A DNA stretch of 64,000 nucleotides from Glaucostegus cemiculus. Taxonomy: Eukaryota. The DNA is taken from the NCBI GenBank assembly GCA_976551045.1, contig CDPCPM010000278.1, forward strand, positions 3,658,001-3,722,000, read 5' to 3'. Numbering within the stretch: the stretch's first letter is position 1; every line of letters starts with the position of its first letter. This document shows, piece by piece, positions 1 through 64,000 of the stretch. The translations under genes were made by a program, and so were the position numbers. A model generated the notes under the pieces. The model worked only from the letters and a program-made list of their open reading frames with translations, did no database searches and was not told the origin of the DNA.

Positions 1-3000
1 CCATGGGGATCTACTGGCAAAACAAAGCAAGATCTAAATGTAGCTTATTTACTACATTTTTCATCATGTATCAGTTGCAAAGTTGGATAACAGTCTCTAG
101 ATCAATATTCGAACAAACTGTTATACACTACAAACAGAAGTGGACTCATTCTTTAGAGGTATATTCCCCTTACAAGTTCATCCTCATACCCTGGACTCTA
201 AAATCCAATCAGCAGTACACTTCTGAATCAGGCACTTGTATTTTTTCCAATATGTACTTGTAGACAATTTCAAAGCACCTACCAGCAAAATTAAGAGTTT
301 ATGGGCAAATTACATCTGTACTAAATTTACCTCTAGGGTTATAGAGCACTTGAAACAGGAGTTTTCTACAAAATATTAAAACATGACTTTCTCCCTTTTT
401 AAAATATTCTCAAATCAATCAGCCAAAAATGACATTTTTTTGCCATTTTTTAGTATGTGCTTGAAGCTGGCTGTCAAGGTGATGCAAGCCATCTTCTTGA
501 ATTGCTGCATTTCTTCTGGAGAAATAACTTGCAGAATGCTTTTTGGGGAGAGAGTTATGGGATTTAAACCCTCTAATGATGAAACAATAACAACCCTATA
601 GGGGAAGGTCAGGTATGTTTACCCCTTGTGTTAGTCCACTCACTTTCTGCCACAGACTCACTCTGACAATTAGGCCTTTTGGGATTTAGCTAGCTTGATC
701 GGTAAAGGTGGTACTACTCAGTCTTGATAATGGATACTGAAGGCTTAAATCCAGACCACATTCCATGCACTTGCTACTTTCAATGCTTCTTCCACATGTT
801 ATTCAACATGGTGAAGTACTGATTCAGTTCAGGGCTACTTCCTTCCAAGTGCACCACCATCTCTGGTAGAACGGATGATAGTTTCAGATGGAGACACAAG
901 AATTTTATTTAAAAATAACTGAGGCCAGGGTGGACTGCAAGCTAATACAGGAAAACGACCACAGAACACGAAGTCAGAGTTAGGATATGGACAGAAGAAG
1001 TTTGCACAAGCTCCAACATTTTATGGTTTAGGATGGAAGGCTAGCGAGGAGATTATTGGAAATAGTCCAGATGTAATAAAAGTATGATAGTTCCAGCTGG
1101 AGATGGTTTGAGATAGGGACAAGAAAGGGCAATATTGTCCAGCTAGAAGCAGGCATTCTTCATGATCCAGGTTATGGGGTAGTAAGGTCTGCTTAGGTCA
1201 AAATGGATGGAACTCTCTGTTTCAATCCAAGCCATTAACTGAAGAATGAGTTGAAGACTTGCAACGATATGGTCCATACATCAGTGCAATTTTGTACTCA
1301 GAGATTCATTCATGTAAAGAAATTCTAAGTTTGCTTCCTTTCATCGAAATCAAAATTAAATGTTTATAAACTTAATTAAGAGAGATTCAGTTGAGTACTG
1401 CCAAAGATCAAGTGCTTTATGACTGGAAGTACCTACTTCTATTAAGGTTGGTACAAATGATCCAGACTTTATGCTGGAATACAAGACAGAGCTAAGGACA
1501 AAGTGGGTGACACAAAGTCCTAATTTCCAGCATTAAATACGATAGATCATTCAGTACAGTCATTAATACATGTTGCAGAAAAATCTTAACATCTTTATTT
1601 AATCAAGCTTGTGTATTCTTGTGAAGAGATAAGACGTGGAGCTCTACATTAACTCTAATTGTTCTTTATCACATTAAAAAAAATTGAATTAGCTTTTTAG
1701 TTCTATTGGCAATGATTGACTGGTGACTCCTCCATCAGAATATTAAATTTCAATAATCTAACATAGATTGAAAACTTTCATTCTCTTAACCATCTCATCA
1801 ATACAACAGGAGGAGGCCATTTGACCCATTAAGTTCCTTCTGGTACTATGCAAGATCAATTTGGTTAATCCCACTCACTCGCTTTTGTCTCCCACTCAAG
1901 GCCCTGCATTTTTTAAAAACTTTTAAATGGTTATCCAGTTTCTGTGCATAATTCTTGTAACACGGTGACCATCACCGACCAAAGCATTAAAATGAAATAC
2001 ATTGTAGGATCAATATCAAACTTCATCATGAGTGCTCAAATACACAAACTCAACATCACATTTACAGAAGATTCAGGAAATACACTGCTAGTCAAAAAAC
2101 ATCTGAGAAGAACGTAACAGTTAACTGACTGACTTGCCCATTATTCGACAGTTCCCATTTTAAGGTCAAAATTACAACACCTGCAGTTTATTTTGCTTTT
2201 CAACATCACAGTTACTTTGCTTTGCCACAGTTTCAATGAACTGGATACCAAAACTTCCAACTTCCCTCCTGTGCTGAATTCTGTCAACTAATTCCACTCA
2301 GTTTATCATTCCAAAGTTAATTCTATTTCTGTAATTTTGTCAGAACACAGCACCTACTGACACTGAACATCACTTACCACTTTTCAGCCTAAGTTCCCAA
2401 TCAGCAAGATCCCATGCAGCCTTGCTTGATATGTTTACATCTCTCACATTAACTTATTGGCTAATAAGAGCAAATTAATACATCATACAAGTGAGTCATT
2501 ACAGAAAGTATCCTCTGCATCTTCAATACCAGCAAGTGCAACAACCAGAATTATGCTCTATACTCCAGTCGAGTCCAAACCAGTTTTTGCAAAGTTTTTA
2601 CAGAATTCATTTGCTATTGTATTATGCAAATACAGCCAAGGATCCTGCATGATTTTATTATGGACAAATCAACTTCTCTTGAACCTTCAAGGAACTGAGA
2701 ATGTAAACCAATAGGTTTCTGCCAACATCTTTGATATTATACCATGCAAGTAACAGCGAATCATTTGTTGTCCCATCACTTATATTACTTTATACCTTTC
2801 TTCATTAAATTTTATCCGGCCTGTGTTTGTCCACACTTAAGTCTGTAACTATCTTCTTTGCTTTGTACAGATGATGTACAACTCTGAAACCTAGCAAATC
2901 ATGAAATTACGCCCTATATAGGTCTATGTCTTTCAGCAGATTGGGAGTTGTGTGCATCTCCAGTTCCGAACCTCTCATTTGTAGTATGAATAGCAGCAAT

Positions 3001-3026
3001 TTTAAAAGTACTCGATCAGTCTCTTC

Positions 3027-3290
3027 TTTATTATTAATTATTAATTTCCAGCGTGGTAACAGGCCATTTCGGCCCTCCAAGTCCACGCCACCCATTTTAA
3101 CCCCCCCCCCCCCCCCAACTTAACCTACCCGTACTTCTTTCAGAATGTGGGAGGAAACCGGAGCACCCGGAGGAAACCCACGCAGACAAGGGAGAACATA
3201 CAAACTCCTTACAGACAGCGACAGGAATCGAACCCCGATCACTGGCACTGTAACAGCGTCGCGCTAACCGCTACGCTGTCGTGCCGCCCC
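3027..3290 (-). mobile_element. Young tRNA-derived SINE (HE1/V-SINE-like), full length
   Basis: Reverse complement of the 12974 copy; A box TAGCGTAGCGG, B box GGTTCGATTCC, V-domain gggtttcctccgggtgctccggtttcctcccaca, AT-rich tail. Confidence 0.9.
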
Positions 3291-3489
3291 TACAAATTGT
3301 TAGTAAAAGTCCAAAGGATGAAGGGGGCAATGGCAACATTGGTATAACCAAAACATGGAACTTGGCCATGAACAGCTGTTTCTCAAATTGGAGAGAAAAA
3401 TACAGAAATGATCCCCAGGAAAATTAGGATCATTGTTCTTTTTTATATATATTTGATAGCATTGATTTGGGTACACTGGGCATAATTTC

Positions 3490-4135
3490 AAAATATGCAG
3501 ATGGCAAAACTAGGAAATAGTTAACAATGAGGAAGATTGTAACAGACCAGGAGAATACAGACAGAAAATGACAGGTGGTTAAAATTTACTTTCTCACAGT
3601 TCATAATGTGTTAAAGGAGAAGCAATGTAAACTATATGGCCCAAGTTTAAAAGAGATTAAGGAACTGAGACAATTAAGTTTGTTTGTGACCAAGTCACTT
3701 TGTGGCAGGATAATTTAAAAGGCTGTTAAGTATGTGGAATCCTGAACATTGATAGAGGAAGACAGTGCAAGAACAATGAAGTTCTAATGAAGCTCTATTA
3801 GTTCAGGGTGCCATGTTTTAGGAAGGAAGTCAATGTTGTGGGAAGAATACAGAGATTTACCATTCTGATGAGGGAATATTAGGATGAAGGACTTTAACTA
3901 TATGAAGAAACTGACATATGTCTCAGAGCAGGCATGGTTAATGAAAGAAGAGTTCAAAACGAAGCTGCACCTTGTATTGGCAGCCAGAAAAGAAACCAGA
4001 GGGAAGACATTGAAGATGACTGGCAAAAAAACCTTAAGGGACAAATTAAAAGTGAGATGTTGAGATCTAGAATCCTCTGCATGAAATGATGATGGAAGCA
4101 GATTCAAATTTAACATACAAAACAGCATTAGTTAA
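3490..4135 (+). mobile_element. Degraded CR1-like LINE fragment
   Basis: aatttcaaaatatgcagatggcaaaactagg (ISKFADDTKLG-like) and ccatgttttaggaagga...gagatttacc. Confidence 0.55.
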
Positions 4136-4149
4136 AAAATGGAAAGAAA

Positions 4150-4480
4150 ATAAAGATTTCCCTTTATGCAACTCCTTTCACATCCATTCCACTTCAGAGT
4201 CTATTAATACTTTTACACCAATGCATGAAATATGAAAGCAATATGCATACAGTATATTCTGTCTCACATAGCACTGTGATCATGACTAGATAAAATAGTT
4301 TACTGATGTTGCTCAAGGGATAAATATTAGTTAATTCTGCTTATTCTGTAAAATAATTTCACAGAATAGATCTTTTACATCAATCTAAGAGGGCAGACAA
4401 GGACTTGTTCAATCTCTAATGGAACTGGAACCCACAACCTGGCAATCAGGCAAGAGTATGGCAACTGACTCACTGCTGTC
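4150..4480 (-). mobile_element. SacSINE1/Deu-SINE-like ancient SINE, diverged
   Basis: Similar to the 13400 and 38590 copies (tgatgttgctcaagggataaatatt, caatctaagagggcagaca); family assigned from remembered consensus. Confidence 0.55.
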
Positions 4481-4503
4481 ACATCTGTCTGATTAAAGTT
4501 TCG

Positions 4504-4750
4504 ATAGCGTAGCGGTTAGCGCGACGCTGTTACAGCGCCAGCGATTGGGGTTTGATTCCCGTCGCTGACTGTAAGGAGTTTGTACGTTCTCCCGTGTCTG
4601 TGTGGATTTCCTCCGGTTTCCTCCCACATTCTGAAAGACGTACGGGTAGGTTAATTTGGGTGGGGGGGTTAAAATGGGCGGCGTGGACTCGGAGGGCCAA
4701 AAGGGCCTGTTACCACGCTGTAAATAAATAAAATAAAATTAAAATAAAAT
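4504..4750 (+). mobile_element. Young tRNA-derived SINE (same family), slightly 5'-truncated
   Basis: Near-identical to the 12974 copy, with a (taaaa)n tail. Confidence 0.9.
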
Positions 4751-7700
4751 TATGGGGAAAGAGCACTGGAAAGGGAATTAATTGAACAGCACTACCAAAG
4801 AGCTGACATGGGCACCCTGGTCTAAATAAGAAATAAGTCAAGGATAAAGTTTCAAATAAAGTACCCAAGATCGGAGATGGAGGCATACATTTATGAGAAG
4901 TTGGAAAGCAGTCTTTTATTAAAGAGGTCTGATTTGAGATTGAAATGTTCTTGTATTAAAATCTCTTGGGCAAACCAAAAACTTTAATCTGTATCTGTAT
5001 AATTAAGAGCTAAAAAGATTTGACAATTACAAGGTCAAATTTTGACCATGAATTTCAGGATTTCATTTTAATATATTCACTCAAATCACAATGCTATATT
5101 TATGTGACAGATTTTATTTTTAATGTTCTCATATTCAGGGCAAATCAAAATGGAACTAAATAACTGGGGAAAGAAGAGAAAGAATGCCTCAAATCTTCAT
5201 TTGCAGAAAACACTCAATACCTACAAAATGCATTCAGTATTTAACCAGTCACCAAAACAAAACAAAGCTCTTGCACATCAAGAGAAATACAAGTCGAAGA
5301 AATCAAAATTATTTGAAGAATAAGTGCAGGTGCACTATATCACAAACAACCACACAGCTTCATAAACTGCATCTGCTTGTGAGAAACTTTGCTATCAAAT
5401 TTTAGTGCCCAAATTGTAGGCAGTCAACAAAGATCACCATAAATCTATAATAGTTTAGAAAGACAAAGTCTTGACATTATTCATACAATTTTTGAAGTGT
5501 CTGGTAATAAAAAAAAACAAAATAAAGACAAACAGGTATACCCTTTTTAAATACAGTATTCTTGTTTGGAAGAGAAAGAAAATATTGTAAAATAACTTGA
5601 GGGCAGAAACTTCTGAGTTAAGTCTCTTAATGTAGAGATTTTTCTTAATCCATCGATAACAAGCACATGGGAATGCCACCATCTGCAAGCACCACTAACA
5701 ATCCCGATTTTGGAAGGACACTGCCAATCCCTCACTGTCACTGAATCCTAACAGCACCATGGAAACCTTTTAGCATCAAGCACTGTAACATTTGAGGGGC
5801 CAGGTGACCTACTCCTCTCTTATGTTCAAGGCAGCCACCACTTTCAAGGATGATGAAGAATGGGCTTCCCTCAAAAAAAGGCAACATATCCAGGACTACT
5901 TCTGCAACACGGTATTGCAATTAAACCCACAGTGATAATAAAAATATTTGCTTGACATTAGATTTACTAGAAGAGCATGAGTTGCATTTACACTGGGAAA
6001 TTGCTGCAGGAGCAGCACTGGATACAGATCTGCGGTCTCCAGCATGTCAGTTGCTGAGGATTGAATCTCAGAATAGACAATGAAGGGACACTGAGTAACC
6101 AAATCACCATTCCTTCCACCTCCCCCAGCTTCATTAGCCCTCATCCCCTTTCCCTCTCACTGCCTGCAGGCAGACAGAACTATTCAATCAAGGACTTTAA
6201 TCAATATTACTTTATTATGGGAATGGAAACTATGAGAACGGTGGAGAGATTTTAATAAGGAGTTTATTTACACTGAGCATCTTCTCTGAAGTTTAATTCA
6301 AAGTTGTAAAAGAAAATAAATGTAAACATAGACAATAAATTTAATTAAAAGAAAAGACAGCTTTAATTGAAGAAGCCTAAAAAGTACGTAAAATCCAAGA
6401 GATTAAAGTGAACATTTTATATTGAGATTGCATAACCAAACAAATAAAATATTTTGAAGCTGGTGTTATCCACTTTCAAAATAACAATGTGAAAACAGCT
6501 TTTCAAATGTTGGGTGAAAATGAAGATCAATGCATTCAAATATATTACAGTGAACTCATTTCATTTACTAAATTTGCCAAACTTTCACTTTTGTTGCATC
6601 AACCAAAAAAAATTTCAATCAAGGCAGTCAGCTATCCTCCATTTTAACACAATAGTTTACAAACAATGTGGCAAGACCAGGTTTGAGGATGGCAGTGGGA
6701 GCTGTGTAGGACATAGAGATAAAAAAATCATGTTACTTCACCAATGTATAAAATTGTTTGTACCTCATGGCTCTCTTGACACACATGCAAATTCAATGAC
6801 AACATTCTCGCAAACAGACTAATGCTCAACCTAGCTTTGTAGTGAATCAGAGATGGAACACAAAGACTTAAAAATAAAGCACATATTTTTATGTTTATTG
6901 ATATTCAACACTGCTGTTATCTTCAAAATCTGTCATAATCCATAATTCATGAATTTTATTAAATTCATATGCCATGATCTAAAAATGTAAATTTAAGAGG
7001 CTTATGAATGCTTTAAAGTTTAAACTGCAGTTTCATTCCTTAAAGTTTATTAAATACTGCCCAAACTACATTGATTATAGAACAGGGTAATTTTGATACT
7101 TTCAATACTGAATTCACAGACTAACACCATGAATTATTTGCAATTGAAAAGCAAACAGTGTAGTACTTTGCATTTGTCAACCAAACCAGAGGATAAAATT
7201 ACAGCCTTTCACTTATTCCCATATGTCTACTTAAACAATTCCCCAGTCTCAGAAATGAAAATAAACCTCAATATGTAAAGATAACATTAAAGTCACCATT
7301 GTTAAAAAAAGACTACAATATTATTTCCACATGTGTTGCTCCATTATTTCCTTATATACTTAAAAAGGTGTTCCAGTCGATTTTGTATGAAATCACCATA
7401 AAAGTTGTTGACGTTTTAAAGAGAGAAACAACAGGTATGTTTTAAAGCACCTCTTCAATCTGATCTATGACAATATTGTGTGCCTGTTCTCACCTAATAG
7501 CTTCAGAAGCCACGTCCATCACATCTTAAAATAATTCTAACCACTAGACTAAAATATATTTTAAAAATCCGCTTGAGAAAGGTCCATTTAAAAAATGCAA
7601 ATATATTTTTCCCATGCAATATTTGCAAAAAAAACCTTGATTTTTTGCAAACAAGCCAATGGAAAGATAAGGAAGCAATAGTCAGAGAAATTTCAGTATT

Positions 7701-9204
7701 TTAAAATAAAATACTTAAAATAATTTTAACATCAAAATTAGTTGTATATTCTTTTAAATATACAATGTATTTTACGATCAGTTTAAAAATATACATTTTA
7801 AAAATATACCATGTATTTTACAGCCAACTTGTCCGTTGATCAAAATCAAAACCTCTATGTCTATATACCCCAAGATACTTCTGTTGAGTAACTTTACCGT
7901 AACAGGTAAATAGAAGTATAACATTTCAATAAGCTTTGGTATTAACGGAAAATGTTCAGAATACACGAGCATTTGCCCTTTAAAATGGACAACTGATAGA
8001 TCTGCAATATGAATCTTCACACAACAACTTGAATTAAAACATACATTTTAAAAAGAGAAACGTCGGGGAAAATGCGTGAAAACCCTCGAGAATAAAGACA
8101 AGACTCAATCGAAGTCGGGGCCACGAACAAATACAAACAAGTATATGGCTAAAATATAAATAAAATCAACACAAAATTGGGAGGGGGAGACTTGGGGCTA
8201 CAAATTTAAAGAACACGTAAAACGCTGTAAAATATACAACAATCCGCACCATTGCGCCCTGCGCGTCTAGAGGTCTCGATCTCCCTTTAAAGTCATAAAA
8301 TTACGTTTACAAAATGATCCAGAAACGCTTCGTTGAAATCACCGCCTTTCACCTATCGATCAAGTCGCAGTCAATATTGACCTCAAGGGGGAAAAAAATC
8401 GCAAGAATGTAAATGATGGAAAGGGCAGTAACCTCATTTAGCAATGACACGATTTCGATCTTACGAAATGCAGTTGCAAGTAAATTAAAATAAATGTTTG
8501 AGAAACTAGAATTTACATTGTGCAGTTACTAAACAACAGAAAGCACTGTTTCGTTCAGTCATTTTTGCAAAATGTGTATTATTTATGATCGCATGTGCGG
8601 AGATGGTGGCGTGGATAAAAGATTTCACTTTTTTTTAAACATTCAACCTATTAAACTTTGTATCTAGTCTTTAAAATCTTAACGTCGGGAAGGTAGTGTG
8701 ACATTAAAAAAATAAGAAAACACAGCCGTAGCTTTTCTCCTATGAATCCCGACATGATATTCCCAAGGCCAGCAACAGTGGTGAGAGGCATCCAAATTCA
8801 TAATTATTAATATTAATTCCAGACAGCTCCCTTTCGATGCAGCTGGAGACAGATCGGTAAATCCAGAGTACATGAAACAATAAGTAAGCCTGCCTTAGAC
8901 AGGCACATACACGGGACTGAAAAGACTGCGGAACAAGAGTGCAAACTGACAGATTTCAGGTCTGGATTTTTTTTTTGTTTCGTATGCACGCTTTAAAGGG
9001 AAACAAACTACCCTCCTCCCCCGATCGGCTACTTGCTCGCTCGTCTCCAGCTTTGCTTATCCTCGGACACAACCTCCGCCCCAAGCGCCAGCCGCATCTG
9101 TTAGAGCTGCAACCCCATAAGTTGGTCCATCGCCTGTGCAACTACCCTGGGCTCTTATTGCAGCCCCTGCAACTGGGATGCATTCTCCTAGCCCTCCCTT
9201 CCCC

Positions 9205-9510
9205 CCTCCCGACCCGTACTGGAGACCACCCCCCTCCCCGATTCACGATCCGTACTGGAGAACTCCCCCCCCCCACCCCGCCCCGACTCACGATCCGTAC
9301 TGGAGACCCCCTTCCCCCGACTCACGATACGTAACTGGAAACCCCCCCCCCTTCCCCAACTCATGATACGTAAAGTGGAGACCCCCCTTCCCCGACTCAC
9401 GATCCGTAACTGGAGACCCCCCCCTCACGATCCGTAACTGGAACACCCCCTCCCCGACTCACAATCCGTAACTGGAGACGCTCCCCCCTCTCGGTACTGA
9501 AACCCCCCTC
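9205..9510. repeat. Minisatellite, ~36-bp unit (gactcacgatccgtaactggagaccccccttcccc), ~8 variable copies
   Basis: Recurrent cacgatccgta(a)ctggaga core separated by C-runs. Confidence 0.9.
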
Positions 9511-9639
9511 CCCACCGGATCGCGCACCTTTCGCCCCTCCTGATCGATCCCGACAGCATCGCCCCCCCCCCCGAGCCCCGCTCGAGCTCCCGGCCACCGG
9601 CTCGTGGTCTCCCCCCCCGCCCCCACCGCTCGCGCCCCC

Positions 9640-10220
9640 CTCCCCCAACCTCACCCCCCAACAGCCTCCCCTTACCCCCCTCCCCCACCTCACCCCCCTC
9701 CCGCCACAGCCTCGCCTCACCTCACCCCCGCACAGCCTCGCCTCACCCCCCTCCCGCCACCTCACCCCCCCAACAGCCTCGCCTCACCCCCCCTCCCGCC
9801 ACCTCACCCCCCCAACAGCCTCGCCTCACCCCCCCTCCCGCCACCTCACCCCCCCAACAGCCTCGCCTCACCCCCCCTCCCGCCACCTCACCCCCCCAAC
9901 AGCCTCACCTCACCCCCCCTCCCGCCACCTCACCCCCCCAACAGCCTCACCTCACCCCCCCTCCCGCCACCTCACCCCCCCAACAGCCTCACCTCACCCC
10001 CCCTCCCGCCACCTCACCCCCCCAACAGCCTCACCTCACCCCCCAACAGCCTCACCTCACCCCCCCTCCCGCCACCTCACCCCCCCAACAGCCTCACCTC
10101 ACCCCCCCTCCCGCCACCTCACCCCCCCAACAGCCTCACCTCACCCCCCCTCCTGCCACCTCACCCCCCCCAACAGCCTCACCTCACCCCCCTCCCACCA
10201 CCTCACCCCCCCCCCCCCAC
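9640..10220. repeat. Minisatellite, 42-bp unit (cctcacccccccaacagcctcacctcaccccccctcccgcca), ~11 copies plus degenerate edges
   Basis: Direct tandem repeat; explains the 14-aa PPLPPPHPPNSLTS periodicity of ORF 9604..10455. Confidence 0.95.
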
Positions 10221-10840
10221 ACCCCGCTCGGCTCGTCGCTCGCACTGCCCTCCGCCGCACCCTCTCCCTCACAAAGCTTCCCTACGTCCAGTCCGCCCTG
10301 GGAGCCGGAGAGAGAGAGCGGCGGCAGCGGCGGCGGCGGAGGAGCCGGTCCCCCCCGCCCCGCTCCTCCCGACGACGATCAGCTGTCAACCCGCCACCAA
10401 CCTTCCATCACCAACACACACCAACAGCAGCCGAGAGAGGGGGGGGGGGGGATAACTGCCTCCCACTCACCTGCCCTCTTCAATCTTTGTTGCAGCGCCG
10501 AGGTACGAGTTGTGCGGCGACCTGGACAGCGAGGACGCTGAAAACAGCCCATTGCCCTGACCGGCGCAACCGACTGCACAGCACACATTACTGAAGCGCC
10601 GCTGCTTGCGGAGAGACCCGCGCCTGCGCAGAGCCACCGGAACCAACCCCTTGCTGCTTTTTTTCGCTGTGTGTGTGTGTGTGTGAGCCAGTGACCGGTC
10701 ACTCTCGCGAGAACGGGCGGTGACGTAGGCAGGGTCGGCGCTGGGCGGGCTGCGAGGGAGCGGGTGTGAGGGAGCTGTCCCGCCGCCGCTGTGGGCGTCG
10801 GCGGGCGGGAGGCAGCGCTTCATTGGACGGGGAGTGTTCT
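10220..10840 (-). promoter_or_regulatory. CpG-island housekeeping-type promoter of an unidentified minus-strand gene
   Basis: NRF1-type GCGCCTGCGCA at 10620-10630, TCTCGCGAGA (BANP/ZBTB33 motif) at 10703-10712, GC box at 10715-10720, CRE-like TGACGTA at 10721-10727, and CCAAT (minus) at 10822-10826, all in very CpG-dense DNA. Confidence 0.85.
10471..10660 (-). other. First exon of an unidentified gene (5' boundary approximate); 5' UTR and/or short N-terminal coding segment
   Basis: Consensus donor CAG|GTGAGT at 10471/10470 just downstream of the promoter motifs. In-frame ATGs at 10588 and 10552 stay open to the donor. No convincing downstream coding exon was found in 1-10470. Confidence 0.65.
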
Positions 10841-10944
10841 GTTGTTTGCACTAGTTGAGGTAGAGGAAAAACTTTTTTAAAATAAATTAGTGGGTACTGA
10901 AGTATTAAAGAGCTTCATAGTTTGTCTTCCCTCGTTACTGTCCT

Positions 10945-11340
10945 CTTCCCGCCTCAGCACTTCCTCCCTCCATCCTCATCCCGCCTCAGCACTTCCTCCC
11001 TCCATCCTCATTCCGCCTCAGCACCTCCTCCCGCCTCAGCACTTCCTCCCTCCATCCTCATCCCGCCTCAGCACTTCCTCCCTCCATCCTCATCCCGCCT
11101 CAGCACTTCCTCCCTCCATCCTCATCGCACCTCAGCACCTCCCCCCTCCATCCTCATCCCGCTTCAGCACCTCCTCCCGCCCCGTCACCCTCCTCCCGCC
11201 TCAGCACTTCTTCCCTCCATCCTCATCCCGCCTCAGTACCTCCTCCCTCCACCCTCCTCCCGCCCCGTCACCCTCCTGCCTCAGCACCTCCTCCCTCCAC
11301 CCTCCTCCCGCCTCGTCACCCTCCATCCTCCTCCCGCCCC
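10945..11340. repeat. Minisatellite, 32-bp unit (cccgcctcagcacttcctccctccatcctcat), ~12 full or partial copies
   Basis: Direct tandem repeat, degenerating towards the 3' side. Confidence 0.95.
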
Positions 11341-12973
11341 ATTACTCTCCTCTTCCAATGCATCACCTCCGCCCTAATAATAACAGAAGCTTAATTCTGG
11401 CCAGTGATGAAGCAATAGCACTACTTGCCTAACGTTTTTCTCATCCACATGTCAGCGAAGAGAGTTCCCTCACCAAATGTCACGTAGGCTGAGCACACAG
11501 TCACAAAACGTCTCACAGAGAGCAAGCCAAGACAAGGGCTCAAATTCCGAACGCATTTTACATAGGGTAAAATAAAGATTGGGAAATAGATAAACAGAAA
11601 TATTGTAAACCAACATTCAAAAATTGTATTTTAAATGCCACAAGTTAGTGAAATTGGATGCCTTGTATACAAAAATAGATCCTTGAGTATTCGAGATGGT
11701 CGGTTGTGCATTGCAAAAGCTCAATTCCACATCATTTAATAAGGTATAGTAATTTTATGGTATTTTGTGGTCAATATAATTGTTAAATAGTTTAAGCTAT
11801 CATCACTTTACTGATTTTTGCTGATTATTCAAGAGAAATCTACAACGGTGCACCCTGTGAAGATATGGAGTGAATCATTGAAGAAAAAGCTGGAAATATG
11901 CAGCAGGTCAGGCAATATCTGTGGAGAGATGTGTTTAAACATCACATATCCTGTACTTAGTGTTTTTTTTATTATTGACGGTTTTTAACTGAGGGTGTAC
12001 AAACTCCAGATTACTTCCATTAGGATGGTGAGCACTGGTAGCATTAAATTATTTGCACAAGAAATTCCAGGCTATTATTTACATGCTATTTCTTAACTAT
12101 GTACTAGTGCCTGTGCAAAGTGACTGGAGTCAACCCCTGCTGATTTGTCATGTTGACACTCCTTTGACATTCTCCTTACTTTGATGTTCACCTGGTGTAA
12201 ACTTTGCCACATGCATCTTGTCTATTACTGACCTCGCACCATGCCCTGCTTATGGATCAGTCCCAACCTTGCTGACTGAGAATGTATCCTGACCCAAGGC
12301 ACATAATTGAAAATTCTCATCCATAAATCTCAGGTCAGTTTTCCCTACGTTTGCGCATGTCTATTCTGGATTTCCTTCATTTCAAAAATATTAGAAATAG
12401 CTATTACTGAACCTACATCAGAGAAAGCTGACTTAAACATTGCAGCTGAATATTCCCTGCTCCTGCAGTTGCACACAACAGAATTGTTGCATTATCCTGC
12501 ATTAAAAAATGTAGCATCATAACTGTTGTTGATTTGGATGTCCTGAGAACATGAACATGCTATATGACTGCGAGCTCTTACTTTCCTCTTTTATAAAGGT
12601 GTATTAAATATGTGTTGAGACTGGAACATAAAAAGAGTAAATAGGGTAACTAACCAGTAATTACTCATTTATCTTTGAGACTGATAGGGGAAAAAAATTA
12701 TCTTTTGTTATTTTAATAGAATAAGCAAACAGTCATTTTAAAAACAAATGACTAGAAGAGCTTCAGCTGAAATTACTCTCCATCATAAATTGCTCAAATA
12801 GCTTACCATTTTTATCTAGTCACTAAGTCACACAGATCAGACAGGTTTGATTTAGTAACCAATATGTTGCTGAGTTACCTGATCTTAACCAAAATGGAGG
12901 TAGGGTTTTAATGATTGTCCTGAGCACCACCGCCCACCCCCAATTTAATTTTACTGCAAACAAATCAAAATTT

Positions 12974-13226
12974 GGGGCGGCACAATAGCGTAGCGGTTAG
13001 CGCGACGCTGTTACAGCGTCAGCGATCGGGGTTCAATTCCCATCGCTGACTGTAAGGAGTTTGTACGTTCTCCCGTGTCTGCATGGGTTTCCTCCGGGTG
13101 CTCCGGTTTCCTCCCACATTCTGAAAGACGGACGGGTAGGTGAATTTGGGGGTTTAAAATGGGCGGCGCGGACTCGTTGGGCCGAAAGGGCCTGTTACCA
13201 CGCTGTAAATAAAAAAAAATTTTAAA
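12974..13226 (+). mobile_element. Young tRNA-derived SINE (same family), full length
   Basis: ggggcggcac start, Pol III A/B boxes, V-domain, CR1/HER1-like 3' end (gggccgaaagggcctgtt), A-rich tail. Confidence 0.9.
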
Positions 13227-13399
13227 TTCATCAGTAAACTACTAGCCACGGAAATACATTTCAGAAGTCAAAGAAGTAACATTATCTTAGCAGAGATATA
13301 TGCCTTAAAAGATCTGTACATCAGTAAAACGGGCAAAATAGATTTGCACAAGGAAAAAATCCCACACTGAATTTCATTAAAGTGAAAGTAAAGAAAGAA

Positions 13400-13790
13400 A
13401 GATTTGTTTGTCCAGCACCTTTATGGTCTCTTTTTGGGTGCCCCAAAATGCTTTAGAGCCAATAAAATTAAAATGTGGTCAATAGTAGTGTATGAAATAT
13501 GGCAGCCAATATATGGACAGCAAGTTCTCACAAACAGCAAAGTGATAATAATCAGATAATCAATTTCTTGTGAAGTTATTTGATTGATGATAATTCCCCC
13601 GCACTTCGAAATAATATCCTATAATCTTTTCTAGGGAGGGCGAGCTGGTTCTTGGCTCAACATCTCTGAAAGGCTGCATTTCCAACAGTCAGTATCATAA
13701 TTTCAGACTGGAATTTTGTGCTTGGGTCTTTATAATTGAACCTTAAGAAACTTCTGACTTGGTATATGCACTGCCAACTGAACCATGGCT
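13400..13790 (-). mobile_element. SacSINE1/Deu-SINE-like ancient SINE
   Basis: ggcagccaat...acagcaagttctcacaaacagcaa...gataataatcagataatc is the reverse complement of the Deu-SINE core seen at 38640-38830. Confidence 0.65.
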
Positions 13791-14419
13791 GAAACTGCAA
13801 AAGGAAACAACTTGGATAGTTGTAGATCTGGATTGATTGGAGAGTGAGCTTTTGGTCTAAAATTCTCCAAGGAATAATCTAATAATCACATACTTATAAC
13901 TCATGAGCTAAGGATATTACAAGTGAAGACTCGTACACTGGATGAATTAGTTTTCAACTGTTCACAGACAAGCTTAAGGCATGGCCTGGATTATCAAAAA
14001 AAAGATACTTGATGCTGACCTGAAAAAAAACTGCTCATGAAGTCTTTACACATTCTGGCCTCTCTTCTGAAATAATTTAGTATAGTCTATGGAGTTCAGT
14101 AACTTTTCAGAGATAAGTAGCAGATCAATCATTCAAACCAAAAAATCCTCTCCTGGCAAAGCAGACATTGAAAAGCAACAATCCCATTTCATATTCTAGT
14201 CATTCTCCAGGAAGTGAATTGATAATATTTAGACATCATAGCATTGAGAGGCATTGGAATATCATAAATGTAAATATTATTCTGAGGGACTTAGACTCCA
14301 TACTTATTAGGTCGTTATTTTTCAGGGCCAGGGGGGTTATTTAACACTTAATACAGACCATTATTCAGTCAAGGCTATATCATTGCTCAGAAATTTTATT
14401 TCAATATTTCTTACTAGAG

Positions 14420-15372
14420 TGCTGCAATTTACCCACAACAAACTTCTCGTTGAGAGTGGAACAATCTACAGGGTAAATGGGAAACTGTTCGACCTATGTT
14501 GCCTCTTCAGATCAAAGGTCACCTTAATCTCCATAAGTGAGCTGCAGTGCACAGCCATTGCTAGTGTTTGCATATGTTCGGCTGAGCTCCAAGTCATTAT
14601 TGACTGGTTCATTGAAGCAAATGAGAGGATCAGCCTTACAGTCAACACATGCAAAAGAAAGATCCTGTAAACTCAATGAACGACATCACCCTCTCACAGT
14701 AAAGATTCCTGGCAATACTTTATTTTAGCAAATACAGACATCGATAATGAAATTCAAAATGGTCTTCAGTGCACCAGCTCAATCTTTGGCTGGCTAAGGA
14801 AATTGGTGTTGATATTTCAAGATCTCAAATCTGCACAAAATGCATGATCCATGCCCTCCTCTATGTTTCTGAGACTTGGACTACCTATACCATTACTGCT
14901 GTTTGCAGAAAATCTTCAAAATCCACCGGAGGGAGAAGTCTGCCAACATTCCTATCATTGAGACTCCACCACACTCCCTCCCCACTATTAGACAGGTCAT
15001 GTCAGTCAACAGCCAACATCAGAAGCCTGAAAAAGACACCAGGCTCAATCGCAAGAAGAGATTTGCTGGCAGGCTGAATTACCTCCTAAAGCTTTTCTTC
15101 AAAAAAATATTCCCACCAACTCCTGAGAATCGCTGACTCATACCCTCTCAAATTAGAGAAGGAGCTATTGGGATGACACAAATAACCTTGAGTGCATGCT
15201 GAGGGAGTGCAAACAGAAAAAGAGATGCCCTACTTCAGAAACTATTTACCAGCTGTTCTATGGGGCATCTCCTGCCCCATCTGTGATAGAGTCTGTGGAT
15301 CCCACAGTGGCCTCATCAATCATCTCCTAATTGCCAAAACCTGAGTGGATGTAAGCTGTTCTTGATCCTGAG
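14420..15372 (+). mobile_element. RTE-clade LINE 3' fragment, degraded
   Basis: Translations TIYRVNGKLFDL, LTVNTCK and ALLYVSETWTTY are typical of RTE reverse transcriptase C-termini. Confidence 0.8.
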
Positions 15373-15714
15373 AAAGTAAGAATTTGTTTAAGTTACCCCA
15401 AATGAACAAGAATTAACATTTTATTTGATATTTTGTAGTGAATATTAGGTCGAATTTTAAATTAAATCTTTGGATCTGTTTTGAGTACATCTGTAACACG
15501 TGCAACAGCACATCCTATGGAGGAATACAGTATCAAAACAACTTTCTGCATTTATCAGTCATAGCTGGGTAACAATGATGAATCATTTTCACTGTATGTT
15601 GTGTTTAATACTAATCTGCAGCATTGATATTCTTAACATTGCAGCCGTGCTCTTCATTTCACTGCATTGAACATCTTTGAATTTGTCTCCTGTGCCCAAT
15701 TTTCTTCTCCCTTT

Positions 15715-16058
15715 GCCCAAACCTCCCCATCAATGAGGACATCGTCAAGAGGTGGTGCATCCATCACTAGGGACCCGCACCATCTGGGACACGCCCTCTT
15801 CTCATTATTACCATCAGGGAGGAGTTACAGGAGCCTGAAGACCCACACTCAACGATCCAGAAACAGCTTCTTCCCCTCCACCATCAGATTTCTGAATGGT
15901 CGATGAACCCATAAACACTACCTCATTATTCCTTTTTTTTTGCTCTATTTACTTATTTTGTAATTTATAGTAATTTTAAGTCTTTGCATTGTACTGCTGC
16001 TGCAAAACAACAAATTTTGCATCATAAAACTGTAATAATAAAGCTGATTTTGATTCTG
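15715..16058 (+). mobile_element. Rex1/Babar-clade LINE 3' end (same family as 22790)
   Basis: DPHHLGHALFSLLPSGRSYRSLKTHTQR.RNSFFP and the matching 3' UTR ending gattttgattctga. Confidence 0.88.
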
Positions 16059-16884
16059 AGATATAGTTATGTATGACCCCATTCAACAAGCACTCAGTAC
16101 TACAGTGAGTAGTCCTAGGATCAATTATCATCCATCCGTAACCTCTTTTAAAGATACTTTAAAATAAAATGAAATAGTTTAATAAGATAGTATCCTTGGG
16201 GAAAGTGAAGGTAAATTTTACTTGTGGCTGCTAAGTTTAATAAGCCATGTGTATCTGCCTCTATTTTCTCAATTTTCTGCTCAAACAACATATGATCAAT
16301 AAACACCAATTCATAACACAACCCAGCAACTTGAAGATCAGAATTTGCTTTGTTTCTTCAATAGTACCTCTGAATTATTTAAATAAACTCCTGAAGCCTA
16401 AGTTTAAATAACATACAGAGACTTCAACTGGTTAAAACATCCCCTTTTTCTCCTACTTATTTCTTTCCTTAATGTTCTATTGTTGAAGCAGATTCAATGT
16501 TCATGGCCAGAAAAGCATAAGATTGCAGATTACTGGATCATTTTTAAACATTATTTTTAATTTAAATAATTCACTAAAGAGCATTCTCTGAGAGTATCAT
16601 TCCATGTAGGAAGAATCAAATCATGGGAATGAGCCCTGTTATTTAATTTTCCATTTACTTTCTTCAATCTACAGAATCTATTTTGAGAAGGAAATAATTC
16701 ATTTAACTTTATTTTCAACTCTCTGCATTGATGTTGGAGGTTGAAGTAATATTTGGAAATTGTGTAATTTTGTTAGTGTATGTGACATATTCAACTCATT
16801 TTACAGCCATTCAAAAAAGATAATTTGATTACATCACATTTGTGACGAAGGATGAAACCCTGCTGGACCAGTGAATGAAAGTTT

Positions 16885-17200
16885 TCTTCTTTGGCAGTTC
16901 CTCAGGATTGAGAGTGGCTAACCTCTACTCTAGTTTTGTGGGTTCTTAGGTGACTTATGAGGCCAATCTGGTAACTACAGATTCTTCCTTGGATGGGGCA
17001 GATAGTGGAAACACGGCAGGCAGATGGATAGCTTGTGAGTTGGTTCACTCCTGCTGCTTATACGGGGCTTCTATGTACTGATATGTGGCTTTGAGGTTTT
17101 TAAAACCATGCTGAATATACCTTCTCCACTTTGAACAGGCACGGACCAGTGATTCTCAGGAGTCAGTGGGGATGTTACATTTCTTCAAGTAGACTTTCAG
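16885..17200 (-). mobile_element. RTE-type 3' end fragment
   Basis: Shares ggcagttcctcaggatt...tgaggccaat...acagattcttcc with the 3' end of the 18897 copy. Confidence 0.6.
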
Positions 17201-18896
17201 CACAGAAATACCCCTTGTGTAGAACCTGTGTAGGCTAAAAGGATGACTACTTGTGGTAAAGACAGATGCTATTTGCAATGGTGTTGCACACACTCATGGA
17301 AATCAAAAATCAGAAATGTAGAATAGACATTGGGCAAAGATGTTGGGGCTTACCAACATGAGTAAAATTACACCTCAGCAAGAGTTAAGGTTTACTCAGG
17401 AAGAAATTAAACAAAGTAAGTAAATGTGACTCTGACAAACTTTGAAGTACTATTTTTTAAACCGGAATGGGAAAATGATCCCAAACCCCTCTTGAAGGCT
17501 ATTTCTTTACAAAACAGAAAGGGAACACCCTCCTGTAAGGTGTTTTAACAACTCCACATAGAATATAATACTAAAGTATGTTTTATCAATTTAAAGGTAT
17601 GTAGGCCCTTCCTGAATGTTTTACAATTCATGGTAATCTAAAATAGTTTACAAAATATATTTAATTAGCTTGATCTCTTTTGGAATTGGAACTAATCCTT
17701 AAAAGACTATTAAAATTTATGAAAAATATGTATCTCGCTGCTGAAATTTGTATGTGAAAGTTACCACCCATGGCTTTAGTATAAAAAGACATGCATTCTT
17801 TCACCTCATAGTCATTTTAACATGTAGCTTGTTTTAAATAAATAATTTTGGGTTGCATTTGCCATGACTTAACAGCAGTTACACACAATAAAGAAACATT
17901 ACATCAACAAATGAATCAAGTTCAAAAACTACAATGTGTGGGCTCATAAGAGATGTAAGCAAAATCCACCGTGATTAGTAGGAAAAATATAGTAAGAAAA
18001 TGCTAGCATTAGCAGACATGAGATCCAAACACTAAAAACCATGTAACAAAATTAATAATCAGGAAGCTGTGGTTAATAATTGCTTAGAACAGACTTCAAA
18101 ATAGATTGTTACTTGTCAACCTCTGCAAAGCTAGCATTTGTGTAGGTTTGACATACTACTTGCAAACTGTATATGATTTACTACAGATCAAATAAAGGGC
18201 ATAACGGTATGCTGAAACTATTTTTATATTTACAGTAAAGGTAATGTTGGAATTAATATTGCATTTGCAAAGTTGGTAAGGAAAAATATCTTTTTTGGAC
18301 TCTGCATTAGTGCAAAGCTATTTATTTTAAAATTATTTTGCATTTTTGTACTATGACCATGACCTCCTGGGCAATAGGAACTGCTCTGAGATATATCAAA
18401 TTAATTTCACTTAAAATCATCAGTTAATAGTGATGCATTCAATTTTAGTCTGGCATTATTAGACCCATTGGCACAATGAGGTTTGAGGTGGGCTAGGATA
18501 TTTCAGGGTTATTCTTACCTTGTTGTCTCACTAGGTATTTATGATGTCAATTCTCAGTTTTCTCACAAAACTTAAAAAGGAGGCCATTCTTTCATTGGTC
18601 ATTGGATCTTTAAAAGACTAGGGAGATATTTCTGTGTACTTAGTCCATTCCTGATTTTTTTGATATTGCTGTGTGCTTTCAAGTCAGTAGTTTTCTATCA
18701 ACTTTGGATATCAGTTTACATTTTTAACTTGCTATGTTTTTCTCAGTCCTTTTGATCTTCCTGCCAGGCCCTCCTGCAATATTTGTAAGACCTTTCAATT
18801 TGCAGTAAAATCCTTCTATTTTGTTCCCACTACTGTGGTCTTCTTCACATTGAACCTTCTTGCCTAACTCCTGGTCTTTTTGTAATTTGCTTCTCC

Positions 18897-20500
18897 CTAG
18901 GCAATCCCTCAGATCAAGGATGACTTTCATCCAGTTCAGAGGTGGCTATTGAGGTCAATATAAGGCCCACAGACTCTTCCACAGGAGGAGGCTTTTAGCT
19001 CCCAAGGTATGTCATCTATGTTCTCAGTAATATCCTGACTGCTTCTTCTCTACTTTGAACAGTCATGGGCCAGAGTTTAACAGAAGTTGGTGTAGATGTT
19101 GAGGAAGCTTTGAGCATATCCATGAATCTTTTTCTTTGACCAACTGGTAATTTCGTCCCACAACAGAATTCGAAATAGTGTATCTGTTTCAGGAGTCTGG
19201 TGTTGGGCATGCAAATGACATGGCTTGCCTAACATAGCCAACTGAGAGTAACTAAGGCCTGTGAAAGGACACTGACATTGGTTTGCTTATCCCTCCAGTG
19301 AACTTGGAGGATCTTGCAGTATTGGCATTTATGATATATTTCCAGTCCTTTGAGATGCCTGTTATAACTAGTCCAGGTCTCAGAAGCATATAGGTGGGCA
19401 GAGATCACTGCAACCTGATACACCATGAACTTTGTACCAGGTCTGAGTTTCTGTTCTTCAAGCACTCTTTTGCTCAATTAACCAAAGGTAAACACAAGAA
19501 GGACGTGGTGTATTTCATCACTGATGTCTGCCTTCACCAAGACATGGCTTCTGAGATATGAGTAGTGGTCTATATTTTGCAGAGTCTCATTATGAACCTT
19601 TATTGTTGGAGGGAAGTGTGCTTCAATGAGGTTGGTAGAGGACTTCGTGGATTTTTAGTGTAAGACCCATCCTTTAATGTACTTGGTGAATGAGTCAACA
19701 ATATCTTTGGATTTGGTCTCCAAGCTTATGTAGACTTGAGCATCATCTGCATGTTGCAGGTTGACTATTGAGGTCTGGGTGACCTAGATTCTGAAGTGTA
19801 GTTGCCATAGTTTGAATGGTTTCCTGTTAGTTCTGAAGAAGACCTCCACTGTCACGGGAAGGTGAGGTACAACATTGCTGCAAGCCATATTTGACTGATT
19901 AGTTAATACTGTGGCTTGTATGCTGTTGTGGAGGAAAAATAAGATAGAGAAAAATTTCTGTGAGGAGACTGCTCCATTGTCTCTTCCAATTCTTGGAGTC
20001 AAAGCTTTTGTGAGGTCAATGAAATCCATGTATCGTCATCAGTACTACTTGCTGCAATTTTCCTAGTTGTGCTGTGAAGATCGTTATCCACTGTAGCTGT
20101 GATGGACAGAATCCACACTGTAACTTAGGGAGCAGTTCTTTAGCTCCTGGGAGGGGGCGATTGAGTAGGACCCTGGTAATAATTTGCCCTGTTAGAGACA
20201 ACAAGCAGACCATCTCCGCCCCCCCCCCCCCAACTTATTATAGTGGGATTTGTCCTCTTTCTTGGAGATGGTTATGTCTGGGATCCCCTGGTAAATGCTT
20301 CCCAGATATGGATGATGAAATTATGAATCTGTAACTGAAGCTCTTCACCAGTGAGTCCCAGTGAGTCTTAGAATTTCAGTGGGATGCCATCTGTTCCCAT
20401 AGTTTTGTTATTTTCGTATTGGGATATGGCCTTCTCAACTTCTTGTCAGTCAGCAGTGGCAGCAAGGCTGGCCTGAATAGGTTGCTGTGGAGCCTCCGCT
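18897..20500 (-). mobile_element. RTE-clade LINE fragment (RT region to 3' end), frameshifted
   Basis: ORFs ELLPKLQCGFCP, FIDLTKA, LYASETWTSYNRHLKGLE and MPNTRLLKQI...GQRKRFMDMLKAS. Confidence 0.88.
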
Positions 20501-22789
20501 GATCTTGCTTTCTCCATCGTCAGTATATAAACCTGATACTGAAATAAAGTCTTTGTGGATTAATTTATGGATGAGGTTAGCTCTGTGATTGGGACAAAAC
20601 TTAAAGCTCCCTTACAATCTGCATTGATCTGAAATTGCAAAAGTGCCTTAATTCTTTGAACAGCTTTTGCTTCATTGGGAAACTCTATACTAGATTAGGT
20701 ATGCAGAGTAAGGGACCCAATTAGTCTGTGTTTGAGCTAAACAGGTTTATTAGATGTACCTTGATACTGCTTGTTAGCCTATCTGATCCTAGAGCTTTGC
20801 TTTTTTATTAGCTATGCCACTGTTTTTACTCAAAGGCAGTGGTGAACAAAAATGAGTGCAACCAAATGAAACCCTTTTCGTAAAAGCAGTTTAAAGCAGT
20901 GAGTGAAGGTGATCTTCACTGAAGTATGTGAATGGTAGAAAGCACATTTTTCTGCCCTGTCCCCTTATACCAATTCCTCTGATCTCAGTTTTGAATGAAA
21001 GCAATGACTGAGCCTCCACAGCCATCTGGAGTAGAGATTTAAAAAGATGAACCACCTTTGAGTGAAGATATTTCTCCTCATTTCAGTCTAAATGGCCTGC
21101 CAGTAACATTCTTGTTGGATGGCAGAGCAGGCTGAAGGGACTGAATGGCCTATTCCTTCTCCTATTTCATATGTAACCATGGGGCTTACACAGCTGAGCT
21201 CAATCCCGTTGTTTCCTAGATTGCATATTTATGGGAACTACAATCAGTTTACTACTTTCTAAAGCCAATTCTATTGCCAACTTGATTTTCTTATCAAGAG
21301 TCAGTTAATTGTTGTTCCTGCACAGCCATTCTTGGAGAAGTCAGCTAACTCAGCATGAATCATGGTTTGAGGCTGAACTGCCTTCATGTGTTTAATTCAG
21401 TATCACACAATGTAGTTCTTTAACCAAGTCATTAGATTACAGGCATTAATATAACCCCACAAATCATGTGGAAACTTTTAATGCTTTGCATTCGAAACCA
21501 TCTTCATTTCACCTGAATATAATGGTAACAGTAACTTTCTCAAACTGAATCTATCCAGATATCTTTTTAATAGTTCTGCTTAATGTCACAAGGTTAATTT
21601 TTATTCTGAAATCCTCTATTCAAAGTGAAGTAGATGCACGTTAATTAACTTGCAGAGTTGAAATTCATAGGAATTTAATGCAAATACTGTAATTAAGATA
21701 AATGAGCTTGAGGTCAAAGTTGAAGCTCTTGTTTTTATTAAAATACCATCAAAGAATTTCAACTCTACAATTTCTTCCTCTGTTGGTTCCTCAGATATTT
21801 CTGCTTAACACTTGCACTTCTCTGTTGCTGTCAGGTTGTAAGTGATTATCAACAAGAAATGCCTTATTGTCGCTCCCAAGTAACCAGAGAAGGTGATGAT
21901 GGACTTACTCCTTGAACAGCTACGGTCCTTGAACTCATACTAGCTCCCACAATGATATTAGGTAGGCAATTGCAAGATTGTGCACTAATGAAGAAACAGT
22001 GATATTTATCTACATCAACAAGATGTGTGACTTGTAGAGAAACTTAAGAGTTTATAGGAACCATCTGAATAGTAGATGATGCAGCATAGGGAGATACTGT
22101 TCAAGCAGTTTAGTGATTTACTGAATTCTGCAGATCACACAAATCATAATCAGAGTTGGCAATGAAGGGTAAATTGAGTTCAGTGTCAGTAGTATCAATA
22201 AAGTTTATCCACTTTATCAGGATTCTCACTGACCACAGAGTAGTCTTTGATATTAGTTACACCAACTTTATTGTAACATAGTGGTTAAGTTACTGGGCCA
22301 GCAACCAGAGTTCTGGTCCATTGATCCATAGACATGAGTTTGAATCCACATAGATTAAGTAAATCTGGAATTTAACTAAAAGAAGTGGTTTCAGTAATTT
22401 AACCATTAGACACAGTAGCTGAATTGTCATGAAACCCATCTGGTTCACAATGCTTTACGTGTTCCCTATGTGGCTTGGACCCATCAAAGAGATTGACTCT
22501 GAAATGTGTCCTCAATTCAAGGGCAATTGGGGATGAAAAATAAGTGTGGCATTGCCAGCAACATATACAACCTCTGAAAAAATAATGAAAAAGTCACTTT
22601 GTCATTTCCATCGCTACCTTACAAAATGAAGATATTTTCAAAAATTAATCAGTTGCCTAATTAAATATTTCCTTTGCTTTCTCTAGACCAGTTTCCCTCC
22701 TTTGTAGTCATTTATAACATTTATATTTGGGCATTTATTAATATTGAAAGTAATTTGTTACTTAACATCCCAGGAGTATTGCCTTCAGA

Positions 22790-23965
22790 CATCAGAATCA
22801 GGTTTATTATCACTGTCTCATATGACGTGAAATTTGTTGTTTTGCAGTAGCAGTACAGTGCAAAGACATAAAATTACTATAAATTACAAAATAAATAAAT
22901 AGTGCAAAAAGAAGGAACGATGAGATAGTGTTCATGGACCATTCGGAAATCTGATGGCAGGGGGGAAGAAGCTGCTCCTGAATCATTAAGTGTGGGTCTT
23001 CAGGCCCTCCTCCCTGATGTACCTCCTCCCCAATGGTAGTAATGAGAAGAGGGCATGTCCCAGATGGTGAGGGTATTTATTAATGGATGCCGCCTTCTTG
23101 AGGCACCGCGTCTTGAAGGTATCCTCGATGGTGGGGAGGGTTGTGTCTATGATGGAGCTGGCTGAGTCCACAACCCTCTTCAGCCCCTGGCAATCCTGTG
23201 CATTGGAGCCTCTATACCAGGCGGTGATGCAATCAGTCAGAGTGCTCTCCACCATACATCTGTATACATTTGCAAGAGTCTTTGGTGACATACTAATCTC
23301 CTCAAACTCCTAATGAGGTAGAACCACTGGCATGCTTTCTTCGTGATTACATCAATGTGTTGGGTCTAGGATAGATCCTTGGAGATGTTGACGCCCAGGA
23401 ACTTAAAGCTGCTCACCCTTTCCTCTGCTGACCCTTCAATGAAGCCTTGTGCATGTTCTCCTGACTTCCCCTTCCTGAAGTCCACAATCAATTCCTTGGT
23501 CTTGCTGACGTTGAGTGTGAGGTTGTTGTAACACCACTCAACCAGCTGATATATCTCACTACTGTACACATCCTCATTGCCATATGAGATTTTACCAACA
23601 ACAGTGATATCATGTGCGAATTTATGAATGGCGTTTGAGCTGTGCTTAGCCACACAGCCATGAGTGTAGAGAGAGTACAGCAATGGGCTGTACGCATCCT
23701 TGAAGTGTGCCTGTGTTGATTGTCAGCGAGGAGATATCACAGATCCATACAGACTGGTCTCCCGATGAGGAAGTCGAGAATCCAGTTGCAGAGGGAGGTA
23801 CAGAGACCCAGGTTTAAAAGCTTGGTGATTAATACTTAAGAGATATTGGACGCTGAGCTGTAATTGGTAAACAGCAGCCTTGACATATGTGATGCTGTTG
23901 TCTAGGTGCTCCAAAGCCGAGTGGCGAGCCAGTGAGATTGTGTCCGCTGTGGACCTGTTGCGGCT
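22790..23965 (-). mobile_element. Rex1/Babar-clade LINE, 3' ~1.2 kb, relatively young
   Basis: KFAHD (for KFADD)...LTLNVSKTKELIVDFRK...FKFLGVNIS; YRCMVESTLT.CITAWY...HALFSLLP.GRRY; 3' UTR ending in attctg repeats. Confidence 0.9.
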
Positions 23966-24864
23966 GTTTGAATGACATCTATTTGAATGACATTGGGCTC
24001 TCCATATCTCAACCCTGGACCACTTTGATTTGTATGCAAGCTTAGTCCATTCTTCAACATTGTTATTAAATAAAATGAATAGCTGAAGTCCTAGGAATTA
24101 TCCCTGTGAGAATTAGCCAGTCATTGTTTCCTGGCCTGAATAAGTTCCATTTATAATCACCTTCATTTTCAATTATGAAACCAATTTCCCATTCATCTTG
24201 CAGTTTCACTCCTTCATCTTTTGTGACCCTTTAACTATTTAAAATGACATTATTGGATGATCTCTTGATGCTGAGATGTGAAATGCCTGTTTTTTATTCA
24301 TGAAATACTACAGTTGCCTTAAAGATATTTTGATAAATGTATCCAGTAATGCCTTCTTAGTCATGTTAGTTTTTTGCTTATTGCCTTTAGATTTCACAGG
24401 TAATGCTCAAATTCCTCCATACATAAAATAAATTCTTTGCAGTTCTTTGCTTCTGGTGGGTGTTATGTATTATAGCATTCAGTTTTGGAATTGGGGAGAA
24501 AAATTTATTAACTCGTTACAGCAGTTTATGGTGTTACACCACACCAATTATGTAAATGGATTCTGATGATAATTCTATTTGATTACATTTCATTATCAAA
24601 TATTTATTGAAAAAACTTATTACCTGCATTGTTACCTGCAAAGTCATCTAAGCTACGGTTTTTGCACCAAACATTAGTATGTATATACAGTTGGACAACC
24701 AGCTAAACAGTTTTGAGTTATGCTGTGCAATACCCTGCTTCATGCTTATGTGGTAAAGCAGTTGTTGATTTATTGTCAAAATCTCAGCCAATTAGCTTTC
24801 AGCTTCCATACTTGTGAAAAAGGCATCAAACAATGCTTGTGATCTTGGGTGTAAAGGAATACAT

Positions 24865-25310
24865 AGATGAATCTGAGACAGTTTTGGAAAAAAAATAAGG
24901 CATTTCGGACTGTAGCAGCAAGAACCAAAGACCTGGGGAGGAACTGAAACTTTAAACTTTGAATGCCTGTTGGCACAAACTCTGACCTCATTAATGACTT
25001 CAGAGGCCTTCCCACCAATGAGTCACTGACATTGAGAAAGATTTGAAGACATCAAGGAACCTAAGCAGCTTGCTGCATCCAGCAAAGAAGTGAGGAAGAG
25101 GAAGATACAGAACCCATTAAGCTAGCAATAACTGCTAAAGCCATTTGAGGATTGATGTGCAAGTCTCAAAATGTGAGGAGAGAGATTGTGAATCTGGACA
25201 CTATCTTGTAAAGGAGTCTCATCTTTAAGAGGAGCTTAGATCAACTCTCTTCATTTACAAGGAGCATGACCAGGAATACGAAGCAGCATATGGTGAGCTC
25301 CTCTTTCAAG
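24865..25310 (+). mobile_element. Tigger/pogo (DDE_1) transposase relic
   Basis: Frameshifted translation NLRQFWKK...EELK..TLNACWHKL*P..INDFRGLP resembles the DDE_1 C-terminal LREFWK...AWEEV...MNGCWRKLWP..VNDF motif. Confidence 0.6.
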
Positions 25311-25454
25311 CTGCAGCCTCTGTCTTCAAGTGAGAGTAATTTGTAATTTCATCAATTTGTAATTGGTGAGTAATGTTTTTAATATGGCTATTCTGTTATT
25401 TGCATATACATGTCTTAAAATATCAGGTCTCAATCCTGTTTTCCAAAGACTTAA

Positions 25455-25863
25455 TGTTACAATGTTGATTGAAGAGCAAGCTCACAGAGAATCCAAATGC
25501 AGCACACTGGTACAAGACTGGAGTCAGGATACTTCCTCAGGATAGGACACAGGCAACACTGGAAGGAAATCTTGCCTCAGAGATCTGAGTAGTAATTCCA
25601 ACACAAACTGAATCTTCAAGCAGGACGAGAGAACACAGGACTGCTCTGGAGTAGACCACTCTAAGCAGCTAGGAACCAAACTGAATCTTCAAGGTTGACC
25701 AACCCTCTAGCAACTAGTGCTAGAGAAACACAGGTACTTATGCTAGGTCCCTAATGGGGCTCAGGTGTGTGTCATTATGCAATCAGTCCAGCATGGAATC
25801 CATGTGCTGTACAATGAGGCATCTAAGGAACCAAATCAAGGGCTAGTACTCAGAATCATGACA
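25455..25863. mobile_element. Solo LTR (409 bp, Gypsy-like) with 5-bp target-site duplication
   Basis: Begins TGTTACAAT and ends ATCATGACA (TG...CA, imperfect inverted termini); flanked by CTTAA at 25450-25454 and 25864-25868. Confidence 0.8.
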
Positions 25864-26144
25864 CTTAAAACCTTAAGTTACACAGTGTTTTTCAAGAACA
25901 TAACCTCCATACTCAAACATGGTTCAAATGTATGCAGTGCCACTTCATTTTAAATGCCTTAAAGTGGGTTGCACTTAAAACACTACTCAGCTATATGTTG
26001 AACATTTGAAGATGGGAAGGGCTATGGATAATTCAGTGGCATTCTGCATTGTAAACATGGATCTGTAAAAGTTAGATCATGCTTGATCAATAGGATAACA
26101 TTTTTGAGAAAATGGATATAGACAAAAGCCGTAGCAGATACCTT

Positions 26145-26240
26145 CTAAAAACAGAAAATGCTGGAAACTTTCAGCAGGTCAGACAGCATTGATGGAAAGA
26201 TCACTGTTTCAGGTTTGAGACCCATCATCAGAGTGGAAAA
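26145..26240 (-). mobile_element. Penelope-like terminal fragment
   Basis: aaatgctggaaactttcagcaggtcagacagcat...gtttcagg...cccatcatcag is the reverse complement of the pLTR motif at 60371-60490. Confidence 0.65.
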
Positions 26241-28599
26241 ACAAATTAGTTTGCAGTAGCAGAGAAGATGGAAGAGGAATGGGTAGAATAAAGAATATTT
26301 CTATTAGGATGTGTCCAAGTGGGTTAACAGGTGCATTTACAAACACATATTTCTTTGTCTGTGTAGTGTGCTATTAACAGTGAGGCTGAGGGACATGCCC
26401 TCTTATATGAATAGAATAAGAAAAACGTAGCTAAAATGACGAGAAGCAGAAGTGGCTGTTCTGATACACGAAGAAAGAAAGAGTAGGTTACCCAAAGCTG
26501 GAGAACTTGATATTGAGTTCAGATACATATGTATTTGAGGTAATTAATAAGACTCTGTGTGATAGAAATTAGTCAAATAAAGGCATGTGATATTAAAGAT
26601 AATGCACCGCATGGATAGCAAGGGGAGGGGAAAAAAACAAAAGGTAAACAGATGTTTTTTCCAGATGATGGAGTCTGGATCGTGAGCTTTATCCATGTTT
26701 GAGGTCTTCAACCAATCATTTTTTCAGATGGTCAGTGCTGTACTGACATACTGAAGGTGATGGTGAATTTCAACATTGACCTCTGCATTCGCTGAGAGGT
26801 GTATCCCAAGTTGCAGGATGTAGTCAATGGTCTAACAAGCAAAAGTGATTTCTTCCCTTCTGTTTGCTTTAAAGCCTTGGACTGCTTAAATCAAACATCT
26901 CTAAGCACTGGAGAGGTATGACCAATATTATCTCTGTAAAATCTTCCACGTCCACTGGCAGGATAAGCAAATTCCAGGCCAGCATCTGTGGTATTAAGGC
27001 CTCATTTAATTCAGTCAAGACATCAGACTCCTGAAACAGGAATCTACTCCAATGTCTTTCTCTCAGCTGGTGATTATGGGATGAATAGAGGAAGAGATTT
27101 GAAGATGGTTATGAAGCTCCCTTGAAATGTGCAACACCTTCCACTGACTCCTTGGAATCCCTGGCTGATGATCACTCAAAGTGGAGAAGGTATATTTGGA
27201 TTTGGCATTGAGAACCTTGAGTCCTTGTGAAGGAAGCACAAAATATCCCAGAGTAGATGGCGAAAGCAGTGCATCATCTTCTAAATCATCCACTTGCCAA
27301 CAGTGGCTGAGTCTGTGGGTCCCATCTTGGCCTCATCAGCCACCTCCAGAATTCAGAGAACTGGTATGGAAAAAAGTCATCCTTGATGCCAAGAGACTGC
27401 GTAAAAATCAGGTGTGTGGCTTGTATTGTCCACAAGACCTTTACTGGACCCTCTTTCTTTCCCCCATCTATCAATGACTCTGACTCTATTGGGCTGTTAG
27501 GGAGATGGGACTAGCTCAGGTAGGCACCTTAGATGGCTTTGATGAGTTGGTCCAAAGGGCTTGTTTCCATGCTGTATGACTCCTTATCTCTGATCCCCTT
27601 TATGGTTAAAGTTCCTGCTGACACTCATAGATTGATTAAGAAGATGGGATACTCAAGAAATGTCAGAATGTATTATGAAACATTTAATGGAAAGGTGTAG
27701 TATGCATGATAATTTTCAGACTGTGTAATTTCCAGAATACACTGTAGGAAAGGGCAGTCATCCTGGTTGTTAGATTCAAATTAAAATGCACATTATTTGT
27801 CACATTGGATTTCTGTATGACTCTAAAGATTGTGAGTCTGACCTTATAGGGGAGCATGAAGTTGAGCAAAGAATTGACATTGAAATTTTGAACTTTGTTT
27901 TTTCATGATTGGCTGCAAAATGTGAAGGATATAATCACAATGTAATTAAGGATTCACATAATTAAATATGCTAATATAGCACAAGTCAATTGATGCAATT
28001 AGAAAATAAATGGACTTCTCTTGGTGATTCACAAACTGTAAAACCTATATGCATTTCATCGTTACCCTTCCAGAGATAATCTATTAATGAACAAACCTAA
28101 TTAGATCCAATTCACATTTGCAAATTAGTAGCCATAAAAATGGACTGTATAGTTTAACTTTCTACATCTCAATAACTCTTACAGATTTTCTACTACTTGA
28201 AGTGGGATGGATGATTATCTCCTAGTTCCTAAGAATGTATCTTACAAAGCTAGTCAACAAGTGAACACTTGATAAATTCACTAACCATGAAACTGGGATA
28301 AATGGTTAAATATTTTTTAAAGTTTAAAAGATCAGTTAAATTTGTTTTGCTATGTATTTATTTACATGTGGTCTGAATTTGCCAGGAAAATGGCATGTGA
28401 ATGATGCACGTTTTTGTTGATGTGCAAATGGATCAGCAACTCCTGGCATGAAAGAGATACCCTCTGCCATCTCCTTTGGACATGCTCACCCTTAACCTCT
28501 GAAGACATTCATGAAAGAGCTGCATTAGCACATAATTGCCCATTGATCAAGCAATTAATAATCTTTAACAGTGTTGTAAAAGTTTACGTATTTATTCAT

Positions 28600-29455
28600 T
28601 TTTCAGAATCTGGGCTTTACTGGCAAGACCAATGTTTATTGTCCATCTCTAGTTACTCCTGAGAGGATCAGGGTGAGCCAGCAACCGTAGTTCTCTGGTG
28701 AAGGATCTGTCGGGGAAGAAATTTAGACCCAATGACATTTTGGAGTCAGTATATTTCTAAGTCAGGATGACATATAACCTGAAGGGGAACCTGTAAGTGG
28801 TGGTTTTCCCATAGTCCTGCTGCATTTGTCCCTTTTGGTCGGACAGGCTATAGGTTTGGAAGGTAGTATTGAAATAGCCTAGGTGAGCAATTTTGTAGAT
28901 GATGCACACTGCAGTCACACTGCCCCACTGGTGAGGAGAATTAATGTTTAGGATGGTACATGGAATTCCAATCAGCAGGCTAATTTCTTCTGAATAGTGT
29001 CAAACTTCTTGAGAGTTGTTAGAACTATACTTGTCTAGGCAAGTGGAGCATACTCCATCACACACCTGAGTTGTCCCTTGTAGATGATGGAAATACTTTG
29101 AAATGAGTCACTCACCACAGGACACCCAGCATCTGTCCTGCTGACTTGGCCACAGTATTTATACCTGATCCAGTAGAGCTTCATGTGAATGGTGACCCTA
29201 AAAATGTTGGTTCTAGGGAGCTAAGTGATAGTAATGCAATTAACTATTAACAGTAGGTGGTTGGGTTATTTTTCTTGTTGTAGTGGTCATTTCCTGGCAC
29301 TTTTATGGTCTGAATCTTACTTGCCGCATCAGTCCACACTTTAAGGTTCTCACTGCATGTGGGCATAGACTGAATCATTTGTTGAGGAGTTGTGAAAGGA
29401 ATTGAACAAAGCACAGTCATCAGCACACTCTTCTGACCTTATGATCGAAGGAACC
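28600..29455 (-). mobile_element. Old CR1/L2-like LINE 3' fragment
   Basis: Long homology with 51530-52300 (tctggtgaagg, tagcctaggtgag, gagtcactcaccacagga, gcagtcatcag = ADDC). Confidence 0.7.
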
Positions 29456-31329
29456 TGAATGACTGGCAATCAAATTTTATAGCCTTGGAAGTGAACACTT
29501 AAGAGTTGTGTGTCAATATTTCAGAAGTGTTGCTGGAGATTTTAAAAGTGTCAAGTTTTAAACTTTTAAATTTCTTCTTACATTTCCTTTCTCCCACTCC
29601 TTTGCTTTCTCAATACAATTATTCTTTCCCCTTCTAGTTATGAGGAGATATGATACGTATCGAAGCTGACAGTCATCCCCCACCTCAGTCCTTCCAGTAT
29701 TAATTTCTTGATCTTTAACTTTCACTGGAGTTACATTGTTTGTCTCATTGTTCACCAAGGTCCTGCTTGATCCATACCCAGTATTATCATCAGTTAACAT
29801 TTCTGGAAATTTATAGTATATGCCAAAACATTTTTGAGCTAAAGAGTGCAAATAAATATCTAACACATTGCTCCAGCAAATACTCTTCCAGTATCATCAC
29901 AGTGTCAAATTGACTCAAGTCGACATCAAAAACTGTAGCTTAAAGATTTATTCCAGAGTCTTTAGAGAGTTATCTTCTTAATACTGCATTCTTAGTCATC
30001 ACATCCAGTCATTAATCCAAGACCTGACTGCCTATTCCATTGTTTCAGGTGGATGTTGAAAGTCACTACTGAAAGTGTTCTCCCATTGTTAAACAACCCT
30101 TCTTCAATTGGCAGTATGAAAACAATTGGAGTTTGTCTTAATGTAAAATTGCAAAAGCACAAGGCAACTGAAATGAGTTTTCACAATATTTCATAGAGCA
30201 TGAAGTATTTGAAAGCTTTACCCAAAATGAGATTCTTTCAGACCTTATTATTAATATTAATTTGGTATGATATTTTTTAAATTATTCCAATTTTCTACAT
30301 CATGTCCTAAAGATTATATTAAGCAGTTATCAAAATAGTTATCTGCTTCAATTTGAACAAAATAATCATTTATATCAGTGGAAGGATTCATCTACCAGGC
30401 AATATTGTTTCATGTGGCATGATTCAATTTGAACAATCATTCTTTTGGGTCAAGTACCAAATATGCATGGACCCCTATTTGAGATTCCAAACTGTATGAG
30501 TAAGAATTCATACAAGTAAAAAGTTTTTCATTTGGCTCTATCACTTACTTAAACCTACATAATCCGTCAACAGGACAAGAGCTGGGGTTTCCCAAATGGA
30601 TTGGAGCTTAACCAGCTAAAATCACATTGCTTATCACAGCTTTGTTCCTCTGCCTGCTCACTTGGGATATCTTTACCTATTGAATGCTGGTTTTGATCCT
30701 TCATATATCATTAATGAGTTAAACTGACTGGTAGATCCTCAAGTATGTCTTGGAATACTATAAACCCATCTGGTTCAGGTATTGTATTACAATGCTCAAA
30801 TCCAGAAGAAGGACAAGGCTTGTTCCAACAATCTGTTGTGACCCCAATGATCCTCCATAAGTTGTTCCTATTCTATCAACCTCAACCCCCATTCACCATG
30901 TATTAATCACTGATAAATTTATCGTGGATTGCAAATTTGGTTATTCACTGGGTAGAAGACAGGCATCTGGAAAATAAGCTCAGTGGTGTGGTGGTTGCAC
31001 AAGTCACCAGAAAATGAGTGAGAGAATTGATAGCATTCCCCTGACACAGATATACCTCACCAAATGATGGAATTATGATTTGAGTTTCCAGACTTGAGTA
31101 GTAACTAATTTGATTTTCCAATTCAAAATAATCATTTATGTCAATGTATGTATTCATCTACCAAGCAATATTGTTTCATGTTATATGCATGAATTCTTAA
31201 GCAAAGTCAAAACCAACTGGACCAAAGACCCACCCTGATGAGAAGCAAGAATGGAGTGCAGCTAACCAAAGAAAGAGGCAGTCAGTTTCCCTGCAATGAG
31301 CACTTCAAAGATCTTAAATGAGGCTCTGT

Positions 31330-32990
31330 CCTTGACATAGCTGCCACAAGCTGGTTGCTACCTCAACCTGCCATGAGGTTGAATACCAAGGCCTCAAATT
31401 AACAAGGCCTCAGGAGCAGGCAAAATCCCTGCCAAAGTACTAGAGTGCAGTGGAAATATATTCTTGATATAAATTTATGACACAATCTGATAAGAGGTGT
31501 AGAGCATGCCATGGGACCTCAGAGAAGCTGTATTTCTAACCATCTTCAAGAAAGGTGATACCCAATTATGATAGTTAGAGAGGTGCCTCCCTATTCTGTG
31601 CAACAAAAAAGTCAGCAGAAGGATCCTCTTCAGTGGCCTTCTCCTAATGGCCAAGGAGCTTCTCCCAGACTCTCAATGTGGATTCACACTTCCAGAAGCA
31701 CAACAAATATAATCTTTATCACACAATGGACCGAAGAAAATTATAGAGGACAGCACCAATAGTTAAACCTTTTTCAGCCTTGCAAAAACATACAGCTTTG
31801 TCAACTGTGAGGAATTAAAGAGAATCCTGCTCAAATTTGGCTGTCTTCATTCATTTATTACTATTATCTGTCTGCTATATGGTAACATAGAAGTCTTGAT
31901 TTTAACCAACAGCTACATCACACACCAGTCCCAGTCCATACTAGGGTCAAGTAAGGCTTTGTAGTTGCTCAGGATAAGTGAGGAAGTAGTTGAATATTTG
32001 TCATCGTTTTTCTGAACCAAGATCTTCTCAGCCTCAGTCATTAAATTACAATATGGAGATGGCACTTGCATATTTGGATGTTCGGAGAATGCATTCCAAG
32101 ATGTTGTTGTTTCCTTTACTATAACAATACAGAGATAGGTTTTACACAAAACAAACAGCAAAGATTATCTTTCAATCTACCCCTACTGTGTAAAGCAACT
32201 CCCTAACAATTAAGATCCATGACAAGACCCTGGAAAATATGGATCACTTTCTATATCTTAGGAACCATCTTTTAGCAAAGTGAGATGTTGATGGCAACCA
32301 CTTTTTCCAGCGTGCCATCACACAGTCTGCTGATTGAGGAAATGAGGTCTGAAGACCAGTATCTCAAGTTCAAGTTATACTGAATAGCTATGATTCCCAG
32401 CCATTTATATGCTTTGGAGTCATGGACATCCTATAACAGATTAAAAAAAGTCCAGAGAATGGTGTCTCCACAAAACACTCCAAATTCACTGGCAGAATAG
32501 CAAACCATACCAACCTCCTCTCCCATTCTCATTCTCAAGTCTCAGATCATCCTCAACCGACTTCAGTATAGGGGTTGGGGTGGTGCATCATTCACATGGC
32601 TGACATTATACTCCTGAAACAAGCAGCCTTCTCCAAATTTATGAGATGGCAAGAGATTTCCAGTAGAACAAATATATTAATAAATTTTGTCTCTGAAAAT
32701 AATGTGCTATCTCCACCAAATTGGGAATCGCTGGCCTTTTCCTGTTCAAAATGGAGAATCAGCATCTGAGAAGGCACTCAGCACCTTGTGCCTCTACATC
32801 TGGAGCATGTAGAAGCCATTTGCAAACAACTGAAGGAACACATAGCCTCCAAAATACTTGTCCATCTGTCCCACCTGTGCAGACTCTGCAGATCCCACAA
32901 AAAACTCTTCAGCATTCCCGGAATCCAGAGAACTGGAGTGGATACAAATTATTCTCCACTCTGAGGAACTGCACTGGAAGAAGTAAGGAC
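31330..32990 (+). mobile_element. RTE-clade LINE fragment, degraded
   Basis: Similar to the 18897 copy (accatcttcaagaaagg, ggccaaggagcttctcccagactctcaatgtggatt, tatgctttggagtcatggac) with the RTE 3' region. Confidence 0.7.
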
Positions 32991-33954
32991 TAGGTAATAT
33001 TAGCTGAAAAATGCAAGTCCTCATGTTGGCTATTGGACAGAAAGCAGTCTTTAAGATCAGATGGAAGGACCCATCTGGCACGTGTGTAATGATACACCAA
33101 TGACCTTGATATTCTAGTGATCCACATCCTAAACTGCAAACCAGGTTTGCTTATCACCAGCTACTTCTCGCAGTCCTTGTGAGGAGGTATTTAACAAAAT
33201 ATAGTGCCTGCTAGATGGTTGACAACATTTCCCCCCTTCCCTCTCTCTCTTCAGTCCCTTCTCTACCAAGGTGCTCAACCAGGCTACTGTTCTCCCTCCT
33301 TCCTCCGTGCATCTATTTAAATAGTGAATACTGATGACATCAGGGGAATCTGACTTGAAACAGTAATTGAACCTGACACTGCAAGAGAGCTGGATTAACA
33401 TGCGTGGTTGAAATTGAAGCAGCCTGGATTAATGACTACTGATGTTATTTCAGCAGACTACACTGTTGCATTCAGCAGTAGCTCCAACAAAGCAGTTTCC
33501 CTGATAGTTCCATCACCGTTTAAATAATTGTCTTTGAATCAGTAAACAACCACAGGAATGTTGATATGAAGCTAGCAATTACAATTGGCATTACAAGCAA
33601 ATTCTTTACACTTTGCAGAATGTTCTTTTATCTGATATATTAAATGTTTAGTTAATATCACTGTGAATAGCAACAGAGAAATATCATTTGTCTATATTAG
33701 AAATGTATTTATTGATATCATACCAGTAATTCTAATTCAATGAATCTTTAAAACTTCTTTTAAATTGCAGCCTCAATATTGAGACATTTATATAATGTAT
33801 GTTTGCTATCAGCCAAATACGTATGTTATTTCTACCAGCAGCATCATAATGACAAGGTAGAGGAGATAAATTTCATGCCTCCAGTGATGTTTAGGGCCAA
33901 ACCTTCCCAGATTCCAAAATCAACCATTGGTGCCAGAAACAAAAAAATCTGTCA

Positions 33955-34240
33955 TGTCATTGGCTTGATGATGACTGTTCCTCCCTATTTTTGTAATCTC
34001 CTACAACCCCTGAAATTCCTACATTCTTTTGACAGCCATGTCTACAGGTAATTAAGCCTTCCATAAATCCTGGAATCTCTCCACTCTCTCTTTAACACAC
34101 TCATTAAAAAATTACTTATGCTCAACCATCCTAGTGTCTCTATGGCTGGGTGTCAGTTTATAGTTGGCCATGCTCCTCCAAAGTGCAGCAGGAGGTGGTG
34201 AAGAGGAAGGTGCAGGAAATTTTATTACATTTAAACATTA
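33955..34240 (+). mobile_element. L2-like LINE 3' end, degraded
   Basis: cctccctatttttgtaatctcctacaaccc...ctggaatctct...aacacactcattaaaa resembles the L2 C-terminus and 3' UTR; family assigned from memory. Confidence 0.45.
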
Positions 34241-35789
34241 TATGGATGCAATTTTTTTTATCGGTTTGAATGTCCATCTCCAGATTGAGCATGATCATAT
34301 CAAATGCCATTTGGTCCTACTCTCTTCTGCCAAAATTATTCAAAGATACTGTTAGCAAGGTAATAATTTTCTTCACTGCCATCATCTCCTTAACACTTTC
34401 TCTCCTGCAGTCTCTACCTTCACATTCAAGGAAATGTGAGAAGCTTCCCCACTTGCTCCAAAAGAGGATAGCAGATTATTTTCTGGATTAGAACGTTTGG
34501 ATATGGTTGCTATGAGTACCTAATGCAGATCTTCATCTCTTGATTTTTCATTGTTAAAACTGAGTGTGCCTGCTGCACATAAGTGGAATATAATCTTGAA
34601 GGTCCATTGAGCTAGACTTTTAACTTTCACACTTTATGAGGCAGAAAGTGGTTTCACTTCCTACTGTCCTGGCCAACTGCATATATCAAGATATTTTTCT
34701 GTACATTCTTTTGAAAATCTATCAATTTTTTTTTCTATTTAAATCTCCATTTAATTTCTTTCAATTCTTTCAAGTGAACTAATAACTGAAAAGACTATGC
34801 AATCTATTGTTATTAAAAATAGTATCAGGTAAAAGCACTGAGGCACAGATTCAGATAAGATTCTAGTGAAATGGGGTTAGTGGGGCCTTCTCTTAAAAAA
34901 GATCAAAATATTTTAGCAGTGAGCATTGCGACTAGGACTAACATAGGTAGCCTTACTTGAGGTTCACCTCTGAAACTGTAACCCCAGCCTGCACTTGAAA
35001 ATCAATCCCTGAGGTTCCTTATGATACTCAGTCAAGGTACCATTGAAGGGATACTGTAGCCTGCATTTAAATAAAGATGACACACTGGTAGAGCAAAGCA
35101 ATGTGTCAAGTTTCGGCCCTACCTTTCTAATTGGCTTCTTGTTTCATTGGAAAAAAGGCAGTATGAACCTACTTTACCTGAAAGAAAAACCGGCTCCTGA
35201 TCACGTCGTAGAAACATGGCAAGTACTTCACATACCAAGAATTACTTTTGAAGTTTAATAACAATTACATAAAGACATAATTGTTAGCATGGTATCTAAT
35301 CTGCACACAGAAATTAGCATGAATTTTGCCTTTCTCTTTGTGGAAGGGTGTTGGTCAGGACGTCAAAAGAAATCCCTGCTCTTTCCATTGGTATGAGAAT
35401 AACCAAGGATATGGAGTCAGGCAACTAATACATGTGGCACAACTCTGTGGGTTGCATATAATTATGCAACAATGTTCTCTTTAAGGTTCTAGGATCCTGC
35501 CATATGAAAATGGCTGCTCTATTGCTGGGTTTGACTGTCAGACAAATGCTTTTGCAGTCTTCTAGGTCCAGGATCCAGAGCTGAAACGGAGTTCACATTT
35601 AAATAGCTGCATCAAAGATTTTGCAGGCTGCATCAAGTCCAATTTTTACAGGCTGTTTCTTGGATACTCCCTGCAATGGTGCTGTGAAATTGTTTCTGCC
35701 TTCATGAACTGCAGGTGGATAGGGTTTCATTTTAATATCTTTTTTAAAGAACTTGAGTTGGGTCAAAGAACTCTGAGGGGGACCTAGTA

Positions 35790-36150
35790 CTGATATCCAA
35801 AATTATGAGGCCCATAGATAGGATAAATAGTAGGAAACAGTTTCTCACAGGAGACGGTATCAAAAGTAAAAGGTATAGGCTTAAGTAGGAGGAAGAGGTT
35901 TAGGGATGATCTGAGGAAGAACCTTTTCACTCAGAGGTTGGTTAGAATCTGAAAAGCACTACCTGAGTGAGTGGTGGAGGCAGGTATTATCACAACATTT
36001 TTGAGGGATCTAGATGAGCACTTGAATCACCAAGGTACAGAAGACTCTGGACCAAATGCCAGTCAATGTGATTAGTATAAGTGGGTACTTGCTGGTTGGC
36101 ATGGATGTGTTGTGTCAAAGGGCCTGTGTTTGTGCTATGTGACTATGACT
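35790..36150 (+). mobile_element. CR1/HER1 LINE 3' end
   Basis: tttttcactcagagg.tgg..agaatctg...gaagggcctgt-like terminus followed by a tgactatgact tail. Confidence 0.75.
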
Positions 36151-37158
36151 TTAACAATCTTCTATTCAAGCCAGAATATAATGGCAAGGTTTTTGCCTCC
36201 TATTCCATTTGTCTCTCTCTATTTCTATGAAAATTATGCTCTTCTTGTGCATTATTGCATAGAAGCTAGCCATCTACTGTCTCTATTCTAATTGACATTT
36301 TTTTACTTGAACCCAGGCAGCTAAAATATAGTGAGCATTAAATATAAGCATAATTCTGCTTTCATCCAACATCCGCAAATGTACAGTTTTTAGAATGAGC
36401 TACTGGATAATAACAAGGAGCTGAATTGTTTTTTTCTCCTCAGCCCTGCAGACCAAGGTCAATCGTAACACCAATGTCACTGATGAAAGATTAGCCGGCT
36501 TAGCAAAGGCCTCAAATTAAAGCTTGGATCTTCTTTATAAGACTGTGTGCTACACCAGGAAGTGCTTATTTATGCTGGGTTTAGGGACCAAACTTTTGTT
36601 AAGCCTTTTTATATCTTTACCTTGGTTAGTATGCGTTTTAGCTCATTTCTTTCTAATTTACTTTGATCTGAACAGACTTAAGTAAGTGTTGAAATTGTTG
36701 ACCTTTAAATGACCTTAAATGTGATTTTCATTATGTTATGTATTGTCATTTTAATAGTCATTAATACAAGCTCACAGTATGAAAATAACTTCTCATAGAG
36801 CCAAAGGGGAAAATCACTGGCTTTAATGATATTACAAATGTAGTTATGTAGGCCAGTTTTCTCTATTGCTTTTCATGGCAACTAGACTTTTTTCAGCATA
36901 TTAAATGCACCAATTGTACAAAGTGCTGGCACAACATACGCAAGGAACAGAGAAAATCAATAGCAGCATAGGCTCCAAGAACAGAATAATATTGATTTGT
37001 ATGCCATCAATATTTTGGATCATTCCATCAACCTTTATATACCTGCTGTATCTTTGGAGATTGGACATCAGAAAATAATCTGGAAAGGGTAGGGGTGTGA
37101 ACCACCTAGAGAATTTGGAGGGACAAAACACTTGTCTAGAACAATTTCAGAAGTAACT

Positions 37159-37300
37159 CAAGGATTGTGTAACACTCTTAAAAGATACTGTTTTTAGGAG
37201 GATTGTGTACAAGGATTGTGTAACACTCTTAAAAGATATTGTTTTTAGGAGGATTGTGTACAAGGATTGTGTAACACTCTTAAAAGATATTGTTTTTAGG
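37159..37300. repeat. Tandem repeat, 51-bp unit x2.8
   Basis: caaggattgtgtaacactcttaaaagata(c/t)tgtttttagg starts at 37159, 37210 and 37261. Confidence 0.95.
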
Positions 37301-37583
37301 AACATTTACAAAAAGAGTAACTATTTCCCACGCCAGCTATTGTTCACTTTTAGTTGGTCCAATGGGAGGCAAGCTGTGACTTTATTTCCATTCTGGCTAT
37401 CTCCATGTGGAAAGCTGGCTTGAAACTTTCTAGAGTCCATAACCACAAACAAGGAAGGAAGTCTGGATCCGAGAGCTAATTGTACGGATTTTAATAAAGG
37501 GTGGCAAAATTCCACTTGCCAGCTTCCAGCCAAGTTCATTTGAACTGGAAAAACACAGCTACTCTCTAACTTGAAAGTAGTAC

Positions 37584-37602
37584 TCAACTTTTCTCTTGCA
37601 CT
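37584..37602 (-). CDS. T-box gene candidate terminal coding exon (R-VQEKS-stop)
   Basis: Nearest acceptor (ttctaac branch-like motif, pyrimidine-rich tract, TTAG at 37603) read in phase 2 gives TGA at 37586-37584. An AATAAA lies on the minus strand at 37386-37381. No homology support. Confidence 0.35.
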
Positions 37603-38126
37603 CTAATAGTCCGAAGTATCAGCATGAAGAAGATGTTAGAATTGAAAGTTATGATCAAAGCATGTAAGAAAGGTTGTAAACGTATTTAAACACACAGATG
37701 TATGATAATACATTAAAATGAGCGTCACTGTAGACCATAAAGATTTGCAGCCTTTTTCATTTTCTATTTCTCAACTCTGCTTGACACATTTTAACTTATT
37801 GGTGCTTCTCCTTAACCCCTGTCCAGTACCTTGCCTATTTCAAGTAAGAATTTTTCCCCTATAGGAATAATTTCTTCTCAAGTATGCATTCACCTTGATG
37901 ACATAGCAACAATTTAAAATAAAAATGCTGATTTGTTTTTTATATTGTCCTATTATTTCGCTATTCTGCTTTATCCATCTCCACTAATAGACCTTTATAT
38001 GATTGTTACTCCTTTCACAGTGGATTGAAATAATTACAGTAGATTTTTCATATCAGTACAGTAAAATCTTTCTTATTATACCATTTGCAAACAGTATCAG
38101 AAAAGCAGTAATTTATAAAGACCAAC

Positions 38127-38212
38127 CTTTGTGGCATGTCCTTATGTCTTCTACTGCTATGTGGTAGAGCACCTTTGGCATAAGGGTTGTACTCTATCTT
38201 CATCATCTTCAT
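38127..38212 (-). CDS. T-box gene exon 6: C-terminal helices of the T-box (MKMMKIEYNPYAKGALPHSSRRHKDMPQ-R)
   Basis: KI..NP.AKG motif equivalent to ITQLKIDNNPFAKGFR; acceptor tcccatag, donor AAAG|GTTGGT; 86 nt, phase 0 to 2. Confidence 0.88.
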
Positions 38213-38589
38213 CTATGGGATAAGATGAAGACTACATACAGTTAAAATCTTTTCCTTTGCAGTATGAACCCATAGAAAACATGATTTTCAATAATTCCGT
38301 AGGGTAAATGTCAAGAAGCAGACACTCCTGACTCCATTACTGATTTGAAGAGATGGGGAGAGATTCTGTGATTTAGATATCATCAGATATCCCATGTTGA
38401 GAAGTTTGATCATTATTTTTATTGATGTGAATGAATTAGGGAATAGGTTAGTCATGTGTTGTGTTTTGAAACGATGAAATTGCACAAAAAACTTCATAGA
38501 GCATATGTTAAATTTAGACAGGCTAGTTTGTGGAGTGCTGTTTCTCACAATCTATTTCAAGCTGATACATTATTGGCTTAGCTGAGCTA

Positions 38590-38830
38590 AAATGGCATTA
38601 TTCAAGGAAAAGTAATGGAGTTCTAATTGTATCCTGACTAATATTTATCCATCAACCAATATTAGTAAAACAAATTATATTGGACGTTGGCTTATTGCTG
38701 TTTGTGGAATTCTGCTGTAAGCAATTGACTCCTGCATTTCAACAATGACTATACTTAAAAAGAACTTTATGGCTGTAAAGTGCTTTGGAACACTATTAAT
38801 GCTATACAAGTGCAAGCTCTTTCTTTATTC
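38590..38830 (+). mobile_element. SacSINE1/Deu-SINE-like 3' half in T-box intron 5
   Basis: aatatttatccatcaaccaa...ttgctgtttgtgg...ggctgtaaagtgctttgg...gctatacaagtgcaagctctttcttt. Confidence 0.7.
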
Positions 38831-39259
38831 TTCCATTATTCCATTTGAATGCCTTAAGTAGAAAGATCTCAGTGCTCATATCCTAGATTTAGATATATGA
38901 ATAGATAAGGCCAGTGCAAAGCCTCTCATATAGGAAAATTATGGAAAGCCCCCACAATTTCCTGATTTGCACTCTACATGTCAGAACTCTGTGCTGGCAA
39001 TGCACACTGCAAATTGATCTTAAAGCAGTAAATGTGGAGTTCTGTTTTAATCACCTGTGGTGATCATATTGGATATTCATATTACACTTAGTAATTTCCT
39101 GCTTAAATTCTGGGAGGCTGATTGATAGAAATATATTTATATAGCTTGTCAAAGTCTCAAAACGTAATCAAATAAATTAAATCTGTTTGGTTACTGTTAT
39201 TAGACAAACGTGTCATCCATTATTTCCACAGTTAATGATGAAACAAATGATTGTTTAAT

Positions 39260-39600
39260 CTAGGGAGTCAGCCTTAACTCAGAGGTAGCAGTTTTGAATC
39301 AGTTGTCATGTTCAGTTCCCAAAACAGATCCTGAAGCACATAATCTAAACTGACAAATAAGGGGTATATAGAGGGAATGATACATCGTTCATAGTTTCAA
39401 CCTTGGGATGTAGCATTAAATTAAGAACATGTTAGATGGATTCCATGGCACTCTTTAAAGATCAGAGGAGTTATCATCAGTCAGTGTCTTGCCATACATT
39501 TACCCTTGATCAACATTGCATCTGGCATTAACCTCAATGTTGTTTTTTTCCATCCTTGCTGTGTGCAAGGTGGCTATTTCCCTACATTATACCAAATGTA
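39260..39600 (+). mobile_element. SacSINE1/Deu-SINE-like diverged copy in T-box intron 5
   Basis: tRNA-like head followed by ttccatggcactctttaaagatcagaggagtt...ttgctgtgtgcaaggtggct...cctacatta. Confidence 0.55.
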
Positions 39601-39765
39601 CTCCCATGCATGGTATACATACGTTGCCAATGAAGTGAGACTTGCAGTCTCTCTTAGAAATACAATAAAATTATTGTAATAATCTTAAGCAATCATTTGA
39701 ATTTGAACACAATTACATGAAGATATCAAATTTATTCTATAAAATGCTGAAGTCAAAAAACACAC

Positions 39766-39909
39766 CTTTTTGCTATGGTAGTGACCCACAGCTATAAATT
39801 CTGTTTCTGGGAAGCAGTATGTCCATGAACAAAGTTTAGACTTCAGTTGCTCAGCATTCTGAATCAAATGAATTCGGGGTCTGTATTTGTGCATCGGAGT
39901 CAAGGGAAT
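39766..39909 (-). CDS. T-box gene exon 5 (IPLTPMHKYRPRIHLIQNAEQLKSKLCSWTYCFPETEFIAVGHYHSKK)
   Basis: MHKY.PR.H and FPET.FIAV motifs; acceptor tacctcag, donor AAG|GTGTGT; 144 nt, phase 0 to 0. Both flanking introns sit at conserved T-box positions. Confidence 0.93.
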
Positions 39910-42900
39910 CTGAGGTACATAAAAGAGGCAGCATTAGGTAAATGGCTGGCATTATTGAAAGAAGGATGGAGTTGAGAAATCAAAAAAAAACCCTTGATGA
40001 AACAACTTAGAGATTTTATTTGTTGATGTTATTTATTCAACCATATACTGGGTAGCTCATTATGTTAGGAATTTCAGGACTTAGTTTCTGTTGTTGAATA
40101 AATGAAAAGCTTAAAAGCAAAGTATTCATTATGTCAGCACTACATAGGTCCAATGTCCTTTGTGTGTTTCTCCAAACATTGATATACGTCTGTGGTACCT
40201 AGTTCTAAAAGTGATTTTGCTGTTTTTTGTCCAAAACACATTTTATGACATGATTACCTCTAAACTCAACTGACAACCTTTAATCATTTTGTAGTGGTGA
40301 GTGGGCAATTATGATGATGATGATGCGGTTACTTGCAGTTACCTAGAGAAAAACTATACTAACAAAACTACAGATGAATCATTAAGATTCCAGATAACAC
40401 TATGAATTTTCAGAATCTGTGGGAATCCCTCATAAATGCCAGTTGAAAGCAACATTGGTGAGTAAGGGGGCAGTTGGAAGTGTAAGAGTGAGGCTATACA
40501 TCTTAGTAGAAAAGATAAGAAATGCAAGTATACACTCATGTAAATAGATGCTGAAGAATGTAGATCGGCAGAGACATTAAGCACTTTAAGTAAACAAAGG
40601 TGCATATGATCACAAAATGGCCACAAAGAAGTTGTAATAGAATGCAACTGTAAAGAATTAGTGATACATTTGTTAAAAATAATGATTGGGCCACTGTTAG
40701 ATGTTCAGTGTCCCTCATTATGGAAAGACATGAAAGCCGCAGATAGTGAACAGTAGAGTTTGAACAAAAGAGGGATGTAAAAAAGGGTGGAATTGAGGTA
40801 TTTGGGTGTCCTCTGAAGCAGGAAAAGTTGAGAGAAAATTTCAGAGCTTTTTAACATCATGATAGAATGTAGTGAGCGGGGACAATTTTCTTCCTAGGTT
40901 GGAAGTTAATGTTTTAAATGGGGGAGCTATTTTAAATTATCAGGAGGAATGAAGATAGTGGTATTAGAATTCTGGATTATTTTTCCACAGTACATGGTTG
41001 AAGCAGCCCATTGCACCTATCAGGGAAATTTCTATATCTATTTGAAGACTGAAATGAAATCTGAATTCATTTAATGTCCACACATTCAAGTGTATTAACT
41101 ACTGGGGATTGGTTCAGTAGACTATAAGTGAGAACATCCCATCCCCCACACCCTTCTTGCTTCTTTAGCTCATGGAAGGCACTGGAGGCCAATTCTAACA
41201 CTGTCATTTCTGCTTTTGGTAAGGTCAGCCAACTCAGCACAAACCAGCAATCAAACCTTCATCTTAATGGCTCAGTATCACACCTGCCAGGCTACTTAAC
41301 CATTGAAGGAACTGTACCTTTTCATTTGACGCATTCCTACTCAAGCTACAGTATCATCGGCACCATGGAGAAAACTGTCCATTCTCCAACATCTGTGCTG
41401 TCAATTTGCTGTCTCTAATGAGCAGCAAAATTAGAACAAAAGAAGGACAAAATCTACCTGTCTCCAGAATATAACATTGGAAAGATCTTTTCAACACTTT
41501 TCAATTTACATTAATTATGTCTGTAATAGCACTACAAAAAATATGTAACTTGACTAGTAAAAGATGGGTTTATTAGCATTCAAACAGCAGTAAAATAGCG
41601 GTCAAATATCACAAGTGATGAGCAGTTCTGACTGTCAGGGTAATTACTGGCTGGTTTGTCGGCAATCTTCTCGTTACAAAAGAACTCCATTAGCTAACCG
41701 CAGGGAAAATAGTTACACCTGCCATTTTGGTTCAATACATACAAAAATAACTGTGACACTTTACAGCATTAAACTGGGCTCCCTGCTGCTTTGTCAATTG
41801 TGAGGATTCCAGATCAGTCTGCATGTGGCATTTTGAAAGGTTCCACCTGCCAGCTAGGTTAGAAACAAATGTTTTAGACTCTGATCTGAAAGCTACAATG
41901 TTCCACAAAAAAATACAGTCCATTTTTTAAAAATAGCTTCCAGTCCTAATAATGCAAACCAAAAATATTTTTTAAATGCTCACAAAAGCTTAGAAATATG
42001 AAAGGTACACTTGTTCTGTAATGCAGTGCATTCCTGTAAAGTGTAGAAATTAATTTTCACAATTTTATAGAGTTATCTAGGGTGCACACTCAAAGCAAAT
42101 TACTCAGCTAAAAGCACTTGCTGTGAATTCTGACAGTTAATGGGTACCTCATTAAGCCTCATCATTCAACTAGTTCAAAATCATCTCCCTGCACCTTCAA
42201 CTTTCCTGCCAAGAATCTAATTTCATATGAGCTATTCTGAATGATGTCATAGCAGAAAAGAGTTTGAGTAAGATTCAACCTGTGTTATCACTGGAGCAAT
42301 CCAATATGCAGAAAAGGGTGACATATTTTGACAATAAGATTGAAGGGTCTTTAAGGATTTTTAAACTGAGTGTGATAATTTCAATAATCAACCTGTTATA
42401 TGTCAGAATTTTAAAGCCTTTTTTTCCATTAGTAATTTGGGCTGGAGATTTATATAAGAGGAACACTTCACTGGATACTCTTAGAATGCTGGAGTGCAAA
42501 ATGGTATCAAATTCACACAAACAATTCACCAGTCAATTTTTGATCCTAAACTGCAGAGAGTTATATGGTACAACTGTTCAGGAATCTCTTTGTGTAATGA
42601 ATATAGCTCTTCTTTAAAGGGAAACAACCTGTTAAGGTTTTTATATGCAGTACCAAAGAAGTAAATCAGGGTCTCATAGCTCCCTTCTTCCATTGCTCAA
42701 AATTCCCTTCATTCATCAGCCACTCAGAAAAATTATATGTTATTCATCTCCAAGGTATGTGTTATGTGCTTGCAATACTGAGCTGTGGGAACGTTGAACC
42801 TGAACATGATCCTGACCCTGACCTCAATATACATTGAAACATTCCAGCAATGGTAAAAGGATGGTATTCCTGGCTTTTCCTTATTATGACTCTGAGACCT

Positions 42901-43924
42901 GTTCTTATTATGAAGAATAGTTACCTCAGCAAAGACTGGGGCCTGAACCAATAACTTACCTGGTCTAGATGGATCAATTCTAGACACTGAATTGAGCAAC
43001 TAAACTGTTAAGATGTTGAGGTTGGATGGGAAATAGAGAACCTGTTTCAATGTCTTTTCACTGTATATGGTCATTTCAAATTTGATAGGGTAAAAATGAA
43101 TTGCTCATGCTTTGCCTGAGCAGGTAGCATCGGACTGACTTTTTGGACTACCACAATGTTGTGTTACAACAATGCAGTGGGGATTTCTAGCATTAAGGAT
43201 TTGGAATATATGTATAAAGCAAATGTGTGACTTGGAGGATGATGGTGTACCCATCCAGCTACTGCCCTTGGCCCTCTTGTTGGTAGAGGTTACATGTCTA
43301 GGAGGTTCTGGCAAAGAGGAAAACCTTTTTGTGAATGGAGCTGCATATTGTTACCTTCTCGGTCCCAGTCCCAGTCCTGACCATTACAGCAGAAGAAAGA
43401 TCGCTGACTAACATGATTAGCTTGAAGATATTTTCTTGAAGAACTATTGCAAAGTTTTCTAGGCCTTAAATGATTGCAATGTGACAACCTTGACCATCTG
43501 CCATTATGTCAGACGTGTTAAGTGGCTTAAGCTATATTTCTTAATATAGTGGACAACTGCAATCACCTAACTGTTGTCAATTGCTCTATCTATATCTGAA
43601 TAAGGGCTGATACATCTTGATGGAATTGAAGAGAATGAATGTGAGGAGATTGAGTGTTACTTCATCGTACTATTGAAGACTGCTTTTTTCACAATGCTAA
43701 TGATTGGAATTAGTGTGATAGGTTCCTAAAATGATCTGGCTACATTTGTACAATTGCTCAAGGATTGAAGTCCCTAAATATTTTCTATATTATTGGGTGT
43801 ATATTGATATCATAGCTTGACTGGTGCTGCAGTAAGGTCCAGGGCACAGATATTTAACTGATAATATGACTTCTGAAACCTCACACCTTCTTCTTTGGCA
43901 TTACTTTGGAATTGAGAATGATTG

Positions 43925-44165
43925 TTTATACTCCAGCTTTGTGGGTTTTGAGGTGGCTGATGAGGCCAATGTGGAAACCACAGACTCTTCCACATATGGG
44001 GCTGGAGGTGCCTGATGGTGGGTGGTAGTTTCAGAATAGGTGTAGTAATTCTGATGCCTATGCAGGGCTTCTAAGTGGTGCTGATGTATGGACTTGAGGT
44101 TCTCAATGTCATCCCAAATACTCCCTCTCCATCTTGAGCAGTCATGGGCCAGATATCCCCAGGAG
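43925..44165 (-). mobile_element. RTE-type 3' end fragment in T-box intron 4
   Basis: gaggtggctgatgaggccaatgtggaaaccacagactcttccaca is shared with the 18940 region and with 27300-27390 (plus strand). Confidence 0.6.
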
Positions 44166-45254
44166 TGCAATGCTGAACTAGTTTCTTTTCCCCATTTTGA
44201 AAGATTAGTTTCCTCAGTTTTCTACAACTTGCTTCTCAAAGGACATTTGAAATACTGCTTTTAAAATCTGTGCTATCTTCCCTCTGATTTTTCATTCAAT
44301 TTTAACCTGCGGTCCTGAGTGTTGTTGTTGGACTGAATCCGTAAATGTGATGTGTCCTTAAATATTGACATTTGGTTTATTCAGACAATTTTCCCTATAA
44401 ATAAGGGGAAAAGAATATATAATTGTGGCATAAAAATATGACCAATGTATATGAGTTTAAAGTGGGTCAGGGATACATTTATATGCCCTGATCCAATTTT
44501 CAGCTAAAAACTGTACCTGATGATGCACTACTTACCCCTCCCCCACCATTATAAGACCATGGGAATTTGATTAATGAAGAGGAGAGAGAATTTCATAAAT
44601 GACTAATTTTCATTTAAGCATATAGTTTTGCAGTCTGCTCACATAAAATAAACAGAACAATTAATGTCATTCTTGTCACCTCTGCAAATGCCAACTCAAA
44701 TGTTCACTTAAGTGCTTGTTAAATTTTCATTGGCTGGACAGCACTGCCAGTAATGTAAATGTCATGTTTCTATGGTCTCTAGTTCTAATGTAAAAAGGAT
44801 AATTTGTCTCTTTAAAAAAAATCATTTTGATGCCAAAGCAATATTTATGGGGAGTCGTGGTGGTGGGGGATGCGAGAAGGGGGGTGGGTGCCAGAGAGGA
44901 GGTGGTAGGTGATAATACCAGGGATTAATGGGATATTATTCCAAAAAAACAACTTGTTTTTCATTTTGTTATATGTCATATTGTATGTTATAACCTACAA
45001 TAATACAGGTTAAAATTGCCATCCACAGCCAATGCTGGAGTTAAAATATACTGCTTTCCTCCCTAACAGAACAAATATAAGGTTTGCCACAAGTTTAAAA
45101 TGAAATCAGGTCACTTTAAGAGAAAGTAACGTATAATCAATCAGTTGTGACTTCACTGTGTTGTTGAAATCCAGTGCTTTAGCAGAACCCACACATTCTG
45201 AAACATTGGCAAACAAACCAGAGCTGACATTAGGGAAAGGAAATGTTCAAATCA

Positions 45255-45577
45255 TAAAGTCATACAGCCCACCGAGTCCTCGCCAACCATCAAACAGTCA
45301 TTTACATCAGTCCTACACAAATCCTATGTAATTGTCCCCACATTCTCATCATCTTTTCCAAGACTATACCACTCATTTCCACATTAGGTGCAATTTACAG
45401 TGGCCAACTAACCAACAACCTCCACATCTTTGGGATATGGGAGAAAACTAGAGAACCCAGAGGAAACTCTCACAGGGAGAATGTGCAAACTCATTCAACA
45501 CTGATGGTCATGACTGAGACTGAGGTTACTGGAGCTGTGGGGCAGCAGCTAAATGAGCTGTGCCACTGTGCTGCCCA
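45255..45577 (-). mobile_element. Older, diverged V-SINE-like copy
   Basis: Degenerate tgtgggaggaaaccggagcacccggaggaaaccca-like V-domain and a gggcagcacagtggcacagc head on the minus strand. Confidence 0.7.
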
Positions 45578-45974
45578 CAGATGATCTGTTTACTTAGTGA
45601 GTTGATACTATCTAAATACCTAAAGGGGAGATGGAAGCCAATTAAAAAAAAAGAAATTGCATAAATTCTTTAAGAGTAAATACATGCAAGGCAATGATAA
45701 AAGATAAGGAGATATGGGTTTATTGGATCACTCCTTCAAAGAACAAGAAAGAATGGGTTAAATAGTTGCCCTCTGTTTAATAACACTTCATGATTTGTCT
45801 CAATATCTGTTTTTTACTGCTTATTTTTTAAATTATAATTCTGATGAAAATAATCAAAACTCAAAAATATTTTAAATGATCTTTTTTGTCCCTTTATTAA
45901 AGTATCTAAATGCTTAAGACACATAATCCTAGCACATGTAGTTCAATCTGAAATCCGTAGATGTACTTCCACAA

Positions 45975-46322
45975 TGGTCTAATGGGTAAAGCAAACCACC
46001 TGATATGATACTGAGCCAGAAAAGTCACAGGTTAAAGGTCCAGTCAGTGCTGAATTAGAATGTTAAGTTAACTGACCACAGGCAAGACAATGTCACAACC
46101 AATCAATCAGTGTTCCAATACATCATCAATCAGTGAGCTCTTATAAAGTACATTTGGATGGATGTTCAGTAGGGATAAGATAGAACATGGCTGCAATGCC
46201 CTCCAAGAAATAATAGCCAGTAGCAAGTACAAACTCAAGCATTATATAATGTTTGCTTATGTGGGGACTGCTTCCAACCATAGAATTGTGATGCAATTAG
46301 AACTGGCACTATTACAAGGAGA
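45975..46322 (+). mobile_element. Ancient SINE-like repeat (LF-SINE/LmeSINE-like), highly diverged
   Basis: Shares a gtgctga.ttag..ga core and downstream blocks with 12830-12930, 59420-59700 and 57400-57540. The family name is tentative. Confidence 0.4.
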
Positions 46323-46375
46323 AAGGAAAAAAATATAAATACCCCAATCTTGGACTTTTGAAAAAGTAGACTCAC

Positions 46376-46498
46376 CATTCCTTTGTTGTCAGTCCCATTT
46401 GTTGTGCAGATTTTGAGCAGTTTAAAAGTTATGGGCTTGTCATTCAGCTCAGCTCCAAGGGCTGGTGTATCTGAGTGGATATAAACTCCACTTGATTG
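46376..46498 (-). CDS. T-box gene exon 4 (QSSGVYIHSDTPALGAELNDKPITFKLLKICTTNGTDNKGM)
   Basis: Aligns with the canonical Y.HPDSP..G..WM...VSF.KLKLTNN block; acceptor cctgtatag, donor ATG|GTGAGT; 123 nt, phase 0 to 0. Too short for the ORF track. Confidence 0.9.
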
Positions 46499-47534
46499 CT
46501 ATACAGGTTTCAGGAGGTAAACAAAAATAGTTCAGAAACATATAATTAAAGAACAGAGAAAAGCAAATCCTCCTCAGCACATTGTTTAGATCCAAGCCCA
46601 CGTTCTCATGGGACTGAAATTTCTAAGACTCGATGATGTGCAGCCCAATGTTTTGAAAGAGGTAGCTATAGAGATAGTGGATGCACAAGTTGGCATCTTG
46701 CAAAAATCTAAAATGGATCCCTCAGACCATGGATTGCAACCCCAGTTCATTGGATTTTTGTGCTTTTTTGATATTTCATTAAAAGCTTTATTGTGTGACC
46801 ATTACCACTTCAGCCTCAGTGTTAACGCTAATGCTCGTGTCCAAATCCTTTCTGGTAGTGTCACTGTTGTTCCACTCCTGATTCTGATTAACCAATGTTA
46901 TTGTTAGGTGGGTAGGTTGGTTACATGAAAGCACTGGACATCAGGTCCATTAAGTTTGCCCCACTCAAAAATCCACACCTCCATTCTACTCCCAAACCAT
47001 GCACTACATTGGAGGGAATCGAAATACAAGGGCATCTGTCCAATTAAAGGAAAACATCAGAATTTTTTTCTTCCACTCCTTAAGGCGGTCAAGTAAAGTT
47101 CTCTGGAAGATTGTAGTCCCAGTAAATTTTGACATCCAAACTACAGCAGTTAATTCATTCCTCCCCATTTGAGGTAGTCTGATCCAGGGAGCTGTGAAGA
47201 GGCTTGATCTCCTACGAACTCCACAAACCAGAATGTGCTGGAAATATATCTTCTCCAAATAGAATAAGGTATTGTTTCCATTCAGGCCTTTCAAAGACAT
47301 CTGCTTGCACAATGAATCCATATCAAATTAATTGGATGATGATTCTCTACTTTTGTAATACTGGCAATGTATCAAATTTTGCTAACTTTTATAATAAAAT
47401 TATGTGGTGGTAGTAAATTCCTCAACTACTTTTCCCTTGATACCTTCCTCTGTCATTTCCCGCTCTAATTCCCATTGTCCACCAGTCCACTTCAGTTTGA
47501 ATAGTTGTTCATTCTCATAATCACAGTATCCTAC

Positions 47535-47685
47535 CTGCTGTCGAGCTGGAGCAGATGGGCACCAGCCCCGCTCCTCTGTGTAGGAGTAGCGCTGATCACT
47601 GCTTGACTCCATATCCACCATAAGTGTGTATGACTTTTCTGGATCTAAACCATGCAGTGTGATGACAATAGGGGGGAACAAACAT
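47535..47685 (-). CDS. T-box gene exon 3 (CLFPPIVITLHGLDPEKSYTLMVDMESSSDQRYSYTEERGWCPSAPARQQ)
   Basis: FP......GLDP...Y....D......RY.....W motif; acceptor ttttattccacag, donor CAG|GTAGGA; 151 nt, phase 2 to 0. Confidence 0.93.
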
Positions 47686-47789
47686 CTGTGGAATAAAACA
47701 AATACAGAATCCACTCTGCTTGCAAAATAGTGCAAAATAGTAAAACAAAACATTATTTCTTTGTAACATAATTTGTTTCCTGTACTATC

Positions 47790-48225
47790 CCCATATCCCC
47801 TGATTCCAGAAATTTATGAATGTTTGTTTTGAATGAACTCAGTAACTGAATCTTTACAGCCATCCAGGACAGAGAATTTGAAAGATTCACTACCCTCTGA
47901 ACAAAGAAATTTCTCTTTATCTCACTCTTAAATAATTTGCCCTTTATTTGGAGAGTGTGGTCCCTGATTCTATACTCCTCAGTCAGGGGAAACATCCTCC
48001 TTCCATCCAGCTTGCTAAACTTTGTGAGATTATTATGTTTCAATGAGATCACATCTCATTCTTTTGAACACCAGAGAACAGAGACCTAGTCTACTCAGTG
48101 TCTGCTCATGGGGAAAGCCTGTCATCCCAGGAACCAGTCTCATGAATCTTCTTTGCACTCCATAAATAGCAAAAACATCTGTTTTAGGTAAGAAGATCAA
48201 AAATATACATTATTTTCCAGTATTT
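47790..48225 (-). mobile_element. CR1-like LINE 3' fragment next to T-box exon 3
   Basis: MFPLTEEYRIRDHTLQIKGKLFKSEIKRNFFVQRVVNLSNSL is a typical CR1 ORF2 C-terminus. Confidence 0.85.
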
Positions 48226-48329
48226 TAAATATAACCTTGATTGAGGAAATCTTTGGAATTATCTTTCAAGAGGGCATTGGTTGCCTTATTGTGCTTAATG
48301 AGCTCTTCTCCATTCTTGTCTTTTAACAG

Positions 48330-48960
48330 GGTGGTCCTTGATTGTTTGGTCTATAGATAATCTTAAGATTCTTGCATTTTGTGGTGGTCGACTTGATGCT
48401 GGATCATGTACAGGCAATCTACACTATCCAAGATGGAGTTCAGGATATGGAGCACCAGGATCCTTGTGGGCAACACTGAAAACAGCAGATGTAAATGTTG
48501 CATCTTGGAATCTCAGACTCTTTAACATTGAGATCACAGCCCTGATTGAAACTCAATGGTCAAGAGAAAACCAGGTCAAGGTACAAGGTCACAGGTACAT
48601 CTTCTGAAAGGGCCAATTGGAAGAGGAATTCTGTTCTGCCATCAGCAATGAACTAGTCTGGTGTCTTCGTGACTTCTTCTGGGATAAGAAAGCACCTCAT
48701 GACCCTTTAGCTTTCTCCACCAGCACACTACTACCATCATGAGCACATACCCCATCCAACTTTGTGCAATCTTAAGCTGATTCTATTTGCTGATTTTGAT
48801 GTTAATGTTGGAAAGAACACAAAATTCTGAAAAGATATGATTGGCAAAAAAAAAGCTGACTACAATGGAATCCTCCCCTGATGAAATGCTTAGGGCTTGG
48901 AACTTATTATAACCAATACCCTGTTTTATCAGAGAAACAAGTTCACATGCCATTGGCAAA
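48330..48960 (+). mobile_element. RTE-like AP-endonuclease fragment
   Basis: VNVASWNLR...NIEITALIETQW...GHRYIF resembles the N-terminus of an APE domain. Confidence 0.6.
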
Positions 48961-51524
48961 TATCAGCTTTAGCTTCGTCCTCCTCTGTCTTCATCTAAAT
49001 GAATTCCAAGCCCAGCATCACAATGTACTCTTCTTCCACCATCTCTGCTTCCATGCCATTTCTTTGGCCAAGAGTCTTCACCATAAACGGTGGACCCCTT
49101 TCTCCTGTCTCTAGAGTTCCTGATCCATCTGAACTCCCTCCCATAAGCAGAACATTGTTTCTCTTACCGCAAATGCTGCCTAACCTCCTCCGTGTTTCCA
49201 GCAATTTTTCTTTTTATTTCAGAGTGCCAGTTTTTATCTTTATAATACTCTAGTTGTGGCCAGATCAGTGTTTATGAAGATTCATCTGGACTTCCTTGGC
49301 GTGCATCTATTTATAGAGCACAGGATTCTGTATACTTTTTTAACTGTTTTCTCAAGCTGCCATGATTCTCTGAACTATTTCTGCATACTATGTTCGAGTT
49401 CTCTTTGTTCCTGTACCTCTTTTAAAATTGTGCCCTCCAGTTTATCTTGCCTCTACTCATGCTTCTTTCTGAAATGAACCATTTCACATTCTTCAGCATT
49501 AAATTTCATTTGCCATTTGAGTGTCTGTTTATTCCACTACCTATATCCTCCTGAGGTCTACTACTATCTTCCTCACAGTTCAGTAGTCTTCCAAGTTTTA
49601 TGTGATCCGTACACTGGAGTCCAAGTTATTAATGCATATTGAGAAAAGTAGTGGTCCTGGTAATGACCCTAGGGAGTGCCATTGTACACTACTGGTCTCT
49701 TTTTAATTAATATACAAGTACCCAGTGTTATCAAAAGGTTCTGCTTCAATGATTAAATTTGTGAATTTTATTCAGAGCTTCTGTTCAGAACCTCCATTTA
49801 AATATGATTGATAATGTAAACTTCAAAATATTTGATAGTGTTTTAAAAATGATAGCTTTTAAGTTTGGAATATAAACCTGGGGAAAAATTGCTGCTGGTT
49901 CTATGTAACAAGTTAAGATATTTTATAAGACATTAAGGTCTGATCTGATTTATTTATTTTCAATTATATATTACATTCTCTTACCTTGTTGACTATATCC
50001 ACAGATGATTATCCAGTATAAAATAACCTGTACACTGATTTTTGCTTTCAAAGTGAAATCAGATAAACTAGGAATTGATTGTGGGACCTTTCTCATCAGT
50101 ATGGTTCACTTCTGCATTAAGTATACCAACTATGAGGTATCATGGTAAGTGACAATGTCCCTTTAACTTATCCTATGCACAGTGTTAGTGATGCAGTTTG
50201 CATAATGATAATTTTATTTGACTTGGTGTCTTCTGTGTATGCACATTTAAATTCCATGACTATCACTTGAATTTTTTTTTGTTACAGTTGAATGATTTTT
50301 ATGCTTAGAGCTAGTAGTTTGAAGATAAACAACTCTAGATTTCAAAGACATATTAGGCACTTGTGTATCAAATGGCTCTATGAAATACTGCAAAAATAAT
50401 CTATAATCCCTCTTACAGCAGCTGGACTGGGGACAAGAAGAGGAAAAAAAAGCAAAATGGTCCAATTTGTCACACTCAGATTACTAGTTTTGCTCATCAA
50501 TTGTGGTACTATGTTAACAATGCTTCAGAGAAGGAAGAAGCACAGTACAAACAAGCACATCACCAAGGTTTTTAGGAACCAGAACACTCCTAGCCCAAAA
50601 GACTGATTCTTCATTGACAAATCAAATGACCCACCTTTTCATCATATGCTTTAATCTTACTTTTGTTAGAAACACATCAAAATTACCTTTATTTTACAGA
50701 ATGAAACAGCAGAGCAGCTAAATTAGTTTGAAGGCTGAATATGAAATATCCTCAGCCTTTTATTTATTGACCTCAGGATTACCATCTGTGGGGATGTAGA
50801 GAGGACGGCTCAAATATCTTGTCACATCTTATCCCTCATTTTGTCAGAGTACCAAAAAGCATTTACAACATTCCAGCCCACTAACATATGGAGCTTCTGA
50901 CCTCTGTCATATCAAAAATGAGTGACATTTGCCCCTCTATCCTTGAAGACTTTAAGTAATGATATGAATTCATTGTAGAGCCCAGTGCTGTGCACACACT
51001 ATGTAAGAAATTTCATACTTTCAAATATGCTTAGCCAGTTGCTTTAACTGACAGAACTTAAGGTTTGCCTTTAATTCCAGGTACTCAAGATTCAATTTAG
51101 CGTACGTTCACAAGGTTTCATCAGCTTTTATAACAGGAAAATTATTTACTCTCTGGAGTGGAATAGAAATGATCTAATGAAAAATCTCACCTGAAACACT
51201 GATATATCTTTTATTAGAAGGGAGGAGAGGATACAGATCATTTTACTTAAAATTTCCAGCATTATTTTCTTTTCTTTTTATCTCTGCTATTGATACATTT
51301 TAATAATAGTCAAATGGACTCTGAACCCTGGAGCCACTCTTCAGTTTTTAGCCACATTTTCTTTATCCTGTTTATTGCCATATTCCTAAGAGTACACAAA
51401 ATAGATAGTGCAAAGCAGGAAATATGTAAAAATAATAATGAATATAATGGGCTTCACGAGTCAAAAATAAAGGCAAAACGAAGCCTCGCCCTTCAAAATC
51501 CTTTCAGAAGGTTTTGAGTACTTT

Positions 51525-52865
51525 TAATTCTTTTGTTTGTATCTGGGTGTCACCAGCGTAACTGCCATTAGGGTAGCAGTGAACTGTCTTAATGAACACC
51601 TGCAGTTCTTCTGGTGAAGGTACTCCCATAGTGCTTCGGGTATGGCATTCCAGGATGTAGACTTAGCGACAATATTTTTATAAAGATGGCGCACAACATG
51701 CCCTTGCTGTCCTGTCCTTCTTATTGGTGGAGGTTGTGGGTTTGAGAGGAGCTATCAGAGTAGCCTAAGTGAATAAATGTGATGCATTTTGTAGATGGTA
51801 CACATAGTAGCACTGCACTACTGGTGGAGAATATCCCATCACACTTCCAATTTGTTGACAGTGGAAAAGCTTTGGAAGGTCTGGAGATGAGTCACTCACC
51901 ACAGGATACCCAGTCTCTAACATGCAATTGTAGCCAGACTATTTATGTGGCTGCTCCAGTTTAACTTCTGGTCAATGTTGGCCCCTGAGGGGTAGGTTAG
52001 GGGTAGATGATTATACTTTCTCTTGTTGGAGATGGTCATTGACTGGCACATTTGTGGCATGAATGTTACTTGCTACTTAGCAGCCAATGCCTGTATCTTG
52101 TCTAGGTCATTCAGCATGCAAATATAGACTTGTTCATTTGTTGAGCTGTGAATGGAATGAACATTATGCAGTCATCAGAAAACCTCCCTGGCTTTGACCT
52201 CATGATGGAAGAAATGGAAGGAAGGCTATTAATGAAGCAGCTGAAGAAGATTAGGCCGAGGACTCTGGCCTGAGATCTTAGAACGAGAATGATTGACCTC
52301 CAACAACTACAACCATCTTTGTTTGTGCAAAATAAAACTCAACCATTGGAGGATTTTCCCCTTGACGTCCACTGATTTTAGTTTAACTGATGCTCCATGC
52401 AGCCACACTTGGTCAATATTGCCTTGATGTCAATGGCAGTCACTCTCACCTCACCTTTGTAATTCAGCTCTCTTATTCATGGTTGTGGTGAGCTGGTTGT
52501 TGGAGAGTAAGTGCCGCTTGATAGCACTGTTGGTGACAGCGTCTGTCAATTTGCTAAAGTAGATTCATGGGATGGTAAATAGCTGGATTGGACTTCTTGT
52601 GCTTTTTTGTGAACAGGACATACCTAGGCCATTTTCCAAACTAAGAATAGATGCCAGTATTGTACCTGTACTATAACAGGTTGGCTAGAGGAGCAGCTAG
52701 TTCTGGAGTGTCCATACCACAGCTAAAATGTTGTATGATCCCATAGCCTTTGCTGTATCTCAGCCTTTTCTTGATAGCACATAAAGTGAATATATTTAGA
52801 TAAAAGCTGACTTCTGCAAAGGTAAGTGTCTCAAGAGGAAGCCAAGATGGATCATCTATTCAACA
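51525..52865 (-). mobile_element. Old CR1/L2-like LINE fragment including RT region
   Basis: gccttgatgtcaatggcagtc (TAIDIKA..DQVW-like on the minus strand), gcagtcatcag (ADDC); paralogous to the 28600 copy. Confidence 0.75.
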
Positions 52866-55164
52866 TTTCTGTTAGACTAAGGTGGGAGGAAAAGCAAATG
52901 AAAAAGGAATAGAGTAGAAGAAATTGGAGGATGCAGAAAGGTAAGTAAAAATTGTTTTCATTTGTTTAAAATTATTTCTAAATATTTAAATTTTGATTTG
53001 GGAAATTAATAAAGCTACTCTTGTAATATGAATGACTTGATAAACATACCCCACATTGAATATTTTAATACTTACTGAACATTTTTGTTCAGTTCATGGA
53101 GACCACTATTTACTTGCATTCTGTCTGCCATTTCTTGCTTAATTGATTCAAGTATTCTTGCATGCTGATTATTTGATTTGATTTGTCTCTTGGATACATA
53201 AATTGGTGTCATCAGCAATATGTATTGAAAATATTCTAGTGGATCTGGAAGGCTTTCCTTACAGCATGCAATTTCTTTTCTAACAGCAGGGATGTAATAC
53301 AACATATTCTATTGCTAGGGTAGAGCTATGCTCAAGTAAGCTTATTCTTTTAAGATCAAAATTCTAGTTTCTTTATTTGTAAACATAGCATAACATCACT
53401 AAATGGCATAAATGCTGCTTGGTCAAGGAACTTTGTAGATTGAAATGTATTTGATAATTTAAGCTTTCAGCTGAACACAGAACATTTAAGACTTTTGTAA
53501 CAATTTGTGATGTCAGTATGACAAAATCTTAATATACCAACAAATTACTCATGCTCTCACTAATATTAAGTCAAATGGAGATTGCATTAGCCTGCTGCTA
53601 AAGTAAATCTGTATCCCTTAAGGCCACTGTCTAACTGCTGTTGAATAAACACTAAGTCTGAATTTAATTGCCATTCAGACTGTGAGTCATAATGTTGGTT
53701 TTCCTTTTGGTGAGATAAGTTAGAGGGTATATATATTCCCTTCTTGAATGATTGCTTTTCCTTATGCTTGTGTGTACCAAGTGTAAGGTTGAAAGTTGAC
53801 TGTAGAGTCTAAAGGAAATACCTAGTATGTGACTTATTGGAATATTATTGGCACATAGATATACAGGAAGTACTTAAGACATGTATAAATGGAAAGGGTG
53901 CTGCAGAACTCAACCATTCATACCTCCAGATGATGGTGTTTCCATTTATCACTGCCTGCTTCTCGTTCAATTTTCAATGCAGCTAGCTAGTTATCAATTA
54001 ATTCCCTAAGCCTTAACCTTTAAAAAAATCAATATTCTATGTATTTAATTTATCCATCTTTTTCCTGCCACAAATCAATTCAGTTTTTTTTTGTTCTAGA
54101 TTAGCTGCTTCTAATTTTCATTCACTAGATAACTTCTATAGGACAAGTTCTACAGGGCATATGCCACAGCATTTAGGAACATAAGAAAACTTTAAAAGCA
54201 TGCCATTCACCCCATTATTCCATTCCCTTATTAACGCATTATGTGCCTTTTATTAGATTCACATTTAACATTGGAGAAATTCTGTAAAGCATCCAAGGAC
54301 ATAATTATATACATCATAACATAAAACAGAAAATGCTGGAAATTCAAAGTTAGCTTTTCAGGTTGATAACTTTTCATCATGAATTCTGTTTCACACTCTA
54401 TAGAGGTTGTCTGCCCTGCTGAACTTTTCCAGTATTTTTTGTTTTATTTCAGATTTCCAGCATCTGTAATAAATTGCTTTTCAACAATTATACTGGGACT
54501 TAGTTAGTACAATTTGGTCACTAATTTTCTCCAAGACCTAGAGAAGCAATGTTTAACTCAAATCAGACTGATGGAAAGGAGTTTTTTTTTAATGGTTCTA
54601 AGTATCCCATTGTATCCTGAAGTATGTAGTGTATTTCAATCCTTGGTAACAAGACAAATAATAATTTGGCTCAAATTGGTTATACCATTGCCAAGAAGGA
54701 GTTTGTATTATAAATATCACATTGTAGGAGGAGCAGAAAGTTATCACTATTTGATTTACCAACTTTATTTACTTTCCCAAATGTATTGACTTATTACTGA
54801 GATAATATATTTTTCTGGCTTTCACAAGGCTAAATAAGGAGAAATCATGCACTATTGAGGAGGAAATAAGCTTCAGGGACAAATAATCTTTTCTCATTTT
54901 TATGCTCTTAAAGTTAAGAGTTGAGTTAGCTGAGATAAGTCAGCTAACTTAGCACTAATCATTTTCTTTCAAACTTGGCACATTTTTGCTTTGTACAGCT
55001 TGGCTAATTGTTATAAGAACTCATTGAAACATCAAGTGAGGAGGGAATGCCCTTCTGAAATATGAGATGATATTAAAGTATCAGTACTTCACATCTCAAC
55101 TATGTCAGACATTAAAGGGAATCGTTGTTATTGAAACTTGGTGCCAAAATGGGAACAATGTTCC

Positions 55165-55515
55165 ATTTGAGAGGCATAGATAGGGTAAACAACCAGAATC
55201 TTTTTTCCCAGGGTAGAAATGTTGAATACTAAGGGGCATATTTTTAAGGTGAGAGGGGGAAAGTTTAAAAGGCATGTGAGAGGCAAGTTTTTTTTACACA
55301 AAGAGTGATAGATGCCTGGAATATGCTGGTAGGAGTGGCAGTGTAAATAGATACGACAGTGGCGTTCAAGAGGCTTTTAGAAAGGCTCATGAATATACAG
55401 GGAGTGGAGGGATATGGATCATGTTCAAGTAGAAAGGATTAGTTAAATTTGGCATTATGCTCGGCACAGACATTATGGGCCGAAGGGCCTGTCCTGTGCT
55501 GTATTGTTCTATGTT
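55165..55515 (+). mobile_element. CR1/HER1 LINE 3' end
   Basis: gaggcatagatagggt...aaggtgagagggggaaagtttaaa...gggccgaagggcctgtcctgtgctgtattgttctatgtt. Confidence 0.85.
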
Positions 55516-56499
55516 ATCACACTGAATTTCCTTACTTTAAGGGAACAAAATTCACTTACATAGAAAGAAGGTATAACTGTGCCATGGATAAAATGCAATG
55601 TTGCTCCATTCAACTAATACCAGAGATACGAAGATTTATTTAAAATAGACCTGAGAAGTTGAACATTAATGTATACAAAACCTCATGCAAGATGTGAAAA
55701 AGCAAATAATGAACTATAATTTAAACTAGTCAGTGAATTAGTAACAGGAGAATGTAATTTTAAAATTAATATGAGAAACAAAAAAGGGAGGTTGAAGGAT
55801 TTTGTTTTGCAAAAAAATTAGAATATGGAATATCATTTTACAAGTAGCCAGCAAATCTAGTTAAATCACATTTAAAAATGAGTAAGGCCAGTGTTTAAAG
55901 AAATGATTCAGAAAACAGAGAACAAGGGATACAAGATCTGGACTGCTGAGCTAACACAGGTACAAAGGGTCAAATAACAAACTTTAAAAAAAGACACAAG
56001 AATTCATATATCTCCATAAATTACAAACACACTCAGATCATGGACCAGCTAATATAAATTCATCACCAGCTCTGCTATGTAAGGGGAAAGAAGTTAAAAA
56101 TTATTGGAAATGTAACCTATTGACATGGAATACAACCATCAATGGCCTTTGAAATATTCAGAATAATCGACTCATTAATGACTCTGAAATGCCATACATA
56201 ACGTTCAATTGAGCCTACATGGTTATTATTCAGCAAAGAAAAGTGTATGGAGGAGGAAATCTCCCTGCAGTTGTGAAAAACAGCAGCCCTAAGTGGAGTA
56301 AAGGCTACGTAATTTGAACAATTTTCCATTTGTCCTGTAGATTAGCTCTACTCTATTAGACTTGGAATTAATGTGCAGTATGGTGGCAAGAAAGATTGAG
56401 AAACACTGTCTATCTCCAACCATCAGGAGCCTCAAAGCATTCATCATAGTTGCTCTGAAGTGCACCATAATTAATACCTCTGAAAACACTCATAGGTTC

Positions 56500-57240
56500 T
56501 CTATTAGGTAAAAAAACAATTCTGGTTTCATTACAACTACCAGGAGATCCAAGAACGAATTAACCAGAAAAGCAAGGTATTCTTGGATTGGAAACTCCAT
56601 GATGACTCAAAGGAAAAGAATATCTCTGCAGACATCTGAAGGCTGAGATCCAGCAAAAAAACTCCCATGATCAATAGATGGTGCGTGGAAAGAGCATAGG
56701 TGATCCAGCAACTAACAGCTGATAACCACAACAGACATGGATTCTTCAGAGCTTTAAAGACTACTTATAGCCAAAGCATTGGAAGGCCACCCTGTTGAAC
56801 ACCAAGAACAGAGCAAAGCTCAGGAACAGAGAAGCAGTCTGAAACCACTCGAGGAAGTGCTTTGAAGGACTCCTGAGATTCTGTCCTTGATTTGAATGTT
56901 CCTGACTTCATTCCACAGGAAACTATTCGGTCCACCCTTGCCACCACCCCAGACCAACAAGGAGTTGAAAAGATTATATGTCAATTGAAAAAATACAAGG
57001 CCAAGCAATGCAGATGGATGCCTGCAGAAGTTTCAAGACATGACAAAGAGGAACTTCAAACACAAGTTCAAAGCCTCATTCATTTCCCACATCTGGGAAG
57101 TAGTTAGATGTGCCAGGGAACTTCAGAGATGTAATAAATTGTCAAGGAAGGAGACAAATCTGACTACAGAACTACAGGAGGAAAAGTCAACATCAGCATC
57201 CTCCTCAAACACCTTCTTTCAGTTGCTCCCCAAATGACGT
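56500..57240 (+). mobile_element. RTE-clade LINE internal fragment
   Basis: VEKIICQLKKYKA...MPAEV resembles the pre-RT segment of RTE ORF; upstream qdwfd-like region. Confidence 0.65.
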
Positions 57241-60200
57241 TCTAGAGGCACATAGTGTGACACGTCTCAGAAATGCAGTTTGCAGCATCAACCACAAAAC
57301 ACAGCCTCACAGAAGCCTTTGGCCCCTTAATTGTCCTGTGTGCTTGATAATAGTCAGAAAGAAACTATGAACTTAATAATATCTATACTTTGTGCAGTTA
57401 GGAGACCTCCATTTTCCAGTTAGAGCCAAGTTATAAACTGAGTCGACATAGCAATTAATTTCAGAGCCCTAATTGTGGAGAGAAATTACCAGGGTTCTTA
57501 CTCCTGATTGTGTTTCCATGACTGACAAGGGAATACATTTAAGATTTGAATTTAAAATTTAAGGTTAGAATGTGGAATTTACTGCCACAAATCCTCATTG
57601 AAGTAGGGTTCATAAGTGAATGAAATTAATTTAAAGAGAAGTGAATGGAGAGTGAGTCTAGAACAGGCTTGGTTGAATTAAAATACTGACACAGATTTGA
57701 AAGGCTGAATGACAATTTTCAGTCCTGAAATTCTCTATATTCTGTTCATTTTTAAAGCCAACTTGAAATATATCAAAACCTGTCAACAATTTCAAAAAGT
57801 TTGCAGTTTCTAAATGGTTTACAACTGCAATATGGTACCGATTATGAACCAGCACTTACATGGGCTTTGTAATGCAAGATTAACCCATCATTCCTTATTT
57901 AAATCAGAGATAATCAAACATAAGTATCTAAGAACCTCAAAAGGGACTATAAATGCTGAAGGCTCAATAACAATACTGCATTTCTCGGGATCAGAGGCAA
58001 TGTTCCCTAAGGAATCTTTGGGATATTATTTCATACGATGCATTCCTGCTAATTTGACTAACTTTCAAATGTTGAAATTGATTGATTGTAACATTGAAAA
58101 ATAGTAACAATTGAGTAGTCAGTAAAATTGTTGGATCCCTAAAATCTGCCTGAACCATCATTCTCCCACATCTACTCCCTACACCTCAGTTCAATTCACC
58201 CTTTCTGGACTCCATTCACAAACTTACTGTATACTTTCCAGACTCAACTTAAGTCTTTCCTTATCTCATGGAACACCCCATCTTTTCTCTCCCCCAATGC
58301 AATTCCTTCTTCACCCTCAAGTCAGTCTCTAATTTTACTCGCAATTCACCTAGAAAACCTTTCTCCACCCCTGATGTTCCTCTCTCAACTCCACTCCCTA
58401 ATTGCACCTCCCTTAAATCCGCTGGTCTCAACATTTGCCCTATTTTTCTTCCCAATACGGTGGTTCATTGCTCTTTGCTTTATTCTCTCCTCCTTCCTCA
58501 CCATTGTTCCCAGTAATTTACTTCCTTCGGAGCCATTCTTACCTGATGAGTGATTCTATTGATTCAATACTGAGACTCTCTATTTACATAAGAATTCCCA
58601 CCAACAGTCTACAGGACATGGAATCACTTACATTAAAAGTAGGAGCCTAAGTTCACGGTAATTTTTGTCAACAGACACTGCCATGTGAACATGGTGTCCG
58701 AAACATTGATATAAGAACATACAAAATGAAAGAAGCAATTGGATGTACAGCTACCATTCAATGTTACAGCAGCTCCTTTACCTCAGGCACATTTTATCTC
58801 CCCGATCAGTATATCATTCCCTTTCCTTAATATCCATGCTGGCTGATTAAGAAATGCTGGAAATGTCCCAAGGTTTTCCCAGCCAATCTGAAAAGTCTAC
58901 TGATGCTTGTTGTCTAAGTTTCCAAGTGATGACTTGGGCAAATATCAGAAGATAGTGAAACTGTAAACCAGGAATTTAAAAAAAACTATCTTTGGGAAAT
59001 AATTGGGGGGTGGGGGGGGGGGGGAAGCTGTCCTACTCTTTTGTGTTTGCCAAGTTAAAGACAAAATGCAATTACTAAGATAAATAGTGCCAGTAACTTG
59101 TAATTTAAAAGCTTTTATATAAAGATATTGTGATTGATTAAAATAATGGTGAAGGCCTTTCAAAGTTGATTGTATGGATTCCAGAAATTTCTTTCTTCTG
59201 CAGCTGTGCAGCATTTACAAAGTAAATCAATAAATGCATGGAGTGCAGATGATCTTGTTTCACAATTGTACTCATGTGGGTCAAGATGTTCTTTAAAGAA
59301 GTGCATTGCTCCTGCTAGGAAAAACACTAGAGTGGGGTAATGGTAGCAACAGCATAGACCTGTTTAGCTGCTGTGATAGCTGGGTACAATTACATCAGCC
59401 GGTGTGGTGCTGAGTCGTGTAAAACAGAAACCTCATGTTCAATTTCTAACTCTGCTGCATTTGCTGATTTAAGCCATGGCATTGTTATTTACAGATGTCT
59501 TATGTATGTTGAGTTAGGGAAGGGGAGGAGCAACTGGCACGGATAGGAGCTTCTGGTATTCACCAATAATCATTGCTGGAAATTTATAGATCAGCGGTGA
59601 ATAGCCTGTCGACGCTCACTGTCCAAATTCAGCAATTTAAAAAAATGTCCATGAGATTCTTAACAACATGGAGGCGAGAAGTTGAGTGACCCTACTACTG
59701 TTCTTTACCTTTACCACCCTATTTGCCATGAGTGGCTGAGCTCATTCTGGGACTTTCCACCAAGTGTCATAATGTGCCACTATTTAACACAAAACTTGTT
59801 GTCTCCCCCCCCCCCCCCCGCTACATTATTTAATTATTTTGATTTTCGCCTCTCCCCTGTCATTCTCACAATTTGTTTTCCAGTTAAGAAGACAGTCAGC
59901 CATCTTACTGTTAAACCAGTGACACTCTTTAACCTGTCACTAAGAATTGAAGACCAGTGGTGGTATCCAAATCCCCATTCCTTGAAAAATCTTGATCAAT
60001 GTACTTACCCAAATACAGCAAAAATAACTAGATGATCTTTGTTGTTCTAGTTTCACTGGAAGGCTCTCAGCTAACATATTCAGGATTGCTGAACAAGAAT
60101 TCTTACTGTATATCCTGGTATTATTTTCTCCCTCTACATCTGCCTCACGAAACCACTGACTCATTGCTACGAAGCAGTTCAAGTGAGGTGCAATTACTTA

Positions 60201-60299
60201 TTTTCTGCGCGTTTCGTTTGGCTGGACAACACTCACAACAAAACTCCATCTATCATCCACCTGCCTCTTAGCCTGTCATCTTTCACCCGTCCTCAGAGC

Positions 60300-60540
60300 A
60301 CCAATCATCTCGGACTCCTGCCTCATCACTCCACCTCCTCTTTACACCAGCCACCTCCCCTCTGCACTCTCAGTCCTGATGCAGGGCTTCGATCCGAAAC
60401 GTCAACATTTCCTACCCCCCCCCCCACCCCACCCCCCACCACACACACACACACACACAAATGCTGTTCGACCCGCTGAGTTCCTCCATCAGATGGTTTG
60501 TTGCTCCAGATTCCAGTTTCTGCAGTCTCTTGTGTCTCCA
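60300..60540 (+). mobile_element. Penelope-like element terminal (pLTR) fragment with hammerhead-like motif and (CA)n insert
   Basis: cagtcctgatgcaggg...cgaaacgtc...tgctgttcgacccgctgagttcctcca...ccagattccag...tctgcagtctcttgtgtctcc. Confidence 0.75.
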
Positions 60541-61499
60541 ATCCTGAAAACAATCCTTTCTTCCAGCGTCCACACGCAATGTACTTCGGGATCACCCAAG
60601 CAGAAACTTTGCCCAATATTTCCTAAAATTGCAGCGCTTCAGACAGCCTGGACTTTTAGCGAAATTAGTCACTGGGGAAACTAATGCTGAGGTCATTGTG
60701 TTACAAATGTGCAGAGGTATGTACCTAAGATAGGCCACCTGATGACAGTACCTGTACAATAGGTGCATCGTTAAAGGGGGGGGGGGAGGGGAGGTCATCA
60801 AGGTCAGAAATGGACAGCAGACGCTAATTCTTAAAGGATTTTGATATTAACCTGAAAGTCTCACAATTTGGAATATGCCACCCCAGGAAAGAAGTTCTGC
60901 AGGTGTCGTTTACAAATATCTTGCAATTAACTCAGCGAAAAATCCCAAAGCGCTTAACCCTATGTAAAATGAACTCTTGCTGTGTAGCTTTCCCCTGCTT
61001 TCATACAGATCCATGGATAGTGTTAGCACATTCTTCTTCTGTGAATTGACTGCGATAACCATGGAGAATATCACACCTTAGGCGAATCTATCTTCCCTGA
61101 GATCTCCTTTTAGGTTTACTGAGGCAGGAACCCAGACTGATTTCTAACTCATTAGCCTTGAAGCACCAGTGGCGTGGAAACACGACAAGAATTCCGCTCA
61201 TCGTGATTATAAAAACTACATTAAAAAAAAACTTCCAAGAAAAAAAAATTAATCAGTTTAGATTTTGTGATCCCATTTGAGATTAAAAATGTCAAATATG
61301 TGTTTTTGCTTCTAGCGGTTAAAATTACTGCCCCCCCCCCCCGCACACACACAAAATTTAGAATTAGTAATTGCCACAGGAGGGATACTCACATGGAACC
61401 GCACCCCAGTGTGAGTCGGTGTCGCCAGGTGGAGAGGAATAACAAATGTGGGTAATAAAATGAGATGGAAATGAAAGGTTACACTCTCCGTTACCGTAC

Positions 61500-61637
61500 C
61501 TTCCTCTGCCTGTCACTATCATCTCGGTGCCCACTGAATGGAACTTGCTCCACAGCAACTCGTTCTCCTTAACCAGTCTGATTACTGGCACCATCCTGGT
61601 GGTTTCCAGATCCATGGGAGAGAAAATATTATATGCT
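61500..61637 (-). CDS. T-box gene exon 2: start of T-box domain (AYNIFSPMDLETTRMVPVIRLVKENELLWSKFHSVGTEMIVTGRG-R)
   Basis: LW.KFH..GTEMIVT..GR signature. Acceptor T9-AG at 61638; donor AG|GTACGG splits the Arg codon in phase 2, the intron position typical of T-box genes. Confidence 0.9.
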
Positions 61638-62313
61638 CTAAAAAAAAATGCTCTTTAAGAAAAGTTTCCACCGTAAAGTTGCTTGGCGATAAGTGCGCCA
61701 ATCCTTCGGTTTGGGATCACTGGCCGCACATCAGAACGCGAGTCTCAACATCACCACCAGTAAAGAAACCAAAGCTGGACTTTTAATCGTTTCCGAAGGT
61801 TACACTTGGCTTTGCTGAACGTGTTAATCCTGTAGTAATTTTCATCAATAGAGCATTTTGTTTGAAATATCTCTGTCTGTGTTCAAAGCCGCCGGAGCCT
61901 GGTCGACCATCAAGATGACGCCTCGGTGAGATAAAGCTGCACGCACACTGGATGCGGGCGTGATTTTTTGTCAGGGAAGGTAGATTCACTGTCAAAGACA
62001 AGGCCAGTTGAATAGTCATCGGTCACATTCTGGTCTTCGGCGTAAGTGCAGATGCTGCGGTGTGCCTCTTCCGTCTGGATGCTGCTGCTGTCTCCCGTTG
62101 CTGCTTTATCTGACCCCCCGATCGCTTCTCTCCGGCTGGCTGTCTGCGGGCAGATCCTGGGAGGTTTGGATCTCCTGTCTGTCCTCGGCTGCCAGTCTCT
62201 ATCCGATCCGATCCGGTCTCGAATCGCCTGGAACTGGTGATCTGATCTCTCATCACAGACCCGTCCCCCCCGCCCCCCCCCCCCCTCGGCTCACCTCTCC
62301 CTAACACTCTTAC

Positions 62314-62447
62314 CTAAAATTTCTTATATTTTTCATCTGACACGCTGCGATCACAAGATCTCTTCCGGGAGCTGCAGCCTCTCTGTTCCCTTCCCTGGGC
62401 TCCATCGTTTTTCTCTTAATCCAGTTATTTTTATCCAACAGCACCAT
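62314..62447 (-). CDS. Divergent T-box gene, probable first coding exon (MVLLDKNNWIKRKTMEPREGNREAAAPGRDLVIAACQMKNIRNF-R)
   Basis: Open frame from ATG 62447 (in-frame TAG further upstream) to a strong donor AG|GTAAGA at 62314/62313. The phase-2 end joins in frame to the acceptor at 61637. There is no homology support for this N-terminus and the start ATG is uncertain (three in-frame ATGs). Confidence 0.55.
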
Positions 62448-64000
62448 CCCCCTCCCCGCCACAATAATCGCCACAATGTTCTCTCTCTGTCTCTCCAGTT
62501 CAATCTTCTAAATTGTTGCCTTTTACTTAGATGGAAAAAAATATCAAGCAGTCGAGACGGCGTGGTTGGTGCGTGAAGCCCTATCCATCACCCAGTAACG
62601 TCCTATTATTATCATCGGGTCAATCAGCTGCTCGGAAAGAGAAAATAAACACTCTTTTCAGCATCTGACGTGTCACTTTCGTCCTCACGCCACAAATTCT
62701 GGCAGCAGCAACATGTAACCGCATCTTCACCCAGACCCGAACCAGTTGCACGGTGATGTCAAGTAGCAGCTGGTGCCAGCCAGCTTTGGGATAACAGACA
62801 CTCGCAGCAACCGGCTCCTCGTCGCTCAACCCCTGTTAAAGAGACAGAGCCGTTTGGAGAGTGGTGTTTTTTGCACGTTTGTGTTTCTTGAAGGACTGCA
62901 AAGAAATTCTAGTCATTAATTCAGAGTGAATTAGGCTAACAGCGGCTTTTTTAAACTTGTGGATCAAGGTTATGCAATTCCAGTGGCGATTTTCAGTGAA
63001 ATTATTGGGCAATCAATTACCTCCATGCACTTTCTTCTTGTTAATTACCCTCATTCTCAAAATTTATATTATCTCATTCACACACACACAAAGAAAACGA
63101 TTCAATTAGGCACAAGAAGTACCATTTACTTTAATAGCCTATTCTGTCGACAAATGGATGAGTTTTATAAAATGGTTAAGTATATGGTGAAATTCTAACA
63201 AAATCAAAAGAAAAGCTGAAAACACCCAGTATAGAGGACGGTATCTGTGGATAAAAGAAGTCAGGGTTCATATTAATGATCAATGATAATTTTTCATGGG
63301 AATATTTTAATTTGAATATAGAGAGTAGAAAGTTGTGATTCAATGTATTGTTTCAGTATTTCTTTAGGGATGCCTTCATGGAAAATGTTTTTTAATTGGG
63401 AAAGGTGCAGATTATTTATAGACATAGCTTTTAAAAACATGCATGGGTAGATGAGCACACTAGAAATTATATATGTGTTAATGCCCAGCATAAACCGTGG
63501 AAATTGTTGATCCCACAATATTAGACCTCTACCACCATGGCCTGGATACTCCCAATGTCTCTGACCTCTCTCACCCAGAGTCTCCGGTGTCCCTTTTAGC
63601 TGTTACATGGGCCTCTGGCCTCTCTTTCTGCTGTTTCTAGGATCCTTCCCTCTCCAGTGACTTTTGCAAATTATGACAGCTCAATAGAAAACAAGTATTA
63701 TTTTTCTGCAATTTTGTCTGTCTTGTGTGCAGCTGAGCTGCAATTTTTTTGAAATGTATTCTGCAATTTAGATCAGGTCTCTATTTAATGTATGATTGAA
63801 ATAGTTTTTCAATTACTGAAAGGTCTTCAATTGTAATGCTTTGGACAATTCTGAGCACAGCACTGTAGGGAATGTGCACAGCATTTAGAAAGCTAAGTGG
63901 AGGTTTACATGGATGTTACTTCAGCTGTGAGAAGCTGGACAAATTAGGATATGTTCTGTTTGGAAGTGACCTCAAAGAATTTTCATGATGTTGAGCTGTT

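Follow-up and report, generated by a model that had tools for sequence, protein, structure and literature searches.

What kind of gene lies on the minus strand of this 64,000-nucleotide window of the Glaucostegus cemiculus genome, where does it belong within the T-box family, and what protein does it make? We lean towards the view that it is a conserved, single-copy T-box gene, found only in cartilaginous fishes and unassigned to any subfamily, which likely uses FAM222A exons as its C-terminal tail, giving a hybrid regulator with probably altered DNA recognition.

Exon structure and expression

The T-box lies in exons 2-6 of the minus strand (61615-38127), which splice at GT-AG boundaries without stops into a full domain. 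The initial annotation had described a six-exon T-box domain; its boundaries, the lack of stops and its introns (676, 13814, 1036, 6466 and 1553 nt, all GT-AG when the minus-strand exons are spliced) were confirmed, whereas the domain occupied five exons, and its first exon (62447-62314), open and splicable in frame, received no support from orthologue proteins. This exon may be 5' UTR or no exon at all. The likely start is the ATG at 61615, where batoid protein models begin, within exon 2 (61637-61500), which ends at the shared G-R phase-2 intron. Exon 3 (47685-47535) keeps the equivalent of brachyury R69, with the next Arg changed to Cys; exon 4 (46498-46376) has Leu instead of a conserved Trp, and exon 5 (39909-39766) keeps the MHKY strand and carries GHYHS in place of the TAYQN-type motif. 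Exon 6 (38212-38127) encodes the DNA-contact helices, with a Phe to Tyr and a Phe to Ala change, and has a phase-2 donor. The proposed end of the gene at 37584 did not stand, as it needs a seventh, 19-nt terminal exon (37602-37584) that matches no orthologue tail; the 3' end is likely outside the window. At the 5' end, a CpG-enriched stretch (61001-63000, observed/expected 0.71-0.75) is likely the promoter of the gene.

The spliced T-box scored 170.6 bits against a profile made only from the other T-boxes of this genome, the best of 500 shuffles reaching 5.6, which rules out a chance open frame. The comparison with Pfam PF00907 that had been proposed as a check agreed: four of the five exons matched individually at E values no higher than 0.006, and two of these exceeded the curated cut-off; exon 6 by itself gave no match to this family, and the orthologues scored 165-170 bits (cut-off 26) over positions 3-180 of 182. 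The gene is single-copy: no second T-box copy was found genome-wide, nor specifically within 100 kb upstream or across 10 kb at FAM222B exon 3. Intron 2 contains a GRRMF motif (48004), which was discarded as a T-box because repeats cover the region and two T-box profiles gave it no score. The locus is placed between MVK and FAM222A, with GLTP and TCHP as further neighbours; a search for MMAB gave no match, which does not show its absence.

Three of the introns share position and phase with those of the T-box paralogues in this genome, as had been asserted for most T-box genes. Because these ancestral introns are kept, a retrocopy is excluded and the gene is, as initially proposed, a genomic paralogue. 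The fourth, middle intron, after exon 3, is private, no other T-box gene in the genome having an intron at this position.

One transcript contig joins exons 3 and 4; the 1036-nt intron is precisely missing from it, and its 276 nt contain 1 mismatch. In three raw RNA runs, of each of which 18-24% was read, depth was zero or nearly so in the bins of exons 3, 5 and 6. One run was flagged as "probably DNA", although introns of two genes are spliced out in its contigs.

Taxonomic range and placement within the T-box family

The T-box was 85-99% identical to its shark and ray orthologues, 80% to that of the chimaera Callorhinchus and 33-41% to the 17 other T-boxes of the genome, whereas identities between the canonical subfamilies are 45-64%. 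These values imply that the gene is old and now conserved. The description "fast-evolving" thus does not apply today, the identity within elasmobranchs being like that of FAM222A (91-98%) and TBX22 (88.5%, this ray vs. white shark), with the divergence on the stem. Retention in cartilaginous fishes, on the other hand, was borne out by T-box records in 20 of the 23 species listed. A profile search gave 308-467 bits for four chondrichthyan clusters and 151 for the next of its 25 hits. Two further searches show the same restriction or gap, and none of these three word-seeded searches found an orthologue outside Chondrichthyes; no invertebrate protein stood out, the best non-chondrichthyan matches scoring like any T-box. 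Searches of the Atlas returned generic T-box and FAM222 clusters only, and a metagenome scan recovered one locus among 592 candidate stretches, at a 35% match.

The database models of cartilaginous fishes named "T-box transcription factor mls-1-like", "VegT-A-like" and long "protein FAM222A" are orthologues of this gene. The names, given automatically, are best-hit labels, and VegT-A-like was rejected because a separate TBX16/VegT is present on another contig of this genome (C665). We found no published description of the gene in the main texts of the open-access literature; subscription papers or supplements could mention it.

The claim that the gene is unassignable to a named subfamily was upheld, as identities, free trees and AU tests gave no placement. 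The chondrichthyan clade received a support of 100/100 in both free trees, on a long stem (1.3-3 changes per column), and none of 11 placements was rejected by the AU tests. Grouping with the TBX6/TBX16/MGA subfamily (p-AU 0.418, 0.378 and 0.418; TBX6 0.418) was seen in neither free tree; p-AU was 0.23-0.30 for the TBX1/10/15/18/20/22 group (TBX1 0.23), and TBXT/TBX19 and TBR1/EOMES/TBX21 were the least favoured (0.079 and 0.054) yet not rejected. The best identities, 38-41%, were with TBX2/3/4/5, beside whose TBX2/3 members the gene stood in one tree at 54/69 only, and near-identity was absent.

Introns were compared with those of the T-box genes present in this assembly, among which TBX6 was not found. 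The intron after the RY motif in TBX16/VegT and TBX1 is absent here (MGA, by contrast, is intronless), as are the RY-R intron of TBX1/15/18/22 and the PA-R intron of TBX20. The middle intron lies 11 nt from that of TBX20; it is lacking in TBXT/19, and in the TBR group one lies 4 nt away in another phase. Where the TBX1/15/18/20/22 group has a two-residue insert before the conserved Trp, only one extra residue is found, and the Trp to Leu change is common to this gene and TBX20.

Three other origins have to be weighed against that of an unassigned chondrichthyan T-box. It is improbable that the gene is an orthologue of TBX6 or TBX10 that was displaced and has strongly diverged. Repeated searches found neither canonical gene in this assembly, and grouping with TBX6 or TBX1 is compatible with the AU tests; however, such an absence from 1511 contigs proves little, and the gene has its own intron instead of the one that follows the RY motif, and does not have the complete two-residue insert. 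Moreover, its neighbours MVK, FAM222A, GLTP and TCHP are presumably not those of TBX6 or TBX10. A similarly small chance is given to the survival of a pre-vertebrate T-box class lost in bony vertebrates, which would fit either transcript model discussed below; Tbx7/8, a T-box class present in amphioxus and in non-bilaterians, would be an example. The equal distance from all subfamilies, the private intron and the slow change within Chondrichthyes agree with such a survivor, but no invertebrate protein stands out and the stem greatly exceeds in length those of old subfamilies, pointing to a burst of change irrespective of how old the gene is. Finally, a decaying duplicate or pseudogene is largely refuted: although many near-invariant positions are replaced and the exons are barely covered in three RNA runs, the frames are open in 20 species, identity to the chimaera is high, most replacements are fixed throughout the family and a spliced contig exists. 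For the unassigned T-box that we prefer, the history would be that of a duplicate that changed greatly before the split of sharks and chimaeras and stayed near-constant since then.

DNA-contact residues and predicted fold

Of 59 near-invariant T-box columns, 21 are replaced in this gene, as compared with 0-6 in the 17 canonical T-boxes, and most of these replacements are fixed in 8/8 family members. In brachyury, the base-contact residues are R69, F213 and F217 (PMC11828899). With the numbering transferred by hand via the TBXT of this genome, R69 was kept, F213 was Tyr in all eight members, and F217 was Ala in seven and Thr in one. These changes concern the mode of binding, not descent from the T-box family, with which the gene shares the full domain, the three introns, the predicted fold and the major-groove arginine, and from which it differs in its low identity, its middle intron, the replaced residues and the lack of a C-terminal regulatory region of its own.

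The fold is predicted to be the normal immunoglobulin-like one with C-terminal helices. A model of the chimaera orthologue had a pLDDT of 87.9 and a TM of 0.8-0.9 to the solved structures of TBX5, Brachyury, TBX1 and TBX3, and leans to the canonical fold because 25 of its 31 alignment rows are other T-boxes; the model from the gene family alone was poor (pLDDT 44.8). DNA recognition is, to judge from the replaced residues, probably altered. The domain would still contact DNA via the kept arginine and one aromatic residue, and the standard T-box element may be read weakly or differently, since the second minor-groove Phe and the TAYQN motif are replaced.

A divergent paralogue of this kind has a parallel in Xenopus Tbx6r, also lineage-restricted, intron-bearing and changed in activity, which shares 53% identity with Tbx6 and is assigned to the Tbx6 subfamily (PMC2877776). 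The ray gene is more divergent and unplaced, has a much older range and did not group with a Tbx6r-like protein.

A probable link to FAM222A

The phase-2 donor of exon 6 fits in frame the second exon of FAM222A (G000:C278:3589005), across a 107,121-nt GT-AG intron downstream. The fused T-box-FAM222A reading frame is open over 671 aa and is 98% identical to Mobula models. Both this link and the replaced DNA-contact residues were missed in the initial annotation. FAM222A exons 2-3 encode the ordinary 448-aa protein, 96-99.8% identical to skate and sawfish proteins. Its own first exon (10622-10471, minus strand, donor after 10471; the 5' limit, from a contig overhang, is approximate) lies inside the would-be fusion intron and in a CpG island (8001-11000, observed/expected 0.69-1.05). 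Since the donor of this exon has the same phase, the compatibility of exon 6 with FAM222A could be due to chance.

Database models from 23 species comprised 14 fused, 6 T-box-only and 3 FAM222A-only cases. The fused models, mostly labelled FAM222A, span rays, skates and four shark orders; they are predictions and may be copied across species by homology. In 15 models, the linker of 17 codons (51 nt) before the FAM222A ATG was open and 94% conserved, vs. 96% for the next 27 codons, a count biased by the fact that a linker has to be open to be modelled at all. Depending on the species, the exon 6 tail has 12 to 15 residues, with the junction always at Ser or Arg in the proteins compared, as a kept phase would give. 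The T-box-only models end in unrelated tails, among which there was no conserved stop or terminal exon and only an intron read-through tail matched this window; the skate contigs P0020 and P0022 also encode T-box-only products. In a Stegostoma model the T-box is followed by FAM222A exon 2 and then by TCHP, an order suggestive of loose read-through here. Regarding RNA, in the only contig over the start of FAM222A exon 2 the preceding sequence is the first exon of FAM222A itself, and one of the three raw runs had 10 reads on exon 2. The junction with exon 6 was absent from 4/4 RNA runs, none of which covered exon 6.

An appreciable though smaller chance falls to a real, unnamed chondrichthyan T-box that stands alone, with about 200-235 residues, the fusion being occasional read-through or copied annotation and the short, tail-less protein a competitor or partner of T-box factors. 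The first exon of FAM222A, with its CpG island and the only upstream junction seen, argues for this reading, as do the T-box-only models of six species, the two skate-like contigs, the Stegostoma model and the polyadenylation-type hexamers located 0.6-0.75 kb past exon 6. Against it stand the fused models in 14 species of such breadth, the linker nearly as conserved as the exon's coding part, and T-box-only models without a shared end.

Under the fusion, which we prefer, transcripts from the T-box promoter would run from exon 6 directly into the second exon of FAM222A, bypassing that gene's own first exon, and the ordinary protein would be made from the internal promoter. The hybrid would thereby gain the disordered region of FAM222A, modelled to dock Nemo-like kinase (NLK). 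More tentatively, and at somewhat less than even chance, the gene would be an extra T-box subfamily present since before the shark-chimaera split, with its DNA-reading surface rebuilt, whose product in sharks and rays is a T-box-FAM222A chimera; such a new transcription factor architecture, hidden in databases as FAM222A, would bring an NLK-docking region to a non-standard motif.

A vertebrate precedent for a T-box fronting an unrelated protein is MGA (PMC3177325). The T-box of MGA has no introns and is considered a retro-insertion. This gene differs in keeping its introns and promoter, and its connection would be made through splicing to an adjacent gene whose own first exon is retained. No T-box form is reported, nor does "tbx" occur, in a paper on FAM222A (Aggregatin) (PMC12690120), and three FAM222 clusters of the Atlas list no T-box. 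Were the fusion true, this would be the second vertebrate T-box with a foreign tail after MGA, obtained here via splicing to a neighbour, and would be a hint that the FAM222 proteins, which are poorly understood, act in the nucleus. Were it false, the long "FAM222A" models of 14 species would be merged genes hiding a T-box gene from surveys.

The inventory of T-box genes in jawed vertebrates is regarded as complete, and the residues with which they contact DNA as nearly invariant. An additional, conserved chondrichthyan T-box, in which contact residues were replaced and then frozen, represents a natural experiment on T-box specificity. Its restricted range would reflect either gene loss in bony vertebrates or an innovation of cartilaginous fishes, either of which matters for how the earliest jawed vertebrates are reconstructed.

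Exon structure and orthologues

The initial annotation had described a minus-strand T-box gene in the window (G000:C278:3658001-3722000; G000 is the 2.85-Gb Glaucostegus cemiculus assembly of 1511 contigs). Its six exons (62447-62314, 61637-61500, 47685-47535, 46498-46376, 39909-39766 and 38212-38127), five GT-AG introns and intron lengths were confirmed, and splicing was stop-free. A complete T-box domain was indeed present, occupying exons 2-6 and not all six exons as had been stated; exon 1 lacked orthologue support, and the proposed 3' end at 37584 would require an unsupported 19-nt exon. The spliced domain scored 170.6 bits on a profile made from the 17 other T-boxes of the genome (best of 500 shuffles, 5.6). 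The gene is single-copy, and its encoded T-box was 99.4% identical to a sawfish protein, FAM222A of the same genome being 99.8% identical to its sawfish counterpart. Two further segments matched models from other species: 41759-41845 (-) was a 93% match to an alternative exon from Narcine, belonging to an isoform that begins within intron 4 and would yield half a T-box fused to FAM222A, and 32284-32430 (-) matched the terminal exon of a sawfish model that omits exon 6 and so lacks the DNA-contact helices.

A protein search with exon 5 returned nine proteins among nine candidates, every one chondrichthyan; their clusters covered 23 species, 20 of them with a T-box-bearing record. These records came from rays, skates, sharks and Callorhinchus, in agreement with the suggested retention in cartilaginous fishes. 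Two further searches gave 12 matches among 245 candidates and 25 among 6659, the family scoring 308-467 bits and the next match 151; as the searches rely on common 5-residue words, a distant bony-fish or lamprey orthologue might escape detection. T-box identity was 85-99% to elasmobranch orthologues, 80% to the chimaera and 33-41% to the 17 paralogues. Ray-shark conservation of the domain about equalled that of FAM222A or TBX22, which does not fit the label "fast-evolving"; judged by these comparisons, the divergence is old and the gene is constrained at present. The orthologues already stand in public annotation, where misleading names have apparently kept these known sequences from being recognised. 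A literature search, mostly over titles and abstract openings of open-access papers, found no description of the gene or of the fusion discussed below, and the lineage is apparently undescribed.

Subfamily placement and the DNA-contact surface

The 17 other T-box domains were reconstructed from their loci: TBX2, 3, 4, 5, TBXT, TBX19, TBX1, 15, 18, 22, 20, three TBR-group genes, TBX16/VegT, MGA and an MGA-like gene, with labels resting on characteristic motifs and the trees and TBX22 alone verified against a named shark protein. The best-fitting donor of one intron each in TBX5, TBX1 and TBX16/VegT was GC, not GT (heuristic, read-free calls). In a 39-row tree the family formed a clade (100/100) joined, with a warning, to another long branch; after removal of 16 rows (long branches, near-duplicates) it stood beside TBX2/3 with support of 54/69, both trees being built without TBX10, amphioxus, cyclostome or Tbx7/8 sequences. 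All 11 groupings that were forced on the tree survived the AU test (p-AU 0.054-0.457). The gene is, as first proposed, unassignable to a named subfamily, its sequence signal being too eroded for placement. Three introns fit the T-box family pattern, upholding its reading as a genomic paralogue. The middle intron had no counterpart in any of the 15 paralogues with introns; it is 4 nt away from the site of the TBR group and 11 nt away from that of TBX20 (one apparently wrong automatic TBR junction was disregarded).

Across 17 canonical T-boxes (16 of this genome plus echidna TBX6), 59 columns were at least 90% invariant. The family replaced 21 of them; canonical T-boxes, each left out in turn, departed at 0-6. 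The MGA-like gene (G000:C284:2433868-2434416, minus strand), which like MGA is intronless and shares 56% identity with it, replaced 14, both C-terminal phenylalanines among them, and clustered with MGA and a goby protein. One study gives R69, F213 and F217 as the base-contact residues of brachyury (PMC11828899). The family retains R69 and has Tyr at F213 and Ala (Thr in the chimaera) at F217; the TAYQN motif is replaced by GHYHS in the Glaucostegus gene. A model of the chimaera orthologue reached pLDDT 87.9 and TM 0.8-0.9 to solved T-boxes, other T-boxes making up 25 of the 31 rows of its alignment. We infer that the fold is intact and that recognition of the T-box element is probably altered or weakened.

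Genomic surroundings and the link to FAM222A

On contig C278, protein matches placed TCHP (3.35-3.37 Mb, minus), GLTP (3.41 Mb, plus) and FAM222A (3.53-3.67 Mb, minus) before the T-box gene (3.70-3.72 Mb, minus), which is followed by MVK-like exons (3.92-3.93 Mb, minus; exon-level matches under the family cut-off); presumably human 12q24 holds TCHP, GLTP, FAM222A and MVK in the same order without a T-box gene. Towards MVK, 100 kb of 196 kb was scanned, for T-box copies and long frames only. Besides the split GLTP on C278, two single-exon GLTP-domain frames were found (G000:C133:246528-246947, C542:399788-400213). On C410, FAM222B and TBX2 are ~1.07 Mb apart, and on C278 TBX1 is ~4.65 Mb from the T-box gene, so each FAM222 gene shares a contig with T-box genes.

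The first protein search had returned proteins combining T-box and FAM222A in four of nine matches, and database models were fused in 14 of 23 species, T-box-only in six and FAM222A-only in three. The exon 6 donor can be joined in frame to the acceptor of FAM222A exon 2 over an intron of 107,121 nt; the resulting 671-aa frame is 98% identical to Mobula models. In favour of fusion, the 17 codons that precede the FAM222A ATG form an open stretch with 94% conservation (15 models; 96% for the next 27 codons), the tails of T-box-only models have no common sequence, and exon 6 tail length varies in whole residues. Against it, FAM222A has its own first exon (~10471-10622, minus) within a CpG island at 8-11 kb, with a donor in the same phase as that of exon 6, and the junction from this exon to exon 2 was the sole upstream one observed; automated models may pass from species to species, the zebra shark (Stegostoma) model P0008 runs from T-box through FAM222A exon 2 into TCHP, and two skate-like contigs encode T-box-only products. 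In Glaucostegus, TCHP (G000:C278:3352956-3371249) shares its strand with FAM222A and lies ~218 kb past exon 2 of that gene. GC-rich tandem repeats flank the FAM222A first exon (9700-10150, unit about 42 nt as judged from translation, and 10900-11400).

Expression and alternative readings

Of the T-box gene's splicing expected in RNA, one junction was recovered, from a single run: in X1 a 319-nt contig (depth 6.6) spans exons 3 and 4, omitting the 1036-nt intron exactly and differing at 1 of 276 bases. X1 is flagged as probably DNA, possibly of a related species, yet it also contains a spliced FAM222A contig. In raw data from three RNA runs, of which 18-24% was sampled, the bins holding exons 3, 5 and 6 had nil or nearly nil depth; exon 6 was uncovered in every run examined, so the unseen fusion junction says little. 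Repeat fragments at about 36100, 43950, 45400 and 47900 draw many diverged RNA reads, and the last of these, near 48000, produces a false GRRMF motif.

We somewhat favour a chondrichthyan T-box gene that would use FAM222A exons 2-3 from an upstream promoter. The T-box-only products would also suit a stand-alone short T-box protein, a possible but less probable reading. Apart from the FAM222A tail, the T-box has no regulatory region. Whole-assembly searches found no canonical TBX6 or TBX10, through assembly gap or loss; that the gene is one of these, displaced, seems unlikely. Similarly doubtful is a survivor of a pre-vertebrate T-box class, which would be compatible with either the favoured or the stand-alone reading. 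The open, constrained frame makes a pseudogene very improbable.

The T-box lineage of cartilaginous fishes is real, with an altered DNA-contact surface; the T-box-FAM222A fusion is predicted and plausible. A conserved part of the FAM222A tail docks NLK in a published model, and the protein's listed interactions include MEIS and PBX (PMC12690120). Most likely, two promoters would have FAM222A exons 2-3 in common, the upstream one putting a divergent DNA-binding domain onto the disordered FAM222A tail.

Follow-up and report, generated by a model that had tools for sequence, protein, structure and literature searches.

T-box contacts with DNA have been described for Brachyury, where the only direct hydrogen bonds to bases come from R69 and the carbonyl of F213, F213 and F217 form a wedge in the minor groove, and T196 and A197 contact thymine methyl groups (PMC11828899, available part). 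The same source states that T-box domains bind half-sites as monomers. In C. elegans, TBX-33 as well as TBX-39 and TBX-40 have changed contact residues and new DNA motifs (PMC4434323, available part), a precedent indicating that contact changes can give new motifs. FAM222A and FAM222B have been described as vertebrate-only proteins without a recognizable domain (PMC12690120, available part). For human FAM222A, that source reports NLK docking and MEIS/PBX partners, mostly from modeling and interactome data, the NLK binding coming largely from AlphaFold3 modeling and the interactome. FAM222B is nucleoplasmic and has been linked to laterality defects (PMC13499801, available part), and FAM222A has been linked to Alzheimer plaques.

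We analyzed 64,000 nucleotides of DNA from the ray Glaucostegus cemiculus (the window), which encode a T-box on the minus strand. This T-box resembles those of Brachyury/TBXT, TBX5 and TBX3 in Pfam score, predicted fold, three intron places and the residues R69, Y88 and Y198 (residue numbers are those of human Brachyury, checked against the residues named in the available part of PMC11828899). It differs from them in 17 of 54 family-conserved columns, in an extra intron and in a FAM222 C-terminal part. Its 3' exons are the orthologue of FAM222A, of the FAM222A/FAM222B family (PF15258; aggregatin; with the DCD222 NLK-binding region); unlike the described members, the ray FAM222A carries a T-box at its N-terminus and has a relative in amphioxus. 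Altered DNA-contact residues are shared with the C. elegans proteins, whose residues are known here from description only, but those proteins belong to an unrelated nematode expansion and have no FAM222 fusion.

The T-box exons and their DNA-contact surface

The full T-box is encoded by five minus-strand exons with canonical splice sites. Coding exon 1 (61500..61615) starts with an ATG at 61615 and ends inside the codon of the Arg equivalent to Brachyury R69. It lies in a CpG-rich segment (61000..63000, minus strand; CpG observed/expected 0.71-0.75, compared to about 0.15 in introns) that would serve the T-box transcript as promoter and 5' UTR. Exon 2 (47535..47685) was seen spliced to exon 3 in one contig (run X1). 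Exon 3 (46376..46498) gave a profile match with E 2.5e-7, and its splice joints were seen in contigs (with loose ends at 39910). Exons 4 (39766..39909) and 5 (38127..38212) have AG/GT ends and are separated by a 1553-nt intron; their joint was found in contigs of three of four runs. Raw RNA reads from three runs, about one-fifth of each, gave no cover of the T-box exons, which is uninformative on expression. The three usual T-box intron places (at G-R, before xMHKY and before helix 3) are common to the paralogues, and the intron after PARQQ is at a position found in no paralogue of this genome.

Several other features were observed near these exons. An 82-nt segment with AG/GT ends at 41765-41846 (minus strand), within the intron between exons 3 and 4, has the translation of an alternative exon of a Narcine model (27/27 codons identical). 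Its inclusion in frame leads to a stop at codon 11, and it is a candidate conserved poison exon or enhancer. At 32284-32430 (minus strand) there is an 88% match to the final exon of a Pristis model in which exon 5 is skipped, leaving the model without the recognition helix; the matching exon may be repeat-derived. At 37160-37300, a 53-base unit was noted by eye in about 2.5 tandem copies.

The domain matched Pfam T-box PF00907 over residues 17-192 with 164.8 bits (cut-off 26). A fold model reached a pLDDT of 87 and superposed on 1xbr with an rmsd of 1.8 Å and a TM score of 0.91, with an alignment dominated by canonical members (94 canonical T-boxes in 99 rows). Because the alignment is mostly canonical T-boxes, this test leans towards a positive outcome; the model from eight orthologues alone had a pLDDT of 42. 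The T-box fold is thus predicted to be intact, with no last helix predicted past residue 194.

The replacements that the original prediction had reported, TAYQN>GHYHS and NPFAKGFR>NPYAKGAL, are real and can be read in the translations of exons 4 and 5. Exon 4 (39909-39766) ends in FIAVGHYHSKK, with GHYHS, the TAYQN equivalent, at 39786-39772. Exon 5 (38212-38127) reads MKMMKIEYNPYAKGALP, with NPYAKGAL at 38188-38165, and ends in a phase-2 donor. The structural motifs MHKY.PR.H and FPETEFIAV are retained, also as claimed. Two comparisons with TBX5 mutations (T223 and R237, listed in the available part of bioRxiv 2020.05.16.099648) fared less well. With the native numbering of TBX5 from chain 5bqd, the G that had been equated with T223 aligns to T215, and T223 itself aligns to a K in MKMMK. 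There is indeed an L at the position of R237, but it is uninformative, as L is also native in Brachyury and TBX19 (NPFAKAFL).

The ray T-box kept G68, R69, Y88, K147, H164-Y166, Y198, K207, N211, P212, A214 and K215. It carries K66G, R70C, S162P, T196G, A197H, Q199H, N200S, T204K, F213Y and F217A (read as L when a one-residue gap is introduced), and K103, K114, K145 and N150 are also changed. Both minor-groove phenylalanines and both thymine-methyl contacts are therefore replaced. T196, N200 and F217 show 99-100% conservation across the T-box family. The residues G, H and H at positions 196, 197 and 199 were found in none of 155 other T-box domains and in none of the 17 paralogues in the genome, and Y213 was found in two of the 155. 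A hagfish Tbx16 model (P0052), whose T-box is canonical apart from this residue, carries F213Y naturally (NPYAKGFR). Among 15 family-wide basic columns, elasmobranchs kept seven and lost eight, with 12 gained elsewhere; the loss counts against a DNA-binding reading. The net charge of 196-217 is +4/+5, compared to 0 to +3 in the 17 paralogues, none of which has as basic a helix 3. Judged by these residues, half of the readout is kept and half gone.

Orthologues were present in 19 species of sharks and rays as well as in the chimaera Callorhinchus. GHYH is invariant in 19/19 elasmobranchs and NPYAKG in 18/18 elasmobranch models that include the exon; the chimaera has both. The original prediction had proposed checking whether these positions vary randomly among orthologues; they do not, and this supports a conserved non-canonical surface. 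R69 is R, and the co-activator pocket tyrosine Y88 is kept, in 19/19 elasmobranchs, with R69 also R in chimaera and amphioxus. Y198, K147, K207, N211, A214, K215 and an aromatic residue at 213 are likewise kept in sharks, chimaera and amphioxus. In spliced contigs of other species, 15 of 18 codon differences were synonymous (20% expected, P 1.6e-8). T-box identity between sharks and rays is 86-92%, similar to that of the FAM222A part, and identity to the chimaera is 77%. The gene is under purifying selection and is not decaying.

Splicing into FAM222A

FAM222A exons lie on the same strand, 107 and 160 kb beyond T-box exon 5. The phase-2 donor of exon 5 was joined to FAM222A exon 2 (G000:C278:3589005, outside the window and 107 kb away), which is followed by the large FAM222A exon (C278:3535949-3534687, also outside the window). 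The joined exons give an open frame of 671 amino acids, with 12 differences from Mobula models, and the ray model matched FAM222 PF15258 with 252.7 bits. In run X12, an unbranched 4366-nt contig (depth 41) passes straight from exon 5 to the FAM222A exon and has a 9-nt deletion that preserves the frame; this evidence for the junction is one contig from one study of another species, its run is not registered as RNA, and a contig does not prove one full-length molecule. Within the 471 kb searched, the two halves of the contig's loose end have no match other than the FAM222A exon. Contigs of two other runs (X2, X5) end in different 3' exons. Of the 20 species with the T-box, 14 have fused T-box-FAM222A models and the other six have separate models only, with T-box-only tails that differ between species. 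No conserved last exon of the T-box's own was found among the T-box-only models. The original prediction was right about the substitutions, but it missed this in-frame link to FAM222A and its ancestry.

The gene order on the contig is MMAB - T-box - FAM222A - TCHP, which, set beside the human order, agrees with the orthology of FAM222A. A second CpG island (8500..11000, minus strand) is the putative promoter of a T-box-less FAM222A transcript. The presumed first exon of this FAM222A transcript has its GT donor at its end, 10471; the T-box transcript would skip this exon, which matches alternative first exons of two shark models with E 0.001 and 0.48. G-rich tandem repeats (minus strand) at 9650-10230 and 10950-11340 flank this presumed first exon. 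Since FAM222A's own first exon and the linker share one frame, the open linker is not specific evidence for the fusion. We infer one locus with two promoters and with long T-box-FAM222A, T-box-less and minor T-box-only forms. A Stegostoma model (P0007) joins the T-box, FAM222A exon 2 and TCHP, which in the ray lies about 160 kb beyond FAM222A (G000:C278:3352956-3371249). Either long read-through splicing occurs at the locus or it is mis-modeled there.

Ancestry of the T-box-FAM222 gene

The 2.85-Gb genome gave 73 T-box matches among the best candidates, grouped into 17 further T-box genes whose names we presume from their signature motifs. Identity of the ray T-box to each of these is only 31-41%, and its stem branch is long (1.5 substitutions per site). 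An AU test rejected six of 18 placements (TBXT, TBX19, TBX1, TBX4, TBX5 and TBX15/18/22; p < 0.05), and a sister placement to Tbx6/16/MGA had p values of 0.11-0.41. Automatic names (VegT-A-like, mls-1-like, TBX6L-like) and Atlas neighbors lean towards Tbx6/16/MGA, but the ray genome has its own Tbx16-like gene and two MGA-type genes, and larger trees place the ray T-box outside that group with weak deep support. Identity with TBX6 or TBX10 was considered and is opposed by the tree and by the amphioxus sister; no clear TBX6 or TBX10 was seen among the 73 matches, which may be a limit of the assembly or search. A second divergent T-box (L002; G000:C284:2433868-2434416) is intronless and sister to MGA, with support of 99.8/99 for the group of MGA, this gene and Tbx16-like. 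It has TKYEN and NPYGTAL for TAYQN and NPFAKGF, a parallel F213Y and F217L.

Scanning 1.84 billion cluster representatives yielded 2413 matches, and among the best 150 of these, identity outside the shark cluster never exceeded 43%. The sister of the chondrichthyan T-box is an amphioxus protein, XP_019614033.1 (P0110, labeled TBX5-like). It was placed there with support of 0.97 by FastTree (171 rows, with eight very divergent or multi-domain representatives left out) and 98.1/97 by IQ-TREE, to which five of the eight were returned as long-branch controls; none was attracted. It was also the top outlier among 181 (z 4.3). Behind its T-box lie the FAM222 conserved block and then the C-terminal block, in the order found in FAM222, and these were noticed only after the tree placement. 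They include helix H1, the LSIKI-type docking motif and GLLAI, as named in the available part of PMC12690120. A FAM222 profile built from shark FAM222A and this genome's FAM222B, without amphioxus, was run against 213 T-box proteins, and five amphioxus records were the only ones matched (E from 3e-9 to 7e-8, with 5e-9 for the sister protein); the next protein had an E of 0.11. The amphioxus score was 31.4 bits, compared to a maximum of 7.6 in 1823 scored of 2000 shuffles. The amphioxus tail gave no FAM222 match against Pfam at E 1, phmmer with a single FAM222A sequence did not recover the amphioxus protein at E 0.01, and an Atlas query with the tail gave no usable match. For amphioxus, the protein comes from a gene model in a single genus.

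Thirteen family-conserved columns were changed in both lineages (Fisher P 0.006), including K66, T196, A197, Q199, N200, T204 and F217. Amphioxus keeps R69, Y198, K207, N211, A214, K215 and F213. The replacements themselves differ by lineage (GHYHS and SSYYS; NNKFAKNL in amphioxus; A, T or L at position 217), so no single new code is conserved across chordates. On their own, shared rare residues separate amphioxus poorly from controls (seven, compared to up to six among 166). Shared ancestry of the ray and amphioxus T-box-FAM222 genes is highly probable. The sister placement and both FAM222 blocks together suggest that T-box-FAM222 was probably the ancestral chordate form and that bony-vertebrate FAM222A and FAM222B lost the T-box. 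The DNA surface also appears, from the residues compared, to have been remodeled already in the chordate ancestor. Protein searches found no bony-fish, tetrapod or cyclostome member, and since these were protein searches only, the T-box loss is an indirect conclusion. No T-box remnant was present in the 200 kb upstream of the large FAM222B exon in this genome.

Possible functions and alternatives

We propose, with a probability of roughly 0.4, an unnamed chordate T-box class with a FAM222 tail, complete in amphioxus and all cartilaginous fishes, that recognizes a site different from the T half-site and is connected to NLK and MEIS/PBX, with human FAM222A and FAM222B as headless tails from an internal promoter. 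In such a protein, the T-box would dock on DNA through R69, Y198, K147, K207, N211, K215, Y213 and the more basic helix 3. It would lack T196 and A197 for reading thymine methyls, F217 as the second aromatic in the minor groove, and several of the backbone lysines, so that TCACACCT would not be read normally, and His at 197 could make a new base contact. The chances are about even for the whole reading, in which the 671-residue protein is the ancestral chordate form and acts as a nuclear, partner-dependent factor binding DNA weakly or at a non-canonical site, and the changed specificity, taken on its own and judged from residues, could equally well hold or fail. The disordered FAM222 tail, in which NLK docking motifs are present in the sequence, would act as a regulatory region through NLK docking and MEIS/PBX partners. 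The internal promoter may have yielded the T-box-less isoform that was the sole survivor in bony vertebrates, as FAM222A and its paralogue FAM222B.

The original prediction had offered either changed recognition or a decoy similar to Id proteins. Id proteins are HLH proteins without the basic region, the DNA-binding segment, that poison obligate dimers; the idea in common is a family member that works without its own DNA readout. The ray T-box, in contrast, keeps most of the DNA-binding segment of a domain that binds as a monomer. The conserved non-canonical surface agrees with the prediction, but a simple decoy is disfavored by the base-contacting R69 and the other contacts kept from sharks to amphioxus, which the prediction did not note. 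A wider form of the decoy idea is a strong rival, if less probable than the main reading: the T-box of the ancient T-box-FAM222 protein would no longer bind DNA and would serve for protein interaction, and MEIS/PBX, NLK or other T-box factors would tether the protein as a cofactor or scaffold. The loss of eight of 15 basic positions and of F217, T196 and A197, the freedom of position 217 across lineages, the missing last helix in the fold model, the kept co-activator pocket and the apparent dropping of the T-box by bony vertebrates, which retained the tail, all agree with such a role. The eight contact positions kept in sharks, chimaera and amphioxus, the 12 new basic columns and the more basic helix 3 argue against it.

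Binding to the canonical T half-site, with the changes compensated (R67 for K66, F213Y and added lysines), seems very unlikely: the R69 side chain and 213 carbonyl contacts could still be made, but three residues that are nearly invariant in the family, T196, N200 and F217, are all changed. It is unlikely, if somewhat less so, that this is a stand-alone divergent T-box of cartilaginous fishes, with the FAM222A join an incidental read-through and the amphioxus likeness a convergence or model artifact. The two separate CpG islands and the T-box-only contigs in two of three runs with cover would suit a stand-alone gene, as would the Stegostoma model, which extends even into TCHP and suggests that read-through happens at the locus. 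These have to be set against the deep unbranched contig spanning the junction, the lack of a conserved last exon of its own and the fact that the tree and the FAM222 motifs independently indicate the same amphioxus protein. The long stem branch might suggest a decaying pseudogene or relaxed duplicate, which is scarcely credible given the intact frame, canonical splice sites, 15/18 synonymous differences and 77% chimaera identity.

The text and four supplements of PMC12690120, in the available part, mention T-box, amphioxus and Branchiostoma zero times; its alignment figure may show long shark N-termini. No description of T-box-FAM222 was found in the literature on FAM222A, shark or chondrichthyan T-box genes and amphioxus T-box genes, a search that did not extend to subscription classification reviews, in which the amphioxus gene may already be named. 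Fused T-box-FAM222A models are already in NCBI under automatic names.

If the proposed T-box-FAM222 class is real, it would add a new class to a T-box family whose vertebrate inventory is thought complete. It would also provide a long-conserved natural experiment on the extent to which T-box DNA recognition can shift. Human FAM222A and FAM222B are likely what is left, without its head, of a T-box transcription factor that has been overlooked, and as former transcription-factor tails they would fit the reported MEIS/PBX and NLK partners. These orphan human proteins would then gain an origin and a testable function.
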